Of a stretch of DNA of 64,000 nt, positions 1 through 64,000 are shown one piece after another. The notes beneath the pieces were generated by a model. The model worked only from the letters and a program-made list of their open reading frames with translations. It did no database searches and was not told the origin of the DNA. Positions within the stretch are counted from its first letter, which is position 1. Every line of letters starts with the position of its first letter. A program made the position numbers and the translations under genes. The DNA is taken from NCBI GenBank assembly GCA_016180725.1, contig JACPAR010000005.1, positions 22,654 to 86,653 of the forward strand, given 5' to 3'. This DNA comes from Candidatus Levyibacteriota bacterium (GTDB lineage: Bacteria; Patescibacteriota; Microgenomatia; Levybacterales; UBA12049).

Positions 1-753
1 CCCACACCCTTACCAACCCTTATACCTACAAAACCTCCATCAACAAATAATGTGCCACCTGCCGCAGGCTACAGCAGACAAACTGTACAAACTGATACCG
101 GCGCATTTATAGTTGATATTATTTCTGCTGATTTAAACTCTACCCGCGTAATTGTAGACACAGCATCCGATTCTGACTGTTTAAATAACTGCCCAACGCT
201 TTCTCTTTCTACATACGCAGGCAGAAACAGTGCGTTCGCCGGTATAAATGGCTCTTTCTTCTGCCCGACCGAATATCCTGATTGCGCCGGTAAAACAAAT
301 TCTTTTGACACTCTTCTTATGAATAAAAATAAAGTCTATTTCAATTCTGCAAACAATGTTTACAGCACAGTGCCGGCAGCAATTTTTAAAGATAATTGGG
401 CCCGTTTTGTTGAAAAATCTCTTGAATGGGGAAGAGACACAAGCGTAGATAGCGTTATTGCAATGCAACCGCTGCTTGTTTTTAATAACCAAATAGTTTA
501 CAACGGAGGCGACAATGGGAAATTTAACAGTAAAGGCCTTCGCAGCTTTATAGGCGCTACGGGAAACACTGTTTATATTGGCATTATATCCAATGCAACC
601 ATGAATGATTCTGCCCGAGTCCTACATGCGCTAAGCATAACTAATGCGCTTAATCTTGATGAAGGCGGATCAACAGCTTTGTGGTATGGCGGAAATTATA
701 TCTTTGGACCAGGAAGAAATATTCCAAACGCCGTACTTTTTGTCAGAAAATAA
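1..753 (+). CDS. phosphodiester glycosidase family protein (NAGPA-like), 5' end outside window
   Basis: The frame stays open back to position 1 through a PT-rich linker. The C-terminus carries an LDEGGSTAL motif typical of the DUF2233/phosphodiester glycosidase family. ORF track 52..753. Confidence 0.5.
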   Translation, partial: PTPLPTLIPTKPPSTNNVPPAAGYSRQTVQTDTGAFIVDIISADLNSTRVIVDTASDSDCLNNCPTLSLSTYAGRNSAFAGINGSFFCPTEYPDCAGKTNSFDTLLMNKNKVYFNSANNVYSTVPAAIFKDNWARFVEKSLEWGRDTSVDSVIAMQPLLVFNNQIVYNGGDNGKFNSKGLRSFIGATGNTVYIGIISNATMNDSARVLHALSITNALNLDEGGSTALWYGGNYIFGPGRNIPNAVLFVRK

Positions 754-773
754 AAGAAGGAGGTGAATAAATT

Positions 774-851
774 ATGGTAAAAGAATTTGTTCGCAAAATT
801 CTAGAAATATTCGGAGTAAAAAAACCAACCTACGCAAAAGTAAGAGCATAA
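774..851 (+). CDS. small basic ORF (25 aa, MVKEFVRKILEIFGVKKPTYAKVRA) with near-perfect RBS
   Basis: AAGGAGGTG at 757-765 lies 8 nt upstream of the ATG at 774. An inverted-repeat hairpin with a T-run follows the ORF. Confidence 0.3.
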   Translation: MVKEFVRKILEIFGVKKPTYAKVRA

Positions 852-866
852 TTAAAGTAATTGATA

Positions 867-897
867 ATGTAAGAAACCTCTGTCTTACATATTTTTA
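867..897 (+). terminator. hairpin ATGTAAGA-N8-TCTTACAT followed by ATTTTT
   Basis: An 8-bp perfect inverted repeat is followed by a T-tract, downstream of the small ORF and the upstream gene. Confidence 0.35.
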
Positions 898-947
898 GCA
901 TCAATCTTACACTGTATAGCTTAAATCTACTTTACAATTAAGCTCTT

Positions 948-3251
948 ATGTCAATGTTCTTACATATTCTAATAAAAAACAAAAAGGAGCTTATACTTGC
1001 CTCTTTTGCAATGTTCCTTTTTTTGCTTTTTATTCCGGTATTTACTTATGCCTACTTTGCAAAAGACTTAACAACTAAAGATATTATTATGAACAGAAAT
1101 GATACAGGTGTAACTATATTGGATCAAAATGACCGACCATTTTTTACTTTTTATCAAGCAAAAAATAAAGAGTTTGTTCCGCTTAATGATATTCCAAAAT
1201 ACACGCAAGAAACAGTGATCTCAACTGAAGATCGCGATTTTTATTTTCACCCCGGCTTTTCTATTAGAGGAATAATCCGTTCATTTATTGAAAACATAAG
1301 ACAAAGAAGTATTGTGTATGGAGGATCAACAATAACACAACAATTAGTAAAAAATGTTTTACTTAATCCCAGCAAGAGCTTTTTAAGAAAATATCAAGAA
1401 ATTGTTCTTGCCCAAGAAATTGAACGCCGCTATAAAAAAAATGAAATCTTAGAAATGTATTTAAACTCCGTATACTTTGGAGAAGGAGCTTTTGGGATAG
1501 AAGACGCAGCTCAAGTTTATTTTGGAAAAAAAGCAAAAGATTTAACGCTTGCGCAGTCCAGCCTTCTTGCCGGTTTACTTCCGGCTCCCTCATATTTATC
1601 TCCTTTGTCTGGAAATAGAGCAGAAGCAATAAACAGACAAAAAATTGTTTTGGAAAAAATGCTTGAACAAAAATATATAACAAAAGATCAAAAATATAAG
1701 GCAGAAAACGAAAAATTAGTTTTTCGCTCACCAAAAGAAGGAATTAATGAATTTGCTCCCCATTTTGCCCTAATGGTTAAAGACGAACTCGTAAATAAAT
1801 TCGGTGAGGAATATATTTCCAGATCCGGTTTTAGGATAAAAACAAGTCTCAATCTAGACTGGCAGGAATATGCAGAAAAAGTGGTAAGTGATCAAGTAGA
1901 TAAACTTGCGCCTAACAGAGTAACAAATGGAGCAGCTGTTGTAATGGATCCAAAAACAGGAGAAATTAAAGCACTTGTTGGGAGTAAAAACTGGCATGAC
2001 AGTAAATTTGGTAAAGTTAACATAGCAATATCTTTAAGACAACCTGGGTCCGCATTTAAACCTATTGTCTATGCTTCGGCATTCGAAAGACATCTTATTA
2101 CTCCCGCAACCATTCTAAAAGATCAACCTATAACCTATCCGGGAAATTACAGCCCAAAAAACTTTGACCGAAAATTCAGGGGACAAGTTACCGTAAGACG
2201 TGCCCTTGCAAACTCTTTAAACGTTCCGTCTGTTCAGATCATGTCAAAAGTTGACATACCAGACGCTATAGAAATGGCTACAAGATTAGGCATTACAACT
2301 TTAGATGACCCATCCAATTATGGCTTATCACTTGTTTTAGGAGCAGCCGAAGTAAAACCTTTAGAACTAACTAATGTTTACGGCACGTTTGCAAATCAAG
2401 GCATAAAAAATACGCCAACTGCAATACTAGAAATACAAGATAAGCGTGGCCAGATTGTGTATAAATATCATCCTCAGAATAAAGAGGTCCTGGACCCAAA
2501 ATATTCATTTTTAATATCTTCAATTCTTTCTGATAACAAAGCAAGAGCTGAGGAATTTGGAAATCTCCTGGACATATCAAAACCGGCTGCAGTTAAAACA
2601 GGAACTAGCGAAGATTTTAGAGATTCATGGACCGTTGGCTATACTCCATCTTTAGTAATTGGTGCTTGGGTTGGAAATAACGATAATTCCCCTATGGATA
2701 ATATCGCTGGCTCCCTAGGCGCTGCTCCAATTTGGAAAGATTTGATGGAAAGATTTTTATCCGATAAACCAATTGAAAATTTTGTGAAACCTCCTGGTAT
2801 AATTGCTATCCCGTATGTGTGTGTACCTTTTAAAATATCAACACCGTCTTCATCTATGGAGTTTTTTGTAAAAGGGACTGAGCCTAATAAAGACTGTACT
2901 TTGCAAAGCCCAACTATTGTTCGACCAACCACATCAACTAATCCTGTATCGGCTACACCTCTACCCACTGTGTCACCAATTCCATCCTCGCCTACTGTTG
3001 CACCTTCTCTGTCCCCAACCCACCCTATTCCAACTCATACGTTCGTCCCGTCGAATACACATATTCGCAGCAATACTCACAGAAACAAACGCAGCTTTAA
3101 ATTAGATTCTTTTCTTACGGAATTCTTACCATTTTTTAAAGTTACTCTTACAGCTCAAGAACACAATGATTATAAGAATTATATGGAAAAAATATTAACA
3201 TCGACTAATATTTATGAATCAATTAAAAAAAGCTCTAATCTACAGATATAA
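948..3251 (+). CDS. class A penicillin-binding protein (bifunctional GT51 transglycosylase / transpeptidase, PBP1A-like)
   Basis: Has an N-terminal TM segment and the GT51 motifs GGSTITQQLVKN and RKxxEIxLAxExE. Transpeptidase motifs SAFKP, SLN and KTGT are present. A C-terminal PT-rich tail follows. Confidence 0.9.
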   Translation: MSMFLHILIKNKKELILASFAMFLFLLFIPVFTYAYFAKDLTTKDIIMNRNDTGVTILDQNDRPFFTFYQAKNKEFVPLNDIPKYTQETVISTEDRDFYFHPGFSIRGIIRSFIENIRQRSIVYGGSTITQQLVKNVLLNPSKSFLRKYQEIVLAQEIERRYKKNEILEMYLNSVYFGEGAFGIEDAAQVYFGKKAKDLTLAQSSLLAGLLPAPSYLSPLSGNRAEAINRQKIVLEKMLEQKYITKDQKYKAENEKLVFRSPKEGINEFAPHFALMVKDELVNKFGEEYISRSGFRIKTSLNLDWQEYAEKVVSDQVDKLAPNRVTNGAAVVMDPKTGEIKALVGSKNWHDSKFGKVNIAISLRQPGSAFKPIVYASAFERHLITPATILKDQPITYPGNYSPKNFDRKFRGQVTVRRALANSLNVPSVQIMSKVDIPDAIEMATRLGITTLDDPSNYGLSLVLGAAEVKPLELTNVYGTFANQGIKNTPTAILEIQDKRGQIVYKYHPQNKEVLDPKYSFLISSILSDNKARAEEFGNLLDISKPAAVKTGTSEDFRDSWTVGYTPSLVIGAWVGNNDNSPMDNIAGSLGAAPIWKDLMERFLSDKPIENFVKPPGIIAIPYVCVPFKISTPSSSMEFFVKGTEPNKDCTLQSPTIVRPTTSTNPVSATPLPTVSPIPSSPTVAPSLSPTHPIPTHTFVPSNTHIRSNTHRNKRSFKLDSFLTEFLPFFKVTLTAQEHNDYKNYMEKILTSTNIYESIKKSSNLQI

Positions 3252-4833
3252 CCCAATAAATAAAAATCCTAAAAGATCACCCCAAAACAACGGTTACCAT
3301 AAACACAAAGATAAATTAAACCACGACAACCTAGAAAACCTAAAAAAAGAAGTTAAAAAGTTAAAAAAAACCGTTAGATCTCTTGAAGATAGCCAAAGAA
3401 ACTACAAAAAAATTTTTGAAAATAGCCCAACGGGTGTTTACAGAACTTCACCTGATGGAAAAATCCTTATGGCAAATACCGCTATTATTAAAATGTTTGG
3501 ATATCTGCCATCCAAAAAATTATCAGATTATAACTTAGAAGAAAATTGGCATAGTTCTTTTCCACGCAGCAAATTTAAAAAAATCATTGCTGAAAAAGAT
3601 GAAATAAAAGGTCTTGAATATGCATGGGAAAAACAGGACAACACTATAATTTTTTTGCGCGAGAATGCAAGAACGGCAAGAGATAAAAACGGAAATATTC
3701 TATATTATGAAGGGACAATTGAAGATATTACAAAACAAAAACTCGCAGAAGAACAATTAGAAAAAAGCGAAAAACGTTTTCGCGCACTTATCGAAAAAAC
3801 TTCAGACGCAATTACGCTCATAGATGCAAAGGGAAAAAATTTATACGCTAGTCCGTCAACCAGCCGTATTTTAGGATACACTCCAGAAGAGTTTCTTAGG
3901 CAAAAACCTTTTTCTCTAGTCCATCCTGACAATCAAAAATTTATAGACAATTTATTATCGGAATTGATAAAAACTCCAAACAAAAGCATGTCCGGACAAT
4001 ACCGCCTAAAGCATAAAAATGGCTCGTGGCGATGGGTGGAATTTGTTGCAACTAATTTATTGGGGGAACCAAGCGTAAAAGCAATTGTAATCAATTACTA
4101 CGACATTACAGAACGCAAAAATTTAGAAAAAAGGAAAGATGAATTCTTAAGCATTGCAAGTCATGAATTAAAAACCCCCTTAACAAGCATAAAAGCTTTT
4201 GCTCAAGTCTTACAAAAACATTTTGAAAAACTTGGAGATAAAAAATCTGCTCAATATCTTGTTAAAATGGACGCGCAACTTACTAAGCTTACAGAGCTTA
4301 TCCATGACTTACTAGATGTTAGTAGAATTCAAGACGGAAAGTTAATTTTTAAAATAATCAATTTCAACTTAGATGAGTTAATAAACGAAATAATAGAAGA
4401 AATGCAACGTACAACAATTCAACATCATATAATTAAAAAAGGGAAAATAACAAAAAATATTTTTGCAGACAGGGAACGCGTAGGACAGGTAATTATAAAT
4501 TTATTATCAAATGCAATAAAGTATTCTCCTAACTCAGCTACTATTATTGTTAATATCTCTGAGGATAAACAAAACGTTACCATAAGTGTACAGGATTTTG
4601 GAATAGGTATTTCTAAAGAAAATCAAAAAAAAGTTTTTGAAAGATTCTTTAGAGTAGAGACCCCATACGGAGAAATGTTTCCAGGTCTTGGAGTTGGCTT
4701 ATATATTTCAGCTCAAATAATTAAACGGCACAAAGGAAAAATTTGGGTAAAAAGTAAAAAAAGAAAAGGTTCCACCTTTTATTTTAAATTACCAATTTCA
4801 TTAAAAAATGATAATATAGATAATAATGAATAA
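3214..4833 (+). CDS. cytoplasmic sensor histidine kinase (PAS-PAS-HisKA-HATPase_c)
   Basis: Contains the H-box HELKTPLTSI and N/G boxes (NAIKYS, DFGIGI, GLGVGL). PAS-like repeats lie upstream. It overlaps the next gene. Confidence 0.85.
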   Translation: MNQLKKALIYRYNPINKNPKRSPQNNGYHKHKDKLNHDNLENLKKEVKKLKKTVRSLEDSQRNYKKIFENSPTGVYRTSPDGKILMANTAIIKMFGYLPSKKLSDYNLEENWHSSFPRSKFKKIIAEKDEIKGLEYAWEKQDNTIIFLRENARTARDKNGNILYYEGTIEDITKQKLAEEQLEKSEKRFRALIEKTSDAITLIDAKGKNLYASPSTSRILGYTPEEFLRQKPFSLVHPDNQKFIDNLLSELIKTPNKSMSGQYRLKHKNGSWRWVEFVATNLLGEPSVKAIVINYYDITERKNLEKRKDEFLSIASHELKTPLTSIKAFAQVLQKHFEKLGDKKSAQYLVKMDAQLTKLTELIHDLLDVSRIQDGKLIFKIINFNLDELINEIIEEMQRTTIQHHIIKKGKITKNIFADRERVGQVIINLLSNAIKYSPNSATIIVNISEDKQNVTISVQDFGIGISKENQKKVFERFFRVETPYGEMFPGLGVGLYISAQIIKRHKGKIWVKSKKRKGSTFYFKLPISLKNDNIDNNE

Positions 4834-5185
4834 AAAAATACTAGTTGTTGATGATGATCTTGCTATATTAGAGGTTATTAAACTTATATTAGAAGAACAG
4901 GGTTATAAAGTTATCGTTACCAGTGATGGAGGAAAAGTTCAGCAGAAAATAAACGAAGATTTCCCCGATTTAATTCTACTTGATTTTTGGTTATCCGGAC
5001 AAGACGGACGTAAGATTGCAAAATATCTAAAGACCCAAGAAACTACCAGAAATATTCCTATCGTTATGATATCGGCAAATCATGAACCGGAAAAAATAGC
5101 AAGAGACGTCGACGCGAATGATTTTTTAGCAAAACCTTTTGATATTGATGATTTAGTAATGATAGTAAAAAAATATACGGAATAA
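4826..5185 (+). CDS. single-domain response regulator (CheY-like receiver)
   Basis: VVDDD acidic pocket, a conserved D in LILLDFWL, and K in the KPF motif. The 8-nt overlap with the kinase suggests translational coupling. Confidence 0.85.
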   Translation: MNKKILVVDDDLAILEVIKLILEEQGYKVIVTSDGGKVQQKINEDFPDLILLDFWLSGQDGRKIAKYLKTQETTRNIPIVMISANHEPEKIARDVDANDFLAKPFDIDDLVMIVKKYTE

Positions 5186-5216
5186 ATTCAGCCTTTTTTA
5201 ACCTACGCACCCAGAG

Positions 5217-5585
5217 CTACCCAAAAAACTTTACAATATAGGGAATAAAAACAAGAACACCGACAATTACTGATCCTATTACTGTTAATAATACCATTCC
5301 TGCTGCCACATCCTTAGCAATCTTTGCTTGTTTTCTATGATCAATTGAGATTAGATCAACCATTTGCTCAATAGCGCTATTGATCATTTCTGCACAAATT
5401 ACTAAAAGTATTACTACACCAAGAATTCCTTTTTCAAAAGAACTAACACGAAAAATAATACTTGCAATCATAACAATAACCGCAACTGCAGTATGTATAC
5501 GAAGATTTTGATCATGGGTATAAACATATATAACTCCTTCTATGGCAAAACTAAAAGACTGAATTAATCTTTGAATATTTACCAT
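5217..5585 (-). CDS. dgkA: diacylglycerol/undecaprenol kinase (DgkA family)
   Basis: AEMINSAIE motif and three TM segments. The start is an internal ATG at 5583-5585 (MVNIQRL...), giving about 122 aa and sitting 2 nt after the stop of the PAP2 gene. Confidence 0.7.
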   Translation of the reverse strand: MVNIQRLIQSFSFAIEGVIYVYTHDQNLRIHTAVAVIVMIASIIFRVSSFEKGILGVVILLVICAEMINSAIEQMVDLISIDHRKQAKIAKDVAAGMVLLTVIGSVIVGVLVFIPYIVKFFG

Positions 5586-5587
5586 AC

Positions 5588-6181
5588 TTATTTTATTAAT
5601 AACATTTTTACTCCTATTAAAAAGGTTGATAACGTAATAATTATACCAAGTAACCCTCCGCACACAACCTCTGAAATTGTATGTTTTTTTAAATATAATC
5701 TTGCCCAAGAAATAAGTATAATTAACCAAAGCAATAAAAACATTTCTCGTCCGTATAAAATGTTCATAGAGATTACAAATGCAGAAGACACGGCAACATG
5801 AACACTCGCCTTAATATAACGGTTAACTCCCGCAAAAACTATAATACCAAAAATTATGCCAAGTGAAATAATAGACAGAGGAAAAAATACCCCTTTAAGC
5901 ATTAGAGACGCTATTAAATATGTAATTGTTAAAGCAAACAAAATGATATAAAACTTAAGTCTTTGTTCTTTTTTTGTTATATCAAAATCAGAAAAATCTC
6001 CTTCTATTGTTTCAAATAAAATTATCATTACCCCAAAAATTATAAAGACAGATGAAAACAACACCCATTTCATTGCATATAAACTACTATCCGTTTGTTT
6101 GTATATAACAAAAAAAGGCATTATGAGAAAAAACAAAACAGGATGGAAAAGAAATGAAAAAAATCTTGCAAATAATTTCAT
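5588..6181 (-). CDS. PAP2-family membrane phosphatase (putative undecaprenyl-diphosphate / lipid phosphatase)
   Basis: Polytopic membrane protein. KASVHVA and SWARLYLKKHTISEV resemble PAP2 motifs 2 and 3. Directly coupled to dgkA. Confidence 0.5.
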   Translation of the reverse strand: MKLFARFFSFLFHPVLFFLIMPFFVIYKQTDSSLYAMKWVLFSSVFIIFGVMIILFETIEGDFSDFDITKKEQRLKFYIILFALTITYLIASLMLKGVFFPLSIISLGIIFGIIVFAGVNRYIKASVHVAVSSAFVISMNILYGREMFLLLWLIILISWARLYLKKHTISEVVCGGLLGIIITLSTFLIGVKMLLIK

Positions 6182-6185
6182 GCGT

Positions 6186-7415
6186 TTAATTTTTAAGCCT
6201 TTCCAATGTTTTTTCTTTTCCTAATATCTCTAATGTTTGCGGCAATGGTAAACCGCTGGTTTTACCGGTAAATATTTTATAAAAAATAGACATTTTTACT
6301 TTTTCACTTCCCATAAATTTTTTAAATACCGAAAATATTGCTTCGTTACTCCACTTATCTAGAATCGATAACTCTCGATAAAGTCTCTCTGCAATTTCTT
6401 TTTCTTCTTTGGTAAGACTAATATGCTGATCCTCCAAAAATGGAAAAGCAAGATCATAAAAGTCATTTAGGGTTGTTATTCTTGTTTGAGCAAGTGGTAC
6501 TAATTTTTGTATTAACGACTCATCAAGATAATTTTTTTTAATATTTAATATTTGATATTTGATATTTGATATTAATTCATCAGGCTTAGCTTGACGAATA
6601 TATACTCCATTCATCCATTCTAACTTTTTAACATCAAAAATTGGGCTTGCAGTATTTACATCTTTAAGATCAAATAATTTTATCATTTCTTCAATTGATA
6701 TAATTTCTCTATTCCCCCCCGGATTCCATCCCAAAAGTACCATAAAGTTAAGCAACGCTTCCTTAAGATAACCTTCATCTCTATAATCAAGCACCGATTT
6801 TGCACCGTGTCTTTTTGATAATTTTGTCTTATCCGGACCTAAAATAACAGGAAGATGAACAAATGTGGGAAGTTGCCAACCGAACGCGTTGTAAAGTTGA
6901 ATATGTTTTGGAGTTGAAGAAATAAATTCTTCTCCTCTTATCGCGTGGGAAATTTGCATAAGGTGATCATCTATAACATTTGCAAAATTGTAAGTTGGAT
7001 AACCATCAGATTTAATAATAACGAAATCTTCCTGCATACTATTGTCAAAAATAATTTCCTTTTTACCAATTTCATCAACCCAAGCAGTCCTACCTATCTT
7101 TGGCATTCTAAATCTAAATGCGCCCGAATCTTCGTAAGCAAAATTTTTATCGACCAGCTCACGCAGGTGTTTTTTATAAATTTCTAAACGATCTGACTGT
7201 TTATATTCTTCATCCCAATTAAGACCAAGCCATCTTAATATCTCATATATGGCCTTCTCGCTTTCCGGCACTAATCTTACTCTGTCGGTATCTTCTATAC
7301 GAAGAATAAATTTCCCGCTGTTTGCTTTTGCAAAAAGGAAATTATAAAGAGCAGTTCTTGTATTGCCTATGTGCGGAATTCCTGTTGGGCTTGGCGCAAT
7401 TCTTACTCTAACCAT
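6186..7415 (-). CDS. gltX: glutamyl-tRNA synthetase (short form)
   Basis: HIGH motif PHIGNTRTA and KMSKS-like KLSKRHG. The likely start is MVRVRIAPSPTG (ATG 7413-7415) rather than the first in-frame Met. Confidence 0.85.
   Translation of the reverse strand: MVRVRIAPSPTGIPHIGNTRTALYNFLFAKANSGKFILRIEDTDRVRLVPESEKAIYEILRWLGLNWDEEYKQSDRLEIYKKHLRELVDKNFAYEDSGAFRFRMPKIGRTAWVDEIGKKEIIFDNSMQEDFVIIKSDGYPTYNFANVIDDHLMQISHAIRGEEFISSTPKHIQLYNAFGWQLPTFVHLPVILGPDKTKLSKRHGAKSVLDYRDEGYLKEALLNFMVLLGWNPGGNREIISIEEMIKLFDLKDVNTASPIFDVKKLEWMNGVYIRQAKPDELISNIKYQILNIKKNYLDESLIQKLVPLAQTRITTLNDFYDLAFPFLEDQHISLTKEEKEIAERLYRELSILDKWSNEAIFSVFKKFMGSEKVKMSIFYKIFTGKTSGLPLPQTLEILGKEKTLERLKN
6541..6575. repeat. period-7 tandem repeat (ATATTTG)x5 inside gltX
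   Basis: Direct reading of the sequence. It translates in-frame as [13 protein letters not shown]. Confidence 0.75.
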
Positions 7416-7456
7416 ACTCCTTGCATTGTACCCCAAACTTTTTCTATACTCAAGAC

Positions 7457-8503
7457 ATGCCAACTCTTCATAAAGTAAAAGAGGGTATAAAAACGTCTTT
7501 AAAATTTGGCGTATATTCTTTAATAATTCTTTCTATTTTTCTGGTATTGATTAATATTGGCAAAAATCTTAAAGAACGTTTTTTCCCCACGCCTCCCCCA
7601 CTGCCAACTGTCTCTTTTGGAAAAATTCCTCCAAATAATTTTCCTAAAAACGCAACAGATAAAAATTTAACTTATACATTAAACACAGTTTCCGGAACAC
7701 TACCAACTTTTTCTGATAAAGCAAAGGTTTATAAGATTTTCCAACCGGAACCCACTCTTCTATCGCTTAAAAGGGCTCAGGAAAGTGTAGGAAAAATTAG
7801 TTTTACTTCACAACCTATAGCTCTTTCAGAAAGTATCTACCAATGGACAAATAATGATAATCTCTCTAGAAAAATTATCTTCAACATTACTTCTTTAAAT
7901 TTTAATTTATCTACAAATTTTCTTTTAACTAATCAAAATCTTTTAACTAATAAATATTTGGACGGAGCTGGTGCAAAAGATAAAGCGCAATCTTTTTTTT
8001 CCACCATGGATTCTTTTCCTGATGATATTGACTTAGCACAAACAAGAACATCTTTATTTGCGGTTGAAAACGGCGAACTTGTACCCGCCACGAGTTTATC
8101 CAATGCGACAATAGTCCGTGTTGATTTTTTTCAAAAAGATTTAGACAACATTCCCATTTTTTATCCCAACCCCTCTTTCTCTCTAATTCATGCTCTTCTA
8201 ACCGGATCTGAACCGCAAGGACAAATTATAGAGGCGAGTTTTTTTCATCATAACATAAGCAATAAAACAGCAACTTATCCTATAAAAACAGCAAATGAAG
8301 CTTTTTCGCAATTAAAAAAAGGCAATGCCTACATTGCTTCCTATAATGGCCCATCTAATGAAGCGGTAATTAAAAATGTTTTCTTGGGTTACTACTTAAA
8401 CGATAAGGAACAAGATTATTTAACACCGATTATCATTTTTCGAGGAGATTATAATTTTTTTGCTTATGTTGAGGCAATAAAAGATGATTGGATAGCTAAA
8501 TAA
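7457..8503 (+). CDS. hypothetical membrane-anchored/secreted protein
   Basis: N-terminal TM or signal segment and no recognisable domain. The ATG at 7457 is preferred over the TTG at 7421. Confidence 0.45.
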   Translation: MPTLHKVKEGIKTSLKFGVYSLIILSIFLVLINIGKNLKERFFPTPPPLPTVSFGKIPPNNFPKNATDKNLTYTLNTVSGTLPTFSDKAKVYKIFQPEPTLLSLKRAQESVGKISFTSQPIALSESIYQWTNNDNLSRKIIFNITSLNFNLSTNFLLTNQNLLTNKYLDGAGAKDKAQSFFSTMDSFPDDIDLAQTRTSLFAVENGELVPATSLSNATIVRVDFFQKDLDNIPIFYPNPSFSLIHALLTGSEPQGQIIEASFFHHNISNKTATYPIKTANEAFSQLKKGNAYIASYNGPSNEAVIKNVFLGYYLNDKEQDYLTPIIIFRGDYNFFAYVEAIKDDWIAK

Positions 8504-8506
8504 AAC

Positions 8507-9565
8507 TTATTTTGCTTGATTAGAAAATAAAGAACTTGCATTTACATAAGTTATTTTACCGCTAATAAGAGATAATAATTTTTCTGTATCATCAAACCTA
8601 TCCTGACTTTTCATAACAACGATAATAAACAAGTGGCCATTTTCCATTTTTGCCGTTGTCAAAACTCCACCGGCTTCATCTGTAAATCCTGTTTTTATGC
8701 CTCTTACTCCGTCTATTCCTAATAGTTTATTTAAATTGTGAATTTCATATAGTTTTGTACCTTCTATATTAGAAATTACCGCTCGTTGAGTTGCGACAAC
8801 CTTAGCTAATACCAGGTTTTTCATTACAATTGAAGAAAGTCTTGCTAAATCAAGTACTGTTGTGTAGTCTCCTTCATCTTCCAGTCCCGCAGAATCGGAA
8901 AAATGAGTATGAATTAAATTAAAAGCCTGTGCTTTATCATTCATCTTTTCAATAAATGCAGATTCTCCTCCTGGGTAATTTTGCGCTATAGCAATTGCAG
9001 CATCATTGCCGGAAGGCAAAAGCATTGCGTATAGTAAATCTTTAAATGAAAGCTTTTCTCCTTTTTTAAATCCTACAACAGCACCTTTAACGTTACCAGT
9101 CTTAATTGTTAAAATGTCATTCATGTTATAAAAATCTAGCGCTGTTAAAGCTGTCATAATTTTTGTTGTCGAAGCCATAGAAAAACGAAGGTATGCATTT
9201 TTTGAAAATAAAACAACTTTCGACTGATCGTCCATAATAACTGCTGCTTTAGCAGAAATATCCGGTTCTGATTTGCTTATTGAAAAATTGTTTGAACTCT
9301 TTACTCCAAGAACATCCCCCGATTTTACAGGATATGGAGCAAATACCAAATTAGTAAAAGAGGGGTTAGATAACTTATTATTTTCTATTTGCTTTTTTAA
9401 GGTTGTGTTTACTAAAATGAGATTAGCCAACAAGAAAAACAACGCTAATGGGGGTAGATAAAGATAATACTTTTTAAAATCTCTGGCATGAAAATCATTT
9501 AAAAATTTTTTGCACAGTAAGAAATTTTTCTTAAGCTTTTTTATTAAGAGTAGATAATCTTTCAT
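8507..9565 (-). CDS. dacA: D-alanyl-D-alanine carboxypeptidase (peptidase S11, PBP5/6-like)
   Basis: Motifs SxxK (ASTTK), SGN (PSGND) and KTG (KTGFT). Has an N-terminal TM segment. The ATG at 9565 has a GGAG RBS. Confidence 0.85.
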   Translation of the reverse strand: MKDYLLLIKKLKKNFLLCKKFLNDFHARDFKKYYLYLPPLALFFLLANLILVNTTLKKQIENNKLSNPSFTNLVFAPYPVKSGDVLGVKSSNNFSISKSEPDISAKAAVIMDDQSKVVLFSKNAYLRFSMASTTKIMTALTALDFYNMNDILTIKTGNVKGAVVGFKKGEKLSFKDLLYAMLLPSGNDAAIAIAQNYPGGESAFIEKMNDKAQAFNLIHTHFSDSAGLEDEGDYTTVLDLARLSSIVMKNLVLAKVVATQRAVISNIEGTKLYEIHNLNKLLGIDGVRGIKTGFTDEAGGVLTTAKMENGHLFIIVVMKSQDRFDDTEKLLSLISGKITYVNASSLFSNQAK

Positions 9566-10803
9566 CGACTCGCTCCATATCTCTTGGAAACAACGAAGCT
9601 TCACGAATATTAGGCAGATCCAAAATATGCATTGTTATACGCTCCAGTCCGAAAGAAAAACCTCCTTCAGGCGGCATACCATATTTAAACGCCATTAAAT
9701 ACATGGCAAAATCTTTAGGGTTCATGCCCCTGTCTCTTATCGCCTCGACTAACTGATTATAATCATTTATTCTCTGACTGCCACTTAAAATCTCAACGCC
9801 CCTGAATAATAAATCGTAACTTAAAGAATATTCCGGATTTTTTGGATCAGGCATTGTATAAAACGCGCGTTTTTTTGTGGGAAAATGGGTAATTGTTACA
9901 AAATCTGTATTATGCTTTTCTTTTGCCCATTTACAAATATCAATTTCATCCTGAGGCATTAAGTCTTTTTCTTTTCGGTTATCTCTACCAAACTGCTTAT
10001 AAATAATTTCTTGCGCTTCGCGTAAAGCTAACCTTGGGATTTTTCCAGAAGCTACTTTTTCTAATTTAAATTCAGAAAATATATCAGCGCATTCTTTTTC
10101 TACATGTTTAAGCATATCAACAGCTACTTTTTCTAGCAAATCTAACAACTCCCCAAAACCAACAAAGCCAAATTCACAATCCAGTTGCGTTGTCTCGGAT
10201 TTGTTTGTAAAGCTGCGGGCTTTGGGTTAAAAAAGCTTTGTAGTCATAATAATCAACTCTAAATACTTCGCTTCCTCCCTCTGTAGAAGATGCTGCAATG
10301 GTAGGTACAAAAATTTCTGTGCAATCTAAGCTCTTTGCAGCTTTTCTAAATCCTTCTAAAACTTCTGCCTGAACTTTAAAAATTGCTTTTATTTTAGGAT
10401 GGCGAAGAGTTAAAGATCTGTAATCAAGAAGCGTTGGCAATTGTAACTCCAAATCTTTTCCTCCCATATCAAAAGGCAGCGCTTCTGCTTTTGAAAGTAC
10501 ATTTACACTGGTTGCCTCAATTTCGATAGTGCCAGTTACGTTTGAAGGATTAATGTATCGTTCTTCCCTTTTTTTAACTTTTCCGCTAACTTCTACCACG
10601 TCTTGTTGTCCTAAAGCAGCAATGGTACTTGCTAATGCCTCTGTTGTTCCGACTACTTGAATAAACTCCAGACGGTCTCTTAAATCAAAAAAAGCTATCT
10701 TACCGTGGCTGCGCACAGTCTGTATCCATCCATAAAGTTTTACCTCTTGACTAACCTTTTGCAAACACTCAACAGTAAGGGTTCTTTTTGAAAATTCGTC
10801 CAT
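9531..10803 (-). pseudogene. aspS: aspartyl-tRNA synthetase, archaeal/eukaryotic type, split by a frameshift plus an internal deletion that removes class II motif 2
   Basis: The N-part (10174..10803) has the OB anticodon domain through FLTQSPQLYKQ and then stops after IRDNATGL. The C-part (9531..10148, TTG start) carries SGSQRINDY, FKYGMPPEGGFSFGLERI and LFPRD. The two frames differ by 1 nt, and the roughly 21 aa spanning FRAE...RHL are absent. Confidence 0.55.
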
Positions 10804-10847
10804 ATATCTGGTAAAATATCTTTATACATAATACATTGATTTTACTG

Positions 10848-10876
10848 TCTTGACAAGCACTTCTTTGGGTGTTATA
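10848..10876 (+). promoter_or_regulatory. consensus sigma70-like promoter TTGACA-17-TATAGT
   Basis: TTGACA at 10848-10853, an exact 17-nt spacer, and TATAGT at 10871-10876. It is oriented toward ORF 11063. Confidence 0.5.
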
Positions 10877-10923
10877 GTCAAGCTGAAATGAATTTAGCGC
10901 TTATTATTAAAATGCACGTTATT

Positions 10924-11055
10924 TTCCTCCCCTTTACCTAAGGAGGGAGATTTTGTGCTGTTTTAAGAATACCAAATCTCCCCCAATAAAGGGGGATTTT
11001 AAGTGCGAAATAAACGTTCTTAATCTCCCAACAATTTTTGAAGGGAGATTTTTAA
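10924..11055 (+). promoter_or_regulatory. three tandem stem-loops (CCTCC..GGAGG / TCCCCC..GGGGGA / AATCTCCC..GGGAGATT), each followed by ATTTT, in the 5' leader
   Basis: Inverted repeats at 10926-10949, 10975-10999 and 11022-11050. The third is a perfect 8-bp stem. All share CTCCC...GGGAG(A)TTTT. Confidence 0.45.
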
Positions 11056-11062
11056 TGAAAAT

Positions 11063-11443
11063 ATGAGAGAGTATCCAATTCCACCAGGATTATCAAGAGA
11101 ACACAGAAGAGCACTTAGAACTTGTATCAAGACACAACGAATTTTTGATGAGCTGGTTGACGCTGCTCAAAATAGCGCACCAGGAACACTTATAAAGTAT
11201 TCTAATGGACACGAATCTATTGTTACTGTCGATAAAGATGGTGTTCCTGGTTTACTAGATGATTATATAGCAGGCTTAGTACATTCAGGTGTAAACCGAA
11301 GAAATGCCAGAAGAGAAGCAAATTCTTTAGAAAAAAGATTTTTTAGCGGGACACCTGATGAACAACAGGTAGTTTTTGTAACATTAAGAGGCGCTGTAGA
11401 TGGACTAAATGGGATACCTGATCCAATTAGACGAAAGACGTAA
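11063..11443 (+). CDS. hypothetical 126-aa Arg-rich protein, GC-elevated, no recognised domain
   Basis: ORF-track ORF whose GC is about 40% against about 33% for the window. It is preceded by the strong promoter and the hairpin leader. Confidence 0.4.
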   Translation: MREYPIPPGLSREHRRALRTCIKTQRIFDELVDAAQNSAPGTLIKYSNGHESIVTVDKDGVPGLLDDYIAGLVHSGVNRRNARREANSLEKRFFSGTPDEQQVVFVTLRGAVDGLNGIPDPIRRKT

Positions 11444-11498
11444 TCCCTACATGTATAAGAAATAAGCAATACACCTGGGAAGTGGATTAGCTTGACAC

Positions 11499-13325
11499 CT
11501 AGGGTTTTATGTCTCTTATCTTTAGCTGCAATTTTTGACTTCCATTCCATTTATTTAAGTCAATTGTATAAGCAATATCAACGCTATCGCCAACATGAAA
11601 CTCGCTTGCCCTGTCACCCATCCCAAATGCAATCGCCTCAATTCTGAATTCTGAGTTCTTAATTTTGAATTTTAATTTTAGGTGTTTGTTTTCTCTCCCA
11701 ACAAATCTCATGTCTTCTATAACTACATTTCTGCTTACAAATGTTGGCTCCGGATTTGCCATACCAAATGGCGCCAGTTTTTGAACTGTATTATAAAGCT
11801 CTGTATCAACATAAAATAAAGGGATTTCCATATCTATTCGCAACAATCGGGTAAGCATATTCTCATCTATCAATTTATGGGCTTTTTTCTCAAGCATCTC
11901 TTTAAGAAGTATTAATTTTACGGTTTCTACTGTAAAACCTGCAGCCATTGGATGACCGCCTGCATCAACTAGCAACTCCGATGCTCCTCTTATAAATTCG
12001 ATCATATTAAAACCAGAAACCGATCTTGCCGATGCTTTACTGTATTTTTCGCCTATCGATAAAACTATTGCCGGTCTGTAAAACTCTTCCACTAACTTTC
12101 CTGCAACCAGCCCAATTACTCCCTGCTGATAACTTTCGTGCGCCACAAAAAGTAATTTTTTAATTTTTTCTTTCTGATTTTTTATTCCGTCTATTGCGTG
12201 AGAAACAGTTTCTCCTGTTACCCTTTGCCTTTCTTTATTAGTAGAACCAAGTTTGGAAGCAAGATTGCGGGCCCTGTCGGCGTTTTTTGTACATAAAAGC
12301 CGTAAGCTATCCATTGCATATTCAAGTCTCCCCATCGCATTAAGCCTGGGCGCAATAATATGACCGATTTCGTATGTTCTTATTTCCTTTAGGTTTATAA
12401 CCGCTTCTTTAAAAAGTTCCAAAAGCCCAACCCTTTTTGTTTTTTGCAACTTTTCCAAACCAAATTTTACAAGCGTTCTGTTGGCTCCGATTAAAGGAAC
12501 CAAATCGGCAACAGTAGCAAGCGCCACTAATTCTAAATGTGTGTCTCCCTTTTCCATTTTTAACTTTTCACTTTGAACTTTGAACTCTTGCGATAACAAG
12601 TATGCTACTCCCGTGCCGCATAACTTTGTCGTATGAACAATTGCATATGCGTTTGGCATTTTTTTTGACGGAACGTGATGGTCGGTAATTATTACATCAA
12701 TATTATTTTTGTTAGCAAAATCAACTGCCTCATTTGCCACAATTCCATTGTCTACAGTAATTATTAGTGCAATTTTTGCTATTTGATTTTTGATATTTGA
12801 TATCCCTGTCAATGAAAGACCGTATCCTTCATCAATTCTGTGAGGAATATAAGGTGTAACTTTTGCGCCCATCGCATGAAGCGTTTCCCACAAAATTGCA
12901 GTTCCGCAAATTCCGTCAACGTCGTAGTCACCAAAAACAACAATTTGTTCTTTATCTTCAATTGCTTTTTTAATTCTCTTAATAGCTTTTTGCAATTGCT
13001 TTTTATTAATACCAACGCTATCGGTAGTTACGTTTTCGAGTTTTGGATTAAGAAACTTATCTATTTCTTTTTTTGTTTTTATCCCCCGATTTTGAAACAA
13101 TAGTCTTACTAGTTCTTCAACTTTGAACTTTGAACTCTTGTCTCCTCGAGTCCCTCGGGACTGAGTCCTCGGGACGAACGTCTGAGCGACCGATTCGGCC
13201 TGAGGGCCCTTCGGTCTTGAGCTCAGGGTCGAAAGACTCACGGCCTCGAAGGCCTCGGAGTCGAAGACCTGAGCGGAGCCGAAGGGTTGAACTTTGAACT
13301 TACTTTGTATCTCCCATTTCTTCAT
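11499..13325 (-). CDS. recJ: single-stranded-DNA-specific exonuclease RecJ
   Basis: DHH motifs (VVFGDYDVDG, ITDHH) and the DHHA1 motif GGGHPMAAG. The first ~70 codons of the N-terminus read through a GC-rich inserted element. Confidence 0.85.
   Translation of the reverse strand: MKKWEIQSKFKVQPFGSAQVFDSEAFEAVSLSTLSSRPKGPQAESVAQTFVPRTQSRGTRGDKSSKFKVEELVRLLFQNRGIKTKKEIDKFLNPKLENVTTDSVGINKKQLQKAIKRIKKAIEDKEQIVVFGDYDVDGICGTAILWETLHAMGAKVTPYIPHRIDEGYGLSLTGISNIKNQIAKIALIITVDNGIVANEAVDFANKNNIDVIITDHHVPSKKMPNAYAIVHTTKLCGTGVAYLLSQEFKVQSEKLKMEKGDTHLELVALATVADLVPLIGANRTLVKFGLEKLQKTKRVGLLELFKEAVINLKEIRTYEIGHIIAPRLNAMGRLEYAMDSLRLLCTKNADRARNLASKLGSTNKERQRVTGETVSHAIDGIKNQKEKIKKLLFVAHESYQQGVIGLVAGKLVEEFYRPAIVLSIGEKYSKASARSVSGFNMIEFIRGASELLVDAGGHPMAAGFTVETVKLILLKEMLEKKAHKLIDENMLTRLLRIDMEIPLFYVDTELYNTVQKLAPFGMANPEPTFVSRNVVIEDMRFVGRENKHLKLKFKIKNSEFRIEAIAFGMGDRASEFHVGDSVDIAYTIDLNKWNGSQKLQLKIRDIKP
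11641..11682. repeat. period-7 tandem repeats (ATTCTGA / ATTTTGA / ATTTTAA) inside the recJ 3' region
   Basis: Direct reading of the sequence. It encodes KLKFKIKNSEFRI in frame. Confidence 0.7.
13119..13304. repeat. GC-rich (~65% GC) structured insertion flanked by AACTTTGAACTTTGAACT direct repeats, at the recJ 5' end / recJ-cca divergent region
   Basis: GC composition switches sharply at 13141-13289. Internal hairpins include GTCCCTCGGGAC, GGCCTCGAAGGCC and GACCGA..TCGGTC. The 21-nt flank ACTTTGAACTTTGAACTCTTG also occurs at 12561. The 3' part is about 80% identical to 13755-13795. Confidence 0.6.
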
Positions 13326-13336
13326 ACAAAATTTAT

Positions 13337-14782
13337 TTGCTATACTATAGCAGATCCGATAAGGGTGAACAAGCTGTGCAAAAACTTATTCCGAAAATCA
13401 TTTTAAAAATTTATAAAAAGCTTCAGGAAAACAACTTCGAAGTTTACCTGGTAGGTGGATCTGTTAGAAATCTCATAATGAAATTGCCTGTAAAAGATTG
13501 GGATTTAACAACTAACGCAACCCCAGAAGAAATGCTTAAACTTTTCCCAGATGGGTTTTATGACAATACTTTTGGGACAGTAGGTATTCCAATTGAAAAG
13601 GATGGGAAAAACCAAGTTGTTGAAGTAACAACCTTTCGCACCGAACATGGGTATACCGATCGAAGACGTCCGGATAAGGTTTTATGGGGAAAGACTATAG
13701 AAGAAGATCTCGCCCGCCGTGATTTTACAATCAACGCTATAGCCCTACACCTCGAAGGTGGCCGACTCGCCCTGAGCGAAGCCGAAGGGATGGACTACTT
13801 TGAGGTGAATAAAACTGAACTCATCGATCCATTTAATGGCAAAAAAGATATCGAAAATAAGCTCATCCGTGCAGTTGGCGATCCGGATCAACGATTCAAA
13901 GAAGATGCGCTAAGGCTTTTACGAGCAATACGAATCGCCACAGAGCTTTCTTTTACTATCGAAGAAAAAACCTGGAAGGAACTGGTTACCGACGCACCAC
14001 TTATCACTCAAATATCGGAAGAAAGAATACAAATAGAACTTATGCGGATTTTAGCAAGCAATTACCCATACGATGGAATTATGTTGCTTAGAAATTCCAC
14101 TCTTTTAGAACAAATTATTCCTGAGCTTTTAAAAGGCGTTGGCGTTTCCCAGGTAAGACCGGGCAGACACCACACAACAGATGTTTTTACCCATAACGTT
14201 TTATCGCTTAAATATACTCCGTCCACCGATCCTATTGTTAGATTTGCAGCGCTTTTACATGATGTTGGAAAACCTTACGTTGCCTCAACAGACGAACATG
14301 GTCTTGTAATCTTTCATAATCACGAAATTGTCGGCGCAAAGATGGCAAAAGAAATCTGCGAAAGACTAAAGTTCTCCAAAAAAGAACGGGAAAAAATTGT
14401 TAACCTTATCCGCTGGCATATGTTTACGGTTGATGAAAAAATCACCGACGCAGCGGTTCGAAGATTTATCCGCCGGGTTGGCGTTGAAAATGTAAAAGAT
14501 ATGATGGATCTTCGTATTGGAGATAGATTAGGCGGAGGAACACAAACTGCAGAAAGCTGGAGACTAAAGTTATTTAAAAAAAGAGTGGAAGATCAATTAA
14601 AACCCGCACCTTTTTCCATTAACGATTTAGTCATTGACGGGAATGATGTAATGAAAGAATTGAACATTAAGCCTGGTCCTAAAGTTGGCGAAATACTGCA
14701 AAAACTTTTTGAAGAAGTTGACGAAGACCTTTCAAGGAATAATCGTGAATACCTACTTAAACGCATACACGAATTAGACTAA
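13337..14782 (+). CDS. cca: CCA-adding tRNA nucleotidyltransferase with HD domain
   Basis: Pol-beta NTase head (LVGGSVRNL...DWDL), RDFTINA, and an HD motif HDVGKP. The start is a TTG at 13337 or a GTG at 13376 (VQKLIPK). Confidence 0.85.
   Translation: MLYYSRSDKGEQAVQKLIPKIILKIYKKLQENNFEVYLVGGSVRNLIMKLPVKDWDLTTNATPEEMLKLFPDGFYDNTFGTVGIPIEKDGKNQVVEVTTFRTEHGYTDRRRPDKVLWGKTIEEDLARRDFTINAIALHLEGGRLALSEAEGMDYFEVNKTELIDPFNGKKDIENKLIRAVGDPDQRFKEDALRLLRAIRIATELSFTIEEKTWKELVTDAPLITQISEERIQIELMRILASNYPYDGIMLLRNSTLLEQIIPELLKGVGVSQVRPGRHHTTDVFTHNVLSLKYTPSTDPIVRFAALLHDVGKPYVASTDEHGLVIFHNHEIVGAKMAKEICERLKFSKKEREKIVNLIRWHMFTVDEKITDAAVRRFIRRVGVENVKDMMDLRIGDRLGGGTQTAESWRLKLFKKRVEDQLKPAPFSINDLVIDGNDVMKELNIKPGPKVGEILQKLFEEVDEDLSRNNREYLLKRIHELD
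13755..13795. repeat. GC-rich element copy inserted in-frame in cca (encodes LEGGRLALSEAEG)
   Basis: CCTCGAAGG...GAGCGAAGCCGAAGGG aligns with the 3' part of the 13141-13289 element. Confidence 0.55.
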
Positions 14783-14871
14783 GCTTGTTCATCTTGCGTA
14801 TTGCAGCTTTGTCTTATATTACATAATTGTATATTATGTAATTTGTCTCGTTGACTAGACAACGATACAAT

Positions 14872-15282
14872 ATGAAACGATATAAATTTTTAAACAAAGA
14901 AGATATCCACGAGGCATTAAACAGACTAAGAGACGCATTTCTTGCCGCCAAAGATGGAAACGAAGTAGAAGAAATTATTAACGGTATATTAACATACGAT
15001 GAAAAGCTTAAAATTGGCAGAAGAGTACTCATTGCAGAGTATATCAAAGACGGAGCTGGTTTTGATGAAATAGCAAAATCTCTTAAAGTTGGGAAAAATA
15101 CTATTGTTTCTGTCATAAATAGTCTAGATAAAAACCCTATTTCTTTTGAACTTATTAACAAGCGACGAAAGAAAGTTCAAACAATATATCAAAACAGAAA
15201 ATACCGATTAGTTGGAGGATCTACGCTAGTATTTAAAAGAAAAGAATATACAGGCTTCAAGCGAAAAGACGTAACAAGGTAA
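14872..15282 (+). CDS. TrpR-like YerC/YecD family HTH protein
   Basis: ILTYDEKLKIGRRVLIAEYIKDGAGFDEIAKSLKVGKNTIVSV matches the YerC/YecD pattern. The ATG at 14872 is preferred over the TTG at 14851. Confidence 0.55.
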   Translation: MKRYKFLNKEDIHEALNRLRDAFLAAKDGNEVEEIINGILTYDEKLKIGRRVLIAEYIKDGAGFDEIAKSLKVGKNTIVSVINSLDKNPISFELINKRRKKVQTIYQNRKYRLVGGSTLVFKRKEYTGFKRKDVTR

Positions 15283-15286
15283 TATT

Positions 15287-15317
15287 TTAACAATTGTTCC
15301 GTTGTCTAGTCTATAAT
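15287..15317 (+). promoter_or_regulatory. putative promoter (TTAACA-19-TATAAT) overlapped by palindrome TAATACTAGTATTA
   Basis: -10 TATAAT at 15312-15317. A perfect 14-bp palindrome at 15313-15326 has a CTAG centre. Confidence 0.35.
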
Positions 15318-15442
15318 ACTAGTATTAGTCCTTAAAAATAGTTTTAACTACGTATTGATAACTCACTTTAATACTAATTAAAAATGTTTTCTTAGTTTAC
15401 AAAGTTGCTATTTATTAACTGTTTGCGTATTATTGATTTACA

Positions 15443-16381
15443 ATGAATGATAAAGTACTTGAGGTAAAAAATCTAACTAAAAAATTTGGTTCGCCAGCTG
15501 GCGAATTTACAGCTGTTGATAATATTTCATTCTCGCTTAAGGAAGGGGAGGTGCTCGGATTACTTGGCCCAAACGGAGCGGGAAAAACTACAACTATCCA
15601 AATGCTTTTAGGCGTAATGGAACAAACCAATGGAAATATTGAATATTTTGGTAAACCATTTAAAAAATTTAGAGAAGAAATATTAAAAGACGTTAATTTC
15701 TCCTCAACTTATATAAGTCTTCCATGGCATTTTACTGTTAAAGAAATTTTGGATATTTTCGCATTGCTCTATGAAGTTCCAGACAGAAAAAAACGCATTA
15801 ATAAACTATTACAAGAATTTGAGCTAGGCAATATGGTAAAAAAACAATTTTTTATGTTATCAGCCGGAGAAAAAACAAGATTACTTTTAGTAAAATCTTT
15901 TCTTAATTATCCAAAAATCCTTTTATTGGATGAGCCCACAGCAAGTCTTGACCCAGAAATAGCAGTCAAAATTAGAGAATTTCTTAAAAAAGAAAAAGAA
16001 GAATATAATGTTAGCATGCTATTTACGTCACATAATATGGCAGAGGTTGAAGAGATATGTGATCGAGTCATTATTTTACAGGCTGGTAAGATTATTGCAG
16101 AAGATACACCCGAAGAACTCACAAAGCAAATATCTGATTGCGAAATAGAACTAAAAATAATTGAGGATTACAAAAAAGCTGTTACTTTTTTAGATGAAAA
16201 AGAAATTCCTTATGAAAAAAATAAGTATAATTTTAAGTTAAAAATGGACGAAAAAAATATAGCAGACTTTCTAGCGCTTTTATCTAAAGAAGCAATAGCT
16301 TATGAAGAAATTAGTATTAATAAACCAGACCTGGAAGATTTTTTCTTAGATGTTATTGGAGGGAAGGAAAAGTATGATTAA
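15443..16381 (+). CDS. ABC transporter ATP-binding protein (ABC-2 exporter type)
   Basis: Walker [10 protein letters not shown], signature LSAGEKTRL, Walker B LLLDEPTASLD. Confidence 0.9.
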   Translation: MNDKVLEVKNLTKKFGSPAGEFTAVDNISFSLKEGEVLGLLGPNGAGKTTTIQMLLGVMEQTNGNIEYFGKPFKKFREEILKDVNFSSTYISLPWHFTVKEILDIFALLYEVPDRKKRINKLLQEFELGNMVKKQFFMLSAGEKTRLLLVKSFLNYPKILLLDEPTASLDPEIAVKIREFLKKEKEEYNVSMLFTSHNMAEVEEICDRVIILQAGKIIAEDTPEELTKQISDCEIELKIIEDYKKAVTFLDEKEIPYEKNKYNFKLKMDEKNIADFLALLSKEAIAYEEISINKPDLEDFFLDVIGGKEKYD

Positions 16382-17162
16382 TTTTAATAGAGTTTTTGCC
16401 ATGGTTTATCGTTATGCTATTTATCTTAAACATAATTGGGATAGGTTAAGCGACATGTTTTATTGGCCAGCTTTAGATTTATTTATTTGGGGACTAACTG
16501 GACTTTACTTAGCAACATTAAATGCTAATCATAAAGAATATATATTTATTATTCTTAATGGATTAATTTTTTGGATAATTATCTGGCGGGTACAATATGA
16601 GATAAACGTAAATATTCTTTCAGAAATTTGGGATAAAAATTTGATTAATATTCTAGCCTCTCCGCTCACTGCTTGGGAATGGGTTACATCTCTTGTTTTT
16701 GTAGGCTTTATTAAGATGATTATTAGCCTAACTTTCTCTGCCACATTATCGCTAATTTTTTATCACTACAATATTTTAATCTACGGCTTTTATCTTTTTC
16801 CAATTATTGTAAGTCTTTTGTTGTTTGGTTGGGCTTCTGGATTTTTAGTTGCTGGATTTATTATTAGATTTGGCGCAAAAATTCAAACTCTGGCTTGGAC
16901 AGGAGTTGCATTATTTGCGCCATTTGCAGCACTCTACTACCCCCTCTCTATTTTGCCAGATTGGGCTAAGAAAGTTGCATTATTTGTTCCTCCAAGCTAC
17001 ATTTTTGAGGGAATGAGAACCATGCTTTTCAAGGGCTACTTCCCTATAGATAAACTAGTTATTGGTTTTGCATTGAACATACCATATTTGCTATTATCTT
17101 TATGGTTTTTCGTTTTTATGTTTAATAAAAGTAAAAAACTAGGACTAGGAAGACTCATTTAG
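16374..17162 (+). CDS. ABC-2 family transporter permease
   Basis: Six predicted TM segments. Its start overlaps the ATPase gene by 8 nt. Confidence 0.7.
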   Translation: MINFNRVFAMVYRYAIYLKHNWDRLSDMFYWPALDLFIWGLTGLYLATLNANHKEYIFIILNGLIFWIIIWRVQYEINVNILSEIWDKNLINILASPLTAWEWVTSLVFVGFIKMIISLTFSATLSLIFYHYNILIYGFYLFPIIVSLLLFGWASGFLVAGFIIRFGAKIQTLAWTGVALFAPFAALYYPLSILPDWAKKVALFVPPSYIFEGMRTMLFKGYFPIDKLVIGFALNIPYLLLSLWFFVFMFNKSKKLGLGRLI

Positions 17163-17174
17163 GAAATTTTGATT

Positions 17175-17202
17175 AGTGCAGATATACTAGTATATCTGCA
17201 CT
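17175..17202. promoter_or_regulatory. perfect 28-bp palindrome AGTGCAGATATACTAGTATATCTGCACT
   Basis: Exact 14+14 inverted repeat centred on CTAG. It shares the 10-bp core ATACTAGTAT with the palindrome at 15315-15324. Confidence 0.4.
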
Positions 17203-17227
17203 AAAATGATTTAAACCATTAAAATAG

Positions 17228-17680
17228 ATGAAAAAACAGCTATTCCAAGAAGAATTAAAAAAGGCAATGCTAGCGCGGGATGGATTAAAAACATCTGTGC
17301 TTCGAATGCTTTTATCTGCAATTAATTATTATGAAATTAATAAGGGCGGCGCAGGATACGAGGCAACAGACGAAGATGTGACGAGTGTGATTGAGAAAGA
17401 AGTTAAACAAAGACGAGATTCTATCGAACAATTTAAAGCAGGGGGAAGACAGGATTTGGTAAATAAAGAGACTGCTGAACTTAAACTTCTTGATACATAC
17501 CTTCCCGAACAGATGAGTAATGAAGAAATTAAGAAATTAGTAATTGAGGCAATAAAAGTTACTTGCGCAACATCTATACAAGATATGGGAAAAGTTATGG
17601 GAGCGCTAATGCCAAAAGTCAAAGGCAAAGCAGATGGAAGTTTAGTTAGTAAAATTGTAAAAGAAGAGCTTACGCCTTAG
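17228..17680 (+). CDS. yqeY: GatB/YqeY domain protein
   Basis: MKxQLxxxLKxAMxxRDxLKTSVLRMLLSAI matches the YqeY family. Confidence 0.7.
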   Translation: MKKQLFQEELKKAMLARDGLKTSVLRMLLSAINYYEINKGGAGYEATDEDVTSVIEKEVKQRRDSIEQFKAGGRQDLVNKETAELKLLDTYLPEQMSNEEIKKLVIEAIKVTCATSIQDMGKVMGALMPKVKGKADGSLVSKIVKEELTP

Positions 17681-18572
17681 CTCTTTTTCTACTCCATTCT
17701 TCCCAAACAACCAAAAGCGGAGCGGCGTTAAAGATGGAGGAGTACGTGCCGCTGGTGATACCTATTAAAAGTGCAACGATAAACCACTTTGTACTTTCGC
17801 CGCCAAAAAGAAGAAGGGTAAATAATACCAGCAAAACAGTAAGTGATGTATTAAGCGATCTACCCAATGTTTGTAGAATTGAATCGTTTACTAACGTAGA
17901 AAATGAAACACCGCTAACTCTTCTTAGATTTTCCCGAATTCTATCAAATACAACAATTGTATCGTGAACAGAAAATCCGATAACTGTTAAAATAGCAGTT
18001 ATAAATAAGCTGTCAACTTCTACTGCAAAAAAATGACCAAGTAAAGAAAAAATTCCTACAACGACTAAAACATCATGAAGCAGCGCAATAATTGCGCAGA
18101 TTCCAAACCTAAAACTACTTGCCGGCTTTGGAACTTTTCGAAATGACCAAGCGATATAAATAACAATAAGAACACATGCTAAAAAAACTGCTTTTGCTGC
18201 ATTAGTTGTTGTTTCGCTACTAATTGTTGGACCTATCGTTTCAAAATCTTCCTGTGTAAACTTACCGGTTTTTTTATTTAGTTTATTTAATAAATCCGCG
18301 TCTTTTTTCTGATCTATTTCGCTGGAGCGAATAAAGACTTGTTTGTCCGATGTTTGAATAGACGAAATTTCTATTTTCTCCTGGTTAAACACATCTTTTA
18401 TTTCCTTTAAAGTTTGTTGATTAACTGTTTTTGGATAAGAAAGAATTAATCTTGAACCGCCGGCAAAATCAATAGATAAACGAAGACCCCACACCATAAG
18501 GGAAATAATTCCAGGAATAATAACAATTAAAGAAATTAGAAAATATAAATATTTTTTTCCAATGATATCCAT
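17670..18572 (-). CDS. secF: protein translocase subunit SecF
   Basis: SecF N-terminal motif DFAGGSRL and six TM segments. Adjacent to secD. Confidence 0.9.
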   Translation of the reverse strand: MDIIGKKYLYFLISLIVIIPGIISLMVWGLRLSIDFAGGSRLILSYPKTVNQQTLKEIKDVFNQEKIEISSIQTSDKQVFIRSSEIDQKKDADLLNKLNKKTGKFTQEDFETIGPTISSETTTNAAKAVFLACVLIVIYIAWSFRKVPKPASSFRFGICAIIALLHDVLVVVGIFSLLGHFFAVEVDSLFITAILTVIGFSVHDTIVVFDRIRENLRRVSGVSFSTLVNDSILQTLGRSLNTSLTVLLVLFTLLLFGGESTKWFIVALLIGITSGTYSSIFNAAPLLVVWEEWSRKRAKA

Positions 18573-18584
18573 AATAATCAGCCT

Positions 18585-19931
18585 TTAAATATTTTTTGTT
18601 CCATAAAACATTCTCAAAAATGTTCTGGTAACAACAATCGCCGAAAACATAGAAACCAATACTCCAATTGCAAGCGTTAATGCAAAACCCCTAACTCCTC
18701 CGCTACCAAAATAGTACAAGATACCACTTGTAATAAGGCTTGAAACATTAGAGTCCCTAATCGATGTCCATGCTCTAGTGAACCCAATTTCTATTGCCAT
18801 TTCCCATGCTCTTCCCCGACGAAGTTCTTCACGCATTCTTTCAAAAATAAGAATATTTGCATCAACAGCCATACCAATCGAAAGAATAAAACCGGCAATA
18901 CCTGCAAGAGTAAGAGTAACCGGAATAGCTTTAAATATCGCCATAACAAATAACGTATATAGAAAAAGTGCAATGCTTGCAATCATTCCAAGCCTTCCAT
19001 ATAAAACAACCATAAATATTACAATAATAATAAATCCTAACACTCCGGCAAATAAGCTTTTTTGCAAAGATGAAGCTCCAAGAGTCGGCCCGATTGTGCG
19101 CTGCTCAAGCACCGAAAGAGGAACAGGCAAAGCTCCTGCATTAAGTTGCAGTGCAAATCTTTTTGCATCTTCTGTTGTAAAATTTCCGGTAATTTGGCCA
19201 TCATCACGAATTGCCGCCTGAACTGTTGGCGCAGAGATAAATTGATTGTCTAAAAATATTGCCATGCGTTTGCCTATTAATCTTTGTGTTGTCTCGTAAA
19301 ACTTTTGCTGACTCTTATCTGCAACCCTAAAAAGAACAACCGGTTGCCCTGTATTACTATCAAAAGAAACCTGCGCTTCCTGCAAATCTGCTCCGCTTAA
19401 CCCCGTAGGCTTTGTGCTTTCTACAGCTGGTATTGTAGTAAGCTCTTTTTCTTGCACCTCGCGAAACTCTAGTTTTGCAGTTTTTCCTACCAAATTAACT
19501 GCTTCATTAAGATCTGTAATTCCGGGAAGCTCAATAACAATACGGTAATCATTTTTAACAGTGGCTGTTTGTACAAGAGGTTCTGAAACACCAAAGAAAT
19601 TAACTCTTCTTTCTATAACGGTTTTTGCACTATCCAACGCTGCGCTTCTTTGCGCCTGAGGAATATCTTTCATGTCCGCTTTAAGAGTAATACTTATTCC
19701 GCCTTCTAAATCAAGACCCTTACGAAATGAGAAAGTTTTTTCTATGCGTATTGGTCCTAAATTCAAACTTGGACCTATACCCTTAAAAGTTTTTTGAATA
19801 GAAATTTTCTTATTTATTATTGGTAATTTTGGTGTTTGAAAGGAAACAGGAATACTTGGAGGTAAGTTAATAAGAATAGATATTATTGTCAATGCAATAA
19901 TTAGCAAAAAGAGAATTCTTAAATTTTTCAT
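18585..19931 (-). CDS. secD: protein translocase subunit SecD
   Basis: SecD periplasmic domain followed by a C-terminal 6-TM bundle. Sits upstream of secF. Confidence 0.9.
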   Translation of the reverse strand: MKNLRILFLLIIALTIISILINLPPSIPVSFQTPKLPIINKKISIQKTFKGIGPSLNLGPIRIEKTFSFRKGLDLEGGISITLKADMKDIPQAQRSAALDSAKTVIERRVNFFGVSEPLVQTATVKNDYRIVIELPGITDLNEAVNLVGKTAKLEFREVQEKELTTIPAVESTKPTGLSGADLQEAQVSFDSNTGQPVVLFRVADKSQQKFYETTQRLIGKRMAIFLDNQFISAPTVQAAIRDDGQITGNFTTEDAKRFALQLNAGALPVPLSVLEQRTIGPTLGASSLQKSLFAGVLGFIIIVIFMVVLYGRLGMIASIALFLYTLFVMAIFKAIPVTLTLAGIAGFILSIGMAVDANILIFERMREELRRGRAWEMAIEIGFTRAWTSIRDSNVSSLITSGILYYFGSGGVRGFALTLAIGVLVSMFSAIVVTRTFLRMFYGTKNI

Positions 19932-19957
19932 TTCTAAAAATGCCTGGAGGTAATTCC

Positions 19958-20533
19958 CTATATCAGCATACTTTCTTCATCGCCTATAAGCATAACTCGA
20001 GAACCGGATAGAATCTCTTCTATAAATGGATCGCTTCTTTTTTTTCTAAAGCTAAATTCTTCCTCTGTCATTACAGTATAATTAATTTCCCTACCAAGTC
20101 TTCTTTCTTCATTTTTAACAAGAAGCGCTAACTCTGGTAAAACAATTGTCCCAACAACTAGAAAATCAATTGTATCCCGCTCTTTTTTTAATCTTCTAAC
20201 AAATCCCCCAGAAAACATCGCATATTTTATTCTTCCCAGTTTTGCTTTGTTACGTAATACTTCTGCACCCAGCCCTATTATCTTTGCACCAATTTGTAAA
20301 AGGTCATAATAAAAAGGGTAATTTTTGGAGAGAAAATAATATACTCTGTTTGCTCGCGGCTCTCTAACCAATATGCCATTTTTTTCCAAAAACGCAAGTT
20401 CTCTTCTAACGGCATTTATTTCATCGTTTGTCCGCCGAACCAATTCCCGAACATGAAACATTTCGGAAGGTGATGCTAAAAATACGTTTAGTAATTTTAC
20501 TCTTGATTTTGATGTAACTAAATCTGACAACAT
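19958..20533 (-). CDS. winged-helix DNA-binding protein fused to a minimal nucleotidyltransferase (MNT-like) domain
   Basis: N-terminal wHTH, and a C-terminal GG...DxD motif (FSGGFVRR...DTIDFLVVG). Confidence 0.45.
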   Translation of the reverse strand: MLSDLVTSKSRVKLLNVFLASPSEMFHVRELVRRTNDEINAVRRELAFLEKNGILVREPRANRVYYFLSKNYPFYYDLLQIGAKIIGLGAEVLRNKAKLGRIKYAMFSGGFVRRLKKERDTIDFLVVGTIVLPELALLVKNEERRLGREINYTVMTEEEFSFRKKRSDPFIEEILSGSRVMLIGDEESMLI

Positions 20534-20592
20534 AAGCCTGCCCTCGAGTATTAATTATTTAAACCGCATACTAATTATACTCAAATTTACTG

Positions 20593-21771
20593 TTATTTTA
20601 CAACTATCTCTCCATCCAAGGGCAGGACTTCAAACCATAAATTTCCCCGATCAAATTTGATCGGATCTCCACTGCTATCAAAAATCAATGTTCTTGAGGT
20701 TCTGGAATCCTTTCTCCATGTCCCATTAATTTTATTTCCATCCATAAATACCTGGGCTTTTCCGCTACCTTTTGTCTTATATAGCAAATGAAGATTATTT
20801 TCATAACCATCATTTGCATTGCTCTCCTTTATTGACAAAACTATTATGTTTTTTGCAGTTAAAGTTTTATTCGTATCTTTATCCATATGCAAAACGCCTC
20901 CATTATTTCGTAAGTAAGTATTCTTTGTCTTGTCATAAACCCATTCAACGGCATACTGCTTATATCCGCTCCAAAACTGTATATTTATAGTTTGTTTTTC
21001 TGGTCTTTGTGAAACTACAACATCATCTTTAAAGGAATATGGCAGAAAACTTTTATCCCATAAAATTCCATCTGAATCAACATTTGTAAGTTTTCTCTGG
21101 TTTTTTGCATATTCCCAAAGTTTAGAAGTAGTTGAGTACATAGTATGTTCTGTAGCCGTTTCTTGTCCAAGTCTATTGTAATCACGCCAAAAAGTTGGAA
21201 AACCTACTGCAAACTGATTGAGATCATTATATCCTCCCCATTCATAATCATTTATTTGAGAAAGCGCATCCGCAGGACCTGGCGTATTTGCTCCGCCAAC
21301 GTGCACATAAAGTGGGTTAGCTCCGTACTCTGATATAAAATCTAAAAAGTATGTCCTTGCTGACCTGACCGGACCAACTTGACCGCCATCCTGACAATAA
21401 AATACCGTCAAAAAGCGCGTAATCCCGCCTTCTGCTACTGCCTCGTATACAACGTCTGCAGCGGAAATACCCGACTGGGGTCTTGCATTCTCGTGGTTTT
21501 CAATCATGATTCCTAATGGCCGGTGTTGTTCCCACCATTGCTTCTGCTTGCTGGAGTACATTACTCCATTTAAGGGGCAAGGTTCTGTTTTAGGAAGATT
21601 TTGGTCAAAAGTGATACGACCAGTTGTATCTTTTGGAGTACTTTGTAAAGGCGAACTTACATTAACTTGTGAGGTAATAGGATTTTTAGAAAATAGAGCA
21701 TAAGAAATACCTGTTGACAAAATATATACGATTATTGTTAAAAAAATAATTGTGATTTTTCTTTTGTCCAT
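20593..21771 (-). CDS. DUF3048-like (YerB-like) secreted/lipoprotein
   Basis: Signal/TM at the N-terminus, and ENHENARPQSG plus flanking similarity to YerB-type DUF3048. Confidence 0.45.
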   Translation of the reverse strand: MDKRKITIIFLTIIVYILSTGISYALFSKNPITSQVNVSSPLQSTPKDTTGRITFDQNLPKTEPCPLNGVMYSSKQKQWWEQHRPLGIMIENHENARPQSGISAADVVYEAVAEGGITRFLTVFYCQDGGQVGPVRSARTYFLDFISEYGANPLYVHVGGANTPGPADALSQINDYEWGGYNDLNQFAVGFPTFWRDYNRLGQETATEHTMYSTTSKLWEYAKNQRKLTNVDSDGILWDKSFLPYSFKDDVVVSQRPEKQTINIQFWSGYKQYAVEWVYDKTKNTYLRNNGGVLHMDKDTNKTLTAKNIIVLSIKESNANDGYENNLHLLYKTKGSGKAQVFMDGNKINGTWRKDSRTSRTLIFDSSGDPIKFDRGNLWFEVLPLDGEIVVK

Positions 21772-21779
21772 ATTATTTA

Positions 21780-22265
21780 TTATTTTTTAAACTTTCTTAT
21801 GTCCGATGCAATTTTAGCTTCTTTTATTGCTTTCTTCTCCTCATCAGACAATTCATGTTCAATACCCTTGCCCTCAACAATTCTTTTTGCATACCATCTG
21901 GTTCCTAATCGGGAGTAAAGACCTGAAATAACAACACCAGTATCGTTAGCGTCAACAAGTACTAATACAAAACTTTGATCTCCTCCTGTATCTTTAAACG
22001 GATTAAAACGTAAAAGTCCGATTTTTTGAATATGCAAAAGTGCTTCTTTTTCAATCTTATCACATTGTACATGTAAAGAGTCAATATCCTTTTGAGCAAC
22101 TTCTACTTCTTTTAAAAAATGATCAAGAATTGATTTAAGTGTTCTATTGCTTATGCCTTTTGTTAAATTATTATAGTGAGAAAATAATTGCCAAAAACTA
22201 AAAGTTAAAATGATGAGCCAAATAAGAAAAATGCCTAAAATTATAAATTCAAAATTGACTACCAT
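21780..22265 (-). CDS. DUF4446-like membrane-anchored protein
   Basis: LLRFNPFKDTGGDQSFVLVLVD...GVVISGLYSR pattern. Confidence 0.45.
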   Translation of the reverse strand: MVVNFEFIILGIFLIWLIILTFSFWQLFSHYNNLTKGISNRTLKSILDHFLKEVEVAQKDIDSLHVQCDKIEKEALLHIQKIGLLRFNPFKDTGGDQSFVLVLVDANDTGVVISGLYSRLGTRWYAKRIVEGKGIEHELSDEEKKAIKEAKIASDIRKFKK

Positions 22266-22285
22266 GCATAGGATATATTAGCCTC

Positions 22286-22314
22286 TTGACAGCTTTGTGT
22301 CAATAGTGTAATCT
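22286..22314 (+). promoter_or_regulatory. putative promoter TTGACA-17-TAATCT (extended TGT)
   Basis: TTGACAgctttgTGTCAA is also a short palindrome. It lies upstream of ORF 22328. Confidence 0.3.
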
Positions 22315-22327
22315 TTCCTTTATTGCA

Positions 22328-22660
22328 ATGAGTAAGCGTAAAAAAACTCGTCAACAAAAAATTATTGCAGACCTTCGCCGTAAACTTCAATCGACAAGCC
22401 ATCCTTCTTCTACCTCTCAAGCGATAGATAATAAAAGTATTGTGCAAAATACATTACCTAACCAAGAAAAACAAACAAATACAAATAAATTTATTTCTAC
22501 ATATATAACTAATAAAGTTGTTTCTGCTGGAGTTTATTCTTATCTTCCTTATGATCTTCAAAAAACTTTTTTCCTAACAACAAGCATTGTTGCAGTTGAA
22601 TTATTACTCTTTTTTCTTTTAAGAAACCACGTAATTGTATTACCAAATTTAAATTTTTGA
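22328..22660 (+). CDS. hypothetical protein with C-terminal TM segment
   Basis: ORF-track ORF with no recognisable homology. Confidence 0.35.
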   Translation: MSKRKKTRQQKIIADLRRKLQSTSHPSSTSQAIDNKSIVQNTLPNQEKQTNTNKFISTYITNKVVSAGVYSYLPYDLQKTFFLTTSIVAVELLLFFLLRNHVIVLPNLNF

Positions 22661-22718
22661 TAACTAAGTATACGTGGCTAAGTTGCGTCGTCGCAATGAG
22701 AGGAGGTGATTACATAGT

Positions 22719-22862
22719 ATGGCAACAATGTATTGTGTAAAATGTCGAGCAAAGAAAGAAGATGCAAACGCAGAAAAGGTTACCATGAAAAATGGTAAAC
22801 CAGCTCTTAAAGGAAAATGCCCAGACTGCGGAACAGGTATGTACAGAATAGGCACAGCTTAA
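22719..22862 (+). CDS. small zinc-ribbon protein (47 aa, CxxC...CxxC)
   Basis: GAGGAGGTG RBS 9 nt upstream. MATMYCVKCRAKKEDANAEKVTMKNGKPALKGKCPDCGTGMYRIGTA. Followed by two hairpins. Confidence 0.6.
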   Translation: MATMYCVKCRAKKEDANAEKVTMKNGKPALKGKCPDCGTGMYRIGTA

Positions 22863-22945
22863 TTTGTATATGTTTCACGGATTAGTTTGATATCAAACTA
22901 CATTGGGCTTCTTGAAGGTAATCATCGTATCTTCAAGAAACAAAT

Positions 22946-22978
22946 AAAAAACCCTCGCATTTGACGCGAGGGTTTTTT
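22946..22978. terminator. bidirectional rho-independent terminator (AAAAAA-CCCTCGC-loop-GCGAGGG-TTTTTT)
   Basis: A 7-bp GC stem flanked by an A-run and a T-run, lying between convergent genes. Confidence 0.6.
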
Positions 22979-23001
22979 AATAAATAATCAAATCTGAAAA
23001 A

Positions 23002-23892
23002 TTATTTAAGTTCTTCAAGAATTGGATTTATGTCGATCTCTTCTACTGACTGTTTTACAAGTGGAGCTTGAGCTATTTGCAAAATACCATCACCCCAAGT
23101 TAAACGTTCTTCTTTGTATATTATTCCCGTTGGAATACTCTCTTTTTCTCCTTCCTTTAGGGGTAAACGGAGAGGCCATTGCTCAGCTAATGCAAACGCT
23201 TTTGCTTTATCTTTTGGATTATGTCCTTTTTCTTCGACTTTATAAACTCTTTCATAAAACCAAGTATAGGTGTTTTTATGGTTAAATGTTACGCATGGTT
23301 GCATGCTGTCTATAATAGAAAACCCTTTGTGTTTTACGCCTTCAACGATTAAGTCTGTTTCCCTTTTATGATCTCCGGCAAAACCCCGAGCTACGAAAGT
23401 TGCTCCTGCCGATATAGCAAGAGATAATGGATTTACAGGTGCTTCAACCGTAGGAGTTGGGGTTGCCTTATTTTTTTCTCCAATGTCAGTTGTTGGAGAA
23501 TATTGACCGGTTGTCAAACCGTATATTTGGTTATTATGAACAATTAAAGTTAGATCTATATTTCTTCTTGCTGCATGAATAAGATGATTTGTGCCCTCGC
23601 CATACTGATCACCGTCTCCTCCAATAACAATAACCGTTAAGCCGCTATTTGCAAGCTTAATTCCTTCTGCAACAGGCATTGGTCTTCCGTGCAATCCATT
23701 AAAACCGTAAGTTTTAACCCAATAAGGCAGTTTGCTGGAACACCCGATTCCGGAAACCAAAACCACTTCCCACGGATTAAGATTAAGTGCAACAATTGCA
23801 TTTTTTAAAGAAACCCAAATAGCCCAGTCACCACATCCCGGACACCAGTTTGGCTTATCGTACGTAATTTCTAAATCTTTAAGTTCTGACAT
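23002..23892 (-). CDS. korB: 2-oxoacid:ferredoxin oxidoreductase beta subunit (TPP-binding)
   Basis: CPGCGDWAIW and the TPP motif IVIGGDGD. Confidence 0.85.
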   Translation of the reverse strand: MSELKDLEITYDKPNWCPGCGDWAIWVSLKNAIVALNLNPWEVVLVSGIGCSSKLPYWVKTYGFNGLHGRPMPVAEGIKLANSGLTVIVIGGDGDQYGEGTNHLIHAARRNIDLTLIVHNNQIYGLTTGQYSPTTDIGEKNKATPTPTVEAPVNPLSLAISAGATFVARGFAGDHKRETDLIVEGVKHKGFSIIDSMQPCVTFNHKNTYTWFYERVYKVEEKGHNPKDKAKAFALAEQWPLRLPLKEGEKESIPTGIIYKEERLTWGDGILQIAQAPLVKQSVEEIDINPILEELK

Positions 23893-25628
23893 AAAATTTC
23901 CTTTACTTTTGCAACAATTTCTTCCGGGTAAAACGGCCGGCCATCATATTTTCTAAAATTATGATCAACAACTAATCCTGTATGTTCGCGAATAAGTCCT
24001 TCAAATTGTCCGGTCTTATTACCTTCAACTACAAGAGTTTTTTTGGCAGATTTTATTATCCTTTCTACTGCAGCGCCTGGAAATGGAGCAAGGTAAGACA
24101 CTTGCAACAAATTCGCATCAATACCTTCTTTTTCTAACCACTTCATTGCCTGCATAATTGGCATTTTTGACGAACCAAAAGCAATAATAGTTAATGGAGC
24201 ATCCTTTTTACCATACAATACCGGAGCTGGAAATTCTCGTATGGCAAATTCTAATTTTTTGAATCTCTTGTCCATCATTTTAATTCTGTTATCTGCTTCT
24301 TCATTATATAAACCTCTTTCATCATGTTCGTCAGAACCGGAAAAACCAATTCCTCCTTTTTGACCTGGAATTGAACGCGGAGAAATACCATCGTCTGTTA
24401 ATTCGTATCTTTCATAATCAACCATACCTTCTGTTTCCTGATCTGACAACATCTTCCCCCGCTCAATTCTATATTTTGAACTTAGAGCTTTAAAATTTTC
24501 AATTGGAGCTGTCGCATGTCCCTCCATTAAATATTTATCAACTAAAACTATTATGGGAAGTTGATATTTATCGGCCAAATTAAATGCATGCAGCGTTTGA
24601 GAAAAAGCTTCTGATACATCTCCGGGGGCAATAATAATTCTTGGAAAATCACCTTGAGCTGCGTGCATAACAAATCTAAGATCACCTTGTTCTGTCCATG
24701 TAGGAAATCCTGTTGCGGGTCCGGGCCGCATCCCTTCAACAATAACAAGAGGAGTTTCTGTTTGCGCAGAAAGACCAAGTGACTCAACCATTAAGGAAAA
24801 TCCTCCTCCGCTTGTTGCAGTCATACTTCTTACTCCGGCAAAAGATGCGCCAATTGCCATACTTATTGCCGATATTTCATCCTCTGGCTCTTTAACAACA
24901 ATACTGTATTTTAAGGCGCTGGAAACAAGAGTCGTAAGAATAGGATTAATTGGCGTCATTGGATAAATTGAAGCAAATTTTAATCCTGCTCTTATTGCGC
25001 CAAACGCTACCGCTTCTGCTCCTCCAATTAGTATATTTTTTTGAGGTTTTTTTTCAAAGCTAACCGAAAATTTTTTGGAGAAATTTTTTAAAACATAATC
25101 AAATCCGGCTTTAGAAGTATTTACATTTAAATAAACAATATTTTCGCCTTTTCTACCAAATGTATCCTCCATAATTCTTCGAAGAATTTCAAAATCTGAA
25201 TAAAAAAGCGCTAGAGATGCGCCAACAGAAACTGTATTAACCATTAATTTATCTGCGCCAACTTGTTTTGTTGATTCTAAAAGGGGAATGGGAACTAGAA
25301 GTACACTTGAAGCAAATTCATTGGGTTCTACCTTAATTGTATCTGGGTCATAAATTACAGCCGCATTTTCAAAAAGTTCGTGCTTGTGCTTATCGATTGT
25401 TTCACGATTTAAAGCTACTAAAATATCAACAGTTCGTTTTTGACAATATATCTCTTCATCACTTGCTCTAACATAATAGGCGTTATGCCCACCTCTAATT
25501 AAAGAAGGATATTCAACATAATCAAAAACAGAAAGACCAAGCCGGGTAAAAATTTTTGACATCATAATACCAGTTGTCATGATGCCGTAACCTGCTTCAC
25601 CACCAATTAACCATTGAATATCGTTCAT
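23871..25628 (-). CDS. korA: 2-oxoacid:ferredoxin oxidoreductase alpha subunit
   Basis: Gamma-like N-domain plus the alpha core. Overlaps korB. Confidence 0.85.
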   Translation of the reverse strand: MNDIQWLIGGEAGYGIMTTGIMMSKIFTRLGLSVFDYVEYPSLIRGGHNAYYVRASDEEIYCQKRTVDILVALNRETIDKHKHELFENAAVIYDPDTIKVEPNEFASSVLLVPIPLLESTKQVGADKLMVNTVSVGASLALFYSDFEILRRIMEDTFGRKGENIVYLNVNTSKAGFDYVLKNFSKKFSVSFEKKPQKNILIGGAEAVAFGAIRAGLKFASIYPMTPINPILTTLVSSALKYSIVVKEPEDEISAISMAIGASFAGVRSMTATSGGGFSLMVESLGLSAQTETPLVIVEGMRPGPATGFPTWTEQGDLRFVMHAAQGDFPRIIIAPGDVSEAFSQTLHAFNLADKYQLPIIVLVDKYLMEGHATAPIENFKALSSKYRIERGKMLSDQETEGMVDYERYELTDDGISPRSIPGQKGGIGFSGSDEHDERGLYNEEADNRIKMMDKRFKKLEFAIREFPAPVLYGKKDAPLTIIAFGSSKMPIMQAMKWLEKEGIDANLLQVSYLAPFPGAAVERIIKSAKKTLVVEGNKTGQFEGLIREHTGLVVDHNFRKYDGRPFYPEEIVAKVKEILCQNLKI

Positions 25629-25765
25629 ATTTAATTTGACACTAGAAAGTAGAAAATGGAAGGTAGAATTTGATGTTAGAAAACAGACAATAGATTTTAG
25701 CTAACTTCCAGGTTCTAACTTCAACTATCTATTTTTTATATTCTATCATCTATCGTCGAAGAATT

Positions 25766-26041
25766 CTATGTTTCGGGCCAGATTTGTTTAACTTCATTTC
25801 CCTGATCATCAACTTCTACAATAACAATTGCGTTAACGGGACAAGATTTAGCAGCATTTAAGATATTTTCTTCATTGTCGTTAATATCTGAATAATTAAC
25901 GTATTCAGACGTCATTGAGCCATCTTTTTTCTTGCTAACTGCCTTCGCTTCGCTATCCATCTCAAAAGTATTTGGAGCAACTGCAACACAGCTTGCCGCT
26001 CCTATACAAAGTATTCTATCAACTTTTACTTTTAGTGCCAT
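25766..26041 (-). CDS. small ferredoxin (CIGAASC...CP, 3-Cys cluster type)
   Basis: Cys pattern CxxxxSC...CP, located next to korAB. Confidence 0.5.
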   Translation of the reverse strand: MALKVKVDRILCIGAASCVAVAPNTFEMDSEAKAVSKKKDGSMTSEYVNYSDINDNEENILNAAKSCPVNAIVIVEVDDQGNEVKQIWPET

Positions 26042-26045
26042 AAAA

Positions 26046-26402
26046 TTAAAAACAATCTTTTAAAACCGCTAGCGCTAATAAAGCGCATTTTTTCCGCGTT
26101 TCTGAAACTTCTATTCCCAACAGGGAAAGCATATCTTTTTCAGAAAATTTTGTCAACTCTCCTTTAGTTTTTCCTTTTACATAATCTGTTAATATTGATG
26201 CGCTTGCTATGCTTATTGCACATCCTTTGCCTACAAAACCTATATCTTCAACGGCATTATTTTTGAACCTGACAAAGATTTCCATATCATCGCCGCAAAA
26301 AGGATTGAGCTGCCTTGATGACGTATCAAATTTATCCAGCTTACCAAAATTTAATGGCTCCCTATAATGCTCCAAAATTTCTTCTATATACAAATTATCC
26401 AT
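26046..26402 (-). CDS. sufU: SUF system FeS assembly protein SufU/NifU-like
   Basis: NPFCGD...GKGCAISIAS motifs. Confidence 0.75.
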   Translation of the reverse strand: MDNLYIEEILEHYREPLNFGKLDKFDTSSRQLNPFCGDDMEIFVRFKNNAVEDIGFVGKGCAISIASASILTDYVKGKTKGELTKFSEKDMLSLLGIEVSETRKKCALLALAVLKDCF

Positions 26403-26404
26403 AA

Positions 26405-27628
26405 CTAAATTAAGCTGAAAATATTTTTTACCTCTTTTATTCCTTTAATTAGATAGTCAACATCTTCTTCATCATTGTACAAATAAAAACTGGCGCGGGC
26501 GGAAGCAGGAATACCCAAGCGTTTGTGAAGCGGCATAGCACAATGATGTCCGGCTCTTATACAAATACCCATATTACCTAAAACCTGAGCAATGTCATGT
26601 GGATGTACTCCGTTTATATTAAAAGAAATTACTCCACTACGCCTATCTAAATCTCTTGGTCCATAAATATTTATACCTTCTATTTTCTCCATTTTTTGCA
26701 AAGCATATTTTATAAGTCTATTGTCATGTTTTTGAATATTTTCTATACCTGTACTATTTAAATACTCAATTGCGGCACCTAAGCTTACAATTCCGGCAAT
26801 ATCCGGAGTTCCTGCTTCGTACTTATGTGGAAGGTCGGCAAAAGTTGTATTTTCGATATTTACTTCTCGTATCATTTCTCCACCAAACATGAATGGTTGC
26901 ATATTATTCAAGAGATGCTTTTTTCCATACAATACACCAATACCCGTTCCTGCCATCATTTTGTGTCCCGAAAAAGCAAGAAAATCACAACCTAAATCTT
27001 GTACATCAACTTTTAAATGAGGAACAGATTGGGCTGCGTCAACCAAAACAAGAATATTAGGATTTATTTCTTTGACTTTTTTAATAATATCCTTTATTGG
27101 ATTTATAGTCCCTAATACATTTGAAACATGTGCTACTGCAAATATCTTCGCGCTCTTAATTCTTAATTCATAATTCTTAATTCCAGAATCTAAATCCAGA
27201 AAACCATTTTCATCTATATCAAGAACTAGAAAATCAGCATTTTTTTTAAGGGCAAGTTGCTGCCACGGCACAAAGTTTGAGTGGTGTTCCATAGTGGAAG
27301 TAATAATGCCCTCCTCCCTTTTAATATTGTGCGACACTAAGTAAGCAACTAAATTAATTGCTTCCGTTGTATTTCTGACAAAGATAATTTCCTCTGGATT
27401 TATTGCATTAATAAATTTCGCAACTTCTTGCCTCACTTTCCCTATCTTTTCTGTTGCTTTTTCGGCAATTGGGTATAAACCTCGTTTTACGTTAGCATTG
27501 TAGGTTTTGTAAAATTCCAAAATTGCATCAATAACAACCTGCGGTTTTTGGCTTGTTGCCGCAGAATCCAAATAAATTAATTTTTTGCCGTTAATTTTAT
27601 TTTTAAAAATTGGAAAATCTTTTTTCAT
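26405..27628 (-). CDS. sufS: cysteine desulfurase SufS
   Basis: PLP-Lys in SGHKM, RAGHHCA, and the class V fold pattern. Confidence 0.9.
   Translation of the reverse strand: MKKDFPIFKNKINGKKLIYLDSAATSQKPQVVIDAILEFYKTYNANVKRGLYPIAEKATEKIGKVRQEVAKFINAINPEEIIFVRNTTEAINLVAYLVSHNIKREEGIITSTMEHHSNFVPWQQLALKKNADFLVLDIDENGFLDLDSGIKNYELRIKSAKIFAVAHVSNVLGTINPIKDIIKKVKEINPNILVLVDAAQSVPHLKVDVQDLGCDFLAFSGHKMMAGTGIGVLYGKKHLLNNMQPFMFGGEMIREVNIENTTFADLPHKYEAGTPDIAGIVSLGAAIEYLNSTGIENIQKHDNRLIKYALQKMEKIEGINIYGPRDLDRRSGVISFNINGVHPHDIAQVLGNMGICIRAGHHCAMPLHKRLGIPASARASFYLYNDEEDVDYLIKGIKEVKNIFSLI
27155..27196. repeat. period-7 tandem repeat (TAATTCT-like) inside sufS
   Basis: Direct reading of the sequence. It encodes DSGIKNYELRIKSA in frame. 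Confidence 0.7.
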
Positions 27629-28203
27629 AGTTTATAAAGATTTGTAGAAATTTTTTTTCTTATATTAGATTGCTCATTTATCGTAAAAGCGCTAATGATT
27701 GGCTCAAAAAAACCGGAAACAATAAGATCTTCTGCTTCTTTTTGGGTTAGTCCTCGACTTCTTAGATAGAAAAGCTGCTGCTCATCCGGCCTGCCAACAG
27801 TTGAAGCATGGCCTGCTTTTAATTCGTTTTCATCAATTTCTAAAGAGGGGACACTTCTCCCTTTTGCATCATCAAAAAGTAAAATCTTAGAAGCAAAATA
27901 CCCATCTGACCCTTTAGCACCTTTATTAATTCGTATCATTCCATCGTTATTAAAACTTGAATTGCCTTTAAATACACCTCTTAAATTTGTTAGGCTTTTT
28001 GTCCTTGGGCTTTCATGGGAAACAAAAGTATTAAATTTAACCGACTTATTACCTGTTCCTAAAAATATTCCTAAAATTAACAGATTTGCTCCCTCGCCAA
28101 CTAATCTAGCGTGAACATTAACTTCCGCTTCGTCCCCATTAAGCCAGACAAAAGGTAATATTTTTTCTTCATTTTTTTTAATAACAACGTTTATTTTTTT
28201 CAT
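27625..28203 (-). CDS. sufD: SufD-like FeS assembly protein (short)
   Basis: SufBD C-terminal beta-helix similarity. Sits between sufB and sufS. Confidence 0.65.
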
Positions 28204-29597
28204 CCCACGGCTCCTGTCATCTCAAGCTGTATTAATCGGTTAAGCTCTACTGCATATTCCATTGGTAATTCTTTAACAATTGGCTCAATAAACCCGTTAA
28301 CAATCATTACCTCTGCTTGAGCCGCAGATATACCCCGGCTTTGAAAATAAAAAATCTGATCCTCACCGATTTTGGACACAGATGCTTCGTGTCCAACTGT
28401 TACTCTTTCTTCATCAATTTCCATTGTTGGATAAGTGTCTGATCTACTTTTCGGATCTAAAATAAGCGCATCGCAACGGACTGTTGACTTACTGTCTTTA
28501 GCCCCCTTAATAATCTTTAATAAACCCCTGTAGGAAGTACGACCGCCGTCTTTACTGACTGATTTTGAACTAATAACCGAGCTTGTTTCAGGTGCCAAGT
28601 GTATTGCTTTACCACCGGCATCCTGACGCTGCCCGCTTCCTGCAAAAGCAAGAGATAAGACTTCTCCTCTGGCTTTTCTTCCCATAAGATAAACCGACGG
28701 GTATTTCATCGTTAATTTACTACCTAAGTTGCCGTCTATCCATTCTCCAAATCCTTCCTCTTCAATAAACATTCTTTTTGTCACAAGGTTGTAAACATTT
28801 TTACTCCAATTCTGAATCGTGGTATAACGAACCCTTGCCCCTTTTTTAACAACAATTTCAACCACCGCAGCATGCAAGGAATCCGTTGTAAAAATTGGAG
28901 CAGTGCAACCCTCGACGTAATGAACATAAGATCCCTCATCGGCAATAATAAGTGTTCTTTCAAACTGACCCATATTTTTTGCGTTAATACGAAAATATGC
29001 CTGCAGTGGCAAATCAACGTGAACGCCAGGCGGAACGTAAATAAAAGAACCACCAGACCACACAGCCGTATTTAAAGCGGCAAATTTATTATCTGCAGGT
29101 GGAATTATTTTGCCAAAATATTTTTTAACTATTTCCGGATACTTTTGCAAAGCCGTATCTGTATCAACAAAAATAACTCCTTTTTTCTCAAGCATGTTAG
29201 AAACACTGTGATAAACAACTTCCGAATCATATTGAGCTCCGACTCCCGCTAAAAACTTTCTTTCTGCTTGAGGTATTCCAATTTTTTCAAATGTATTTTT
29301 TATTTCTGCCGGAACATCATCCCAATTTCTTTCTTGTTTTTCTGTTGGCTTTATATAGTAATACATGTTTTTAAAATTTAGTTTCGTTAAGTCTCCGCCC
29401 CACATTGGTAGTTTTTTTGCATAAAAAATCTCCAGTGCCTTAAGCCTAATTTCTTGCATCCATTCCGGTTCTTTTTTCATCCAGGATATTTCTTTTACTA
29501 TTTTTTTCGATAATCCTTTGGGAGTTGAATAAAAAGGTTTTATGTCGTCGTGAAAACCGAATTTATAGTTAGAAGTATTAAATTGCTGCATATCCAT
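28200..29597 (-). CDS. sufB: FeS cluster assembly protein SufB
   Basis: High similarity to SufB throughout. Confidence 0.9.
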
Positions 29598-30318
29598 CCT
29601 TTTCTATTTTTTTAACAAGACTCATGCCACCAGATTTCTTAATTTTTCCATCTATTAAAACATGTACAAAATCTGGCTTTAAATAATGAAGAATTCTTTG
29701 ATAGTGAGTAATTAATAATATTCCTATTGAATATTTTTCTACGGCCTCCTGAATTTTTTCTGCAACAATTTTTAAACTATCTACATCAAGACCTGAATCT
29801 ATTTCATCTAAAATTGCAAATTTTGGGCGTAAAATTAGAAGCTGAACAATTTCCGCCCGTTTTTTTTCTCCGCCTGAAAAACCTTCATTTAAAAAACGGT
29901 ACATAAAACTTTCATCTAGTCCTACATCTTTAAGTGTTTTTTTTAATTCGTTTTTAAATTCAGAAAGCGGAATTTTTTTATCCGGATGAAGGGCTTTATA
30001 AGCAGTGCGTAAAAACGAAAGAAAAGATACTCCTGTTATTTCTACGGGTTGTTGAAAAGAAATAAACAAACCCTGCCTAGCTCTTTCCTCCGGCAATAAT
30101 TTGCTCATATCTTTCCCGTCAATTTGATATTTGATATTTGATATTTGATATTTGATATTGTAATTCGGGTGCCCCATTAAACTTAATGCAAGAGTTGTTT
30201 TTCCTGCCCCGTTTGGCCCCATGATTGCATGAATTTCACCTGGTCCCACAGTTAAATCCACACCTTTTAATATTTCTGAATTATTTATGTCGGCTTTAAA
30301 ATTTTTAATTTGTAACAT
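29578..30318 (-). CDS. sufC: FeS assembly ATPase SufC
   Basis: Walker [10 protein letters not shown] and signature FSGGEKKR. The start is MLQIKNF. A repeat-encoded insertion sits after Walker A. Confidence 0.9.
30120..30161. repeat. period-7 tandem repeat (ATATTTG)x~6 inside sufC
   Basis: Direct reading of the sequence. It encodes [15 protein letters not shown] in frame. Confidence 0.8.
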
Positions 30319-30322
30319 ACAA

Positions 30323-30730
30323 TTATTCTCTAGTAGAAAACTTATCGAGCGTAACACCTGATATTTTTTCTAGAATTGTATTGCTAAGTCTTCTTAAAGA
30401 AAAACCATGCGGACAGGTACTGGCAGCACATTTTCCATCTTTTGTATTTTGGCAACAAGAAAATAATGGATTTTTAGTTAATGCTGTTATTACTTCTCCA
30501 ACTTCAATATTGGAAGGATGTTTACTTAATTTATAGCCGCCGCTTTTTCCCTCTACGGCAACAATAAGACCTGACTTCCTTAAATCAGACGCAATATTTC
30601 TTAAAAATAACAATGGAAGTTTATGCTCTCTTGCAACTTCCGACAAAGGAACAAGCCGTTTTTTATAGTTCTGGACGAGTTTATTTATAAGAATAATTGC
30701 GTAATCTTCCTTTTTTGAAAAGCGTATCAT
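30323..30730 (-). CDS. Rrf2 family transcriptional regulator (IscR/SufR-like, 3 Cys)
   Basis: Rrf2 wHTH at the N-terminus and a Cys cluster CCQNTKDGKCAASTC. Confidence 0.8.
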   Translation of the reverse strand: MIRFSKKEDYAIILINKLVQNYKKRLVPLSEVAREHKLPLLFLRNIASDLRKSGLIVAVEGKSGGYKLSKHPSNIEVGEVITALTKNPLFSCCQNTKDGKCAASTCPHGFSLRRLSNTILEKISGVTLDKFSTRE

Positions 30731-30739
30731 AGAGAAATT

Positions 30740-30762
30740 TAGTATTAATTAAACTAATACTA
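30740..30762. promoter_or_regulatory. inverted repeat TAGTATTA-N7-TAATACTA just upstream of rrf2/suf operon (candidate operator)
   Basis: Perfect 8-bp arms located 10-32 nt upstream of the rrf2 start. Confidence 0.45.
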
Positions 30763-30804
30763 ATTCAGTAGAAGTTTAGCGGATTTATGCGTTTATGTCA
30801 ACTG

Positions 30805-32439
30805 CTACTTACCTTTATAATGCACAAGCTTATATACCTTAACAACCGAAATATCCCAACTCTCCGCAATTTCTGCTCTGCCAAAACCGGCAACTTCCCA
30901 AGTAGGATAACCTAACGGTTCACAAAGACTTTTCTCACAAACAACTAATAACTGGTTAGTAACCGTTTTTCTCTTAGGATCATTTTGAGGATTTTCAATA
31001 ATTATTGGATCATGATTCCAGATTTTAAAAAAGTAGCGATATGCATGATCAGAATTTCCTCCGGTAATTAAAGCAAAATTATAAGGTTTTTGGTCTGTTT
31101 TTTGGTACACGAAACGTGAAATTGTTTCGGCTTGTGCTAATTGCCTATTGGCTGGAAAACGAAATGGAACCCCTGTAAGATTAATCCATGCAAGACTTAC
31201 AAAAATGATAATGCTTAAAATTTTTCCAACGTTTTTGTACGTATATGAATAAGTAATAAGGTTTCCAACCAAAAAAAATGGTAATGGAAACATGAATCCA
31301 AAATAGTAATCATAAATTGGTTTTTTATAAAAACCAAAAATAAAAACACCTAAAAACAACCACAACGCAATTAAACTTAATTGTTGGAATTTATTATCCT
31401 TTGATTTAAATGCTCTTAAATATTGATATAAAAATAAGAGAACACTAGTTAGCATTAAAATAAATGTTAACCAATACCAAATTGTAATAATATTTACATA
31501 AGCGGGTTGAGAAAATTGTTCAGGTGGCGGAAATTTAGTTACAAGTCTTCCAAACAATCTAAAAAATACATCCCAAACTATGGCAAAAAAATTACCTCCT
31601 CCGCTAACATCACTGGAATGAAAGATAAAATTTATAACACTTATTGAATTTGGATAACCGTGACGTACTTCAAAAGCCAAAAATGGCGACCACCCTACAA
31701 TAAATCCAATAAATATTAAAAGATAATCAATTAATATTTTTTTTAATACTAATAATTTTATGTTCTCCCTAAGACTAAGTATTCTTGTGAATAAAATGTA
31801 TGCAATGATTATTGCTCCTACAAAAGTCGCAATATAATGCAACTGCATTAAAATTCCAAATAAAAATCCACTTAAAATAAATAATGCTTTACTATCTTTA
31901 TTTAAAGCTTTATACAAGGCATACAAGGTTAGTAGAGTAAAAAATGGCATGAGGTTCGGATTCCACGAAGATCGTGAGTACGCCACAACAAGTGGAGAAA
32001 TTGCATATAACAATGAAGCTACTATTCCAGTTCTTGTATTAAAAAATTCACTACCAATTTTGTAAACCAAAAAAACTGTTACGATACCAAAAAAAGCGAC
32101 CATTACAGCAGGGCCAACCGGATTATAGTTAAATAACCAAAGAAATGGCGCCATAAAATAGTAATAAATTGGTCCGAGAAAAAATCCCCCAACAGAAGCT
32201 GTAGGGCCAAGAAGAGTAAAATTCCCATGAAGTATATTATATACAACCAATACGTCTCTTCCTTCATCGCCCAAAAACGTCATGTAATCTTGAATTCTAT
32301 AAAAACGTATAAAAGCGGATAAAATAAGAATACCTAAAATAAAAATATTATCTATTCTTCTCAAAAAACTTATTGGGTTTTTCATTGGTTTTATTAAATT
32401 GAAGATAGAAATTATAATTGCTGTGTCTTTTTTCGCCAA
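30805..32439 (-). CDS. GT39/GT83-type membrane glycosyltransferase (ArnT/PMT-like)
   Basis: Polytopic membrane protein with an N-terminal DE motif (FLGDEGRD) typical of family 39/83. Confidence 0.65.
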   Translation of the reverse strand: MAKKDTAIIISIFNLIKPMKNPISFLRRIDNIFILGILILSAFIRFYRIQDYMTFLGDEGRDVLVVYNILHGNFTLLGPTASVGGFFLGPIYYYFMAPFLWLFNYNPVGPAVMVAFFGIVTVFLVYKIGSEFFNTRTGIVASLLYAISPLVVAYSRSSWNPNLMPFFTLLTLYALYKALNKDSKALFILSGFLFGILMQLHYIATFVGAIIIAYILFTRILSLRENIKLLVLKKILIDYLLIFIGFIVGWSPFLAFEVRHGYPNSISVINFIFHSSDVSGGGNFFAIVWDVFFRLFGRLVTKFPPPEQFSQPAYVNIITIWYWLTFILMLTSVLLFLYQYLRAFKSKDNKFQQLSLIALWLFLGVFIFGFYKKPIYDYYFGFMFPLPFFLVGNLITYSYTYKNVGKILSIIIFVSLAWINLTGVPFRFPANRQLAQAETISRFVYQKTDQKPYNFALITGGNSDHAYRYFFKIWNHDPIIIENPQNDPKRKTVTNQLLVVCEKSLCEPLGYPTWEVAGFGRAEIAESWDISVVKVYKLVHYKGK

Positions 32440-33542
32440 ATAACTTTTCTATACATTGTAAAATTCCATATTAGTAAAAAACCCGTACCAACCAAAAAAT
32501 AAATAAAGTAATAAGTTCTACCAATAAGGTGTGTTCCTAAATAAATTGTGCCTGTTTGAATTAAAACGACTCCAATTGAAGAGCTTATATAAAATCCAAC
32601 AAGTTTTGTTAGATATGAAAGTATGCCTTTACTTGTTTCCTCTTTGAATGTCCAAATATTATTAAAATTATAATTTGAGAATATTGCTAAAACAGCACCG
32701 GCAAGATTAGCAGAAGCAGGATGCCAATTGTAAGATTCTACTAATAATCTTAGCGCTATTGCATTAATAACAAACCCTAAACCTCCAACAACTAAGAACT
32801 TTATAAATCTCTTAAGTTCTAATATCCTAGCAATTACTACATATTTTAAAGCGTTATATATGTACTCTACTGCAGGAAATTTTGATTTACCCAATGTTCT
32901 ATCGGTAAAATGGAAAGGAACTTCTCCTATTTTAAAACCATCTTGGACTGCTTTATGTAAAAATGCAATTTGGAATGTATAGCTTGGAAAAGGTCCTAAT
33001 TTAGATTTCTCTTTAAGGAAAACTTCCTTTTTTAAGGCTCTATATCCTCCTGTCCAATCATGTATATTAAACCTCATTAATATTGATCTAACTAAAAGGT
33101 TGCCAAAAACAGAAAATATTTTTCTTTTGATTGGCCAATTGGGAGGTATTGACCCCCCATCGCTATAACGGTTACCAATTACCATATCGTAGCCTTCTTC
33201 TATCTTTTTAAGAAATTCAGGAATTTTTTTGGGATCATGTTGTCCATCAGCATCCATTTCAAATATGATATCCGCTTTCATTTTGTCTATAGCGTATGTT
33301 ATTCCTCTTATATAAGCAGCACCCAACCCTTTTTTCACTCCAATATTTAGATCAATATTTTTATATTTCTTCATGAGCTCCCTGACCTCATCTACAGTAC
33401 CATCAGGAGAACTATCATCAGCAACCAATATGTTCATCTCATGATTTTTTATCATAGGGAATATCTCTTCTTCTAAAATTGGAATAAGTTCCCCTATATT
33501 CCCTTTTTCATTATATGTCGGAAGAATAATAACTATCTTCAT
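32412..33542 (-). CDS. GT2 polyprenol-phosphate sugar synthase (DPM1-like) with C-terminal GtrA-like TM domain
   Basis: ADDSSPDGT and MDADGQHDP motifs, and C-terminal TM helices. Confidence 0.8.
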   Translation of the reverse strand: MKIVIILPTYNEKGNIGELIPILEEEIFPMIKNHEMNILVADDSSPDGTVDEVRELMKKYKNIDLNIGVKKGLGAAYIRGITYAIDKMKADIIFEMDADGQHDPKKIPEFLKKIEEGYDMVIGNRYSDGGSIPPNWPIKRKIFSVFGNLLVRSILMRFNIHDWTGGYRALKKEVFLKEKSKLGPFPSYTFQIAFLHKAVQDGFKIGEVPFHFTDRTLGKSKFPAVEYIYNALKYVVIARILELKRFIKFLVVGGLGFVINAIALRLLVESYNWHPASANLAGAVLAIFSNYNFNNIWTFKEETSKGILSYLTKLVGFYISSSIGVVLIQTGTIYLGTHLIGRTYYFIYFLVGTGFLLIWNFTMYRKVIWRKKTQQL

Positions 33543-34498
33543 ATGCTCTTAAAATAATCAATTGTTTTTGATAAACCTTCTTCTAAAGATACTTCAGGTT
33601 TCCATTGTAATAGTTTTTCTGCTTTAGCAATATCAGGTTTTCTAGTTTTAGGATCATCCTCCGATAGCTCTTCAAAAACAATTTCCGAATAAGAACCTAT
33701 CTTCTTTTTAATCACTTTTGCAAGATCTTCAATAGTTCTCTCGTCTGGATTTCCAAGATTAATCACTTCACCCGTTATTCCGTCTTTAAACATCGCACGT
33801 TTCAATCCTTCCACCATATCTTTGACATAGCAAAAACTTCTTGTTTGTTTTCCTGTACCATAAATAGTCATAGGCTCACCCCTAATTGCTTGATTAATGA
33901 AGTTTGAAACAACTCGCCCATCATCTGCTTGCATTTTTGGCCCATAAGTGTTGAATATCCTAACGATTCTACAATCTAAATCAAATTTTCTTACATAGGC
34001 CATAACCATTGCCTCTCCAAATCTTTTACCCTCGTCGTACACAGAACGTACTCCGTTTGGATTAACATTCCCAAAATAGGACTCTTTTTGAGGAGAGACA
34101 TTGGGATCTCCATAAATCTCTGACGATGAGGCATACAAAAATTTGGCCCTGTTCCTTTTTGCGAACTCCAAAAGTTGATAAGTTCCTTGTGAATTTGCAA
34201 GTAAAGTTTCTATTGGATAATTAATATAACTTCTTGGACTTTTCTTGTTTGGCGACGCAGGGGAAGCAAGATGAAATATGTAATCTATAGATGTCTCACT
34301 AACTATTGCCGACAAATCTTTTACAATGTCATATTCTATAAATTTAAATTGGGCGTCTTCTTGCAAACTTTTTATATTATCTCTATTTCCGGTTATAAAA
34401 TTATCTATGCAAATAACTTTGTATCCACCATCAAGTAATGCCCTACACAAATTTGATCCAATAAATCCCGCTCCTCCGGCCACAAGAATTATCTGCAT
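33539..34498 (-). CDS. NAD-dependent epimerase/dehydratase, UDP-glucuronate decarboxylase (UXS)-like
   Basis: GGAGFIGS and YDEGKR (YxxxK), with a UXS-like length. Confidence 0.7.
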   Translation of the reverse strand: MQIILVAGGAGFIGSNLCRALLDGGYKVICIDNFITGNRDNIKSLQEDAQFKFIEYDIVKDLSAIVSETSIDYIFHLASPASPNKKSPRSYINYPIETLLANSQGTYQLLEFAKRNRAKFLYASSSEIYGDPNVSPQKESYFGNVNPNGVRSVYDEGKRFGEAMVMAYVRKFDLDCRIVRIFNTYGPKMQADDGRVVSNFINQAIRGEPMTIYGTGKQTRSFCYVKDMVEGLKRAMFKDGITGEVINLGNPDERTIEDLAKVIKKKIGSYSEIVFEELSEDDPKTRKPDIAKAEKLLQWKPEVSLEEGLSKTIDYFKSI

Positions 34499-34502
34499 AC
34501 AC

Positions 34503-36444
<1,942 letters not shown>

Positions 36445-36497
36445 CATATTAATAAGAACATCGAAGAAAATATTAAAGGTTAACTCCAATTAATTTC

Positions 36498-37793
36498 CTA
36501 TTTCCTTCCAACTCCTTGATAAACAAACCCTATTTTTTTTACCTCTTCTGGATCGTAAATGTTTCTACCGTCAAGAAGTATTGGTTGTTTCATAATATTT
36601 TTTATTTTTTGTAAATCCAACTGCATAAACTCATTCCATTCTGTTACAACAATTAATATATCCGCATCCGTTGCCACCGAATACGAATCTTTACAAAATT
36701 CTACGTTTTTTATCTTGCTTTGAGCACTCTTCATTGCTATTGGATCGTATGCTTTAACTTTTGCCCCATCCTGTTGAAAAGCATTAACAAGAATAATCGA
36801 AGGCGCATCCCGCATATCATCTGTATCTGGTTTAAAAGATAATCCAAGTATTCCAATACTTTTATTCTTTAAATCCCCTCCTAAAAGTTTTTTTGCTTTC
36901 ATAATAATTCCACTTGTTGCCTGACGGTTAATCTCTTCAACGTCTTTAAGCAAAGCGAAATCATAATTGTATTGCCTGGCAATAGCAATTAACGCTTTTA
37001 CGTCTTTAGGAAAACAGCTGCCCCCATACCCTGCTCCAGGAGACAAAAACGAGCTACCTACTCTTTTATCTAGTCCTATACCTGTCAAAACCTTTATACC
37101 ATCTGCTCCAGTTAACTCTGAGAGCTGAGCAATTGCATTAGCAAAAGAAATTTTTGTTGCTAAAAATGCATTGGCTGCGTACTTAATCATCTCTGCGGTT
37201 TCTATATTTGTCAAAACAAATGTCCCGTCAATTGGCTTATGCAGCTCTACCATAACGTCCCTTGCTTGCCTTGATTCTGTGCCAATTACAATTCTATCCG
37301 GATGCAGGGTGTCGGAAAGCGCTTGTCCTTCACGTAAAAATTCAGGCACCGATGCTACATCAAATGTTGTCTTATCGGATTTTACAGTTTCGATAATCTT
37401 TTTAACTTTTTGATTTGTTCCGGCCGGCACTGTACTTTTAGTCGCAACTACTGTGTATCCATCCAGATGCTTACCAATCTTTTCCGCCACTTCAAAAACA
37501 ACAGACAGATCTGCTTCACCAGTTGCTTTAGGCGGAGTTCCAACAGCAATAAAAACTACTTTTGATGCGGGAATTGCTTGGTCATAATCGAGAGTAAACA
37601 GAAGTCTTTTTGCCTTAACGTTACGCTTAACTAGCTCTTCAAGTCCGGGTTCATAAATTGGGATTACACCCTTCTTTAAATTGTCAATTTTTCCCCGTGT
37701 ATGACCTATTACCCAAACCGTATTGCCCAAATCAGCAAAAATTGCTGCAGTAACAAGCCCCACGTATCCGTGTCCTACAAACGTTATAGTCAT
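36498..37793 (-). CDS. ugd: UDP-glucose 6-dehydrogenase
   Basis: N-terminal GxGxxG and the catalytic GGSCFPKD. Confidence 0.8.
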   Translation of the reverse strand: MTITFVGHGYVGLVTAAIFADLGNTVWVIGHTRGKIDNLKKGVIPIYEPGLEELVKRNVKAKRLLFTLDYDQAIPASKVVFIAVGTPPKATGEADLSVVFEVAEKIGKHLDGYTVVATKSTVPAGTNQKVKKIIETVKSDKTTFDVASVPEFLREGQALSDTLHPDRIVIGTESRQARDVMVELHKPIDGTFVLTNIETAEMIKYAANAFLATKISFANAIAQLSELTGADGIKVLTGIGLDKRVGSSFLSPGAGYGGSCFPKDVKALIAIARQYNYDFALLKDVEEINRQATSGIIMKAKKLLGGDLKNKSIGILGLSFKPDTDDMRDAPSIILVNAFQQDGAKVKAYDPIAMKSAQSKIKNVEFCKDSYSVATDADILIVVTEWNEFMQLDLQKIKNIMKQPILLDGRNIYDPEEVKKIGFVYQGVGRK

Positions 37794-37799
37794 ATTTTA

Positions 37800-38672
37800 T
37801 TAAATATTTATTTTATCTTTTAAGTAATTAAGTCCGTCTTGAAACTTAAACATTTTAACACCTAATTGTTGTATTTTATCATTACTTAAAGATAAATTGA
37901 AGGGTCTTTGAGCTCTTCCTTTAAAATATTCCTGGCGTGTTGTTTTGGTTATTAGATTTTTATCTAAACCAAAGGTATTTGCAATTAGAACGGCTGCATC
38001 ATAAGGATTAACAAATTGACTTCCAACAAGGTGATAAATGCCAATTGAATTAGACTCAATAAGCTTACCAAGACCACAGGCAATATCATCTATAAATGTT
38101 GGCGTCATAATATGATCGGTAATAGATTTAATTGTTGTTCCATCTTTTAATTTACTTAAAATATTTCTTACAAAATCTTTCTTTAAAGCAAATTCTGCTC
38201 TATAAGGATAAGCAATTCTAACAATAATAAACGGTAAACCTGAATTCATTACAACTTTTTCTCCTTCCCGCTTTGTTGCTGCATACCAGTTTATAGGATT
38301 TGGCTCATCTTCCTCTTTATATCCTCCATCCGGAGCATTACCATCAAAAACGAAATCTGTTGAAATATAGATGATTTTTTTATTCGTTTCTCTGCATGCG
38401 GCGACAATATTTTCTGTACCAACTACATTTATTTGCCATGCATCTCCGTTTTTTCCTTTTTCCTTGTCTTTTTCACATCCGTCTACGTCTGCTTTTGCCG
38501 CTAAATGCAAAACAATCTCTGCATCGGATGAAGTAATTACTGATTTTACTACCCTTTCATCTCGAATGTCTATACCTTTTTCCCAACTTATCTCCTCAAA
38601 TTCAAAGGGAAGCAATTCTGTAATTCGAGAACCAACAAGTCCAGATATTCCTGTTCCTAAAATTTTAACCAT
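37800..38672 (-). CDS. rfbD: dTDP-4-dehydrorhamnose reductase
   Basis: Start MVKILGTGISG and overall RmlD similarity. Overlaps rfbB by 8 nt. Confidence 0.7.
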   Translation of the reverse strand: MVKILGTGISGLVGSRITELLPFEFEEISWEKGIDIRDERVVKSVITSSDAEIVLHLAAKADVDGCEKDKEKGKNGDAWQINVVGTENIVAACRETNKKIIYISTDFVFDGNAPDGGYKEEDEPNPINWYAATKREGEKVVMNSGLPFIIVRIAYPYRAEFALKKDFVRNILSKLKDGTTIKSITDHIMTPTFIDDIACGLGKLIESNSIGIYHLVGSQFVNPYDAAVLIANTFGLDKNLITKTTRQEYFKGRAQRPFNLSLSNDKIQQLGVKMFKFQDGLNYLKDKINI

Positions 38673-39672
38673 ATTGTTTTTTATAATAATCCTTATACTC
38701 GCCGCTTTTAACCCTTTTCCACCACTCCTGATTAATCTTATACCAATTGATTGTTTCTTCAAGCCACTTATCAAAATTATGAAGAGGCTGCCAACCTAAT
38801 TCATTTTTTATTTTAGACCAATCTACCGCATAACGCCTGTCGTGGCCTGGACGGTCCTTTACAAACTCTATCATGTCCTCACTTTTTCCTAAAATTCTCA
38901 AAATTTTCTTAGCAACAGTTAGATTATTAATATCTTCTGTTAATCCACCAACACTGTATGTGTTTCCAATTTTTCCCTTTTGAAGCACTAATTCAATAGC
39001 TCTGCAGTGGTCTTCTACATAAAGCCAATCCCGTACGTATAAACCGTCTCCATAGATTGGAATTTTCTGTCCTTCTAAAACATTAGTTATTGCTAAGGGA
39101 ATAATCTTTTCTACAAACTGATACGGACCAAAGTTATTTGAGCAATTAGTAATTGTAATTGGTAAACCGTATGTTATGTTGTACGCTCTTACCAAATGGT
39201 CTGATGCTGCCTTACTGGCTGAATATGGACTTCTGGGGCTATAATTTGTTCGTTCATTAAATTTATTCGGATCATCAAGATTAAGGCTTCCAAATACTTC
39301 ATCTGTAGAAACATGATGGAATCTCTTAACATTATTTTTTAGCGCTGACTCCAATAAGACCTGCGTACCTACTACGTTAGTCATCACAAAAGGTGCTGCC
39401 TGAAGAATTGAACGATCAACATGGGTTTCTGCTGCAAAGTGAACAACGGTGTCAACTTCTTGCATCGCTTTTTCAACAACCTCTGTATCACAAATGTCAC
39501 CATGTATAAATGTATAATTAGGATTATGCTCAACCTCTTTTAAATTTTCTAAATTCCCTGCGTAGGTTAATTTATCCAGGTTAACAATTTTATCGTCTGG
39601 ATGATTTTTCATCCAATAGAGAATAAAATTTGAGCCTATAAACCCAGCTCCACCGGTTACTAATATTTTCAT
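38665..39672 (-). CDS. rfbB: dTDP-glucose 4,6-dehydratase
   Basis: KILVTGGAGFIGSNF and YSASK motifs. Confidence 0.9.
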   Translation of the reverse strand: MKILVTGGAGFIGSNFILYWMKNHPDDKIVNLDKLTYAGNLENLKEVEHNPNYTFIHGDICDTEVVEKAMQEVDTVVHFAAETHVDRSILQAAPFVMTNVVGTQVLLESALKNNVKRFHHVSTDEVFGSLNLDDPNKFNERTNYSPRSPYSASKAASDHLVRAYNITYGLPITITNCSNNFGPYQFVEKIIPLAITNVLEGQKIPIYGDGLYVRDWLYVEDHCRAIELVLQKGKIGNTYSVGGLTEDINNLTVAKKILRILGKSEDMIEFVKDRPGHDRRYAVDWSKIKNELGWQPLHNFDKWLEETINWYKINQEWWKRVKSGEYKDYYKKQYG

Positions 39673-40211
39673 AGTTTTTTCTTTCTCCTTAATCTATCTA
39701 ACATTAATATTCCAATCATACTGGCTGAGTGATTAATCTCCCCTAATATAACCTTTTTAACAGCATCTTCAAGCGACATCTTAATTATTGTTATTTCCTC
39801 TCCTGGCTCAGGATTTGACTCTCCCGGTTCTAAGCCCTTGGCCAGAAAAAGGTGAGCAGTTCCTTTAAATACGCTTGCTGCCAACTCGACTCTTGCTAAT
39901 TCTTCCCAATGCGTTGCAGTTAGTCCTGTTTCTTCTTTTAATTCTCTTTTTGCCGCCTGCAGAGATGTTTCCCCACTGTCTATAAATCCCGCCATTGCTT
40001 CAATTGTTACTTTTTTATGTAAATAACGATACTGCGAAACTAAATAAATGTCATAAGCCTGCGTAAGCGGAAAAACAGTAACTGTCGGATGACGCTTAGC
40101 GTTATGATGAATTCTTTTTTCACCATTTGGTAGTACAATTTCTGTTTCGTAAACATCAAAAAGTTTAGCCTTAAAAATAGTTTTCTCTGAAACTATTTTT
40201 ATATGACTCAT
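39669..40211 (-). CDS. NUDIX hydrolase
   Basis: Nudix box GFIDSGETSLQAAKRELKEETG. Confidence 0.75.
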   Translation of the reverse strand: MSHIKIVSEKTIFKAKLFDVYETEIVLPNGEKRIHHNAKRHPTVTVFPLTQAYDIYLVSQYRYLHKKVTIEAMAGFIDSGETSLQAAKRELKEETGLTATHWEELARVELAASVFKGTAHLFLAKGLEPGESNPEPGEEITIIKMSLEDAVKKVILGEINHSASMIGILMLDRLRRKKKL

Positions 40212-40636
40212 TTTACAACACCTTTTTCTAATTCTTCCTTTGTATACTCTACCTGCTCATCTTTAAGAGTTGGATCGTAGGGAGGATCAGGATAATTTAT
40301 AAGCCAAGCCTCCTCATCTCCCATATTTAACAAACCTGTTGCAACGTTGTTGGGAATAAAAAGTCTCTGTGGATTTAATTCATCAAGAATGTATTCTTCG
40401 GGAATTGTATTTCCGGCTTTATATAAAGTAATTTTCATTTTTCCTTTTATACACACGTAACGAGCAGCTCTCACTCTATGAAGATGATACCCTTTAAACA
40501 TCCCTGCCTTAAGGGTTGTTAGGTATATAACTGTTTTTTCTCCATCTTTATGAATCTCTGTTAACGAACCGTTTTCGTCCCCTTGCAGGTCGAATGTTTT
40601 TACTTTTTTGGCATCTTCAAGTCTTGCAATACTCAT
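40208..40636 (-). CDS. cupin-fold sugar epimerase/isomerase (RfbC/FdtA-like)
   Basis: Small cupin with HLH residues. Sits between rfb genes. Confidence 0.4.
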   Translation of the reverse strand: MSIARLEDAKKVKTFDLQGDENGSLTEIHKDGEKTVIYLTTLKAGMFKGYHLHRVRAARYVCIKGKMKITLYKAGNTIPEEYILDELNPQRLFIPNNVATGLLNMGDEEAWLINYPDPPYDPTLKDEQVEYTKEELEKGVVK

Positions 40637-41373
40637 AATAATTCTCCGCTTTTTACCTTTTCTGCAACTAAATTATTTGCCCTCAATAACTCATCAAATG
40701 ATGTGCCCGCATCAACCCACCAATCTATTATCTCACACTCCATAGAACCTTCTTTAACATATATGTTATTTAAATCCGTAACTTCCAATTCACCTCTTTT
40801 TGAAGGCGCTAATGCTTGTATAAAATCAAATACCCTATGATCGTACATGTAAATTCCCGTTTGAATTATATTTGACTTTGGATTTTCGGGTTTTTCTTCG
40901 ATGGACAAAACTTTTCCATTCTTATCTATTTCTATTACACCATACTGGCTTGGGTCGTTAGGCGCTTCTATCCCAAAGATCATGGCTCCACGATCTTTTG
41001 TTTTAAATTTCTCTACAGTATTTAATAAGTTAAAATTAAAAATATTATCACCTAAAATAACAAGAACTTTTTCGCCCTTTGCAAATTCGTCTGCCAATGC
41101 AATTGCTTCGGCAATTCCACCTTTGGGATTACTTTGTATTGCATAAAATAACTGTAAGCCAAAATCTTCACCTGTTTTAAGCAAGTTTTCAAAATGGCCT
41201 GAATGATCTAATGAACTTGTAATTAATACATCTTTTATACCCGCTCTTACCATTGCTTCCAAAGGGTAATAGATCATCGGCTTATTATAAATTGGCAACA
41301 AATGCTTATTTGTTACCCATGTTAGAGGACGAAGTCTTGTTGCCAATCCTCCCGCTAAAATTATTCCTTTCAT
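40633..41373 (-). CDS. rfbA: sugar-phosphate nucleotidyltransferase (glucose-1-phosphate thymidylyltransferase-like)
   Basis: GIILAGGLATRLRPLT motif. Confidence 0.8.
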   Translation of the reverse strand: MKGIILAGGLATRLRPLTWVTNKHLLPIYNKPMIYYPLEAMVRAGIKDVLITSSLDHSGHFENLLKTGEDFGLQLFYAIQSNPKGGIAEAIALADEFAKGEKVLVILGDNIFNFNLLNTVEKFKTKDRGAMIFGIEAPNDPSQYGVIEIDKNGKVLSIEEKPENPKSNIIQTGIYMYDHRVFDFIQALAPSKRGELEVTDLNNIYVKEGSMECEIIDWWVDAGTSFDELLRANNLVAEKVKSGELL

Positions 41374-41627
41374 AATCCTTTTAAAAGAAACAAAATTACA
41401 GTTACTCCGAGACTTCCTATAAGAATATATTCTATCACAATTTTTGCAGTTAAGTCATGATGTATGAAATGATGAAGAATTCCAAAACCTACATAAAAAA
41501 TTGATGTAAGCAAAATTATAATCATCTGGAGTTTTCTATCATAAGAAAGCTGCATGGCCAAAAATATTCCGAGTGCCAATATCAATAAAAGAGATAAATA
41601 ATATCCCGTATGTTTTTTTATTATCAT
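41370..41627 (-). CDS. small membrane protein (3 TM), hypothetical
   Basis: ORF-track ORF with hydrophobic helices. Confidence 0.3.
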   Translation of the reverse strand: MIIKKHTGYYLSLLLILALGIFLAMQLSYDRKLQMIIILLTSIFYVGFGILHHFIHHDLTAKIVIEYILIGSLGVTVILFLLKGL

Positions 41628-42499
41628 TGAAGTATAACTCTCGTACTAAACAAAATAACAAATAGCAAAATTGCTCCTAAGAAAGCTAAGTGATCCATAT
41701 TATGGCCAACCAAGCGTGAAATTTTCTTTCTTTCTATTATTATCATATCCGAAAGAAGCGTTACAATAAAGATAACAAGTATTAGTGTGGAAAGATTTTT
41801 AGTCAAGCTGTTAACACTAATTAATGACTGTGCCGAAACTGCAGCAATAGATTGTTGCCCCAACGCGGATTCTAAGGATATAACAGAAGGAACTACAGGC
41901 TGCAAACTGTTTTCCGGCTTTGCAGCAAGCGGACTAAGATTTTTACCCCCAAACATCTCAACTATAAGAGTTGTATCTTCTCCCATTAGTTTTCCTTGAA
42001 CAATTGCAAAACCAACCTCCTGATAATTTTTAGAAAGAACATTCTCTCTATGAGATGTACTTGCCATCCATGCGTCCACAATTGAACCAGAAGATGTAAA
42101 ACCTCTGGCAAGATTTTCTCCCGCATATGTATAGTCGTATCCTACTTTTTTAAAAAATGTCCATGGTGAAGTACCATCTGGAGATGTATGAGCCCAGTAA
42201 TTTTTTGTAAACATATCTTTAGCTTTTAAGGCTGCAGCTTGAGAAAGTTGATCGTTTAAAGTTAAAGACGTGAATCCCTCTGACTGGCGTTTTTGGTTTG
42301 TAATAATAAGAAGCTCTTGAGAAGAAATATCAATTGTTGTTCCCAAAACAGAAGAAAAATTTGTTTTGGCAATATTAATAAAAAGCTGCCCCACAAGAAG
42401 AAAAATAATAACAATAAGTATGCTTTGATGATGAAGGATTTTGGCGCGGTGATTATTTGATTCCCGTGGAACAAATAAATGATGAAAAAAATCTCGCAT
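41624..42499 (-). CDS. CAP/SCP (YkwD-like) domain secreted protein
   Basis: CAP motifs HTSPDG...YAGENLA...HRENVL. Confidence 0.6.
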   Translation of the reverse strand: MRDFFHHLFVPRESNNHRAKILHHQSILIVIIFLLVGQLFINIAKTNFSSVLGTTIDISSQELLIITNQKRQSEGFTSLTLNDQLSQAAALKAKDMFTKNYWAHTSPDGTSPWTFFKKVGYDYTYAGENLARGFTSSGSIVDAWMASTSHRENVLSKNYQEVGFAIVQGKLMGEDTTLIVEMFGGKNLSPLAAKPENSLQPVVPSVISLESALGQQSIAAVSAQSLISVNSLTKNLSTLILVIFIVTLLSDMIIIERKKISRLVGHNMDHLAFLGAILLFVILFSTRVILQ

Positions 42500-42511
42500 A
42501 TTACCAGTATA

Positions 42512-42826
42512 TCATTGGTATAGCGGCTCTACAAATTCACCAATTTTTTTCCCGTTAACAGGAATTTTTAATGCAAAAGAAAAAGCATTTGCAATTGCAA
42601 TTCCTACCCGTAGTCCGGTAAAAGAACCCGGCCCCGCATTTACTTCAATTTTTTCTAAATCATCTAATTTAAGATTATGCTTTTTTAGCAATTGATCTAT
42701 TAAAGGCAATACAACCTGTGCTTTTTGAACACCGATTTCTTGCTCAACCTTATCTTCTTTACCATTTATTTGTAATTTGACAATGATTTTTTTATTACTT
42801 GATGTATCTATATACAACGTACTCAT
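42512..42826 (-). CDS. tsaB: tRNA t6A biosynthesis protein TsaB (short)
   Basis: GPGSFTGLRVGIAIA motif. Confidence 0.65.
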   Translation of the reverse strand: MSTLYIDTSSNKKIIVKLQINGKEDKVEQEIGVQKAQVVLPLIDQLLKKHNLKLDDLEKIEVNAGPGSFTGLRVGIAIANAFSFALKIPVNGKKIGEFVEPLYQ

Positions 42827-42828
42827 AA

Positions 42829-42885
42829 ATTGTCATCCCGAATTTATTTCGGGATCTAGATTCTGAAATGGATTCAGAATGACAC
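42829..42885. repeat. double-hairpin palindromic element (GTCATCCCGAA..TTCGGGAT / ATTCTGAA..TTCAGAAT) at tsaC stop
   Basis: Two adjacent perfect inverted repeats. The second supplies the tsaC stop codon. Confidence 0.45.
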
Positions 42886-43461
42886 GAATAAAGCTCCTCG
42901 CCTAATAATTTTCCAAGGGCTTATTGAACAATCAACTACCGTTGATGGCATTTTTATTGTACATTCTCCAAAAAGAACATAATCTGCTAATTTTGTGAAT
43001 TCTGGATTTAGATCTTCAAACGCATATGGCGTTTTTTCTCCATGGAAATTTGCTGATGGCCCAAGAATAGGAACCCCAACTGATCTGATTACATCCCGGG
43101 CAATCGGATGATTAGGAATTCTTACCCCCAAAGTTGACCCCCCACCCCTAACTAAAGCCGGAACTTTATCTGCTTTACAAAGAAGAATAATAGTAAGAGC
43201 TCCTGGCCAAAATGGTTCAATTAATTTATCAATAACTTCTTTAGGGATTGGCTGTAAATAATCCTTTGCCATTTTAACTGTATCAACCAAAACCGGCGTT
43301 GCCTGTGTCCCCGGCCTTTTGCGGATTTTGAATAATCTTTCAACCGCCTTCTCATTATCAATCCTGCACCCAACCCCAAAGGCTGTGTCGGTTGGAAAAA
43401 TCACAATCCCTCCCTGATTTAGAATATTGATAGCTTTTTCAACTTCTGATAAATTATTCAT
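42874..43461 (-). CDS. tsaC: L-threonylcarbamoyladenylate synthase (YrdC/Sua5 domain)
   Basis: YrdC fold pattern (IVIFPTDTAFGVGC). Confidence 0.8.
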   Translation of the reverse strand: MNNLSEVEKAINILNQGGIVIFPTDTAFGVGCRIDNEKAVERLFKIRKRPGTQATPVLVDTVKMAKDYLQPIPKEVIDKLIEPFWPGALTIILLCKADKVPALVRGGGSTLGVRIPNHPIARDVIRSVGVPILGPSANFHGEKTPYAFEDLNPEFTKLADYVLFGECTIKMPSTVVDCSISPWKIIRRGALFVSF

Positions 43462-43963
43462 AATTAATTATGATCCTTCTTTTACTTTCCGAAATGTAAT
43501 CAAAATAAATATCCACTCTTTTTTTAGGCAACAATTTTCCAAGCTTTTCTGCCCATTCAATTGCAACAATTGAATTTTGATCATTAAGTATTTCTCTTAC
43601 TCCTAATCCCTCAAGGTCTTTTTCGCTTTCAATCCTGTATAAATCTATATGATAGAACATTTTTGATTTTTTATTTGCTCGCCTCGCTGCGAAGCGGGTA
43701 TTTTTGATATTTAATTTTTGATTTTTTATATTAATTTTATATGTTCTAACAATAATAAACGTTGGCGAAATAATTCTTCTTTCTATTCCTAATCCCTTTG
43801 CTAAACCCTGAACAAAGGTTGTTTTTCCAGCCCCTAGCTCTCCATGCAAGGCTATAACTTCTCCACCTTTAAGTTTTTTAGCAAACTCTTCTGCTACTTT
43901 TTGCGTTTCCTCAAAATTATGAGTAATAAATGTCTTTTCCTCTGTCATATTATTGATTGTCAT
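43454..43963 (-). CDS. tsaE: tRNA t6A biosynthesis ATPase TsaE
   Basis: P-loop HGELGAGKTTF and FYHIDLYR. Carries a ~25-aa insertion encoded by a repeat plus a GC-rich core. Confidence 0.75.
   Translation of the reverse strand: MTINNMTEEKTFITHNFEETQKVAEEFAKKLKGGEVIALHGELGAGKTTFVQGLAKGLGIERRIISPTFIIVRTYKINIKNQKLNIKNTRFAARRANKKSKMFYHIDLYRIESEKDLEGLGVREILNDQNSIVAIEWAEKLGKLLPKKRVDIYFDYISESKRRIIINYE
43661..43737. repeat. composite insertion in tsaE: GC-rich core (GCTCGCCTCGCTGCGAAGCGGG) followed by period-7 AT repeats
   Basis: Local GC spike followed by TTTTTGA/TATTTAA heptamers. It encodes KINIKNQKLNIKNTRFAARRANKK. Confidence 0.6.
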
Positions 43964-44008
43964 TGCGAGGAGCTTGCCACGGTCGCCTAAGACGACCTCG
44001 CAATGACA
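43958..44008. repeat. 13-bp perfect inverted repeat TGTCATTGCGAGG-N25-CCTCGCAATGACA (GC-rich loop)
   Basis: Direct reading of the sequence. It overlaps the tsaE start codon and its upstream region. Confidence 0.55.
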
Positions 44009-44030
44009 TAAAGTGCGAAACGATTATTTG

Positions 44031-45026
44031 TTAAATATCTGATGATTCTTCCTGCCTTTCCCTATAAGATTTAAAAGCAAGTATACCACAGGCAATAAGA
44101 AAAATTGAACCTAGCCCAAGTAATATTTTTGAAATATTATTATCTGAGCTGGCAAGTGTTTTTACGATAGGCGTTGGTGACAAATTATCAGTAACCATAG
44201 AGGCTACAGTAGCACTCTCGCCTAATACTGCTGTTGGGTAAGTTTTGTCCACTAAAGAAATTAAAGCCTCTTCATCCGATGTAGGCACCACAGTGTTATT
44301 TGAGTTTGAGGTTGGAGCTTTTGTTGGCGTAGGCGTTACAGTGCGTTTGGAAGTTGGGCTCGGAGTTGGAGTTTTAGTAGGCGTTGGGGTTTTTGTTGGA
44401 GTAGGAACATCTGTTGGCGTGGCAGTTGGCATTGGTGTCGAAGTTAAAGTCGGAACTGGCGATATAGCATTTGCTGTTCCAGGATTTGGTACCGCAGCAA
44501 TAATAGAATTATCTGCTGTTTTTTGCAAAGAGTTTCCGTCTCCATTTGCTCCCTGAGCTGACTGATAAGAAAAATCTCCCCAAAGCGCACCACTTGAACC
44601 GATACGTAGTCCTAAAGAAGCTGAAGTATTATTTAGAGAAATACCAGAACTTTGAATTACTGTTCCAGAATACCCTGAATAATCTGAAAGGAAAGCTGCA
44701 GCATCTTGCGCAATAATTGCAAAACCACCAGAGGGAATAGTCATATTCCCCTGGAAAGCGGTAAGACTAAAGGTATGATTACCTCCATCATAAATTCGCC
44801 ATGATTCTGTACTTGATCCTCCGATTAAAGTAACTTGATCACTTCCTTGATTGTATAACTCAATCCATTCATGATTACTATCACTTCCTGAGAAATCGTA
44901 CATAACCTCATTTATAACAACATCTTGTTCTGCTGCAAAAGCTAAAGAGGAAAAAGAGAAGAAAAGAAGAGTAATAAAAATTACCTCAAACAAAACACTT
45001 CCAAAAACACCTCTAATGGGTGACAT
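44031..45026 (-). CDS. lamin-tail-domain (LTD) surface protein with PT-rich stalk and C-terminal TM anchor
   Basis: Signal peptide. VVINEVMYDFSGSDSNHEWIELYN is LTD-like. Has a TPTPTKTPTP repeat and a C-terminal hydrophobic anchor. Confidence 0.55.
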   Translation of the reverse strand: MSPIRGVFGSVLFEVIFITLLFFSFSSLAFAAEQDVVINEVMYDFSGSDSNHEWIELYNQGSDQVTLIGGSSTESWRIYDGGNHTFSLTAFQGNMTIPSGGFAIIAQDAAAFLSDYSGYSGTVIQSSGISLNNTSASLGLRIGSSGALWGDFSYQSAQGANGDGNSLQKTADNSIIAAVPNPGTANAISPVPTLTSTPMPTATPTDVPTPTKTPTPTKTPTPSPTSKRTVTPTPTKAPTSNSNNTVVPTSDEEALISLVDKTYPTAVLGESATVASMVTDNLSPTPIVKTLASSDNNISKILLGLGSIFLIACGILAFKSYRERQEESSDI

Positions 45027-45043
45027 TTTATTATTTTATACTG

Positions 45044-46339
45044 TTACATGGAAACAGTATCAACTTCTACTATACTTCCTAAAGAATAATGATCGGTAAA
45101 AGGAATATTGTGAGCACTTGGCACAAAAGGATCATTCATGGTGTAATTACCATTTGATCCCCCAGTTAAAACAACAAAATGATCGGCAACCGGTCCTCCG
45201 TCATAACTTACCCCTACAATAATTGGATCTGTAATTGTACCAGGCAGTACACCCCAAGAACTTCCAATTCTTGATCTATTAATTGATACGCCATTAACAT
45301 TAATTGAATATTTAAGCATTGCTGTATTTACAGAAAAATTATCTCCGGAAGAATTAGCAATACTGGAAGGCAATATATCTTTATGACCCTTATGACTTGC
45401 AACCATTGCAACCGATGTAATTAAACAACCTACTCTCGCAACACTACAAGGTCCATCGCAGTCGTTTTGGCCATTTATTAAAATATTACCCCACTGACTG
45501 TCTCTTTGATTGTAATAACATCCCCAACCATCGCAAACTGTTTGATTGCTAAGAATTGATGCTCCACCTTGGCTGCTTACAAATCTTGAAAACCCTGCCA
45601 ATTGCGCTCTGGCTTGTGTAAGTAATTTTTGATAAGTTGCCTCATCTCCCTGAGTTTGAGCAAGTAAAGATTTTTTACTTTCTTTTTCTTGATTTAACTC
45701 GCTTGTGTATGATTCAAGCTGCGCTTTTAAGGTTTCTGTTTTTTTCTTTTTATTTTCAAAGATTTCTTTTTGATTTGCATAATCCATTTTTGCCTGCTGC
45801 GTTTCGTAAATTAATTTTTTATCGTTTACCTGTGCAATTCTTAAATAGCTTAGTCTTGAGAAAAAATCAGAGATCCCATTTGAAGCAAAAATTACCTGAA
45901 ACGGCTGCAAACTACCAACTTCGTATGTTGCAACAATTCTATTTAGCACCACTTTTGTAAGCATATCGAGAGATTTTTCTAAATTGCTTATTTTTTTTGT
46001 CGCTGTATTAATATCCTCAACAAGAGAAGCTATTTGCTGCTTTGTTGTATCAATTCTTAATTGCGTCAACTGTATCTGGCTATCCATAACGCCAATTTGA
46101 GAAGCAAGTGTTTTCTCCTGTCCCTGAAGGTTTGAAATCTTACCTTGTAAATCATTAATCTGATTTTGTAAATCCTGCACTTCTTTTGAGTTGTCAGACG
46201 CGGACGTGGGCGCAGGCGTTGGAGTTAAAGTTAGCGTAGGAGTTTGAGCATATGCATTGAACTTATAAAATATTGCAAAAAGAACTAAAAAAATTAGTAA
46301 GCATATATGTGCTGCATTTTTTAATACCTTTAATTTCAT
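45044..46339 (-). CDS. coiled-coil protein with C-terminal C39-like cysteine peptidase domain (PcsB/CwlO-like murein hydrolase)
   Basis: Long heptad-rich region followed by a Cys...His domain (GCLITSVAMV...DHFVVLTGG). Sits directly downstream of ftsEX. Confidence 0.55.
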   Translation of the reverse strand: MKLKVLKNAAHICLLIFLVLFAIFYKFNAYAQTPTLTLTPTPAPTSASDNSKEVQDLQNQINDLQGKISNLQGQEKTLASQIGVMDSQIQLTQLRIDTTKQQIASLVEDINTATKKISNLEKSLDMLTKVVLNRIVATYEVGSLQPFQVIFASNGISDFFSRLSYLRIAQVNDKKLIYETQQAKMDYANQKEIFENKKKKTETLKAQLESYTSELNQEKESKKSLLAQTQGDEATYQKLLTQARAQLAGFSRFVSSQGGASILSNQTVCDGWGCYYNQRDSQWGNILINGQNDCDGPCSVARVGCLITSVAMVASHKGHKDILPSSIANSSGDNFSVNTAMLKYSINVNGVSINRSRIGSSWGVLPGTITDPIIVGVSYDGGPVADHFVVLTGGSNGNYTMNDPFVPSAHNIPFTDHYSLGSIVEVDTVSM

Positions 46340-46352
46340 ACATATAAACTAA

Positions 46353-47219
46353 TTATTTAAGATATCGAAGTACAGCCAGAGAGCTTGCAAACATTCCAAG
46401 AAATATTGCAAGTAATAATTCTGTTCCTAAAAGCTCTGCCAAAAGCAAAGGTGATGCAAGCGAAAGAGGAATACCGCGCAAAAACGAAGTTATAATTGGC
46501 AATGAATACCATAATAGTCCGACAGAAAATAACCATCCAAAAAATGCGCCAACAACGCCGTACATCATTCCTTCAAAAAGAAAAGGCCAGCGTATATACC
46601 AATTTGTAGCACCCAAAAGCCGCATGATTTCTATTTCTTCTTTCCTTTGTGAAATCTTAATACCTGTAATAATAACCATAATAAAGATTGCATCAAGTGC
46701 CAAAACAACAATCAGAGCCGTGCCAATTTTCCTTAAAGCCCTTGTCCAATCTGTTAAATTTGTAATAACGTCTTTTGGAAAAACCACTTCTTTAACAAGT
46801 GAAGACTTCTGTAGTGCTTCAGATATACTCGACAGATCATCTATTTTTTCTGTTGATATTTGTAAAGAAGAAGGTAAAATATCTGCGGTCACAAATTCCA
46901 AAAGCAGTGGATCGTCTTTAAATTTTTCTTCATATATTTTAAGTGCTTCCTGTTTTGAAACGAAATGGACTTTTGACACTTTACCTGTATCTATAAGCTG
47001 TTCTTTTAAAGCATCTATACTTTCTTGCTTTGCTTCATTTTTGAAAAATGCAATTACCTGCGGCAATGATTCAAAGTAATTTATGATTTTATCGGAACCA
47101 AAAATAACAAAAGTAAAAATGGATACCACAAAAAAAGTTTGCAGCATAATAAATATTGCTGCAAATGCCTGGTATGGAGAACGCCTTACATGATGCCAGG
47201 TAGTTTTAAGAAACGCCAT
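46353..47219 (-). CDS. ftsX: cell-division ABC permease-like FtsX
   Basis: Four-TM FtsX topology, overlapping ftsE. Confidence 0.8.
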   Translation of the reverse strand: MAFLKTTWHHVRRSPYQAFAAIFIMLQTFFVVSIFTFVIFGSDKIINYFESLPQVIAFFKNEAKQESIDALKEQLIDTGKVSKVHFVSKQEALKIYEEKFKDDPLLLEFVTADILPSSLQISTEKIDDLSSISEALQKSSLVKEVVFPKDVITNLTDWTRALRKIGTALIVVLALDAIFIMVIITGIKISQRKEEIEIMRLLGATNWYIRWPFLFEGMMYGVVGAFFGWLFSVGLLWYSLPIITSFLRGIPLSLASPLLLAELLGTELLLAIFLGMFASSLAVLRYLK

Positions 47220-47889
47220 ACTTACCTTTCTTTTCGTCTCTAATTATTTTCCCTTTGTCAAGCGCAACAACTCTTTTTGTAAGCTTATTAACAACATCAA
47301 CATTATGTGTTGCCATTATTACTGTTGTACCTTTTTCATTAATATCTAAAAGGAGTTTAACAATATCTTTACTGGTTTGAGGATCTAAATTCCCGGTAGG
47401 CTCATCTGCCAATAAAATGTCTGGAGAAAGAATAAGAGCTCTTGCAATTGCTGCTCTTTGCAACTCTCCCCCGGAAAGTTGTATAGGAAATTTATTCCTT
47501 TGCTCTATAATTCCAACTTGAAACAACAAATCTTCCACCTTCTTTTTTGCCTCTAAAGTTTTTTCTCCGGAAAGCTCCAGCGGCAAAATAACATTTTCAA
47601 AAATTGTTCTGTCAAAAAGTAACTTTAAATCCTGAAAAACAACGCCAATTTTTTTTCTAAGATGCGAAATTTTTTGATGGGGTAGTTTTACAACGTCAAA
47701 ATCCCCAACCATGATTGTTCCCTTAGAAGGAAGCATATCTCGAATAAGGAGTCTAAATAGAGTTGTTTTACCAGAGCCGGTATGGCCAACTAAAAAAACA
47801 AATTCCCCTTTTTCCACTGCCAGCGTAACATCAAAAAGACCAGAAGCTCCATTACCGAATGCTTTTGAAACGTTATCGAGCTTTATCAT
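47206..47889 (-). CDS. ftsE: cell-division ATP-binding protein FtsE
   Basis: Walker A GHTGSGKTT, signature LSGGELQRAAIARAL, Walker B LLADEPTGNLD. Confidence 0.9.
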   Translation of the reverse strand: MIKLDNVSKAFGNGASGLFDVTLAVEKGEFVFLVGHTGSGKTTLFRLLIRDMLPSKGTIMVGDFDVVKLPHQKISHLRKKIGVVFQDLKLLFDRTIFENVILPLELSGEKTLEAKKKVEDLLFQVGIIEQRNKFPIQLSGGELQRAAIARALILSPDILLADEPTGNLDPQTSKDIVKLLLDINEKGTTVIMATHNVDVVNKLTKRVVALDKGKIIRDEKKGKYGVS

Positions 47890-47907
47890 ATTTCGAATAT
47901 ATTTTAA

Positions 47908-48366
47908 CTATTCCAAAACTTCAACTCTTCCTACATCCATAAGCCAACCAGCCTTTTGAGCTTTTTGCGTCTCTCCCCATACCCTAACTTTTTTTCCAAT
48001 GAATTTTGACAAATCAATTACCGAAGAAACTAAGTATACATTCTGGCTATCTCCGCCCGGTCGGACTAAATGATATTGCCCTTCGTCTTCAATACCACCA
48101 TTTTCTAATTTACCTTCTGCCGAATCTTTAAATGTTTTTGTATCATTAGAACCGACAACCATTCCTTTTTGAGCTGCGTTTTCTCCGCCTGTGCTTAGGT
48201 TAATTTGTCCCACCTTTACGCTATTTTTTGACAAAAGATAACCGCTACCAACTCCCAAAAAAGCAACAACTATTAAAAATAGGATAATTTTACGAGAAAA
48301 TAAAGCAGAATTATTAGCTTGGCTAAAATCATGCATTAACGATGTTTCTTCTTGTTTTTTATCCAT
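47908..48366 (-). CDS. hypothetical membrane-anchored protein
   Basis: One TM segment and no recognisable domain. Confidence 0.4.
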   Translation of the reverse strand: MDKKQEETSLMHDFSQANNSALFSRKIILFLIVVAFLGVGSGYLLSKNSVKVGQINLSTGGENAAQKGMVVGSNDTKTFKDSAEGKLENGGIEDEGQYHLVRPGGDSQNVYLVSSVIDLSKFIGKKVRVWGETQKAQKAGWLMDVGRVEVLE

Positions 48367-48495
48367 TATTTGAAATCACCCCCTTGCCCGCCGACCAAGC
48401 GTTCCGTGAATTCCGATTGAATTGGAATCGAACATTAGAGCTTAGACGGGTCCTTTTATCTAGTTAAGCATAAATTTATCTTTTTATCAACCCCG

Positions 48496-49503
48496 CTAGG
48501 AGAAAAAGCGTAGCTGCGCTTCTATAAACCCATCTAAATCTCCATTTAAAACAGCATCTGTATTGCTTGTTTCGTAATTTGTACGTAAATCTTTTACCAT
48601 ATGGTATGGGTGCAAAACATAAGAGCGGATTTGATTACCCCAACCTGGAGTTTTATAACCACCCTTTAATTGCGTCTCTTGCTTTTTTCTTTCTTCTTCC
48701 TGCAAAAGCCAAAGTTTTGCCCGCAAAATTTTTAAGGCATTTTCCCGATTTTGGCCCTGGTAGCGCTCTGCTTGTGCAGTAACAACTATACCTGTTGGCT
48801 TATGTTTTAACCGAACTGCTGATGAGACCTTCTGAACATTCTGCCCCCCATGAGAACTTGCCCTGTAAAACTCCCAATCTAAATCATCTTCTTTTATTTC
48901 TATTTCTTTATCTTCAGCAATATCCGGCAATACCTCTACCAAAGCAAAAGATGTTTGTCTTAAATTGTCTGCGTTAAAAGGCGACTGCCTAACTAAACGG
49001 TGCACACCTGCTTCTGACTTTAAAAACCCGTATGCATATTTTCCATCAACGGTTATAGTAACGCTTTTAATTCCCGCTTCCTCACCCGGTATCTCCTCTA
49101 CCGTCTCATACGCCCAATTTTTCTTTTCAAAAAACCGCGTATACATTCTGTAAAGCATTTCTGCCCAATCCATTGCTTCAACTCCTCCCTGACCTGAGTG
49201 GATAGATAAAATTGCCCCTCCTTCATCATACTGTCCTGAAAAAAATAAAAGGTTTTCAAGTTTTGCTAAAAGTTTCTCTGCTTTAGCATATTCACCGGTT
49301 GATACAAGTTCCAAAAGTTTTTCTGCCTCTTCTATTTCTTTTTGTAAATCTGCCAAGCTTTTCATCTTTTGCGCTGCAGCCTGGTGATCTTGCCAAAAAG
49401 ATGGACTCGTAGCCTCTACCTCGATAGAGCGTATCTTTTTTCTTTTGTCCTCTATGTTTATTTTATCTAAAAGTTTTACAACTCGATTTTTTAATTCTTC
49501 CAT
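48496..49503 (-). CDS. prfB: peptide chain release factor 2 (no programmed frameshift)
   Basis: SPF tripeptide and a GGQ motif. The reading frame is continuous from Met1. Confidence 0.85.
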   Translation of the reverse strand: MEELKNRVVKLLDKINIEDKRKKIRSIEVEATSPSFWQDHQAAAQKMKSLADLQKEIEEAEKLLELVSTGEYAKAEKLLAKLENLLFFSGQYDEGGAILSIHSGQGGVEAMDWAEMLYRMYTRFFEKKNWAYETVEEIPGEEAGIKSVTITVDGKYAYGFLKSEAGVHRLVRQSPFNADNLRQTSFALVEVLPDIAEDKEIEIKEDDLDWEFYRASSHGGQNVQKVSSAVRLKHKPTGIVVTAQAERYQGQNRENALKILRAKLWLLQEEERKKQETQLKGGYKTPGWGNQIRSYVLHPYHMVKDLRTNYETSNTDAVLNGDLDGFIEAQLRFFS

Positions 49504-49521
49504 ATAAATTTTTTAACTATC

Positions 49522-50778
49522 TCAAAGATTCAACAGAAGGAGAATTCCAGCTACACTCATTAGGAGAGTAACAAAAATTCCCAGAATATTAGAAGTTATC
49601 CCGTTTACTCTTTTTCCCATAACCCCCCTGTTGTTTGCAACTATAAGAATAATTATCAACAAAGGCGGTGCAATTATACCATTAATAACCGCCGTGTAAT
49701 ATAAGGTAGAGATTGGGTTTATGCCTATAAAATTTATAAAAAACCCAATAAGTGTTGCAATAGCAATAACGCCGTAAAAACCGGGTGCTTTAAAAAGCTT
49801 TCTATACAAACCTTCTTTCCAGCCAAACGCTTCAGAAACGGCATAGGATGCAGACCCTGCTAATATCGGAACTGCCAAGAGTCCCGTACCAATAATACCT
49901 AAGGCAAAAAGGACAAATGCAAAATCTCCCGCAAAAGGACGAAGCGCAAGCGCTGCTTGAGAGGCAGAATTTATCGTATGTATACCAGCGGGAAACAAAG
50001 TAGCACCCGTTGTTACAATAATAAACCACATAATGAGGTTTGAAAAAAACATTCCTATAACTGTGTCTATTCTTAAACGTGTTATATCTTTTGGAGTAAC
50101 CTTTGGATTACCTGCTCCCATTTGACGCAATTTATGATGCGCTACTTCTTCCTCAACCTCCTCTGATGCCTGCCAGAAAAAAAGATATGGAGAAATTGTT
50201 GTTCCTAATACAGCCACGATATTTATTAGATATGTATTTGTAAATTGTATATTAGGAATAATTGTTGCCCGCAACACATGCACCCAATCGATTTTTATAA
50301 AAAATGCAGCTAAGATATATGAAAATAAAGCAAATGTTAAATATCTTAAATACCTTGAATAATTCTTATACGAAACGAGTATTTCAAGAGTTAAGGTCAA
50401 AAAAACAGTTACAAATAACCAGAAAAAAAATGGCAAACCAAAAATAAGCTCCGCTGATGCAGCCATAGCGCCTAAATCAGCGCCAATATTAATTGTATTA
50501 GCTACAAACAACAATAATACAGTAGGATAAAGAAGCTTTTTAGAATAATGCTGTCTTATAACCCCTGCCAATCCTCTACCCGTAACAAGCCCTATTCTTC
50601 CGCACATTTCCTGCACTACTACCATAAACGGAAAAGAAAACGGAGCCGTCCATGCCTGCTGGAAACCAAAAAGTGCGCCTGTTTGTGAATAAGTTGCAAT
50701 ACCTGATGGATCATCATCAGATGCCCCGGTAATAAAACCCGGCCCCAATGTTTTAAAAAATTTCTTAATTCTATTCAT
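49522..50778 (-). CDS. mntH: NRAMP family divalent metal transporter
   Basis: GPGFITGASDDDPSGIATYS and an 11-TM pattern. Confidence 0.85.
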   Translation of the reverse strand: MNRIKKFFKTLGPGFITGASDDDPSGIATYSQTGALFGFQQAWTAPFSFPFMVVVQEMCGRIGLVTGRGLAGVIRQHYSKKLLYPTVLLLFVANTINIGADLGAMAASAELIFGLPFFFWLFVTVFLTLTLEILVSYKNYSRYLRYLTFALFSYILAAFFIKIDWVHVLRATIIPNIQFTNTYLINIVAVLGTTISPYLFFWQASEEVEEEVAHHKLRQMGAGNPKVTPKDITRLRIDTVIGMFFSNLIMWFIIVTTGATLFPAGIHTINSASQAALALRPFAGDFAFVLFALGIIGTGLLAVPILAGSASYAVSEAFGWKEGLYRKLFKAPGFYGVIAIATLIGFFINFIGINPISTLYYTAVINGIIAPPLLIIILIVANNRGVMGKRVNGITSNILGIFVTLLMSVAGILLLLNL

Positions 50779-50784
50779 AGGTTG

Positions 50785-51213
50785 CTACAAGCTGCTGCAC
50801 ATTTTCTGGCAAATCTCTTTTGCCTGATCTCTAGGATATTGTTCTAAAGACTGAATGTCTTTAATTACTTTTTGAACCTGCGGAGATGAAGAAGCAATTT
50901 CTACAACGTCAATTTTAGATATTTCCTGCCTTATAAAATCAAGTCTTTTTTGCACCTCGTTTGCCGGAAGAGATAAAACTGATTTTATACCGCTGTTATC
51001 AATTGGGTTTGGCTCTTCTTTCGTACTAGCTCCCTCTACCTGGCTCTTTGGCTGGTTATTGGTAAATTTTAAAGAAACGCTGTTTGCATCTTTACTCAGA
51101 ATAATTTTTTTGGTTGCGTAACCGGCTAATACAATTAAAATAGATGTTACTAGCAGTACTATGAAGATTTTCTTTTTGTCCCAAACTTCTTCACTGGTAT
51201 TTATTTCCTGCAT
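50785..51213 (-). CDS. hypothetical membrane-anchored protein
   Basis: ORF-track ORF with one N-terminal TM segment. Confidence 0.35.
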   Translation of the reverse strand: MQEINTSEEVWDKKKIFIVLLVTSILIVLAGYATKKIILSKDANSVSLKFTNNQPKSQVEGASTKEEPNPIDNSGIKSVLSLPANEVQKRLDFIRQEISKIDVVEIASSSPQVQKVIKDIQSLEQYPRDQAKEICQKMCSSL

Positions 51214-51263
51214 GAGGTTATTGTAGGCAATAACGTAAACTTTTGCAAACTAAAATTAAAAGG

Positions 51264-53177
51264 TTATTTAATTAGTTGTTTCACCTTTTTTACAATACTT
51301 GCGGCATTAATACCAGCATCGGCAAGAAGTTCATCTTTAAGACCTGAACGAGAGATGTGGTCAACTGCCATTTTTTCAACTATTGCGCCGTTTTTTGATA
51401 AAGCAGATAAAACAAAATCCCCTAAGCCTCCATGCTCAAAATGATCCTCAACGGTAATAATGACGTTCTTTTTTGTTTCCGATATGCATTTTATAAGAGT
51501 CTTTTGATCGATAGGTTTAATTGAATAGCAATCAACAACCCGTATCATGATTCCTTTTTCTTTGAGGATATCGTACGCTTTTAATGCTTCGTGAACAGTA
51601 ATTCCTGCCGCAACTACGGTAAGTAAATCAATTTTAGATTTTTTAAGAATTTTTGATCCACCTATAGAAAACGATTCGTCCATATCGTAAAGAACAGGTG
51701 TTTTTGGCCGCAGTGTTCGAAGGTACGATATTCCAACATGCAATACAAGTTGTGGAATAAGTTTTGCAGTCGACACAGCATCCGAAGGATGAAGCACGAT
51801 TGAGTCAGGAAGCGTACCGAACATGGCAATATCTTCTAGTCCCATTTGTGATGGCCCGTCTTCACCAATAGAAACGCCGGCATGTGAACCGACAAATTTA
51901 ATATTAGCTCTTGAAATGGAAGACATTCTTATTTGATCAAAAGCTCTTGTTAGAAAGGCAGCAAATGTTGCAGCGAATGGAATCTTTCCCTGTGTAGACA
52001 AGCCAACCGCTATCCCAACCATATTCTGTTCTGCAATAAAACATTGTATAAATTGATCCGGTAGCTCTTTTTTAAATTTATTCACACCGGTAGAATTGGA
52101 AACATCGGCGTCAAGCGAATAAACACTTTTATTTAATTTTCCAATTGCTGCTAATACATCTCCAAAAGCTTCCCTGGTAGAAACTTCGCTACCTATGTTA
52201 TATGAATTTTTATCTTCAAAAGCTAGTGTTTTTAAATTTCTCTTAGAGTTTATTTTCTTTTGAGGTTTTCTAAGATTAAAAAGTATGGGGCTTTTCTCTA
52301 TTTTTTCATCTACAGGAAGTTCGCTTAAAGCTTTTTCTAACTCTTCTTTACTTAAAGGTTTACCATGTAAATCTTCTCTACCCTCTAAAAACGAAACTCC
52401 TTTGCCCTTAACTGTATTAGCAATTATCATAACCGGTTTTTCTGTTTTATTATTAATAGCATCCTTAAAAGCATCATCAATTTGATAAAAATCATGTCCG
52501 TCAATAACTAGAGTCTTAAAACCTATTGAAGAAAAAATGTTTTGATATTTTTTAACATCATGACCAAACATTGTTTTACCTCTTAGCTCCAATCCATTAA
52601 CGTCTAGAATTGCAATAAGATTATTAAGATTGTAATAAGAAGCAAAGCTAGCAGCTTCGTAAATTTGTCCCTCTTCACATTCCCCATCTCCCAAAAGCAC
52701 ATATACCTTTGGCATATTTGCTATTTGAAATTTGCTATTTGAAATTTGTGCTTTCAGCGCATATGCCATTCCTGCTCCAATCGATAGTCCTTGCCCTAAA
52801 GAACCTGTTGCTGCATCTGCATAAGGAAAATTGGGCGTAGGATGGCCTTCGAGTCTGCTTCCATATTTGCGTAGATTTAATAGTTCCTTTAATGGAAAAG
52901 CGCCGGTTAATGCAAAAAGTGTGTATAGCAAAGGCGCAGCATGACCTTTGGAAAAAATCAATTTATCATTATTGGGATTTTTAGGATATTTAATGTCATA
53001 ATTAAAATACTTTTCAAACAGAATTGTTGTTATCTCTACTGGAGACAAGCAAGAAGTGGGATGTCCGGATCCTACCTCGGTTGTTGATATTAAAGACCAT
53101 TTTCTTATAAGTGCTGCCTTATTCTTTAATTCTTCTATGTTTAGCATTTCAAAAATAATATATTTGTTATAATTCAT
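51264..53177 (-). CDS. tkt: transketolase
   Basis: TPP-binding N-domain (SGHPTS, GDGECEEGQ) and pyrimidine-binding/C-terminal domains. Confidence 0.9.
   Translation of the reverse strand: MNYNKYIIFEMLNIEELKNKAALIRKWSLISTTEVGSGHPTSCLSPVEITTILFEKYFNYDIKYPKNPNNDKLIFSKGHAAPLLYTLFALTGAFPLKELLNLRKYGSRLEGHPTPNFPYADAATGSLGQGLSIGAGMAYALKAQISNSKFQIANMPKVYVLLGDGECEEGQIYEAASFASYYNLNNLIAILDVNGLELRGKTMFGHDVKKYQNIFSSIGFKTLVIDGHDFYQIDDAFKDAINNKTEKPVMIIANTVKGKGVSFLEGREDLHGKPLSKEELEKALSELPVDEKIEKSPILFNLRKPQKKINSKRNLKTLAFEDKNSYNIGSEVSTREAFGDVLAAIGKLNKSVYSLDADVSNSTGVNKFKKELPDQFIQCFIAEQNMVGIAVGLSTQGKIPFAATFAAFLTRAFDQIRMSSISRANIKFVGSHAGVSIGEDGPSQMGLEDIAMFGTLPDSIVLHPSDAVSTAKLIPQLVLHVGISYLRTLRPKTPVLYDMDESFSIGGSKILKKSKIDLLTVVAAGITVHEALKAYDILKEKGIMIRVVDCYSIKPIDQKTLIKCISETKKNVIITVEDHFEHGGLGDFVLSALSKNGAIVEKMAVDHISRSGLKDELLADAGINAASIVKKVKQLIK
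52713..52750. repeat. period-7/14 tandem repeat (ATTTGCTATTTGAA)x2 inside tkt
   Basis: Direct reading of the sequence. It encodes AQISNSKFQIAN in frame. Confidence 0.7.
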
Positions 53178-53179
53178 TT

Positions 53180-53947
53180 ATGGATTATTTTCAAGCGGCA
53201 ATTTTAAGCATTGTTGAAGGAATAACCGAATTTCTCCCAATTTCCTCTACAGGCCATTTAGTTTTAGCCTCAAAACTTTTAAACCTCCCGCAAACAGATT
53301 TTGTAAAAAGCTTTGAAATAATCATTCAGCTTGGCGCAATCTTAGCAGTTATTGTTTTATATTGGAAAATTATTATTAATAAGAATGTTTGGAAAATAGT
53401 TTTCGCTGCTTTTTTACCAACTGCAATCATTGGATTTACTCTATACAAACTGGTAAAAAATATTTTATTAGGAAACTCTCAGATAACACTTCTGGCACTT
53501 TTTATAGGTGGAGTTATACTTATATTTTTAGAATTAATCTATAAAGAAAAAGAGCACCATGTAGATAAAATTGAAAATATAAGCTTAAAGAATGCATTCT
53601 TAATTGGGCTTTTTCAATCAATTTCAATTATTCCCGGCGTTTCCCGTGCTGCTGCGACTATTATAGGAGCATTGTTTATGGGGACAAAACGCAAAACTTC
53701 TGTTGAGTTTTCTTTTCTGCTTGCAATTCCAACTATGCTTGCCGCAACTGGGCTAGATTTAATCAAGAATAATTTTTCTTTTTCAACTTCTGAACTTTCT
53801 TTACTTTTAGTTGGATTTATCGGGTCTTTTGTTGTTGCCATTTTGGCTGTTAAGTTTTTTTTAAAAGTTATTCAAACCCATACGTTTATTCCTTTTGGTA
53901 TTTATAGAATTGCTTTAGCGCTTCTCTTTTGGCTAACCATAAAATAA
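53180..53947 (+). CDS. uppP: undecaprenyl-diphosphatase
   Basis: ILSIVEGITEFLPISSTGHL signature. Confidence 0.9.
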   Translation: MDYFQAAILSIVEGITEFLPISSTGHLVLASKLLNLPQTDFVKSFEIIIQLGAILAVIVLYWKIIINKNVWKIVFAAFLPTAIIGFTLYKLVKNILLGNSQITLLALFIGGVILIFLELIYKEKEHHVDKIENISLKNAFLIGLFQSISIIPGVSRAAATIIGALFMGTKRKTSVEFSFLLAIPTMLAATGLDLIKNNFSFSTSELSLLLVGFIGSFVVAILAVKFFLKVIQTHTFIPFGIYRIALALLFWLTIK

Positions 53948-54240
53948 TGAATACATTTCAAAAAATCTATACTGTTGTCTCAAAAATTCCTAAGGGAAAA
54001 ATAATGACTTATGGACAAGTTGCAAAAATTGCAAAAACAACGCCTCGTGTTGTTGGCTTTGCTCTGCGGGCAAATAAAGATCCGCAACATATTCCTTGCC
54101 ATAGAGTAGTAAGCAGCAAAGGTGAACTCACCGGCTACGCGTTTGGAGGAATAAAAAGAAAAAAAGAAATTTTGGAAAAAGAAGGCGTACAATTTATCAA
54201 CAATCAAACAGTTAATCTTAAAGAAAGCCTTTTAATTTAA
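53929..54240 (+). CDS. ogt: methylated-DNA--protein-cysteine methyltransferase (MGMT DNA-binding/active-site domain only)
   Basis: Active-site PCHRVV motif. At 103 aa, the N-terminal domain is absent. Confidence 0.7.
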   Translation: MANHKIMNTFQKIYTVVSKIPKGKIMTYGQVAKIAKTTPRVVGFALRANKDPQHIPCHRVVSSKGELTGYAFGGIKRKKEILEKEGVQFINNQTVNLKESLLI

Positions 54241-54490
54241 CTTTTTTCCAGAGATTTCCACAAATATCTACAGGCTACTGCGCGGTAAGGTTTCCAGCTA
54301 ATGGAAATTTCTTCTATTTTCTTTTTATCTTTCCTGTCAACGCCGTATAGCTTTGATACAGCAGCACAAAGTCCTAAGTCACCAATTGAATTTTTGAACA
54401 ATTTTTTAAATCGAGTAAATATTGTATCCCCAGCTTTTTTATAACCGGATCTCTACTTAAATATTTTATTGCTTCTTTAGCTATTTCCAT
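54237..54490 (-). pseudogene. remnant of an HhH-GPD DNA glycosylase (AlkA-like): N-terminal 38 aa and C-terminal 45 aa in different frames, core missing
   Basis: The minus strand reads MEIAKEAIKYLSRDPVIKKLG...* and then, after a frameshift, LCAAVSKLYGVDRKDKKKIEEISISWKPYRAVACRYLWKSLEKS* (W.PYR..A..YLW tail). Confidence 0.4.
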
Positions 54491-54606
54491 ACCCTATTAT
54501 AAACTATAACACTTTTTGGCTCTGGTTTTGGCTTTTGAACATTTAAAAAACGCTCCTTTTAATTTCCGGTCTTTAATTTCTAATATCTAATGAAGAAGAG
54601 TATGTG

Positions 54607-55254
54607 CTACATGCTTGCGTTTGGATCACCAAGAAGAACCTGATATTTTCTATTTATCCATAGATATGGCGCTGCATCCTTTTGAGCCGATGTTGCTCTT
54701 GTAGAAATCATATAAGAGAAATTACGAACCATAGACTCTTGTGATTTTCTATAAGCATCTTTGGCTGTATTACCTTTAAGAAAAGACATGGGGATTAGAT
54801 TTGAAGGAGAAATAAATAATTTAGCGATATTATCTTGCAATGGATGAGCTATGCTTGAATCTGAATAACAAATTGTATATTTCTTTTTATACCCAATAAA
54901 AGCGAGTGTATTATTATTTATACATAACTGTCCTAAATTTTCTGCAGCATCACAGCTTCTTGCATAGACAATCTTCTTTTTAAGTAATTTTTCATTTTTA
55001 TTAGCTACCACTAATGGTTCGTTGTTATAGCCTGTTATAACATCTTGGTTTCCGTGTCCATTGAAAAATACTAAAATAGGCTCATTTTTAACCATATAGC
55101 TTGTAAATATTTTTTCATTGGCTCTTTTGCCTAATAAATCCAATACTTTTATATTTTTCCTCTTCGCAAGATTTATTACATATTCACTCCATTGAAATAA
55201 ATATGTAGTTATAAGATCGTGGTCGGGTCGTGTAATAAGAATTGCTTTACTCAT
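54607..55254 (-). CDS. clan CD (caspase/C14-like) cysteine peptidase fold protein, 215 aa
   Basis: KAILITRP beta1, ILVFFNGHG (His-Gly), and 34 residues later KKKIVYARSCDA (hydrophobic strand then Cys). This is the last gene of a 3-gene ATGA-coupled operon. Confidence 0.4.
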   Translation of the reverse strand: MSKAILITRPDHDLITTYLFQWSEYVINLAKRKNIKVLDLLGKRANEKIFTSYMVKNEPILVFFNGHGNQDVITGYNNEPLVVANKNEKLLKKKIVYARSCDAAENLGQLCINNNTLAFIGYKKKYTICYSDSSIAHPLQDNIAKLFISPSNLIPMSFLKGNTAKDAYRKSQESMVRNFSYMISTRATSAQKDAAPYLWINRKYQVLLGDPNASM

Positions 55255-55508
55255 GAGGAAGATTGATAAATTGCTCCTGATGCCATATCTCTAAGATATT
55301 CCATTTGTATTTCCATTATTTCTTTACCAACCTCATTTCCTGCTTTTACATTTTCTATCATTTCCGTTTTTGTATATTCTGTTGATCCAATCGCAATTCT
55401 CAAATCATCAGAGGCAGCCATAATTCGCGCTAAGACAAGTTTTTTAATATCTTCTTGTATTTTGGGATTTGAATTTTTCTCCATTTGTCTATTTTTATTT
55501 TTACTCAT
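55251..55508 (-). CDS. hypothetical 85-aa helical protein (operon partner)
   Basis: Start and stop overlap its neighbours by 4 nt (ATGA). Confidence 0.4.
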   Translation of the reverse strand: MSKNKNRQMEKNSNPKIQEDIKKLVLARIMAASDDLRIAIGSTEYTKTEMIENVKAGNEVGKEIMEIQMEYLRDMASGAIYQSSS

Positions 55509-55690
55509 TTTAGAATTCCTAATTCAACTAATTTTTCTAGAATTTCTTTTCCTTTATTGGTGTTATTTTCAATTTCAATTTTTGCTGCATTCCAGGTTAG
55601 CGGTTCATCATCTACTACTACAACAATTTCCGTTCTTTGCCCAAGAGGTAAATTAGCATATATTTGTAGAAATTTAGTTTGAAGATTCAT
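55505..55690 (-). CDS. hypothetical 61-aa protein (operon partner)
   Basis: First gene of the coupled trio, with no recognisable domain. Confidence 0.35.
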   Translation of the reverse strand: MNLQTKFLQIYANLPLGQRTEIVVVVDDEPLTWNAAKIEIENNTNKGKEILEKLVELGILK

Positions 55691-55900
55691 AGCTTACGGC
55701 TGCTTTCTAACTGAATTATATGTAAGAGATATATAAAATACAATAGGTATTCAGTAAGAATAAAGCAAGCGGAGATTCTTAAGTCATCCCGACATTTCAA
55801 TCTCAATCTCTATTAAACAACCTAAGATATTTTAAGGTATTCTTAAGTCTTCAAGGAAAATATAAACCTTTTAGAATTAAAGGCCAAGAGTGCAATTATA

Positions 55901-56674
55901 TTAAAAATTATCAATCTTTCCATCCCAACTTTTAATTTCTTTTATATCGGTTGGGGTTAACTTGAACCATTCTCCATTAGTATTTTTATCCTTAAGCTTT
56001 TCATGTAAATATTTTTCTATAATTCTTGGATAATGCGTTTTTATACAATGAACAGGTTTTAATTTTTCAGGAGACAAGGTAGCAAGCTGTATACCTCTTT
56101 GGATAGGATTCTCGCTAATTCCAATTTTATATTCAGAACGGCTTCCATTCTTGTAAATATAAACATAACCTAAATCTTTTTTTTCTTCTTTTCGAGAACT
56201 AGTAGTTTCCAATACTGAATTACATATTTTTATAACATCTTCATAGTTTTTTTTCGTATCTATATATTCTAGAATGCTTTCTGCTATTCCTCTTACCAAT
56301 CCAAATTTTTTATAAAAAGTTGCCGATGCTGGAAAACTTGGATCACCATAATGTTTAACATCTAATTCTCCACGAGTTGGCCAACTTTTATCTTTTCTGA
56401 TCATTTTTATAAATTCTTTAAGTAAAAACTCTTTATTATATTTAGTTTTATCGAATTTGTTAGGAGTTAATTTTGCTTTTCTTACAAGATAACCATATGA
56501 AGGAAAACCGAGCTTTTGGAGAGGATATAACTTCATACCACTTTCTTGGTAAAAAACCTTTTCACTAGGAGTTGAACCTAATTTCGTAGCAAGTTTTTGA
56601 ATATAATTAATTGCCTCCTTCTGGGATTTTAAAAGATAAGTCTTCATCATAATCTCCTTCTTTATCACATTCAT
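55901..56674 (-). CDS. T5orf172/MUG113 (GIY-YIG superfamily) domain protein
   Basis: C-terminal GYVYIYKNG...YKIGISENPIQRGIQL...NGEWFKL matches the T5orf172 pattern. Confidence 0.5.
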   Translation of the reverse strand: MNVIKKEIMMKTYLLKSQKEAINYIQKLATKLGSTPSEKVFYQESGMKLYPLQKLGFPSYGYLVRKAKLTPNKFDKTKYNKEFLLKEFIKMIRKDKSWPTRGELDVKHYGDPSFPASATFYKKFGLVRGIAESILEYIDTKKNYEDVIKICNSVLETTSSRKEEKKDLGYVYIYKNGSRSEYKIGISENPIQRGIQLATLSPEKLKPVHCIKTHYPRIIEKYLHEKLKDKNTNGEWFKLTPTDIKEIKSWDGKIDNF

Positions 56675-56742
56675 AACATAATTTTAAACATTTGTCAATA
56701 AAACTTCTAGTAGTCTAATAATTATATTTATTGGGGGGGGGA

Positions 56743-56750
56743 AATAAATA
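56743..56750. repeat. homopolymeric G8 tract ~70 nt upstream of T5orf172 gene
   Basis: GGGGGGGG in a 33% GC genome. Direct reading of the sequence. Confidence 0.7.
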
Positions 56751-56828
56751 ATTTCAAGGGAATTTTATTAATGTCGTACAATGGTTGTGTTTACGAAGGA
56801 GATTTAAGGACTTAGGAAACGAGGGGTT

Positions 56829-57365
56829 TTAGTTTTTGAAATCTTCACGAAGTAAGGGGAGATAAATATTTGGAAATCGAAGACCGGCGGCAGGATGAAA
56901 AGTTAAAAAATATTTCTTATTATCTTTTTTTATTATTTTCCCATGCTCTTTTGTAATTGGAATTTTTTCCTGAAGCACTCCCTGTGCGGCCACACTACCT
57001 AAAAGAACAATAATTTTTGGATTGATGACTAATAGCTGTTTCATGAGATGGATACGACCATGTGCGATGTCAGAGCTTGAAGGAGTACCGCGGTCGGGTA
57101 AATATTTTACAGGACTTGTGATGTACACGTCTTCTTCTTTAAGTCCGCTGTCTTGAATGAGTGAGCGAAGAAGTTTGCCTGATCGTCCAACAAAGGGCCT
57201 TCCCGTTTTTGCTTCTTCTCTCCCTGGGGCCTCACCTATAAAGGCAATATCTGCGTCCGGATTACCTTCGCCCACAACTGCCTTCCCACTCTTTCCTTCT
57301 TTACACACTTCACACTTCTCGATTTCTTTAGCTATAATTTTAAGAACAGATTTTTTGTCGATCAC
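56829..57365 (-). CDS. uracil-DNA glycosylase, family 4
   Basis: [17 protein letters not shown] and 4Fe-4S Cys ligands (CEVCKEGK). Confidence 0.85.
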
Positions 57366-57391
57366 GTTTTAAAGAGGATTATAACAGTATT

Positions 57392-57727
57392 TTATTCTTT
57401 TTTCTCTTTTGCTTCTCTTATGTCTTTATGCAGTTCTTTTTTTAACTCCTCTGCTGATTTTTTAATTTTTTCTTCGATGTTTTCTATCTTTTCATTGAGT
57501 AGCTCCCAGATTTTATCGTGTTGATCGGAATGAAGATGCTGCAGAAACACTAGCTTATCTTCTTCTGAAAGCTCAGAAAGAATTGTGTCCGTAATCACAT
57601 GATGTAATTGTGATTCCGCAAGAGATACAAGCTCCACTCGCTCATCTTGCGATAAATTCATATCGCCTAATTCAAGCGAAATAACCGATGTTTCAACAAG
57701 ATGGCTGTAAAAATGCTTTCTTTTCAT
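57392..57727 (-). CDS. hypothetical acidic coiled-coil protein
   Basis: ORF-track only. Confidence 0.3.
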   Translation of the reverse strand: MKRKHFYSHLVETSVISLELGDMNLSQDERVELVSLAESQLHHVITDTILSELSEEDKLVFLQHLHSDQHDKIWELLNEKIENIEEKIKKSAEELKKELHKDIREAKEKKE

Positions 57728-57730
57728 ATT

Positions 57731-58618
57731 TTATTTCATGCTAATTGGACCCAGCGGGACTTTATCTTCCGGATCATCAATAAAAAAGTATAACACAGCG
57801 CCTTTTATTGATCCATCAAAACGCTCTAAATAATGCATAATTTCCGGTGACCCTCCCAAGTGCTTACCAGTCCAAACTGCAGGTCCGGCGTCGCCAATAA
57901 CTGCAATAATCGCTTTTCCGTTATCGGGATTTACGACAATCATTTTCCTATATTTAAAAAAATCTCTATATTCGGCAAACCTTTTATTAAAGTCTACTGA
58001 AAGAAATGTTTGAACAGCTATATAATATTTTTCCCTAAGCCTATCTTTCTCTGTCATCTCCATGGATGATTGCGTAAAATATCCCCAAGCTCCAAGTCCT
58101 GGAGCCATACCTGACGAATAATATAATTTTGATTCTTCCTCCGAATCAAAATGAGCAGAGATATTATCACCAGGAAAACGCGCTAAATGCTGTTCTGCGC
58201 CAATTAATCCATAACTTCTATTAAGCCTTTTTCCATCAATCTCTGCCTTAACTTTTACCCCAAAGCTTCTGGTTAATATTTCTGTAATAGTTTGCTCTTC
58301 CTTCGAAGTTAAAGATCTTAATTCGAAAGGCAATAATTTAACTAAGTCTGTAATTAAAAAAATATTTTTATCCAATTCTTTTGCAGATGCTTGATTAGCA
58401 ACCAATAAAGAGGGAACTGATGGAAGCTTGTATGCCGTAGGAGAGGTAAGAAGCAAAAATCCGCTTAACGACCCCACTGCCAATTGCCTAGCATTACTAA
58501 AAGCTTCTTCAAGAGAACTTCTATGTTTGCTCCAAAGATTTTCCTGTAAATTCTTTTGACGAACAGTCCATTTACTTTTTAGATGTTCAAACTGTGGCTT
58601 TTTGTTTTGAGATGGCAC
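57731..58618 (-). CDS. protein with C-terminal RlpA-like double-psi beta-barrel (DPBB) domain
   Basis: MIVVNPDNGKAIIAVIGDAGP...GGSPEIMHYL resembles the RlpA/3D DPBB core. Confidence 0.35.
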   Translation of the reverse strand: MPSQNKKPQFEHLKSKWTVRQKNLQENLWSKHRSSLEEAFSNARQLAVGSLSGFLLLTSPTAYKLPSVPSLLVANQASAKELDKNIFLITDLVKLLPFELRSLTSKEEQTITEILTRSFGVKVKAEIDGKRLNRSYGLIGAEQHLARFPGDNISAHFDSEEESKLYYSSGMAPGLGAWGYFTQSSMEMTEKDRLREKYYIAVQTFLSVDFNKRFAEYRDFFKYRKMIVVNPDNGKAIIAVIGDAGPAVWTGKHLGGSPEIMHYLERFDGSIKGAVLYFFIDDPEDKVPLGPISMK

Positions 58619-58723
58619 TCTTTAAGAGTAGTATATTTTTATTTACGCTGTCAAACTTTCCGTTTTTACAATCACTTCCTCTTCTCCTTTAATGTCCATA
58701 TAGTATAATTAAAAACAAACTAT

Positions 58724-60439
58724 ATGAGGCTTGTGTTATTTTTGTCCTCGTTGCTTATTTCTATAATTCTTGGAGAGCTCTTCCTGCGAGTCTTAAATCA
58801 ACCTCCAGAGTTAAGTAGAAAATATAAGGTTAATTATGCTTCATGGATGTTACAGTATGGAAAACTAAATTCCAGCGGATACCGCGACTCAGAACACACT
58901 TTAGAAAAGCCTAAAGACACTTTTAGAATTTACTTTTTAGGAGATTCCTTTACTTACGGACTATTGTTAAATAACCCAAATGATACTCTCCCTAAAAAAA
59001 TTGAAAAATATTTAAGCAACAAATTAACTAAAAAAGTAGAAACCATAAATGCTGCTTTCCCGGGTTTTAACATTAATGACGAGGTAAATAGATTTTTATG
59101 GGAAGGAAAATATTACCATCCAGATTTGGTTGTTTTGGGATTAAATTATGACGAAGCCAATATAAGTAATGTAGGGTTAGAAAATATAGAAGCAAATGTT
59201 CCCCTTTGGATAAAAAGGTCAAGATGGTATCAAATTTTGATAGGAGGATACCTTAGAAATATTGCAGAAACAAATTACAGAAAATATATTCTTTCCATTT
59301 ATGAAGATAAAAATTCAAAAGACTGGAAAAAATTTTCTCAAAAAGTTTTATTGTTAAAAAACGAAGCCGAAAAAATAAATGCTTCGCTTGCTCTTGTTAT
59401 TTTTCCTCAAATATATCCTAAAAAACCAAATCAATCATATAGCTTCTATGCGTATAATAAACGTTTTCGTGAGTTTGGGAGGAAAAACAATATCATTATA
59501 ATTGATTCTTTAGAAAAGACGCTTGCGTATAAAAATAAACAAGATCTGGTTTTTAGTCCCATGGATTCTCACCCGACACCGGAAATGAATAGATTAGCTG
59601 CCGAAAGTTTTTTGGAGCAATTTAATATTCAGGAGTATATAAATAAGCAAATTCCATTTCAGCCGGATGCAAAAACTTTTTCTCTTACTACTACTAACAA
59701 TAACTTGGGAAATTATATTCTTATTAAGAATATTTATTCAAATAATTATTTCCCTTGGTTATATTTTGAGGAAAAAAATATTGATCATCAAGAATTTCCT
59801 ACAAAAAATTTGTCTTCGCAATATAGGTTTCCCGATAAAATAATTACAGGAAAAAACAACGGTAATGGAATAGAATTAATATATCATGTTTATCCACAAA
59901 AACCAGGCATTATTATTCTTCCTCAAAAAATATATGGACTCACCATCACAGGAATAAACAGGATTATACCTGTTTCAGACATAGACAATGGACCATTATA
60001 TGCGGATATTATCTCAATTATTAAAAAAAATAATAATATAATTATAAATTATAAAAATGAGAATTTTTACCGCGCATTTAGATTTAATCTAAGTATTAAT
60101 GCGCATGAGCTTAATATTAAAACTGATGGAAAAATCGATAATATAACAAAAAATATTTTGCTGGAAAAAGTTAATCCAAAAATAAGCAATCAGATTATTT
60201 TTCCTATTACCGATAAAATAACACTTACTCCAAATTATCAAGAATCAACCAGTAAAAATTACCCATATGCATTCATAGATGGCGTTCTTACAGAAATCAA
60301 GAAAATAAAGCAAGATAAAAAAACCGTAAGTTTAATTTTTGAAAAAGATATTAAAGAAGGACAAAAAATAAGCTTTTATTATTTCGGTAATTCTCCGCTT
60401 GATGATAACGATCACTTAACTATTGCGTATGAACAATAG
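58724..60439 (+). CDS. SGNH/GDSL hydrolase-domain protein with N-terminal TM anchor
   Basis: IYFLGDSFTYG (GDS block I). The rest is unassigned. Confidence 0.5.
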   Translation: MRLVLFLSSLLISIILGELFLRVLNQPPELSRKYKVNYASWMLQYGKLNSSGYRDSEHTLEKPKDTFRIYFLGDSFTYGLLLNNPNDTLPKKIEKYLSNKLTKKVETINAAFPGFNINDEVNRFLWEGKYYHPDLVVLGLNYDEANISNVGLENIEANVPLWIKRSRWYQILIGGYLRNIAETNYRKYILSIYEDKNSKDWKKFSQKVLLLKNEAEKINASLALVIFPQIYPKKPNQSYSFYAYNKRFREFGRKNNIIIIDSLEKTLAYKNKQDLVFSPMDSHPTPEMNRLAAESFLEQFNIQEYINKQIPFQPDAKTFSLTTTNNNLGNYILIKNIYSNNYFPWLYFEEKNIDHQEFPTKNLSSQYRFPDKIITGKNNGNGIELIYHVYPQKPGIIILPQKIYGLTITGINRIIPVSDIDNGPLYADIISIIKKNNNIIINYKNENFYRAFRFNLSINAHELNIKTDGKIDNITKNILLEKVNPKISNQIIFPITDKITLTPNYQESTSKNYPYAFIDGVLTEIKKIKQDKKTVSLIFEKDIKEGQKISFYYFGNSPLDDNDHLTIAYEQ

Positions 60440-60441
60440 GC

Positions 60442-61980
60442 TTATTTATGTTTGTATACAAATGCGAGACCTGCGCTATCTGCTTTAACTGTATAAACAA
60501 GATAGTAATCTTTTTGTAATACATTGCTATCAAAACCATTTCTTATTATTGAGTAGTAGTTAACAACTACATAATCATAGGATTTATCCAATTCAAATTT
60601 TAAGAAATTAAGTCCATTAACTGGTTTAAACGTATGCGGCGGATTTAGATTATATCCAACCACAGAACCTTTCGGGGCAATTTTTTCTAAATACAAAGAT
60701 GTCTCGCGCAACCCCTCACCTGATCCATCCATTAGAAAAAGTTTTTTATTGTAAACATTCTTTGCTCCTCCGACTAAGATATTAAAATAATCAAAATAGT
60801 ATGGAGTGATTCTAGCTAAAACAATAACTAAATAGAAAAAAAGTATCAGTAAAGAAAACAACTTAATCTTAATGCTCTGAGTAAATTTTTCTAAAAGAAA
60901 ATTAAACCCTATCCCAACCAAAAGAGAAAAAGGAGCATATGCTTGAATAATATATTTAACTCCTCCTTGACGGGTATTTTGAAAAGATAAAAGAAAAGGC
61001 GTAATAAACCAAACAATTAGAACATACATTAAATATTTATTTTTATAATTACTTTTTAAACCTATAAAAAAAAGTATCAAAAGAAGAAAAGGTGTCATGA
61101 TTAAAAATAAAAAATAGAAATATACAATAGGAGAACCCATCATCCTGCCAAAAAAAACTTCAGGTGTTGGTCCAACTTTTCCTGACAACCATAGATTATA
61201 AGTGGAACCAGTAAATTCTTTAAGATAAAACCAAGGCATAGGCCATAAGATAAAATAAGTTACAAACGCTACCGCAAAAATGTAGATTATTTTTAGCATG
61301 ACTTTTTTTTTATTTGTTATTTTGGATGAGTATTTATTCCAAAAATAATAAATGCTCAAAAATAAAGGAACTAATAAAACATTAGGTTGTTTTACCTCTA
61401 CCGACATTCCTAACATTAATCCAGTTAAAATAAGTGCTTTTATTGATTGCTTCTTCAAAAAATAAACAAATGAATAGACCGACGCCGTAAAGAAAAACAT
61501 AGTAAATGATTCATAAGTAACTCGCTGCGATAGACCTACAAAGTAAGGGATTGAAGATAATACCAATGCCGCTGTCAACCCAACAAATGGAGAAATATAT
61601 TTCCATCCAAAAAGAAACACAAGCATAACCGCCAATGAGGAAACAAAAACAGATATTAATCTTGTATGGTTAAGATCATATGTAAATATAGGTGCTCCCT
61701 TTTTTCCAAGATATTCTGGTATTGCTGAAGGAGAAAATCTTATAAAATCAAAATAGGATGCAATACCATAAAAATAATTAATCAAAGGTGGATGATCATA
61801 TGAATCAACCCAATAGCGATTACTGAAGTCACCTTTCTTGATTAATTCTATTAAATTATACCCTTTTTCTGTAAGCGCACCCTCTTCCCATGTTCTTCCC
61901 ATCTCATTCAGATTCCACAATCTCAAAGCAACTGCAATTAAAAATACAATAATCGCGCAAATAACTTTATATTTTTTCAT
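60442..61980 (-). CDS. GT39/GT83-type membrane glycosyltransferase (PMT_2-like)
   Basis: Polytopic, with an N-terminal YDHPPL motif. Confidence 0.6.
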   Translation of the reverse strand: MKKYKVICAIIVFLIAVALRLWNLNEMGRTWEEGALTEKGYNLIELIKKGDFSNRYWVDSYDHPPLINYFYGIASYFDFIRFSPSAIPEYLGKKGAPIFTYDLNHTRLISVFVSSLAVMLVFLFGWKYISPFVGLTAALVLSSIPYFVGLSQRVTYESFTMFFFTASVYSFVYFLKKQSIKALILTGLMLGMSVEVKQPNVLLVPLFLSIYYFWNKYSSKITNKKKVMLKIIYIFAVAFVTYFILWPMPWFYLKEFTGSTYNLWLSGKVGPTPEVFFGRMMGSPIVYFYFLFLIMTPFLLLILFFIGLKSNYKNKYLMYVLIVWFITPFLLSFQNTRQGGVKYIIQAYAPFSLLVGIGFNFLLEKFTQSIKIKLFSLLILFFYLVIVLARITPYYFDYFNILVGGAKNVYNKKLFLMDGSGEGLRETSLYLEKIAPKGSVVGYNLNPPHTFKPVNGLNFLKFELDKSYDYVVVNYYSIIRNGFDSNVLQKDYYLVYTVKADSAGLAFVYKHK

Positions 61981-62122
61981 ACTTTCTAATCAAAGCCCTC
62001 AGGAATTGAGTATAAATGACAGATTTTAACCAGTGCAATCTTTTCAAATAACATTCAGCTGGTTCCTTAACTTGGAAAATTTTCTCAAATATTTTTTTTG
62101 GTATGAATTTTACTGTACCCAT
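61967..62122 (-). CDS. small ORF (51 aa) with strong RBS GGAGGTGA
   Basis: RBS 8 nt upstream of the ATG at 62122. Its stop overlaps the GT39 start. No homology. Confidence 0.25.
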   Translation of the reverse strand: MGTVKFIPKKIFEKIFQVKEPAECYLKRLHWLKSVIYTQFLRALIRKYEKI

Positions 62123-62161
62123 AAACTCTTCACCTCCTCACTTTCTACCTCTATTTTTATC

Positions 62162-62323
62162 TTAATCGTTGAGTAGAGAATATGTGTCTAGTTTAATGGG
62201 TACCTGCCTTTTAAAAGTTCCGTCTTTGTCCCAATTGCGGAGAGTATTTGGATGTACCTGAAGAAGTTTTACGGCTTCACCAATGGTAATAAGCTTAAGG
62301 GAAGAAATTGCTTTTTTCTTCAT
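62162..62323 (-). CDS. excisionase/MerR-type helix-turn-helix DNA-binding protein (~53 aa)
   Basis: ITIGEAVKLLQVHPNTLRNWDKDG HTH. The start is taken at MKKKAISS. Confidence 0.45.
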   Translation of the reverse strand: MKKKAISSLKLITIGEAVKLLQVHPNTLRNWDKDGTFKRQVPIKLDTYSLLND

Positions 62324-62401
62324 ATATTCCCAAAAGCATATTACAAAATTTAACAATCTATTACAATAGTTAATAATATTAAAAGGGTAACGCGTCGGGA
62401 T

Positions 62402-64000
62402 TTAATTTGGATAGTGGCATTTTTTGTATTTTTTGCCGCTTCCGCACCAACAGGGATCGTTGCGGCCAAGTTTACCTTTAGTACTTAGGGATTTGTTATT
62501 AGAGCTTAGTTGAGAAGAACTCTTATTAACCTCCAACCTCTGATTTACTAATTTACTATTTGACGATTCTGATATGCCTGATTCTGTACCTGCGGCGTGA
62601 GTAACAATATGCTGATGTTGGGGCATTTCCGGAGACTGTTGTACCTGTATTTTGTAAATCCTATGGGCAATCTGATCATCAATACCAACCATTAACTGTT
62701 CAAACATTCTGAACGCCTCGTTTTTGTATTCAACTAAAGGATCGCGCTGACCATAACCTCTTAAACCAATTCCCTGACGAAGATTTTCTACTGCGTCTAA
62801 ATGATCCATCCACAAATTATCCATAACCGAAAGGGTAACGTAGCGCTCAATTTGTCTCATAATGTCTTCTCCTAATTGCTCCTCCCTTTTTTGATAAATA
62901 TCTTCTGCAATTTTGGTTAAAAATTCCTCTCTGGATTCAATTGTATGCAATTGCTGAAGTTGTATTACAAGCTGTTTTTGCGACTGCTCATCAAAAGGAA
63001 TAATTGTAGAAAATTCAGAAGCTATTTTTTCTTCGGCATTTGTTTCTTCATAATCTTGTACGCTGTTTACATTCACAAGTGCAGCAATATTGTTTTTAAT
63101 TTTTTCTAACGTCTCTTCTTTTAAAGAGGTATTTGAATCTGCTGCTTGCGCTTCTAAAACTTTTCTTCTAGAAGAATAGATTATTTCTCTTTGCTTATTT
63201 AAAACATCATCATACTCAACCAAATGTTTTCTAATGTCAAAATTAAATCCTTCTACTTTAATTTGAGCTTGCTCAATTGCACGGGAAACTATTGCATGTT
63301 CAAGCGGCACATCTTCCGGCATGTTAAAACGGGTCATAAGATTTGCAATTGTTTCTCCGCCAAAAAGCCGCATAATTTCATCATCCAGCGCCACAAAAAA
63401 ACGGGATGTACCGGGGTCTCCTTGTCTACCGGAACGTCCTCTTAACTGGTTGTCAATGCGTCTTGCTTCGTGTCTTTCTGTTCCAATAACGTACAATCCA
63501 CCTGCTTTTAGCACATCTTTGTGATTTTTCTCCCACTGCTCCCATTCTTTTGTATTCTGCTTTATAGAGCCGTCTTCGTACTTTGGGCTGTCTCCACCCA
63601 AAATAATATCAACACCCCTTCCCGCCATATTTGTTGCGACAGTAACTGCGCCTTTTTTTCCAGCCATTGCAATTATCTCCGCTTCTCTTTCGTGATTTTT
63701 AGCATTTAATACTTCGTGTTTTATGCCTCTTCTTCTTAAAAGCTCCGAAATAATTTCATTTTTTTCTATTGACGTTGTGCCAACCAATACCGGCTGGCCT
63801 TTTTTATGCGCTTCTTCTATTTCTTTTGCAACTGCCGATAACTTTGCTCTGCCGGTTTTATAAACAGCATCTGCTAAATCTAGCCTAACCATAGGATTAT
63901 TCGTTGGAATAACCACGACATCAAGTTTATAAATTTTATGAAATTCTTCTGATTCAGTTGCTGCTGTCCCTGTCATACCGGCTAGTTTTTCGTACATGCG
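62402..64000 (-). CDS. secA: preprotein translocase ATPase SecA (C-terminal part; 5' end beyond window)
   Basis: SecA helical scaffold/wing regions and a C-terminal zinc finger CWCGSGKKYKKCH. Confidence 0.9.
   Translation of the reverse strand, partial: RMYEKLAGMTGTAATESEEFHKIYKLDVVVIPTNNPMVRLDLADAVYKTGRAKLSAVAKEIEEAHKKGQPVLVGTTSIEKNEIISELLRRRGIKHEVLNAKNHEREAEIIAMAGKKGAVTVATNMAGRGVDIILGGDSPKYEDGSIKQNTKEWEQWEKNHKDVLKAGGLYVIGTERHEARRIDNQLRGRSGRQGDPGTSRFFVALDDEIMRLFGGETIANLMTRFNMPEDVPLEHAIVSRAIEQAQIKVEGFNFDIRKHLVEYDDVLNKQREIIYSSRRKVLEAQAADSNTSLKEETLEKIKNNIAALVNVNSVQDYEETNAEEKIASEFSTIIPFDEQSQKQLVIQLQQLHTIESREEFLTKIAEDIYQKREEQLGEDIMRQIERYVTLSVMDNLWMDHLDAVENLRQGIGLRGYGQRDPLVEYKNEAFRMFEQLMVGIDDQIAHRIYKIQVQQSPEMPQHQHIVTHAAGTESGISESSNSKLVNQRLEVNKSSSQLSSNNKSLSTKGKLGRNDPCWCGSGKKYKKCHYPN

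Follow-up and report, generated by a model that had tools for sequence, protein, structure and literature searches.

A 64,000-nt stretch of DNA, hereafter the window, carries ten period-7 tandem arrays of 2 to 5.4 copies each (Tandem Repeats Finder [TRF]) inside six essential genes, and none is expected by chance. These arrays are probably translated, in-frame heptanucleotide microsatellites, old and shared within a lineage, which are located at permissive sites, filtered by selection, and turned over in place. Since the RecJ encoded in the window is 100% identical to a protein of a Levybacteria metagenome-assembled genome at NCBI, the window belongs to Candidatus Levybacteria.

The host genes are gltX, recJ (five sites), sufS, sufC, tsaE, and tkt, each named from an NCBIfam match above the curated cutoff (Table 1). 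Their open reading frames (ORFs) are intact and all lie on the minus strand; every array falls within one of them, on the coding strand, and is read through. An earlier note on this DNA had listed heptamer arrays read as coding sequence in these genes. For each coordinate in that list, TRF reported a period-7 array at most a few bases away, all inside minus-strand ORFs, and the peptides named there (ISNIKYQ, SKFKVQ, NIKNQ, and IKNYELRIKS) were recovered from the translations. The array half at 13287-13301 was absent from the list. The recJ HS5 array is located in a hairpin of the C-terminal OB domain, the alternating units of tkt give a period of 14 with 2.4 copies, and the weak non-coding array lies directly 5′ of the ATG of ORF 23871-25628.

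Table 1. Period-7 arrays and GC-rich elements of the window (HS, site in recJ)
Feature	Position	Strand	Unit or sequence	Remarks
gltX array	6537-6573	-	TRF TTTGATA ×5.3; sense unit TATCAAA	
recJ HS5 array	11640-11671	-	TRF AATTCTG ×4.6; sense unit CAGAATT	peptide KNSEFRI
recJ HS3 array	12558-12586	-	TRF TTTGAAC ×4.1; sense unit GTTCAAA	peptide EFKVQSEKLK
recJ HS2 array	12775-12803	-	TRF TTTGATA ×4.1; sense unit TATCAAA	peptide ISNIKNQIA
recJ HS1 (N-terminal) array, downstream half in coding direction	13119-13136	-	TRF AACTTTG ×2.6; unit AAGTTCA	
GC-rich element inside recJ HS1 array	13137-13286	-		150 nt, 64% GC
recJ HS1 array, upstream half in coding direction	13287-13301	-	AAGTTCA ×2.1	
Second copy of GC-rich element core	13750-13796	+	CCTGAGCGAAGCCGAAGGG	in CCA-adding enzyme gene
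Weak period-7 array	25643-25668	-	CTTTCTA ×3.7	73% matches; non-coding
sufS array	27154-27183	-	TRF TCTTAAT ×4.3; sense unit ATTAAGA	peptide IKNYELRIKS
sufC array	30122-30159	-	TRF ATTTGAT ×5.4; sense unit ATCAAAT	100% matches, perfect
GC-rich mini-element splitting tsaE array	43677-43699	-	ACCCGCTTCGCAGCGAGGCGAGC	23 nt
tsaE array	43700-43738	-	units CAAAAAT / TATCAAA	peptide INIKNQKLNIKN
tkt array	52715-52748	-	alternating ATTTCAA / ATAGCAA	peptide QISNSKFQIAN

The excess over chance is confined to period 7. Long exact runs of this period numbered 3 in the window against 0.1 in dinucleotide shuffles, and at other periods such runs matched expectation; a looser period-7 detector returned 5 against 0.0 expected. 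With relatives included, 15 exact period-7 arrays of at least three copies were counted (0 expected), and none at the remaining periods from 5 to 12. Outside ORFs, period 7 accounts for 13 of 19 arrays in the Levybacteria and in the group with RecJ 43 to 51% identical, so the preference acts at the DNA level. In distant loci, ORF arrays are chiefly of period 6, 9, or 12. Moreover, Ile in the sufC array is encoded as ATC or ATA depending on the array phase. This phase-dependent codon usage, the perfect 7-nt periodicity, and the dominance of period 7 in non-ORF DNA support a DNA-level repeat family and bear out the earlier suggestion that this is not ordinary coding sequence.

Among the arrays in Levybacteria loci, 35 of 40 lie in ORFs, all 35 in the read-through orientation. 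As had been proposed, (ATCAAAT)n is free of stops whichever of the three sense frames is read; its reverse complement has TGA. The TCAAA core is found in ORF arrays 17 times on the sense strand and never on the antisense strand, and intergenic units include stops (e.g., TAAATGC and CTAAATA). In the CCA-adding enzyme gene of relative L001, an (AAAACCT)n array has its sole in-frame TAA altered to TAT. Judging from frame and stop avoidance, the arrays are presumably translated. Of the arrays, 57% contain the TCAAA core, whereas base composition with a stop-free filter predicts 2.7%; we attribute this excess to protein tolerance, and a sequence-specific DNA mechanism could equally explain it. The paradox raised earlier, that 7 is not a multiple of 3 and any change by one unit would shift the frame of an essential gene, is real and is resolved only in part. 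Because 7 and 3 share no common factor, three units (21 nt) make up one seven-residue peptide period.

Contrary to what the earlier note had supposed, comparison with relatives showed that the arrays are not genome specific. In the RecJ alignment, five positions shared among orthologues hold peptides encoded by heptamers, among them QNSEFRI, QNSKFKI, and QISNLK. An exact heptamer-coded stretch of at least 8 aa is present in 66 of 120 orthologues and in no shuffles, and nearly all of 120 relatives have a heptamer-like sequence at the SufC hairpin site. Arrays also occupy matching positions in relatives with just 43 to 51% RecJ identity. Their density per 100 kb is 23.5 in Levybacteria (about 200 kb of DNA centered on recJ, in which arrays at orthologous sites are non-independent observations), 9.5 where RecJ is 43 to 51% identical, and 1.6 where it is at most 40% identical; other periods reach at most 4 per 100 kb in this comparison, and none is enriched. 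The distribution is best explained by an old feature, common to Candidatus Levybacteria and, more weakly, to related lineages of the candidate phyla radiation.

Assembly or binning artifacts, such as collapsed or chimeric reads, deserve consideration, given that the source genome of the window was assembled from a metagenome and that assemblers can err at short tandem repeats. However, dozens of independent assemblies (NCBI, JGI, ENA, and Logan) show similar arrays at identical codon positions, and these are always in frame and stop free and, at 25 to 40 nt, much shorter than a sequencing read. An artifact, which the earlier note had itself raised, is therefore extremely improbable.

The arrays were compared with solved orthologues from unrelated taxa for five host proteins, and the array peptides are absent from all of them. 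The net gain is 4 aa in SufC, where the array overlies the Y-x-V-x-G-G-x-V hairpin, 3 aa in SufS (versus Bacillus subtilis SufS), 7 aa in Tkt (versus human transketolase), and about 21 aa in TsaE (array plus GC-rich piece), whereas GltX shows about 0 aa versus the Thermotoga maritima GluRS. The description of the arrays as insertions where orthologues have short loops needs correcting: the arrays overwrite existing sequence as much as they lengthen it. In an AlphaFold2 model of SufC (pLDDT 91.9), the array is predicted at residues 53 to 66, in a hairpin/loop that is the least confident block. Array sites coincide with surface hairpins and loops and appear permissive.

This placement could also reflect protein-level selection, in which a seven-residue amphipathic peptide (strand plus turn) acts as a functional arm of a hairpin or as a module for interactions and the periodicity of the DNA is only a secondary effect. 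Array positions are conserved phylum-wide and coincide with pre-existing hairpins instead of falling at random, both the S-K-hydrophobic-K-x-Q-x pattern and the enrichment in TCAAA are consistent with a selected peptide, and array density in ORFs is not far below that in intergenic DNA. Selection on the peptide, however, is unable to maintain a perfect 7-nt DNA periodicity, and period 7 also dominates outside ORFs. Furthermore, the sites are hypervariable, with a different sequence in nearly every SufC relative; some orthologues (L012, L004, and L017) lack arrays entirely; some units require a stop-codon patch; and array sites also accept unrelated GC-rich inserts. We consider selection for the peptide an unlikely origin of the arrays.

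Orthologous arrays in relatives occupy matching protein positions with units that differ by 1 to 2 bases. At the single HS1 site, the unit is AAGTTCA in the window and in L003, AAATTCA in L002, AAACTCA in L004, and AAAATCA in L001. These arrays are uniform inside each genome and diverged between genomes, a pattern of concerted evolution. Related genomes were found to differ by whole units: an indel of exactly 21 nt (three units) lies inside the HS1 array (L097 versus L098), and 7-aa indels separate other related pairs (P0047/P0113 and P0066/P0084). For SufC pairs at least 78% identical, the indels among those listed all fall within the hairpin array site. Their commonest size in SufC is 2 aa. 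At array sites in general, 7 aa does not predominate and many indels are not whole-unit multiples, so turnover extends beyond simple three-unit slippage. The arrays had also been described as slippage prone. If this means hypermutable, it is not what the seven near-identical RecJ variants P0004 to P0010 show (97.5 to 99.8% identical; arrays confirmed in P0005): all are 557 aa long, with zero indels.

In the explanation that we favor, a DNA-level process with a strong 7-nt preference would build tandem arrays genome-wide. Within genes, selection would retain only those in permissive segments (surface β-hairpins, loops, and N termini), in the orientation whose unit is stop free in all three sense frames, and with the downstream reading frame left intact. 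The favored unit TCAAAN1N2 would encode S-[K/N]-[F/L/I/V]-K-x-Q-x, an alternation of polar and hydrophobic residues that could lengthen a hairpin. Replication slippage or unequal exchange may turn the arrays over in place by steps of three units or by steps compensated in some other way, which would keep them internally uniform while orthologous arrays diverge. Slippage would then be the mechanism and protein tolerance the filter. Against this explanation, standard slippage cannot put three units onto a two-unit seed.

Some arrays contain GC-rich elements of 150, about 47, and 23 nt that share a core sequence. The 150-nt recJ element, a multiple of 3 that is in phase and read through as PFGSAQ...RGDK, folds better than its shuffles (z = −3.4) and is outside the heptamer family, although it is seated within the HS1 array. 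When the two HS1 halves (13119-13136 and 13287-13301) are joined, they form five units in register, like the uninterrupted array of L003; this register is compatible with a target duplication of 0 bp or 7n bp alike. The tsaE array restarts downstream of its 23-nt mini-element as AAAAAATCAAAAATG. The copy at 13750-13796 is read through in the opposite orientation to translation relative to the recJ copy, in a loop of the CCA-adding enzyme that holds heptamer arrays in relatives. Further nested elements are found in L003 HS2, L003 HS5, and L001 HS4, and the ends of the short elements are uncertain. Rfam gave no match at the gathering threshold across the whole window, and only chance-level matches at 12900-13500.

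These elements raise the possibility that a mobile element system produces the arrays or targets them, either because repeated insertion and excision of GC-rich elements leave 7-bp duplications that pile into arrays or because pre-formed arrays are inserted whole. Nesting (recJ HS1, tsaE, L003 HS2/HS5, and L001 HS4) is far above expectation for arrays covering ∼0.5% of the window, the strong TCAAA core and the problem of an in-frame origin fit a sequence-specific mechanism, and exact arrays of at least three copies form at period 7 only. On the other hand, the array that the 150-nt element splits in the window is uninterrupted and in register in L003 and hence is older than the element, or at least independent of it. 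A 7-bp duplication added to the 150 nt of the element would break the frame. Arrays have neither terminal inverted repeats nor conserved ends, and no transposase was linked to them. Units vary among the sites of one genome and are related across genomes at one site, which argues for vertical descent in place. With no mobility signature found and with site-specific unit families common to several genomes, the earlier label of selfish DNA is not supported, and we regard a mobile origin as improbable.

A related and similarly doubtful idea is that a dedicated sequence-specific mechanism writes 7-nt arrays into genes of Levybacteria and their relatives in frame-preserving packets, with the arrays serving as landing pads for the GC-rich mini-elements. 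Candidate writers would be the transposition or repair machinery of these mini-elements, or a polymerase or primase that slips in a 7-nt register. If true, ultra-small bacteria would harbor an in-frame genomic parasite or mutator of a class not described before, which would give a mechanistic handle on the over-representation of heptamers among prokaryotic repeats.

In the literature searched, no description of such in-gene heptamer arrays was found. Tandem excess, whole-unit length change, and internal homogeneity, the features of prokaryotic heptanucleotide simple sequence repeats (SSRs), are all observed here. The over-representation of such SSRs is credited to a 2007 study in the account given by PMC4692102, with GGGAATC of Xanthomonas and GGGGA(C/T)T of Nostoc as examples; these arrays are rich in G and lie mainly between genes, with coding regions holding fewer than expected (PMC4692102). 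The Levybacteria arrays resemble them in being head-to-tail 7-nt arrays with an unexplained preference for 7, dispersed over the genome and variable in abundance among lineages. They differ in that their units are A-rich (TCAAANN) and mostly in ORFs, and many arrays recur at the same sites of essential genes from genome to genome.

Heterocyst-forming cyanobacteria reportedly carry STRR heptamers in the RNase P RNA gene, as described by Vioque in 1997. They, too, would be a lineage-specific 7-nt tandem unit able to sit within an essential gene, but taxon and unit sequences differ, and the host gene encodes an RNA, with no reading frame involved. For a Candidatus Levybacteria host with A-rich units, this assignment was rejected. 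In Nostoc, tiny hairpin elements that accompany heptamer repeats, said to have been described by Elhai et al. in 2008, would parallel the nested GC-rich elements.

Heptanucleotide tandem repeats in which a one-unit change shifts frame or expression are also known as contingency tracts, as in hmw1A/hmw2A of Haemophilus influenzae (PMC2651432). Such tracts have 13 to 38 copies in promoters or surface-protein genes, and their strain-variable number leads to on/off switching (PMC2651432). In contrast, the arrays described here have 3 to 8 copies in housekeeping genes, and no frameshifted alleles were seen. Phase variation was rejected, given the constant length of P0004 to P0010 and the intact host ORFs, and the host genes argue against it as well, since contingency loci are expected in or at the promoters of surface, restriction-modification, or other dispensable variable genes.

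Rickettsia palindromic elements (RPEs) are dispersed copies of one palindrome of roughly 100 to 150 bp, inserted in frame. In-frame MITEs, e.g., of Coxiella, are likewise selfish DNA in protein-coding genes (PMC5896051). Both resemble the arrays in being repeated DNA whose translation adds peptide to essential proteins where these tolerate it, but no long sequence is common to the heptamer arrays, and they contain no palindrome. With nothing shared beyond the unit, and units that vary by site, their assignment to this class was rejected; the nested GC-rich elements are a nearer match to it.

At the protein level, the arrays resemble the low-complexity insertions of Plasmodium falciparum, which are also fast-evolving N/K/I-rich peptides in surface loops of conserved proteins of an AT-rich genome (PMC3140889). 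Those peptides, found in housekeeping proteins, are thought to be derived from slippage (PMC3140889). The Plasmodium tracts, however, are mostly codon periodic or homopolymeric, whereas the Levybacteria arrays have a DNA period of 7, with each unit read in three frames.

Tandem Repeats Finder detected arrays of 7-nt units (period-7 arrays) at every locus where the earlier note had placed them, along with one that it had not listed (see the table). All ten lie within intact minus-strand open reading frames (ORFs), which were identified as gltX, recJ, sufS, sufC, tsaE and tkt with NCBIfam, each above the curated cutoff, and the peptides quoted in that note were found in the translations. The arrays exceed chance: the window contains three long exact period-7 runs versus 0.1 in dinucleotide shuffles, with other periods at expectation, and a mismatch-tolerant detector found five period-7 arrays versus 0.0 in shuffles. 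A search of the window (1-64000) against Rfam at the gathering threshold gave no family match, that is, no tRNA, rRNA or riboswitch; the N-terminal region of recJ gave only chance-level matches at a permissive threshold, and an exact protein look-up of SufS returned no record. Between 17.6 and 58.6 kb, nearly all genes are on the minus strand and the plus-strand GC skew is steadily negative. A weak period-7 array is also found upstream of the ORF at 23871-25628, in a leader rather than in coding sequence, with 15 nt between it and the ATG.

Positions of period-7 arrays and GC-rich elements in the window and in related loci (L numbers, DNA from genome and metagenome collections).
Sequence	Feature	Positions	Strand	Copies	Remark
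Window	period-7 array	6537-6573		5.3	
Window	period-7 array	11640-11671		4.6	
Window	period-7 array	12558-12586		4.1	
Window	period-7 array	12775-12803		4.1	
Window	period-7 array	13119-13136		2.6	
Window	period-7 array	13287-13301			absent from the earlier note
Window	period-7 array	27154-27183		4.3	
Window	period-7 array	30122-30159		5.4	perfect
Window	period-7 array	43700-43738			
Window	period-7 array	52715-52748			
Window	weak period-7 array	25643-25668		3.7	unit CTTTCTA
Window	recJ GC-rich element	13137-13286	minus		150 nt
Window	second GC-rich core copy	13750-13796	plus		CCA-adding enzyme gene
Window	tsaE GC-rich near-palindrome	43677-43699	minus		23 nt
Window	conserved core	13269			
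Window	conserved core	13772			
L001	conserved core	10930-10946			
L003	conserved core	11509-11525			
L003	conserved core	HS2			
L016	period-7 array	12018-12048			
L016	period-7 array	19564-19616			
L009	period-7 array	12592-12639			
L008	period-7 array	640-672			
L022	inverted array pair	20820-20944			dropped
L024	inverted array pair	4869-5049			dropped
L029	inverted array pair	9003-9102			

In the window and nine Levybacteria loci, 35 arrays are located in ORFs (181 kb) and 5 outside them (15 kb). All 35 ORF arrays are read through, with host genes on either strand, and the TCAAA core occurs 17 times on the sense strand and never on the antisense strand. Most units in the window and six loci are free of stop codons in the three sense frames, nearly all have an antisense stop, and intergenic units include stops (TAAATGC, CTAAATA, TTTAGAA). 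The (AAAACCT)n array in the CCA-adding enzyme gene of locus L001 has a unit that predicts TAA in one of its three phases, and that very codon is TAT, which is the expected look of a DNA-level array patched by selection. TCAAA is present in 57% of ORF arrays, against 2.7% expected from the sense-strand base composition and the stop-free requirement, and TCAAAN1N2 encodes S-[K/N]-[F/L/I/V]-K-x-Q-x, an alternation of polar and hydrophobic residues. We take the enrichment to reflect a filter for tolerability of the presumably translated arrays at the protein level, the alternative reading being a sequence-specific DNA mechanism.

Net length changes in the host proteins were measured against solved orthologues. 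There are net gains in SufS (+3), Tkt (+7, equal to three units), TsaE (approximately +21, array plus GC-rich piece) and SufC (just 4 residues) and no net gain in GltX, and in SufC the array overlays an existing hairpin, Y-E-V-T-G-G-T-V-E-F. In an AlphaFold2 model of SufC (109 relatives; mean pLDDT of 91.9), the array occupies strands 53-55 and 63-66 and the intervening loop, which together are the block of lowest confidence (pLDDT of 76). These results indicate that the arrays occupy permissive surface segments and are not mere short-loop insertions. A function at the protein level would fit the conservation of the sites and the amphipathic pattern; we consider it improbable, given that the DNA periodicity is perfect, the array sequences are hypervariable, some orthologues have no arrays and period-7 arrays also occur outside ORFs.

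The arrays had been regarded as genome-specific, which is contradicted by the relatives. The window RecJ matches, at 100% identity, a protein encoded on a 90-kb contig of a MAG that NCBI lists as "Candidatus Levybacteria bacterium," and the next 119 matches have 60 to 70% identity and 542 to 649 aa, those with a named source being labeled Levybacteria, Levyibacteriota or Patescibacteria group. In a 22-sequence alignment, length differences fall at five hot spots, from HS1 (N-terminal) to HS5 (in the C-terminal OB domain). The hot-spot peptides of various genomes, which include QNSEFRI, QNSKFKI, KFKVQSS, QISNLK and SNIKYQI, are each the exact product of three heptamer copies; for example, (CAGAATT)3 gives QNSEFRI and (TTCAAAA)3 gives FKIQNSK. 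Under a strict criterion, a stretch of 8 or more consecutive residues that a perfect heptamer array can encode, 66 of the 120 RecJ orthologues qualified and no shuffled sequence did (0 of 2,400). Among 120 relatives (65 to 77% identity), almost every one has a different yet heptamer-like sequence at the SufC site (GHPxY...DGKDM), e.g., FKVQSSKFKVNG. To judge from these sequences, the array family is not restricted to this genome. That the arrays are an artefact of assembly has a negligible probability, since they recur in independent assemblies.

The recJ genes of the window and of six loci from the genome collection (L001 to L005 and L012) were compared at the codon level. The HS1 unit is (AAGTTCA)n in the window and L003, (AAATTCA)n in L002, (AAACTCA)n in L004 and (AAAATCA)-like in L001, with a decayed copy in L005 and no array in L012. 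Each HS1 array is uniform inside, while orthologous arrays are 1 to 2 unit bases apart, and the same was observed from HS2 to HS5. Uniformity within arrays and unit differences between genomes are also present in a loop of the adjoining CCA-adding enzyme gene, where L001 carries (AAAACCT)n, L002 (AACAATG)n and L003 (AACGACN)n, with a decayed copy in L012 and no array in L004 or L017. The units are thus site-specific families common to several genomes, which points to descent and in-place turnover, not to insertion from a common source.

A RecJ-alignment scan of metagenome contigs gave 80 loci, which were pooled with the earlier ones, and arrays of at least 2.9 copies were counted. The density of period-7 arrays is 23.5 per 100 kb in Levybacteria (RecJ at least 59% identical; 9 loci, 132 kb), 9.5 where RecJ is 43 to 51% identical (20 loci, 253 kb) and 1.6 where it is at most 40% identical (67 loci, 871 kb), each other period from 4 to 15 reaching at most 2.3, 4.0 and 2.8, respectively. 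Many arrays of the middle group are within recJ itself, at HS2 and HS3. Period 7 accounts for 50 of the 75 ORF arrays and 13 of the 19 arrays outside ORFs in the two nearer groups; ORF arrays of the distant group have mainly period 6, 9 or 12, as coding sequence would predict. In a 2025 survey of 117,861 complete genomes, trinucleotide units were the commonest in prokaryotic coding sequence (PMC12699852). Period 7 predominates outside ORFs as well, so the preference for it belongs to this lineage's DNA metabolism and does not result from peptide selection alone. Exact arrays of at least 3 copies have period 7 only (15 versus 0 expected; 0 at periods 5, 6 and 8 to 12). Two-copy seeds are not clearly raised at this period in particular (2.2-fold, with periods 6 and 8 at 1.7-fold and 2.3-fold, respectively), so the specificity resides in arrays of at least three copies.

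Period-7 arrays were also observed in loci of further lineages with small genomes, namely, L016 (Pacearchaeota, DPANN), L009 (Moraniibacteriota) and L008 (Planctomycetia), the units of the three loci being AAAATCA (4.4 copies), AAATTCT/ATTTAGG, AATTCGT (7.1 copies) and TTACGAG (4.7 copies); an N terminus, MKIKNQKEKIK, is possibly encoded by the array at 12018 of L016. Heptamer-coded peptides inside recognizable proteins, namely, P0352 (an ABC ATPase fragment from ENA, with EFRIQNSEFRIQSSEFRIQ) and P0318 (Haemophilus influenzae, PF11898), indicate that in-frame arrays also exist outside the candidate phyla radiation. A search with a concatenated array peptide was rejected as a map of taxonomic breadth, being circular and of little bearing on housekeeping-gene arrays; it matched chiefly short hypothetical ORFs over long arrays in unrelated bacteria (Acinetobacter, Haemophilus, Bdellovibrio, Yersinia), as well as one ABC ATPase whose peptides are of the (CAGAATT) type. 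Pairs of degenerate heptamer arrays in roughly inverted orientation, 70 to 150 nt apart in AT-rich intergenic DNA, were noted in three loci, and those of L022 and L024 were dropped for their resemblance to degenerate AT-rich promoter regions.

The suggestion that the repeats are slippage-prone did not hold among close relatives. Seven RecJ variants with 97.5 to 99.8% identity (P0004 to P0010) all have 557 aa and zero indels, the array carrier P0005 included; the arrays are therefore not hypermutable between strains, in contrast to contingency loci. At 80 to 96% identity, RecJ indels cluster at array sites, with 7-aa gaps in the pairs P0066/P0084 and P0047/P0113 and with KYQISN in place of KFKIQN in P0041/P0050 (96% identical overall). 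At the DNA level, P0066 and P0084 differ by exactly 21 nt, or three units, inside the HS1 array. Strict three-unit quantization of indels was borne out only in part: in SufC the commonest size is 2 aa, and multiples of 7 aa do not predominate among array-site indels; compensated and more complex events must also happen. Slippage is the mechanism that we infer, although in its classical form a gain of three units takes an array of four or more, which does not account for the first formation inside an essential gene.

Some arrays hold short GC-rich inserts. The recJ element (64% GC) is read through in frame as PFGSAQVFDSE...TRGDK, has a predicted fold of −77.9 kcal/mol (z = −3.4) and gave no match to Rfam. 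A second copy of its core, CCTGAGCGAAGCCGAAGGGATGGACT, 88% identical to 13268-13293, is found in the CCA-adding enzyme gene (13337-14782) at the loop that holds heptamer arrays in relatives, in the opposite orientation with respect to translation (LSEAEG versus PFGSAQ). The tsaE near-palindrome, ACCCGCTTCGCAGCGAGGCGAGC, interrupts a (TCAAAAA)-type array and forms with it the insertion of approximately 21 residues relative to solved TsaE structures. A conserved core of approximately 19 nt, CCCTTCGRCTYCGCTCAGR, encoding PFDFAQ, LRLRSGQ or FDKLRTR, occurs within or beside recJ heptamer arrays of different Levybacteria genomes and resembles a dispersed element of very small size with a preference for insertion into arrays; CCCTTCGRCTYCGCTCAGG is a further example of a mini-element core. 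Nesting of this kind, at recJ HS1, tsaE, HS2 and HS5 of L003 and HS4 of L001, would fit an origin of the arrays from a mobile element. Such an origin is nonetheless unlikely: the recJ element is placed in register within (AAGTTCA)n, and this array is unbroken and in register in L003, being present there without the element. The nested mini-elements hint at a second, possibly mobile, layer.

Longer in-frame inserts of hairpin type, which are inverted repeats in the DNA (e.g., TGTCATGCTGAACTTGTTTCAGCA), were noted at recJ hot spots in P0045, P0075, P0093, P0102 and P0116 and at HS5 of L001 and L002, with peptides such as NLFQDLK...MLKQVQHD, CHPERSEGSQ...AQNDI and CHAELVSAS. In some SufC relatives (P0121 to P0240), the hairpin turn bears tiny GC-rich inserts that replace the array or lie inside it (HPPAGGS, NPPVGGS, IPAEGEARQGRQ), and the SufC pair P0222/P0230, 94% identical, differs solely at this insert site.

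On balance, the arrays are probably heptanucleotide microsatellites, in frame and translated, of long standing in Levybacteria and their relatives. Tandem arrays of 7-nt units would be favored by a DNA process particular to the lineage; selection would retain the ones that occupy permissive hairpins, loops or termini, have a stop-free orientation and preserve the reading frame, and in-place turnover would make each array uniform. Repeat units not divisible by three are normally selected against in genes, and these arrays run counter to this: among tandem repeats within genes, essential ones too, the 7-nt unit predominates here, at positions conserved between genomes. They provide a natural test system for the over-representation of heptamers among prokaryotic repeats, for the tolerance by genes of sequence that any single-unit slip would destroy and for the entry of new peptide segments into conserved proteins of streamlined genomes. 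Array segments also inflate the apparent divergence of marker proteins from which candidate-phyla-radiation phylogenies are built, open gaps in their alignments and may be misread as frameshift errors or lineage-specific "domains."

Heptameric repeats have been reported to be over-represented in prokaryotes, the characterized ones being G-rich, mainly intergenic and under-represented in coding regions (PMC4692102), and in Haemophilus, long heptanucleotide tracts that vary between strains are switches in promoters or adhesin genes (PMC2651432). Full-text searches of papers, several of them directed at tandem or heptamer repeats of the candidate phyla radiation, Patescibacteria or Levybacteria, returned no account of heptamer arrays in frame. 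STRR heptamers belong to heterocyst-forming cyanobacteria and reportedly lie in the gene for RNase P RNA; the palindromic elements inserted in frame in Rickettsia and Coxiella are dispersed copies of a single long sequence. The window arrays fit the definition of simple sequence repeats, and they differ from contingency loci, from the STRR family and from palindromic selfish elements.

Follow-up and report, generated by a model that had tools for sequence, protein, structure and literature searches.

The interrupted archaeal-type aspS gene of a Levybacteria metagenome-assembled genome is probably the product of a local assembly error

Introduction

The archaeal-type, non-discriminating-type AspRS family is described by the model NF003483 (TIGR00458) and by solved structures from Thermus thermophilus AspRS2 (1N9W and 3KFU) and Thermococcus kodakarensis (1B8A and 3NEL), which combine an OB-fold with a class IIb core. 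As in other class II synthetases, the arginine of motif 2 binds ATP. Some synthetases are naturally split, namely, AlaRS of Nanoarchaeum equitans and the two-subunit LeuRS of Aquifex aeolicus, where the catalytic motifs are kept and the split is conserved in relatives. Interrupted genes in metagenome-assembled genomes (MAGs) have another precedent in local assembly errors that lack the support of any read (Chen et al., 2020; Genome Res 30:315, PMC7111523). These errors were suspected to be especially prominent in IDBA-UD assemblies, and 13 of them were found in one curated CPR genome of 1.13 Mb, that is, about one per 87 kb (Chen et al., 2020).

Here we analyse an archaeal-type aspS gene in a stretch of 64,000 nucleotides (64 kb, hereafter the window) of a Levybacteria MAG. 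A protein search with both conserved parts of this gene joined returned P0001, a protein of 450 aa that equals the window protein plus 27 residues. P0001 resembles the family end to end: it aligns with 1N9W over residues 10-439 (E 3e-84), and it has the OB-fold, the class IIb core and the motifs QSPQLYKQ, YRAE...TTRHL and GGFSFGLER. The non-discriminating label, with the tRNA-Asn charging that it would imply, is taken from the name of the model only. In contrast, the window copy is frameshifted and lacks model positions 198-224, where motif 2 resides.

Like the N. equitans and A. aeolicus enzymes, the window synthetase appears as two adjacent ORFs; unlike them, it has lost 27 essential residues, and its interruption is private to one assembly. 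The locus also resembles the errors of Chen et al. (2020), as an isolated discrepancy in a coding gene of a CPR MAG, with an IDBA-UD step in its pipeline and a frequency of about one per contig. However, those errors were established as read-unsupported, whereas the present case comes from a comparison of assemblies.

Results

The aspS gene is found as two pieces in different frames

A preliminary description of this DNA held that an archaeal-type aspS is split at 9531-10803. Both the split and the family identity stand: the gene lies on the minus strand, in two frames, and its two pieces hit the same family models. The features of the locus are the following.

8507..9565, minus strand: Peptidase_S11 gene (D-Ala-D-Ala carboxypeptidase-like), the downstream neighbour of aspS.
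10803..9531, minus strand: archaeal-type aspS, as two ORFs in different frames.
10201..10803, minus strand: aspS codons 1-201, with the ATG start at 10803; identical to the intact allele encoding P0001.
10200/10199, minus strand: deletion junction; an AT dinucleotide at 10199..10200 is the sole homology between the breakpoints.
10174..10200, minus strand: out-of-frame tail of the N-terminal piece, IRDNATGL, and a TGA stop (10176-10174); a product of the deletion.
9531..10199, minus strand: aspS codons 229-450 and stop, one base out of frame relative to the N-terminal piece; identical to the allele encoding P0001.
9531..10184, minus strand: GenBank CDS of the C-terminal piece, MBI2074313.1, 'hypothetical protein HYT83_00575', 217 aa, with CTG (10184-10182) as first codon.

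The ORF of the N-terminal piece runs from 10803 to 10174 and encodes 209 aa, with a C-terminal end that reads ...QSPQLYKQIRDNATGL, or ...FLTQSPQLYKQIRDNATGL, before the stop. Its codons 1-201 comprise the OB-fold anticodon-binding domain and the start of the class II catalytic domain, ending in ...QSPQLYKQ. The frame of the C-terminal piece is open from at least position 10220 down to the stop at 9533-9531, with the translation ...SETTQLDCEFGFVGFGELLDLLEKV...LFPRDMERVDERLSTLNKKA, and codons 229-450 provide the remaining catalytic domain with motif 3 (GGFSFGLERI). The 3' end of aspS and the Peptidase_S11 gene overlap by 35 nt, and the order of these two genes is common to all related contigs and to a syntenic relative, the Levybacteria MAG L022.

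As the preliminary description had proposed, the pieces were aligned to AspRS family models. With NF003483 (aspartate--tRNA(Asn) ligase), the N-terminal piece matched positions 3-197 (E 3.6e-52, 177.7 bits) and the C-terminal piece positions 225-436 of 438 (E 4.6e-69, 233.4 bits), so that positions 198-224, which represent motif 2, were matched by neither. With Pfam PF00152 (class II D/K/N core), the corresponding matches were to positions 4-85 and 113-307, and the OB-fold anticodon-binding domain PF01336 was found at residues 21-103 of the N-terminal piece (E 8.4e-15). At the level of sequence, these adjacent, non-overlapping matches of both pieces to the same models rule out a chance resemblance. 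The curated cut-off of NF003483 is 353 bits for a whole protein, which neither window piece reaches alone, while P0001 scores 473.2 bits in one stretch (positions 3-436 of 438). The C-terminal piece keeps motif 3 and the C-terminal core of class II enzymes (GxGxGxxR, here GGFSFGLERI), and motif 2, with its f-R-x-E strand-loop and ATP-binding arginine, is missing from both. The window copy falls short of the family score, has no motif 2 and has no uninterrupted ORF, and the deletion is the sole cause of all three.

One 80-nt deletion removes motif 2 and shifts the frame

Comparison at the DNA level showed that exactly 80 nt, corresponding to positions 2975-3054 of contig L001, are absent from the window aspS. 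The junction in the deposited sequence reads CAAACAAAT and then CCGAGAC, which can also be written as ...TTTACAAACAAAT followed by CCGAGACAACG.... The deleted nucleotides encode residues 202-228 of the intact protein, MMVPVFERVFTIAHAYRAEPSVTTRHL, motif 2 included, which in P0001 sit between ...QLYKQ and SETTQLD.... Since 80 nt are 27 codons minus one base, one event accounts for both the lost residues and the change of frame. The preliminary description was thus right that residues including the motif-2 arginine are missing and that the pieces lie in different frames, but the missing residues number 27 rather than roughly 21, and a single 80-nt deletion takes the place of the separate 1-nt change that it had invoked. 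Nor does the C-terminal piece resume in the -1 frame, as was then stated, its frame sitting one base downstream of that of the N-terminal piece on the coding strand.

Over its 1,273 nt, the window aspS is identical to the intact allele except for the deletion. The further substitutions or indels relative to functional orthologues that a decaying pseudogene would accumulate were not found in it. Neither a hairpin nor a long repeat that would favour deletion was found at the junction, and slippage through a hairpin or other secondary structure at the endpoints was considered and rejected (z = +0.36).

The intact allele is present in the same population

Eight Logan contigs (L001/L005, L002, L003, L004, L006, L007 and L017) extend across the site and contain the 80 nt. 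They come from seven separately assembled runs (SRR12113428, -431, -383, -385, -422, -429 and -433) of the same groundwater project, PRJNA640378, among which the MAG's own source run may or may not be included. The flanks of the deletion are 100% identical in DNA between these contigs and the window, and aspS is free of SNPs in all eight, whereas the neighbouring genes do carry SNPs. One of them, L017, has the window's own haplotype at a nearby variable spot (11210-11273), and yet its aspS is intact. In total, 34.5 kb of the window (1-13171, 17175-29931 and 31289-39886) are represented in independent contigs, at an identity of 99.8-100%, and within these 34.5 kb the 80-nt deletion is the sole indel longer than 1 nt.

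Exact-product look-ups for the deletion allele, namely, the 209-aa N-terminal piece, a 205-aa C-terminal piece starting at TTG and a guessed 42-aa edge fragment, returned no match in any Logan assembly. The exact junction 40-mer had no match in the genome_contigs or metagenome_contigs collections; a flanking 38-mer was likewise unmatched, and both contig collections therefore lack this organism. As far as the compared assemblies go, the deletion occurs in a single deposited assembly only.

Two further contigs, L016 and L019, derive from runs of a distant accession range and another project (SRR4343428 and SRR4343430) and correspond to window 10274-12631 with 99.96-100% identity. Both end exactly at 10274, a position within aspS that precedes the junction by 74 nt, which suggests a sequence variant or a branch of the assembly graph in those samples.

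The deleted segment is conserved in homologues and in solved structures

The 120 closest homologues (62-94% identity, 423-481 aa) are all uninterrupted single proteins, and not one has a gap in the deleted segment (120/120). In their alignment, R209, V210, R218, A219, E220, S222, T224, T225 and H227 are invariant, and the stretches Y217-R218-A219-E220 and T224-T-R-H-L228, both absent from the window, are invariant or nearly so. The segment aligns to the motif-2 strand-loop of the solved AspRS 1N9W and 3NEL/1B8A, its counterparts being VWRMEEHHTSRHL in T. thermophilus AspRS2 (1N9W), within IMVGVFERVYEVAPVWRMEEHHTSRHL, and IFRAEEHNTTRHL in T. kodakarensis (3NEL/1B8A), within ...RVYEIAPIFRAEEHNTTRHL. 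Because the segment is gapless in the 120 homologues and aligns to motif 2, it is unlikely that a cell would be viable with the deletion allele only. Judging from these alignments, we would predict that no product of the window gene, either split or fused by frameshifting, could be an active AspRS.

The syntenic relative L022 (GCA_002773275.1) has the gene order cca, recJ, small ORF, aspS, peptidase S11 and gltX. Its aspS is the only other one found to be 'split', and this is caused by a run of 32 N, a scaffold gap, some 25 codons downstream of an intact motif 2. The arrangement that the preliminary description had envisaged as a counterexample, that is, related genomes sharing the split as functional halves, was looked for among the 120 homologues and L022 and was not found.

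Several AspRS homologues from other Patescibacteria MAGs have an OB-fold that is partly or wholly uncalled despite their long contigs, among them P0155 (355 aa, on a 145-kb contig), P0158 (343 aa) and P0167 (398 aa, on a 928-kb contig). Erroneous start calls, additional breaks in the assemblies or a genuine truncation at the N-terminus could account for this.

The deposited record and its assembly

The deposited product MBI2074313.1 is located on a Levybacteria MAG contig of 90,243 nt, which also carries the window's TsaB. The runs of the matching Logan contigs range from SRR12113383 to SRR12113433. A run adjacent in number, SRR12113421, is attributed to the agricultural groundwater study of Modesto, California (He et al., 2021; PRJNA640378), in which each filter was assembled separately with MEGAHIT and the contigs were then scaffolded with the scaffolding function of IDBA-UD.

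The window is free of Ns, and no second contig boundary is visible in it. The presumed error removes sequence cleanly, without Ns, whereas the related L022 shows the N-gap outcome. Tangling of the assembly graph by conserved motif-2 DNA was also considered and is unsupported by the pair compared: identity between the window and L022 is only 75-82%, with no exact run of at least 14 nt inside the deleted segment.

Other features of the window

There is a GC-rich patch, about 165 nt long, between recJ and cca (13125-13290; about 62% GC against 34.5% for the window), which forms an N-terminal extension of some 60 aa of the recJ ORF. Direct repeats TTGAACTTTGAACT flank the patch at 13123-13136 and 13287-13300, with a third copy at 12573-12586. 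Its folding is strong for either strand (z -2.4 and -2.6), and no Rfam match was obtained for it. The patch is absent from the syntenic L022, where the spacing between recJ and cca is 21 nt, and two Logan contigs terminate within the patch, at 13171. A small insertion element is one possible identity for it, and a structured RNA of an uncharacterised kind is another.

Between recJ and aspS lies a small ORF of 126 aa (11063-11443, plus strand) for which there is no Pfam match; at the equivalent position, L022 has an ORF of 77 aa. The population holds two haplotypes here, which differ by a 1-nt indel and four SNPs within 64 nt (11210-11273), and the indel of the other haplotype cuts the called ORF to 79 aa. 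Seven Logan contigs from different runs start or stop just upstream, at 10995-11043.

The TsaB gene (42512-42826, minus strand, 104 aa), with tsaE (43454-43963) and sua5/tsaC (42874-43461) as neighbours, matches only positions 30-84 of 264 of the Pfam model TsaD. It was considered as a second truncated gene and rejected as such, hundreds of CPR homologues having 103-105 aa, a natural 'mini-TsaB'. Lastly, the gene at 55901-56674 (minus strand) has GIY-YIG-like T5orf172/MUG113 domains and a weak match to a homing-endonuclease-associated HNH repeat, and it adjoins several ORFs without a family match (54607-55254, 57392-58618); it may be the remnant of a mobile element.

Discussion

Recent inactivation, an assembly or consensus error and compensation by a second synthetase had all been put forward in the preliminary description. 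With an intact allele in eight contigs and zero substitutions, an assembly error fits best, while a recent private deletion is possible. Accordingly, we consider it most likely that the 80-nt deletion is a local assembly error in the deposited short-read MAG, a call that rests on per-run assemblies of the same population rather than on read mapping. This reading is favoured because the eight independently assembled contigs carry the intact allele, one of them on the window's own haplotype; because L022 also has a contig boundary in this part of aspS, as two runs of another project have close to it; and because an allele that abolishes an essential gene, apparently present in one copy, is biologically implausible as the majority type. 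Scaffolding steps of the IDBA-UD type are able to join contigs without k-mer support, and the presence of such a step in the project's pipeline is a further reason to favour an artefact. At a rate of about one per 87 kb (PMC7111523), one error in a window of 64 kb is near expectation.

The organism, a Levybacteria-type CPR bacterium from agricultural groundwater, would then have one ordinary, intact archaeal-type (non-discriminating-type) AspRS gene of 450 codons' worth of protein (450 aa) at this locus. We infer that the assembly broke inside the conserved motif-2 region, and that the flanking pieces may have been joined without the missing bases and without Ns, either after the gap distance had been misjudged or along a rare chimeric path of reads. 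Such a join would drop 27 codons minus one base, removing motif 2 and shifting the frame, so that gene callers would report two ORFs. Against an artefact, a junction homology of 2 nt is atypical of a pure de Bruijn mis-join and would need scaffolding, gap closing or junction-bearing reads; the remainder of the window is otherwise clean, being free of Ns throughout and, in the 34.5 kb compared, of any further indel above 1 nt; and the identity of the motif-2 DNA to that of L022 is too low to explain a graph tangle by itself.

That the deletion represents a real allele, be it a dead end or compensated, is on the whole unlikely. The simplest form of this reading, a real and very recent 80-bp deletion between AT microhomologies that became the dominant or sole assembled path in the MAG sample, and thus a true but undecayed pseudogene, draws on the presence of the junction in the deposited sequence, on a short breakpoint microhomology compatible with replication slippage or end-joining, on the fact that a k-mer assembler normally outputs only k-mers seen in reads, and on the microdiversity found nearby in the population. 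We nevertheless hold it to be distinctly improbable, as an apparently single-copy gene would lose invariant motif-2 residues and could not reach majority status in a viable population without compensation. Moreover, all eight contigs from the seven runs show only the intact allele, even on the same local haplotype, no Logan assembly yielded a product of the deletion allele, and the site has no hairpin or long repeat that would promote a deletion.

Some bacteria have two AspRS, as is the case of T. thermophilus with AspRS1 and the archaeal-type AspRS2, and the latter (1N9W) is the best structural match here. A real deletion might by analogy be tolerated if a second, bacterial-type AspRS, or an AsnRS together with another AspRS, were encoded elsewhere in the genome. 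However, a dispensable gene should drift, and yet neither half differs from the intact allele, which is free of SNPs in all contigs, and aspS is conserved and syntenic in relatives; such tolerance is therefore most improbable. Within the 64-kb window, a tblastn search with P0001 found no second aspS or class IIb synthetase, and neither asnS nor gatCAB is among the annotated genes. Conceivable in outline, but very unlikely, is a genuine allele abundant in one groundwater sample, in which a CPR episymbiont without its only archaeal-type AspRS would be rescued by a second synthetase or by unrecognised complementation. Finally, the perfect conservation of both halves and a possible CTG or TTG start just past the junction would suit a functional two-subunit synthetase or a fusion through programmed frameshifting, but any such product would be without motif 2, the invariant R218-A-E and T224-T-R-H being lost; the 120 closest homologues are all continuous and retain the segment, the same population has an uninterrupted gene, and the 'split' of L022 consists of Ns. 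This last reading is effectively excluded.

If the deletion were real, it would give a rare view of gene loss, lethal or compensated, in a symbiont that is uncultivated, but the evidence points elsewhere, to an assembly error. As it stands, the issue is mainly one of data hygiene: a public MAG record in which an essential gene is broken and MBI2074313.1 is a spurious 'hypothetical protein' of 217 aa may mislead metabolic reconstructions (AspRS might be taken as missing from a CPR genome), estimates of completeness and databases of protein families. Triage can also be cheap in such cases, since independent per-run assemblies of one population sufficed here for classification. The intact gene belongs to the archaeal-type AspRS family as an ordinary member, and the deletion in the window is most likely no new biological feature but one of the known kind of assembly errors of MAGs.

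Follow-up and report, generated by a model that had tools for sequence, protein, structure and literature searches.

The gene at 11063, which encodes a 126-aa protein, is probably under the control of a ribosome-mediated (leader-peptide) transcription attenuator formed by the promoter, the short open reading frame (ORF) and the hairpins upstream of it. All positions refer to the window, that is, to the whole 64 kb stretch of DNA that we analysed, and the features are listed in Table 1. A sequence-only reading of this region had proposed either an attenuation leader or a triple operator array. The former is supported by arms that can re-pair, by an ORF that runs over arm A, by a stop codon that abuts arm B and by the conservation of this layout in relatives. 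Attenuators of this type are well known; the family itself is absent from Rfam 15.

Table 1. Features of the putative attenuator and of the gene downstream, in window coordinates. Functional roles are predicted; energies are in kcal/mol.
Feature	Position	Strand	Details
Sigma-70-type promoter	10850..10878	+	-35 TTGACA 10850-55, 17-nt spacer, extended -10 TGnTATAGT 10870-78
Leader ORF	10888..10941	+	17 codons + stop, peptide MNLALIIKMHVIFLPFT*
Hairpin 1 (A:B), putative anti-antiterminator	10921..10954	+	followed by UUU; -11.3
Arm A	10921-30		AUUUUCCUCC
Arm B	10942-51		GGAGGGAGAU
Alternative helix B:C, putative antiterminator 1	10942..10984	+	10942-53 with 10974-84; -17.8
Hairpin 2 (C:D), putative terminator 1	10974..11000	+	UCCCCC-AAUAAA-GGGGGA, then UUUU; -12.0
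Alternative helix D:E, putative antiterminator 2	10991..11029	+	GGGGGAU..UAAG with CUUA..AUCUCCC; -15.0
Hairpin 3 (E:F), putative terminator 2, Shine-Dalgarno-sequestering	11022..11053	+	AAUCUCCC-N13-GGGAGAUU, then UUU; -11.3
Mini-ORF ATG AAA ATA TGA	11055..11066	+	6 nt after GGGAGA; stop overlaps the gene's ATG (ATGA)
Putatively regulated gene, 126-aa protein	11063..11443	+	small uncharacterised family, nine members, 16 invariant positions

Promoter, leader ORF and competing helices in the window

The promoter had been described as nearly consensus and rare, and it is both. It matches the consensus at 11 of 12 positions (TATAGT at 10873-78, with an upstream TG at 10870-71), and TTGACA-N17-TATAGT occurs once in the 64 kb window, where 0.01 copies are expected. 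Across 5-18 kb of the window it is the promoter-like site with the highest score. Its -35 element is contained in a near-palindrome, CTTGACAAG.

The leader ORF had to be revised. Instead of 26 codons that open with an ATG at 10886, 10 nt after the -10 element, we find 17 codons that open with an ATG at 10888-90, 9 nt past the -10 element and with no Shine-Dalgarno (SD) sequence; the peptide given earlier had a frame slip after codon 13. As the inferred 5' end of the transcript is at about 10885, which places the ATG within the first few nucleotides, the ORF would be leaderless or nearly so. Codons 12-15 span arm A. The ORF does end within hairpin 1, as had been stated: its stop codon TAA (10939-41) sits in the loop and directly adjoins arm B, immediately 5' of the 3' arm.

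The three hairpins consist of six arms, A to F, and the pairings A:B, C:D and E:F compete with the stronger helices B:C and D:E. The earlier description of three related stem-loops, each ending in ATTTT, holds for the pairing as well as for the AUUUU that follows each of them. On the other hand, they are not equivalent terminators, as it had implied, since hairpin 1 would act as an anti-antiterminator and lacks a U-run in relatives. Folding of the alternative structures, a check that had been suggested, gave B:C and D:E lower energies than the hairpins that they replace (Table 1), with z-scores of -4.35 and -4.37, respectively, and in both cases none of 200 shuffles reached the same energy. 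The whole 191-nt leader (z = -4.8) folds as A:B + C:D + E:F. If arm A is left out, it folds as B:C + D:E, and F is unpaired in the centroid structure. Note that part of the complementarity in B:C and D:E is automatic because all three hairpins share arms; the flank pairing UUAAG/CUUAA in D:E is not forced by the repeated arms.

Hairpin 2 (10979-84 paired with 10991-96) was also listed by the terminator scan, and its CCCCC/GGGGG in place of CUCCC/GGGAG is a compensated change with respect to hairpin 3 and the orthologues. Hairpin 3 (11022-29 paired with 11043-50) has a loop resembling that of the single terminator in a relative, L048, and therefore looks like the ancestral terminator. The U-tails are short, 4 U after hairpin 2 and 5 U after hairpin 3, which makes the efficiency of termination in the window uncertain. 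The mini-ORF at 11055 may be a translational coupling device; similar junctions, ...AUAUGA(G), are seen in L011 and L010, and L048 has AUGGGGUAA.

We also searched for other sites of the motif, as had been proposed. CTCCC-N3-20-GGGAG occurs twice in the 64 kb, both times at the leader, compared with 0.17 expected occurrences, and in 150.8 kb of Levybacteria DNA the motif was found only at the aspS-recJ leader locus. Since it is limited to one locus, we rejected a generic repeat or a standard terminator. A CRISPR array had already been discounted, and rightly so: the only direct repeats are 11 nt long (AGGGAGATTTT, spacing 46 and 52 nt), compared with the at least 23 nt needed. A scan of the window for tRNA and tmRNA found no genes.

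The ORF that starts at 11063 is confirmed, but it is not strictly the orphan that it had been thought to be: distant homologues (32-40% identical) exist at the equivalent locus, and in Levybacteria the family lies between aspS and recJ in every case in which the flanking genes are identifiable. Searches of the 126-aa protein against Pfam, PADLOC, PHROGs and a PDB-sequence profile gave no match, and neither did a Foldseek comparison of two AlphaFold models (pLDDT 58 and 69) with the PDB. Searches gave no support to a RelA/SpoT-like nature of the 446-aa and 274-aa downstream proteins.

Conservation of the layout among Levybacteria

Seven other Levybacteria loci (L009, L010, L011, L013, L048, L049 and L052) were collected via recJ synteny or via homologues of the downstream protein. 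All of them share the order of promoter, start codon, short ORF, hairpin 1, a terminator of the form AAUCUCCC-loop-GGGAGAUUUUUU and a gene. The recJ-[gap]-aspS synteny is kept in the relatives, and the layout is conserved despite a RecJ identity of only 61-66%; L048, L049 and L052 have it upstream of homologues of the 126-aa protein. The near-palindrome with the -35 element is kept beside aspS in all Levybacteria relatives, where the promoter reads CTTGACAAG(C/A/G) with the -10 element at 16-18 nt (L009-L013, L048, L049, L052), and the distance of about 93 nt between the -35 element and arm B is constant across loci.

The leader ORFs of the relatives have 16-20 codons. Their start codons lie 10-14 nt past the nearest -10 element in six of the seven loci (all except L013; 12-14 nt in L048, L049 and L052) and have no SD sequence; in the ten loci with a recognisable promoter and start the distance is 7-13 nt. 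The stop codon abuts GAGGGRG in 7/8 Levybacteria loci (the window and six of the seven others), while about 2.6% of shuffles have an ORF with a stop in this place (P ~6e-11); this count covers the loci found without using the search pattern, including the window. TAA, TAG and TGA all occur as the stop at the equivalent site. Thus, the loci have a short ORF at the predicted 5' end, presumably translated, with a conserved position and frame. The peptide is conserved as well (M-[NK]-L-S..., ...F-[LP]-x-F), to a greater extent than the hairpin arms would demand. None of the leader peptides of the window and its relatives has a run of identical regulatory codons.

Each relative has a single module of A:B, B:C and C:D, whereas in the window the terminator module is doubled, with a second module that appears to be coupled to the first as a relay. 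The minimum-energy fold of the full-length leader is A:B + C:D in 8/8 Levybacteria loci, and in 7/8 B..C has a lower local energy than C..D. With arm A masked, B:C is the minimum-energy structure in the window and in 4/8 Levybacteria loci overall, so that the attenuator model depends on the helices forming one after the other as the RNA is transcribed.

To measure covariation we compared duplex energies within and between loci, as MAFFT loses the register of helices of variable length. The sequence of hairpin 1 changes among the relatives while its pairing is kept, and A:B complementarity is higher within than between loci (p = 0.009). The parts of B:C that flank the conserved core behave likewise (p = 0.027); both permutation tests are modestly significant and the sequences are partly related. 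Evidence for covariation in the strict sense is thin, as the core arms hardly vary. In the arms GGGAGAUUU and AAAUCUCCC, conservation extends to the sequence and is not limited to the pairing, which is expected, given that B, C and D must remain mutually complementary. We also considered a "start-stop" reading of the conserved UUG/GUG-UAA after B and rejected it, since these nucleotides fit better as an extension of the B:C helix (GUUGUA/UACAAC in L033 and L039).

The genes that follow the element vary among the relatives, and some replace the 126-aa gene at the equivalent locus. No function or Pfam family could be assigned to these alternative genes, with the exception of a sigma-70 region-4 ORF in L010.

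Proposed mechanism and alternative explanations

How would such an attenuator work? Transcription from the near-consensus promoter would start at about 10885, so that the first nucleotides form the start codon of the leader. If the leader is not translated, arm B would stay paired with A and C:D, the first terminator, would form. The same outcome is expected when a ribosome reaches the stop codon, where it would shield arm B. A polymerase that escapes the first terminator would then meet E:F, the second one, which would also bury GGGAGA. On the other hand, a ribosome that stalls at about codons 8-13 would cover A alone, and B could pair with C once C has been made. This would leave D free for E and F single-stranded, and there would be no terminator and an open ribosome-binding site. 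The stalling signal could be a scarce hydrophobic amino acid or charged tRNA; alternatively, ribosomes could arrest on the conserved [R/K/H]-x-F-[L/M]-L stretch in response to a drug or a metabolite.

Is there a need for attenuation at all? The promoter, the ORF and the terminators might be a stand-alone small gene. It would give rise to a transcript of about 115-170 nt that serves either as an mRNA for the hydrophobic micropeptide or as an sRNA, and the gene at 11063 would be expressed incidentally or from elsewhere. This is unlikely, although the peptide conservation beyond the needs of the arms and the exchange of downstream genes both fit it. Furthermore, the terminator of the relatives is strong (GGGAGA followed by 6-9 U) and would stop most transcripts, and in L049 the gene begins about 100 nt further on, with another repeat element between it and the terminator. 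However, the gene begins 10-30 nt past the terminator in L009, L010, L011, L013, L048 and L052, and in 10 of the 11 clear cases a gene on the same strand follows 8-30 nt past the U-run with no promoter between. Moreover, B:C reaches past the shared core and beats the terminator in 7/8 loci, neither of which a plain terminator needs, and the stop codon is placed exactly at the edge of B. In L012 the equivalent promoter and a GTG AAA start directly drive a long downstream ORF.

An attenuator might also respond to a factor instead of a ribosome. As with PyrR, TRAP or riboswitches, the RNA would bind a protein or a small ligand that stabilises hairpin 1 or B:C and thereby selects the terminator or the antiterminator, and the short ORF would be incidental. 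The conserved sequence of the arms could be the binding site of such a factor, but this conservation is expected anyway from the mutual complementarity noted above. In Rfam 15, no family matched the window or the eight related loci at the gathering score. The best scores below the threshold were those of FdoG1_thermometer (RF02778, 24.1 of 50 bits), Phe_leader (RF01859, 20 of 55 bits) and PyrR (RF00515, 18.1 of 54 bits); while the last one is a weak resemblance to a PyrR binding site, we treated all of them as chance matches. There is no conserved aptamer-like domain, and the sequence of hairpin 1 varies freely. As chance falls far short of explaining how well the ORF, its length and its stop position are conserved, with all three stop codons in use, we consider a factor-dependent attenuator quite improbable.

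Translational control alone, in which the hairpins hide the SD sequence as an RNA thermometer or in the erm manner and termination is not regulated, has several features of the window in its favour. GGGAGA (11043-48), the sole SD-like sequence upstream of the gene, lies in arm F and is buried by hairpin 3. Arms B and D are SD-like too, with start codons 5-6 nt downstream of them, the U-tails are short, and there is the thermometer match, albeit far below its threshold. The relatives, on the other hand, have a terminator with its long U-run and then a separate, unpaired SD sequence (GGAGGAAGG in L011, AAAGGAGG in L009, AAAGGAGGAA in L052), so SD sequestration is not the conserved feature, and we regard this explanation as very unlikely.

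Finally, the operator array of the sequence-only reading, in which a dimeric repressor would bind the three AATCTCCC/GGGAGATT-like inverted repeats in the 130 bp downstream of the strong promoter and control divergent promoters, can be dismissed. The half-sites are 11, 6 and 13 nt apart in the window and 10-20 nt apart in the orthologues, which is incompatible with a fixed dimer geometry. Relatives carry a single repeat of this kind together with a hairpin 1 that drifts in sequence and keeps its pairing. The element is strand-asymmetric, with its T-run on one side and its ORF on one strand, it has no linked regulator gene, and the conserved ORF and stop placement would be left unexplained.

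Comparison with known systems and wider occurrence

In our best reading, the element is a trp/erm-like ribosome-mediated transcription attenuator. As in the leaders of amino-acid operons (trpL, pheL, hisL, leuL and ilvL), there is a short promoter-proximal ORF that contains segment 1, a stop codon that separates segment 1 from segment 2, a set of pairings (1:2, 2:3 and 3:4) that exclude one another, and a predicted intrinsic terminator, 3:4, directly upstream of the gene. Unlike these leaders, the one in the window is leaderless instead of SD-led and its peptide is conserved in sequence. Neither of the hallmarks of that class, tandem cognate codons and a downstream biosynthetic or aaRS gene, was found: the window leader has no codon run for one amino acid, and the putatively regulated gene, which has no Pfam match, encodes an uncharacterised protein and not a biosynthetic one. 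To our knowledge, the host, a Candidate Phyla Radiation (CPR) bacterium, lacks amino-acid operons of the trpL type.

The attenuators of ermA, ermD and ermB combine two leader ORFs with several hairpins (PMC8274638), and transcription attenuators that sense drugs are described for msrD, with the leader MsrDL (bioRxiv 10.1101/2021.11.29.470318), and for vmlR (PMC9226507). Similar to these, the window has a short, hydrophobic leader peptide with a conserved sequence, stalling on it would start a relay of re-pairing through several hairpins, and the last hairpin would hide the SD sequence of the gene: GGGAGA is paired in E:F and unpaired in the centroid structure with D:E, whereas in the relatives the SD sequence is separate. 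In contrast to erm and msrD, the downstream gene is not a resistance gene (rRNA methyltransferase or ABC-F) but belongs to an uncharacterised family. In contrast to erm, the mini-ORFs after B and D have only 3 and 6 codons, no known arrest motif could be recognised in the leader peptide, and the conserved module ends in a U-run terminator and not in an SD trap alone.

In mycobacteria, leaderless short ORFs (polycysteine LL-sORFs) act as ribosome-stalling attenuators, which sense cysteine via tracts of Cys codons and act on the ribosome-binding site (bioRxiv 10.1101/834739). The window leader would likewise have its sensory ORF at or near the 5' end of the transcript, with no SD sequence, and a stalled ribosome would block the RNA structure that shuts off the downstream gene. 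It differs in that it has no codon tract and in that its main output would be a predicted intrinsic terminator.

Little is known of how CPR bacteria, which are uncultured, regulate their genes. A full-text literature search found no cis-regulatory RNA of a comparable kind for them. The element would be a conserved attenuator with a leaderless, sequence-conserved leader peptide and, in the source genome, a two-step terminator relay that also gates the ribosome-binding site. It would control uncharacterised genes that differ between genomes at one locus, and it would offer a testable handle on the translational signal that these reduced bacteria follow and on when they require the variable genes.

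Similar elements are present in other metagenomic contigs, where the members outside Levybacteria were retrieved with a search pattern in which the cores of B, C and D were fixed. Viral contigs gave no match to this pattern. We speculate, with little confidence, that several small-genome lineages, namely Levybacteria and a rhizosphere lineage (contigs of about 40-53% GC), have in common a portable, leaderless arrest-peptide sensor. Stalling on [R/K/H]-x-F-[L/M]-L would report translation stress, be it from an antibiotic, from a molecule of host origin or from a phage, and switch on fast-evolving accessory genes that are swapped at fixed hot spots (aspS-recJ in Levybacteria, murE-groES in the rhizosphere lineage).

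We used seven Levybacteria leaders, with L013 held out, to build a covariance model, and this model found no second copy in the window. It recovered the held-out L013 with 39.6 bits, and it matched L039, L027, L045, L029 and L033 over the full length with 26-47 bits, compared with at most 24 bits for control contigs in which there is no more than a match to the search pattern; the top scores of these contigs fall off the pattern site.

Structure of the leader and its competing folds

The leader is surrounded by housekeeping genes (gltX, D-Ala-D-Ala carboxypeptidase, aspS, recJ and cca) in a window with 34.5% G+C, and, as judged by RecJ identity (61-66%), the nearest genomes are MAGs of Candidatus Levybacteria/Levyibacteriota, in the Candidate Phyla Radiation. 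We could confirm the near-consensus sigma-70 promoter that had been proposed in the sequence-only reading: it matches at 11 of 12 positions and is the top sigma-70-like site in 13 kb. Its rarity holds as well, as TTGACA-N17-TATAGT occurs once in 64 kb, against 0.01 expected. The leader ORF had to be revised: it starts at 10888 rather than 10886 and has 17 codons rather than 26, the earlier 26-residue peptide containing a frame slip. Its ATG is found 9 nt past the -10, without a Shine-Dalgarno (SD) sequence, codons 12-15 encode arm A, and the stop codon is located immediately 5' of arm B.

Positions of the leader elements in the window
Feature	Position	Details
aspS-recJ gap	between aspS start (minus strand, 10803) and recJ end (minus strand, 11499)	695 nt; contains the leader and the 126-aa gene
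Leader promoter	-35 at 10850-10855; -10 at 10873-10878	plus strand; TTGACA, 17-nt spacer, TATAGT with TG before it
Leader ORF	ATG 10888; stop TAA 10939-10941	17 codons, MNLALIIKMHVIFLPFT
Arm A	10921-10930	hairpin 1
Arm B	10942-10954	hairpin 1
Arm C	10974-10984	hairpin 2 (terminator 1)
Arm D	10991-11000	hairpin 2 (terminator 1)
Arm E	11022-11029	hairpin 3 (terminator 2)
Arm F	11043-11053	hairpin 3 (terminator 2)
Mini-ORF	6 nt after GGGAGA	ATG AAA ATA TGA; stop overlaps the gene ATG at 11063

All three hairpins were recovered, with computed energies of -11.3 (A:B), -12.0 (C:D) and -11.3 kcal/mol (E:F), and their motif is scarce (CTCCC-N3-20-GGGAG is found twice in the window, both times here, against 0.17 expected). 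The fold of the entire leader has z = -4.8. The alternative helices B:C (-17.8 kcal/mol, z = -4.35) and D:E (-15.0 kcal/mol, z = -4.37) are more stable than the hairpins that they replace. The complete leader is predicted to fold into the three hairpins; minus A, it is predicted to form B:C and D:E, with F unpaired in the centroid structure. F contains GGGAGA, the sole SD-like sequence ahead of the 126-aa gene. Note that the repeated arms automatically yield part of the alternative pairing; the pairing of the flanks in B:C and D:E is not explained in this way. Three independent Logan assemblies (L003, L005 and L006, with position 1 at window 10996) break inside hairpin 2, after the GGGGG run, pointing to a drop in coverage or to trouble in sequencing through the C5/G5 hairpin.

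The layout agrees in every point with that of a ribosome-mediated transcription attenuator: segment 1 is within the predicted leader ORF, the stop codon is between segments 1 and 2, 2:3 is the antiterminator, and 3:4 is the terminator just ahead of the gene. With a ribosome at the stop codon, B would be shielded, C would pair with D and transcription would end. If the ribosome instead stalled around codons 8-13, it would shield A alone, B:C would form and the polymerase would go on. In the window, B:C would furthermore free D, D:E would block E:F and F, with its SD, would stay open, so that transcription and translation would be released together. This relay would be similar to multi-hairpin erm leaders (PMC8274638), here grafted onto a trp-like terminator switch, and leaderless sensory short ORFs are known in mycobacteria (bioRxiv 10.1101/834739). 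The element constitutes a new family within a well-known class of regulators, and we found no description of such an element in the phylum of the host.

Conservation among Levybacteria

The leader is present as identical copies in several sequencing runs. The synteny cca-recJ-gap-aspS, with a gap of ~370-2100 nt, is kept in six Levybacteria genomes. Four of these gaps (L009, L010, L011 and L013), read in the window orientation, contain CTTGACAAG(C/A), a -10 at 16-18 nt, a short ORF, a hairpin 1 with the 3' arm GAGGG(A/G)G, and then (A/C)AAUCUCCC-loop-GGGAGAUUUUUU. The same leader is found at L048, L049 and L052, loci of homologues of the 126-aa protein, and the motif is single-copy in 150.8 kb of Levybacteria DNA. 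The relatives have a single module with a U-tail of 6-9 U; the U-tails of the window have 4 and 5. The terminator loop of L048 is similar to the loop of hairpin 3, and the flank of arm C (ACCAAAUCUCCC) is shared with L011; it therefore appears that a further terminator module was acquired in the window.

The minimum-energy fold at full length is A:B plus C:D in all eight Levybacteria loci, and local stability favours B..C over C..D in seven of them. Arms A and B are more complementary within a locus than between loci (p = 0.009), and so are the B:C flanks when the invariant 9-nt core is set aside (p = 0.027). Hairpin 1 keeps its pairing despite sequence change, for example UCCUCC/GGAGGGA in the window, CCCACGC/GCGGGGG in L048 and UCUUCAUCG/CGAUGAGGGAGA in L009.

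A search for ORFs of 13-22 codons with a stop ending no more than a few nt from GAGGGRG gave one in seven of the eight loci (window included), all collected without the RNA pattern, and in ~2.6% of dinucleotide shuffles per locus. The binomial P is ~6e-11; the loci are related, so that their independence is overstated, but their mean identity is only ~57-60%. TAA, TAG and TGA all occur at the stop site. The start codon is found 7-13 nt past the -10 in the 10 loci where both promoter and start can be recognised, and 12-14 nt past the nearest -10 in L048, L049 and L052; therefore, the leader ORF is leaderless or nearly so throughout. The peptides (MNLALIIKMHVIFLPFT in the window, MNLSCIFGINKYFPRFK in L048, MNLSFLYTFKMIHPFSVK in L049, MKIRCTHITLFYLTPVNKQM in L052, MKLSFSCITHRFLLFR in L011 and MDLSFAKFIYKNIFLFM in L010) have in common a basic residue with F-[L/M]-L-type hydrophobics after it, exactly at the position where stalling would be needed. 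We found no run of codons for one amino acid in them. Judging from the peptides, the shared stretch would fit limitation of hydrophobic amino acids or tRNA, or else an arrest specific to the peptide.

Conservation of the layout supports the transcription attenuation suggested earlier. A factor-dependent attenuator, or a stand-alone micropeptide or sRNA gene, has a low probability, as the position of the stop codon is fixed and the spacing to the downstream gene is tight. An RNA thermometer or a pure SD trap is not the conserved feature, because the relatives have a separate SD 3' of the terminator. The DNA operator array also put forward earlier is excluded by the variable arm spacing, the asymmetry of the strands and the conserved ORF.

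In a further relative, L012 (gap ~90-130, window orientation), the promoter and a GTG AAA start run straight into a 423-aa ORF without hairpins, as might result from deletion of the attenuator and fusion of the leader start to the gene behind it. The 423-aa product has a homologue in L010 (29% identity), the 446-aa protein encoded behind the attenuator there.

Occurrence in other metagenomes

A metagenome scan with the pattern GAGGGRG-N15-45-AATCTCCC-N6-25-GGGAGATTTT gave 23 contigs; in a viral collection the pattern had no match. Six distinct contigs (L027, L029, L033, L039, L041 and L045), with 40-53% G+C and mostly from rhizosphere, have features in common beyond those built into the pattern. 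These are a leaderless ORF (e.g. MKLSYKRFFRLPLSV, MKLHTQRQAFMLNLVIIG, MNFQPKQHRIFMLNLVKPRGRFAL), an extended B:C helix (e.g. GUUGUA/UACAAC) and a gene start 12-30 nt past the U-run wherever the contig reaches. A sigma-70 promoter at the same distance is recognisable in L027, L033, L039 and L041; none was found in L029, and in L045 the contig end truncates the region.

A covariance model trained on seven Levybacteria leaders only scored 39.6 bits on the held-out L013, 26-47 bits at full length on five of the six contigs, and 18.5 bits, for the terminator part only, on L041. Pattern-matching control contigs had at most 24 bits (at most 21 on the pattern site itself, mostly for the terminator part). 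In this rhizosphere-type lineage the element lies between murE and groES/groEL in two contigs, and the genes behind it are small and uncharacterised, as in Levybacteria.

The model also matches two low-G+C contigs: L040 (6818-6924), with a 33-codon ORF ending at GAGGGAG and a terminator ahead of greA, and L031 (6714-6832), with a long hairpin and a terminator ahead of tRNA-Asn. Both may be remotely related to the element and have other targets.

The putatively regulated gene and its surroundings

The downstream gene had been called an orphan; a sensitive search gave homologues of the 126-aa protein at 32-40% identity, and all those with identifiable flanking genes sit in the aspS-recJ gap. The family is small, with 16 invariant positions among nine sequences. 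The predicted structure (pLDDT 69) consists of a long helix, a beta-hairpin and three helices, and no match was found in Pfam, PADLOC, PHROGs, PDB sequences or Foldseek-PDB. In some relatives the attenuator is absent and a gene of this family follows an array of TTGTCAGG-like repeats, and in others unrelated genes follow the attenuator; therefore, the gap is a variable spot.

In the relatives without the attenuator, three further TTGTCAGG / TGTCAG / TGTCAAGCGG repeats follow the TTGACAAG box (L050 438-500, L051 40-185, L053 3918-3970, L049 295-330, L020, and equivalent sites in L054 and L057). The array resembles an operator or a promoter region with several sites; accordingly, two alternative control regions appear to serve this one gene family.

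Over ~8 kb, the strain contig L007 is identical to the window except for an ~80-nt aspS indel and five changes in the 126-aa gene. The latter are clustered in 65 nt (11209-11273), which stand out as a hot spot of local variation where the background is otherwise identical, and comprise a 1-nt indel and four substitutions, all nonsynonymous. The indel is a frameshift allele present in two samples, L007 and L008. The window aspS (9531-10803, minus strand) is split into two ORFs with a break near 10148-10198; ~80 nt are missing at ~10198 compared with L007, where aspS is intact at 450 aa. Either the assembly is wrong here, or a real deletion has inactivated an essential gene.

The near-palindromic CTTGACAAG (10849-10857) gives the -35 to the leader promoter and also to a promoter-like site on the minus strand, TTGTCA-17-TATTAT (10856..10828), facing aspS. 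Since the box is kept beside aspS in all Levybacteria relatives, the divergent promoters at 10828-10878 may compete or be co-regulated. Finally, G+C rises at 13100-13300 (0.555), which codes for the N-terminal ~65 residues of RecJ, unmatched in most relatives, and at 13600-13800 (0.50), inside the CCA-adding enzyme gene; both may be lineage-specific insertions.

Follow-up and report, generated by a model that had tools for sequence, protein, structure and literature searches.

How a G+C-rich, hairpin-forming block comes to lie in frame near the start of recJ, in otherwise A/T-rich DNA, is the question raised by the window, a 64-kb stretch from a Candidatus Levybacteria member of the CPR. CPR bacteria (Patescibacteria) have tiny, streamlined genomes that are usually called poor in repeats and mobile DNA. 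The block has 64% G+C, as opposed to 34.5% for the window as a whole, and a G+C scan returned it as the sole stretch of at least 60 nt in the window with close to 60% G+C across more than 100 nt. It is contained in the minus-strand recJ ORF at 11499-13325 and is open in the frame of that gene, which is unremarkable in itself because three of its six frames are open. Folding predicts three adjacent hairpins, with -72 kcal/mol for the coding-strand RNA (z = -2.3) and -40 kcal/mol for the DNA (z = -3.05), these z-scores being only moderate. The preliminary description of this DNA had proposed a GC-rich block of nested hairpins in the recJ frame, and composition, frame and predicted structure all agree with it. 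We consider it probable that very small GC-rich hairpin repeats make up the block, a composite inserted in a heptamer array of recJ.

The block and the heptamer array around it

In L201, a related Levybacteria recJ, the array is unbroken at the very nucleotide at which that of the window is interrupted, the junction lying 39 nt after the ATG in both genes, with AAAGTTCAA before it and AGTTCAAAGTTCAAAGTTGAA after it. At this point the window has exactly 150 nt more, and once these are taken out the two half-arrays (Table 1) join in phase to give the uninterrupted array of L201. The block reads as a clean insertion without target-site duplication because the L201 array is uninterrupted at the same nucleotide; we rejected a duplication, as the window minus 150 nt equals L201 in both length and phase. 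The direct repeats that had been noted on either side of the block are indeed present as exact heptamer runs, but they look like the two halves of a pre-existing (AAGTTCA)n array, split exactly, and not like a product of the insertion. The filled and empty sites belong to different species (~66% RecJ identity) rather than to strains, and their comparison does not prove the direction of change: the "empty" array of L201 could instead result from a precise loss.

At the same junction L202 carries a 24-nt core, TCCTTCGGCAAGACTCAGGAAAAG, after TTCAA. This pentamer directly precedes the core in the window, at two sites in L202 and in L003; it is array sequence in any case, and orthology holds for three of the sites. 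L258, which was assembled independently for the same strain from another sequencing run and is 99.8-100% identical to the window, has the junction 13136/13137 and the initial 34 nt of the block without any difference, and breaks off within the block. On the contig of the window recJ, aspS has a frameshifting gap of 80 nt at 10200|10201 when set against an assembly that is nearly identical.

None of 119 RecJ homologues carries the block; at its site, relatives have unrelated cores, bare arrays or nothing, and core-bearing sequences usually have coreless nearest neighbours (80-84% identity). Together with the empty site of L201, this is what the proposal of a lineage-specific, in-frame palindromic insertion had led one to expect. 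Levybacteria RecJ proteins (n = 120) range from 542 to 649 aa and have five insertion hot spots, at which all four heptamer arrays of the window recJ are found, and every intact homologue in the database has inserts whose lengths are multiples of 3 and that contain no stop codon. AlphaFold2 predicts a confident RecJ fold (mean pLDDT 84.9) in which residues 13-65 alone, the only ones below 50, are disordered. The block would have entered at codon 13/14 and, translated in frame, would place ~50 disordered residues between the first strand and first helix, leaving RecJ otherwise intact. With the insert peptide (52 aa) as query, a word-index protein search gave no candidates, and phmmer against 1.84 billion proteins recovered no other composite copy and one weak match, spanning ~37 residues at 35% identity (E = 6e-07), to a protein of 2918 aa.

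Table 1. Features of the window discussed in the text
Feature	Position	Strand	Content and basis
150-nt GC-rich (64%) composite insertion	13137..13286	-	recJ residues 14-63 (PFGSAQVFDSEAFEAVSLSTLSSRPKGPQAESVAQTFVPRTQSRGTRGDK); sequence, G+C, empty-site comparison
80-nt imperfect palindrome CCCTTCGG...CCGAAGGG	13207..13286	.	19-mer unit and inverted partner around central GGCCTCGAAGGCC hairpin; predicted folds
19-mer unit CCTGAGCGGAGCCGAAGGG	13268..13286	+	GCGGAGC and CCGAAGG mini-hairpin motifs; cross-phylum repeat family
Two more hairpin modules	13148..13205	.	tandem pair GAGTCCCTCGGGACT / GAGTCCTCGGGAC; hairpin CCTCGGGACGAACGTCTGAGCGACCGATTCGGCCTGAGGG; Tandem Repeats Finder (period 14), DNA fold
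Module ACTCGAGGAG (+ strand CTCCTCGAGT)	13140-13149		just 5' of the 13148-13205 hairpin modules; also in L202 recJ C-terminal insert
Module GTCTTCGACTCCGAGG	inside 80-nt palindrome, 3' of 13148-13205		also in L202 recJ C-terminal insert
Peptide VFDSEAFEAVSLSTLSSRPK			expected in the RecJ product if the block is read through
Heptamer half-array AACTTTG x2.6 (coding sense AAGTTCA)	13119..13136	-	coding-sense 3' side; encodes SSKFKV; Tandem Repeats Finder
Heptamer half-array TTGAACT x2.1	13287..13301	-	coding-sense 5' side; encodes KFKVQ; Tandem Repeats Finder
Heptamer array in recJ, LKLKFKIKNSEFRI	11640..11680	-	RecJ-family C-terminal insertion hot spot; Tandem Repeats Finder
Heptamer array in recJ, EFKVQSEKLKMEK	12549..12586	-	hot spot near residue 254, where local pLDDT is as low as 59
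Heptamer array in recJ, ISNIKNQIAKI	12772..12803	-	hot spot near residue 180
GC-rich module in cca, CCTCGAAGGTGGCCGACTCGCCCTGAGCGAAGCCGAAGGG	13750..13789	+	encodes LEGGRLALSEAEG; hypervariable loop between RRDFTINAIA and IDPFNG
22-nt GC core in tsaE, GCTCGCCTCGCTGCGAAGCGGG	43677..43698	+ (gene on -)	encodes TRFAARRA; different family from recJ block
A/T-rich heptamer runs (ATTTTTG / ATATTTA types) flanking tsaE core	43650..43738	-	encode KINIKNQKLNIKN ... NKKSK

Modules of the block and their relatives

The whole 150-nt block is single-copy in everything searched, and just modules of 10-27 nt repeat. The search for further copies that had been suggested, run with blastn against the window and 257 loci, gave matches of 10-25 nt only, that is, copies of modules and none of the whole block; a partial match at 3034-3050 (17/17 nt, one mismatch; E = 0.11) is probably due to chance. 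Both outcomes named beforehand as speaking against a mobile insertion, the lack of any further copy and alignment of the block to conserved RecJ sequence, thus failed to appear. The termini of the block, CTTGTCTCC... and ...CCGAAGGG, are not inverted repeats of one another. The pattern CCTGAG-N3-9-CGAAGG occurs within the block at 13268-13285 (+) and 13208-13227 (-) and in the window three times in total, against an expectation of 0.01. All three window cores have a GCGRAGC or CCGAAGG triloop motif, with one GCGRAGC each, and this heptamer is not enriched across the window (10 occurrences as against 5.8 expected). Two modules of the block recur at another recJ site, the C-terminal insert of L202 (Table 1), to which GTCTTCGACTCCGARG is confined among 204 loci.

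The 19-mer recurs in cca at 13771-13789 with 18/19 identical positions, giving two matches in the window as opposed to none in 100 shuffles even when up to three mismatches were allowed, and over the longer module CCTCGAAGG...CCGAAGGG the recJ and cca copies agree at 33 of 42 positions (79%), close to the ~80% first reported. The further copy claimed for tsaE fared less well. A smaller but similar GC core does lie there amid heptamer runs; it belongs, however, to a different core family and gives no blastn match to the recJ block, and we rejected it as a copy. Its only match (20/22) was found in the recJ of L201, likewise between heptamer runs. More generally, RecJ and TsaE proteins of different genomes share core peptides (PHFAKASRGK, PFDFAQGK, HPFGKLRT, (S)xRQAQDK and LPAGR), always between heptad repeats. 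The suggested comparison with homologues also bears on the other two proteins, whose loops exceed those of the shortest homologues: the CCA loop, of 4 residues in the latter, is occupied by heptad peptides or GC cores in Levybacteria (Pfam PolyA_pol head domain of the window cca: 143 residues vs 126 profile positions), and the TsaE loop has 45 residues in the window as against 22-24 (Pfam match: 149 residues vs 126 profile positions).

The heptamer arrays are a feature of these genomes in their own right. With 14 exact period-7 runs, the window exceeds both its shuffles (1.4) and the counts for neighbouring periods (6-7); an excess of such runs is seen in loci of Levybacteria type but not in those of Firmicutes. 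TsaE loop lengths modulo 7 fall in three classes with 51, 30 and 19 of 120 sequences. In Levybacteria, heptamer arrays are present in loops of RecJ, the CCA enzyme and TsaE, and they grow by 21 nt (7 residues) at a time. The same GC cores are seen in heptamer arrays of unrelated Levybacteria genes. Cores embedded in such arrays were found in recJ and tsaE of the window and in L202, L203, L018, L191, L094, L257 and L245, and cores of 19-24 nt in L003, L004, L202 and L203. Only 4 cases emerged from a strict scan that required exact arrays on both sides of a GC core, because the arrays are mostly imperfect, and a generic scan for GC islands returned mostly ordinary coding sequence. Each core family is low-copy in the ~340 kb of Levybacteria DNA covered, with 5 matches to CCTGAG...CGAAGG, and so falls far short of the copy numbers of classical mobile repeats.

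The 19-mer was also recovered from at least 120 metagenome contigs of 31-73% G+C, with eight more conserved bases at the 5' side and sharp edges, and from 53 viral contigs where ~1-3 would be expected by chance on a rough estimate. An information profile of 123 matches outlines a unit of ~27 nt, GAGCCTGC+CCTGAGCGAAGCCGAAGGG, with both edges falling to background; from its sequence context, CCTGAGCGRAGCCGAAGGG in high-GC bacteria and viral contigs appears to be such a sharply bounded unit. In low-GC contigs the 19-mer lies in frame inside HsdM-like, GlyA-like and other long ORFs. Its link to heptamer arrays outside Levybacteria is modest (10 of 126 matches; density ratio 3.2 vs 1.3-2.6 for other periods), and that to hairpin loops is weak, flanking stems of at least 8 bp being present in 4.4% of matches vs 1.2% of controls.

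Origin of the block

These observations are consistent with modules that belong to dispersed families, whose GC cores are found, in Levybacteria, in heptanucleotide arrays encoding surface loops of housekeeping proteins. The cores would be non-autonomous and might be copied by a duplication-free route into sites prone to slippage or to strand opening, such as tandem arrays and hairpin loops. One candidate route is a trans-acting single-strand transposase of the HUH or IS200 type that would cut after TTCAA; another is template switching or gene conversion, with shared array sequence serving as homology. The few window ORFs scanned yielded no transposase and no other gene that could mobilise the cores, RAYT and TnpA included. 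Nested insertion and inverted duplication may later have enlarged the block to its 150 nt. Most likely it is neutral passenger DNA, which would persist because it is in frame and in a tolerant linker.

A broader generalization, which we offer as a tentative one, is that of a cross-phylum class of mobile units of 19-27 nt, composed of hyper-stable GAA-triloop and UUCG mini-hairpins, which would enter slipped heptamer arrays and hairpin loops without duplication, nest to give larger palindromes, and be routinely translated in essential proteins (RecJ, the CCA enzyme, TsaE) of CPR bacteria such as Levybacteria; heptamer arrays and GC cores together would then be a general source of new protein loops. 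Bolder still is the idea that the GC cores might derive from repeats of high-GC neighbours, as nuclease-resistant fragments that these competence-dependent symbionts took up and kept as filler DNA.

The alternative that fares best, though we think it improbable, is a local origin without mobility, through slippage, snap-back synthesis and quasi-palindrome correction in unstable heptamer arrays, with the similarities between sites due to convergence on mini-hairpins such as GCGAAGC, CCGAAGG and C(UUCG)G. It would account for the tandem and inverted duplications inside the block, the single GCGRAGC in every window core and the many core families of low copy number, and the arrays clearly do expand by slippage, in 21-nt steps. 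Slippage of A/T-rich arrays, however, is unable to make a sequence of 64% G+C, and separate genes and genomes are connected by matches of 16-22 nt that are exact or nearly so. Furthermore, a 19-mer conserved together with eight flanking bases in contigs so diverse in G+C, viral ones included, goes far beyond what convergence on motifs of 5-7 nt would give.

We attach somewhat less credence to a function for the block, be it as an RNA structure 40 nt into the recJ mRNA (a translation brake, a stabiliser or the source of a small RNA) or as a selected linker or interaction peptide. The strength of the predicted RNA fold near the start codon, the maintained reading frame and the recurrence of inserts in the same loops across the family would fit such a role, but the block occurs in one lineage only while relatives differ at the same site, disorder is predicted for the peptide, which lacks homologues beyond the weak phmmer match, and the fold z-scores are only moderate. 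Neither the window nor 20 motif-bearing loci gave an Rfam match at the gathering score, and relaxing to E up to 10 on 13050-13850 gave chance-level matches only; a tRNA or tmRNA origin was also rejected.

It is highly improbable that the block is an intervening sequence absent from mature RecJ, removed by intron-like processing or intein-like splicing, or skipped by translational bypass as in the mitochondrial byp elements. The likeness to yeast mitochondrial GC clusters and byp elements and the restoration of the ancestral sequence when exactly 150 nt are taken out would suit this reading; against it, inserts that keep to multiples of 3 and lack stops in all intact homologues look as if they are translated, cores of just 19-24 nt occupy the same contexts, and there were no Rfam matches to introns or ribozymes and no intein motifs. 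An assembly artefact or chimera in a metagenome-assembled genome is every bit as improbable, for while the full RecJ protein is found on a single database contig, which also has the aspS gap, and L258 breaks inside the block, that assembly nonetheless repeats the joint between array and block; the block, moreover, keeps the reading frame, divides the array without loss of phase and has modules in common with inserts of other Levybacteria from many independent assemblies.

If the block is, as we favour, a composite of inserted hairpin repeats, it exemplifies a pattern of GC-rich in-frame hairpin inserts in heptamer arrays that apparently has not been described for CPR bacteria; in the literature we found nothing relevant on in-frame palindromic insertions in CPR, on the peptide LKQVQHD, on the 15-mer GAGCGAAGCCGAAGG or on MITEs of Patescibacteria. 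Essential Levybacteria genes bear such inserts and 7-residue tandem peptides at recurrent loops, which has a bearing on gene calling, protein-length variation and assembly breaks (as in L258) in CPR metagenome-assembled genomes. The pattern connects heptanucleotide tandem arrays with very small dispersed repeats, both of which have received little study. One unit is common to genomes of 31% to 73% G+C and to viral contigs, which would require some mobilising mechanism; the filled and empty alleles and the TTCAA junction offer concrete sites for testing.

Comparison with known systems

Yeast mitochondrial GC clusters and byp elements are GC-rich palindromic islands that spread in A/T-rich genomes, coding sequence included, and the byp elements are bypassed by the ribosome. 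Mini-hairpins of d(GCGAAGC) are said to be extraordinarily stable, reportedly from work of Hirao and colleagues in the 1990s. The window cores resemble these in forming GC islands in A/T-rich DNA and in all having triloop motifs; they differ from byp elements in their hosts, and translation through the recJ insert would be the simpler reading. REP and BIME sequences with their RAYT are extragenic palindromes of 20-40 nt with a 5' GTAG, mobilised in trans on single-stranded DNA. Like these and the palindromes derived from IS200/IS605, the units described here are short, GC-rich and imperfectly palindromic, have no target-site duplication and may be inserted 3' of a short fixed sequence, TTCAA in the four cleanest cases, which is array sequence as well. 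Unlike REPs, they are intragenic here and lack GTAG, and hairpins are almost absent from the smallest cores (24 nt). MITEs are small, non-autonomous, structured and dispersed, as the units here appear to be, and can be fused in frame to host ORFs (PMC10969869). The block, however, has neither the terminal inverted repeats nor the target-site duplications of classical MITEs.

The preliminary description had called the block RPE-like, after the palindromic elements of Rickettsia, and as an analogy this stands: the block is a hairpin-forming palindromic sequence of ~150 bp (within the ~100-150 bp of such elements), in frame in a coding gene, as RPEs are in unrelated housekeeping genes, with an extra peptide that seems compatible with the host fold and no transposase of its own. 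As a class assignment it lacks support, one hallmark of RPEs being missing. RPE families, according to the summary of Ogata et al. 2000 in PMC10969869, are multi-copy with a full-length consensus, R. conorii having 44 copies of ~150 bp. The block, in contrast, is single-copy, repeats at the level of modules only and shows neither a multi-copy full-length consensus nor a conserved peptide; moreover, its host is a CPR bacterium and not Rickettsia, and it forms a G+C-rich island in A/T-rich DNA inside a heptanucleotide array. The idea behind RPEs, that selfish DNA makes new protein segments, would nevertheless be extended beyond Rickettsia.

In Nostoc punctiforme, Elhai and colleagues reportedly described in 2008 the small dispersed repeats SDR4-6, units of ~20-27 nt that act as mobile, with presence or absence at orthologous positions, and that are said to lie often within tandem heptameric repeats, to be nested and to occur mainly outside coding sequence. 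We know of no enzyme for them. According to PMC5861425, SDRs were reported in Nostocaceae only. Set beside this description, the units studied here show much the same traits: a sharply bounded repeat of ~21-27 nt in the profile of 123 matches, embedding in heptanucleotide arrays (modest outside Levybacteria), nesting, and presence or absence at orthologous positions, with the window filled, L201 empty and cores scattered among close RecJ relatives. They differ in ranging from CPR bacteria to high-GC phyla and viruses, and in Levybacteria they would be translated inside essential proteins. Hence the block seems to behave like both the RPEs of Rickettsia and the small dispersed repeats of Nostoc, a likeness that stops short of membership of either, and the very small Nostoc repeats embedded in tandem heptamers appear to be the closer precedent.

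The GC-rich block of recJ and its insertion site

The 150-nt block in recJ is best explained as a composite of small GC-rich hairpin repeats, which was probably inserted in a heptamer array already present in the gene. It has 64% G+C, against 34.5% for the window overall, and is the sole long GC-rich island within these 64 kb. The enclosing ORF is RecJ; it is 100% identical to an annotated Candidatus Levybacteria MAG protein and contains DHH, DHHA1 and RecJ_OB domains. Its frame stays open through the block; taken by itself this is weak evidence, as three of the six block frames are open. Both RNA and DNA predictions fold the block into three adjacent hairpins (coding-strand RNA, -72 kcal/mol, z = -2.3; DNA, -40 kcal/mol, z = -3.05). 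The preliminary description of a hairpin-rich stretch of about 65% GC, open in the recJ frame, is confirmed as an observation, and its interpretation is supported in part. An AlphaFold2 model of RecJ built with 32 homologues (mean pLDDT 84.9) falls below a pLDDT of 50 only at residues 13-65, which lack secondary structure and are placed between strand 3-9 and helix 69-79; the model shows the block in a predicted disordered linker.

None of 120 Levybacteria-type RecJ proteins (542-649 aa) has the 50 extra residues of the window, and L201, the contig of the Levybacteria RecJ homologue P0101, has an empty site at the block position, in agreement with the lineage-specific insertion anticipated earlier. 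The first 39 nt of both recJ genes, counted from the ATG, end in ...AAAGTTCAA, and AGTTCAAAGTTCAAAGTTGAA comes next in both, with exactly 150 nt more between these points in the window. This comparison implies that removal of the block restores an unbroken (AAGTTCA)n array of unchanged length and phase. No target-site duplication is seen at the block against the empty site of L201. The supposed bounding direct repeats do exist, as exact heptamer runs on both sides, but are merely the two halves of the older array and not a product of insertion. The alignment of filled and empty sites shows the block as a clean insertion into the array, without duplication.

At the identical junction another species (L202) carries a 24-nt core, TCCTTCGGCAAGACTCAGGAAAAG, the first 19 nt of which are similar to the first 19 nt of the block; by core we mean a short GC-rich piece. 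Core-bearing sequences are scattered at this N-terminal site, and the nearest relatives (80-84% identity) usually lack a core. A different 19-nt core, ATCCCGATTAAATCGGGAT, occupies the same array site in the recJ of two species (L003, ~9980-10010; L004, ~6005-6035); it is a perfect palindrome in L004, and in L003 core plus 2 nt make exactly three heptamer periods.

Features of the window and parts of the block (parts in coding sense, in order)
Feature	Position	Strand	Remarks
recJ ORF	11499-13325	minus	608 aa, encloses block
Block	13137-13286		150 nt
Heptamer runs flanking block	13119-13136, 13287-13301		exact
Block part 1			CCCTTCGGCTCCGCTCAGG, 19-mer unit, inverted
Block part 2			GTCTTCGACTCCGAGG, central hairpin GGCCTTCGAGGCC, GAGTCTTTCGAC
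Block part 3			CCTGAGCTCAAGACCGAAGGG, partner unit of inverted 19-mer
Block part 4			39-nt hairpin
Block part 5			14-nt mini-hairpins, tandem pair
Block part 6			GAGGAGACAAG
19-mer at block end	13268-13286	plus	CCTGAGCGGAGCCGAAGGG
19-mer near-copy in cca	13771-13789		1 mismatch
tsaE GC core	43677-43698		22 nt, flanked by A/T-rich heptamer runs
Array without GC core	6537-6573		in frame
Array without GC core	27154-27183		in frame
Array without GC core	30122-30159		in frame
Array without GC core	52715-52748		in frame
aspS	9531-10803		two ORFs, junction 10200/10201
ORF between aspS and recJ	11063-11443		126 aa, no Pfam match
Start of listed cca ORF	13337-13380		TG(C/T)TATACTAT
Inverted repeat upstream of tsaE	43959-44007		TGTCATTGCGAGG...CCTCGCAATGACA, perfect, 13 bp

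Heptamer arrays and recurring modules

Exact period-7 runs of at least 15 nt number 14 in the window, versus 1.4 in shuffles and 6-7 for periods 6, 8 and 9. Such runs are frequent in Levybacteria-type, Curtissbacteria-type and Chisholmbacteria-type loci and absent from Firmicutes recJ loci. Window arrays lie in recJ (four sites, all coinciding with RecJ-family insertion hot spots), tsaE, gltX and the genes for a cysteine desulfurase, a SufC-like ABC ATPase and transketolase (QISNSKFQIANM); those in the last four genes (in the order of the table) are coreless, and could represent "empty" landing sites, or scars. The TsaE loop from SPTF to HIDLYR falls, by length modulo 7, into three classes of 51, 30 and 19 sequences among 120 homologues (P0121-P0240); the lengths run in the series 24/31/38/45/52, 22/29/36/43 and 27/41/48. 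This quantisation in 7-residue steps implies array growth in 21-nt steps, so that loop lengths point to 21-nt array expansion in this essential protein across Levybacteria. The orientation of the arrays relative to genes is fixed because only AAGTTCA is stop-free in all three frames, its complement containing TGA. Over-representation of heptamers among bacterial simple repeats was noted earlier and attributed to polymerase slippage (PMC4692102).

The full 150-nt block has no second copy in any of the data searched; of the further copies that had been envisaged, only modules were recovered. The recurrence claimed for the 3' module in cca is borne out: the 19-mer recurs there where shuffles give 0 expected, and the longer module matches at 33 of 42 aligned positions. 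Relaxed to CCTGAG-N3-9-CGAAGG, the pattern has three occurrences in the window (0.01 expected), two of them forming an inverted pair in the block and the third lying in cca. The CCA loop (RRDFTINAIA to IDPFxG), 4 residues long in the shortest homologues from bacteria of the candidate phyla radiation (CPR), is filled in Levybacteria by heptad peptides or GC cores, including LEGGRLALSEAEG of the window. The tsaE element does comprise a GC core amid heptamer runs, but is not a copy of the recJ block: it belongs to a separate family, with a relative matching at 20/22 positions in recJ of L201, likewise between heptamer runs. GTCTTCGACTCCGARG and ACTCGAGGAG recur in a composite insert at the recJ C-terminal hot spot of L202, preceded by TTCAA and followed by AATTCAAAATTG, and RecJ and TsaE proteins from different Levybacteria share core peptides (e.g. 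PHFAKASRGK, PFDFAQGK, HPFGKLRT, xRQAQDK and LPAGR), flanked by heptad repeats in every case.

Within the block, CCCTTCGGCTCCGCTCAGG and CCTGAGCTCAAGACCGAAGGG together close an 80-nt palindrome; one block strand abounds in GAA/GAAA-loop hairpins, its complement in C(UUCG)G. Each of the three window cores (recJ, cca, tsaE) has one GCGRAGC, the heptamer of the exceptionally stable mini-hairpin d(GCGAAGC); the motif is not enriched over the whole window.

Beyond the lineage, CCTGAGCGRAGCCGAAGGG has exact matches in at least 120 metagenome contigs (31-73% G+C) and in 53 viral contigs, versus 1-3 by chance on our estimate. Eight more 5' bases, GAGCCTGC, are conserved beside the 19-mer, and conservation drops to background past both edges, implying a unit of ~27 nt. 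In high-GC contigs the unit is part of nested, larger hairpins with the layout TGTCATCCTGAGCGGAGC...GGAGTCGAAGAGCCTGC+unit, to which CGGAGTCGAAGA+unit corresponds in the window; in low-GC contigs it lies in frame within long ORFs (HsdM-like, GlyA-like and others). Outside Levybacteria ~8% of 19-mer matches are flanked by heptamer arrays, the heptamer density ratio being 3.2 versus 1.3-2.6 for other periods; clear cases are L191, L094, L257 and L245. These matches show that modules are reused, as sequence, among genes, genomes, phyla and viruses. In some of the viral contigs (L205-L257, IMG/VR) the 19-mer lies between arrays, of GAACAAC/AAACAAC in L257 and GAAATCA in L245; in others, such as L233, it occupies the loop closed by a long perfect stem. 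Transfer of the unit from host to host by viruses is conceivable.

A purely local origin of block and cores by slippage is unlikely, since it fails to explain both the 16-27-nt identities between genes and phyla and the G+C content of the block. Still less probable is a selected RNA or protein function, which conflicts with the uniqueness of the block and the turnover at its insertion site. Removal of the block at the RNA or translation level is likewise improbable, as is an assembly artefact: L258, a near-identical Logan contig assembled from another sequencing run (100% and 99.8% identity to window 1-13170), repeats the junction 13136/13137 and the 34 nt of block that follow it, where the contig stops. 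This junction argues against a chimeric join, and the contig end shows that the block breaks assemblies.

Neighbouring genes and repeats

In L258 aspS encodes an intact 450-aa AspRS, with 80 extra nt at the junction encoding the motif-2 region MMVPVFERVFTIAHAYRAEPSVTTRHLSE; hence the window has either a frameshifting 80-nt deletion in an essential gene or an assembly error. The aspS-recJ interval holds 5 of the 7 differences between window and L258 and is variable, with a 229-aa gene in L201 and a 74-aa gene in L203. The TG(C/T) element, conserved upstream of cca in L001-L011 and L202, resembles an extended -10 promoter box, which makes the TTG start at 13337 probably wrong; a likelier start codon is the GTG at ~13376, after AAGGGTGA. 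The control regions of recJ and cca overlap within ~50 nt. The intergenic inverted repeat just upstream of tsaE (predicted RNA fold -25.2 kcal/mol, z = -4.0) has its terminus also in L136 (twice), L142 and L216, contigs that carry the 19-mer too, and probably represents a sister family of hairpin repeats.

Possible modes of entry and known systems

We propose that the cores are non-autonomous selfish DNA that would enter DNA prone to single-strandedness or slippage, namely arrays and some hairpin loops, the latter with weak support from 19-mer placement. Any particular enzymatic route is tentative, and no mobilising gene turned up among the few window ORFs scanned. One candidate is a single-strand transposase of the HUH type acting in trans; enzymes of this kind leave no duplication and target the 3' side of a short fixed sequence. 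TTCAA stands before the core in the four cleanest cases, though three of them are orthologous sites and the array sequence itself supplies TTCAA. Another is template switching or gene conversion, with array units common to loci as homology arms. The composite may have grown from an L202-type 24-nt core via nested insertion and inverted duplication, and in gene-dense genomes only in-frame copies in tolerant loops would survive.

Rickettsia palindromic elements (RPEs) are in-frame palindromic selfish DNA of housekeeping genes (PMC10969869). The RPE likeness suggested earlier holds insofar as the block is an in-frame palindromic insert in such a gene, but it lacks one RPE hallmark, a multi-copy full-length consensus. 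The block is not a classical MITE, lacking terminal inverted repeats and duplication, nor a REP, being intragenic and without GTAG, and no family in Rfam matches it. By description, the nearest precedent is the small dispersed repeats (SDRs) of Nostoc, which are 21-27 nt long, often embedded in tandem heptameric repeats and nested in one another, and for which we know of no enzyme. The likeness covers unit size, embedding in arrays and presence/absence among relatives. SDRs have been reported in Nostocaceae only (PMC5861425). What is new here is the CPR host, the apparently routine translation in essential proteins, and a unit common to phyla and viruses.
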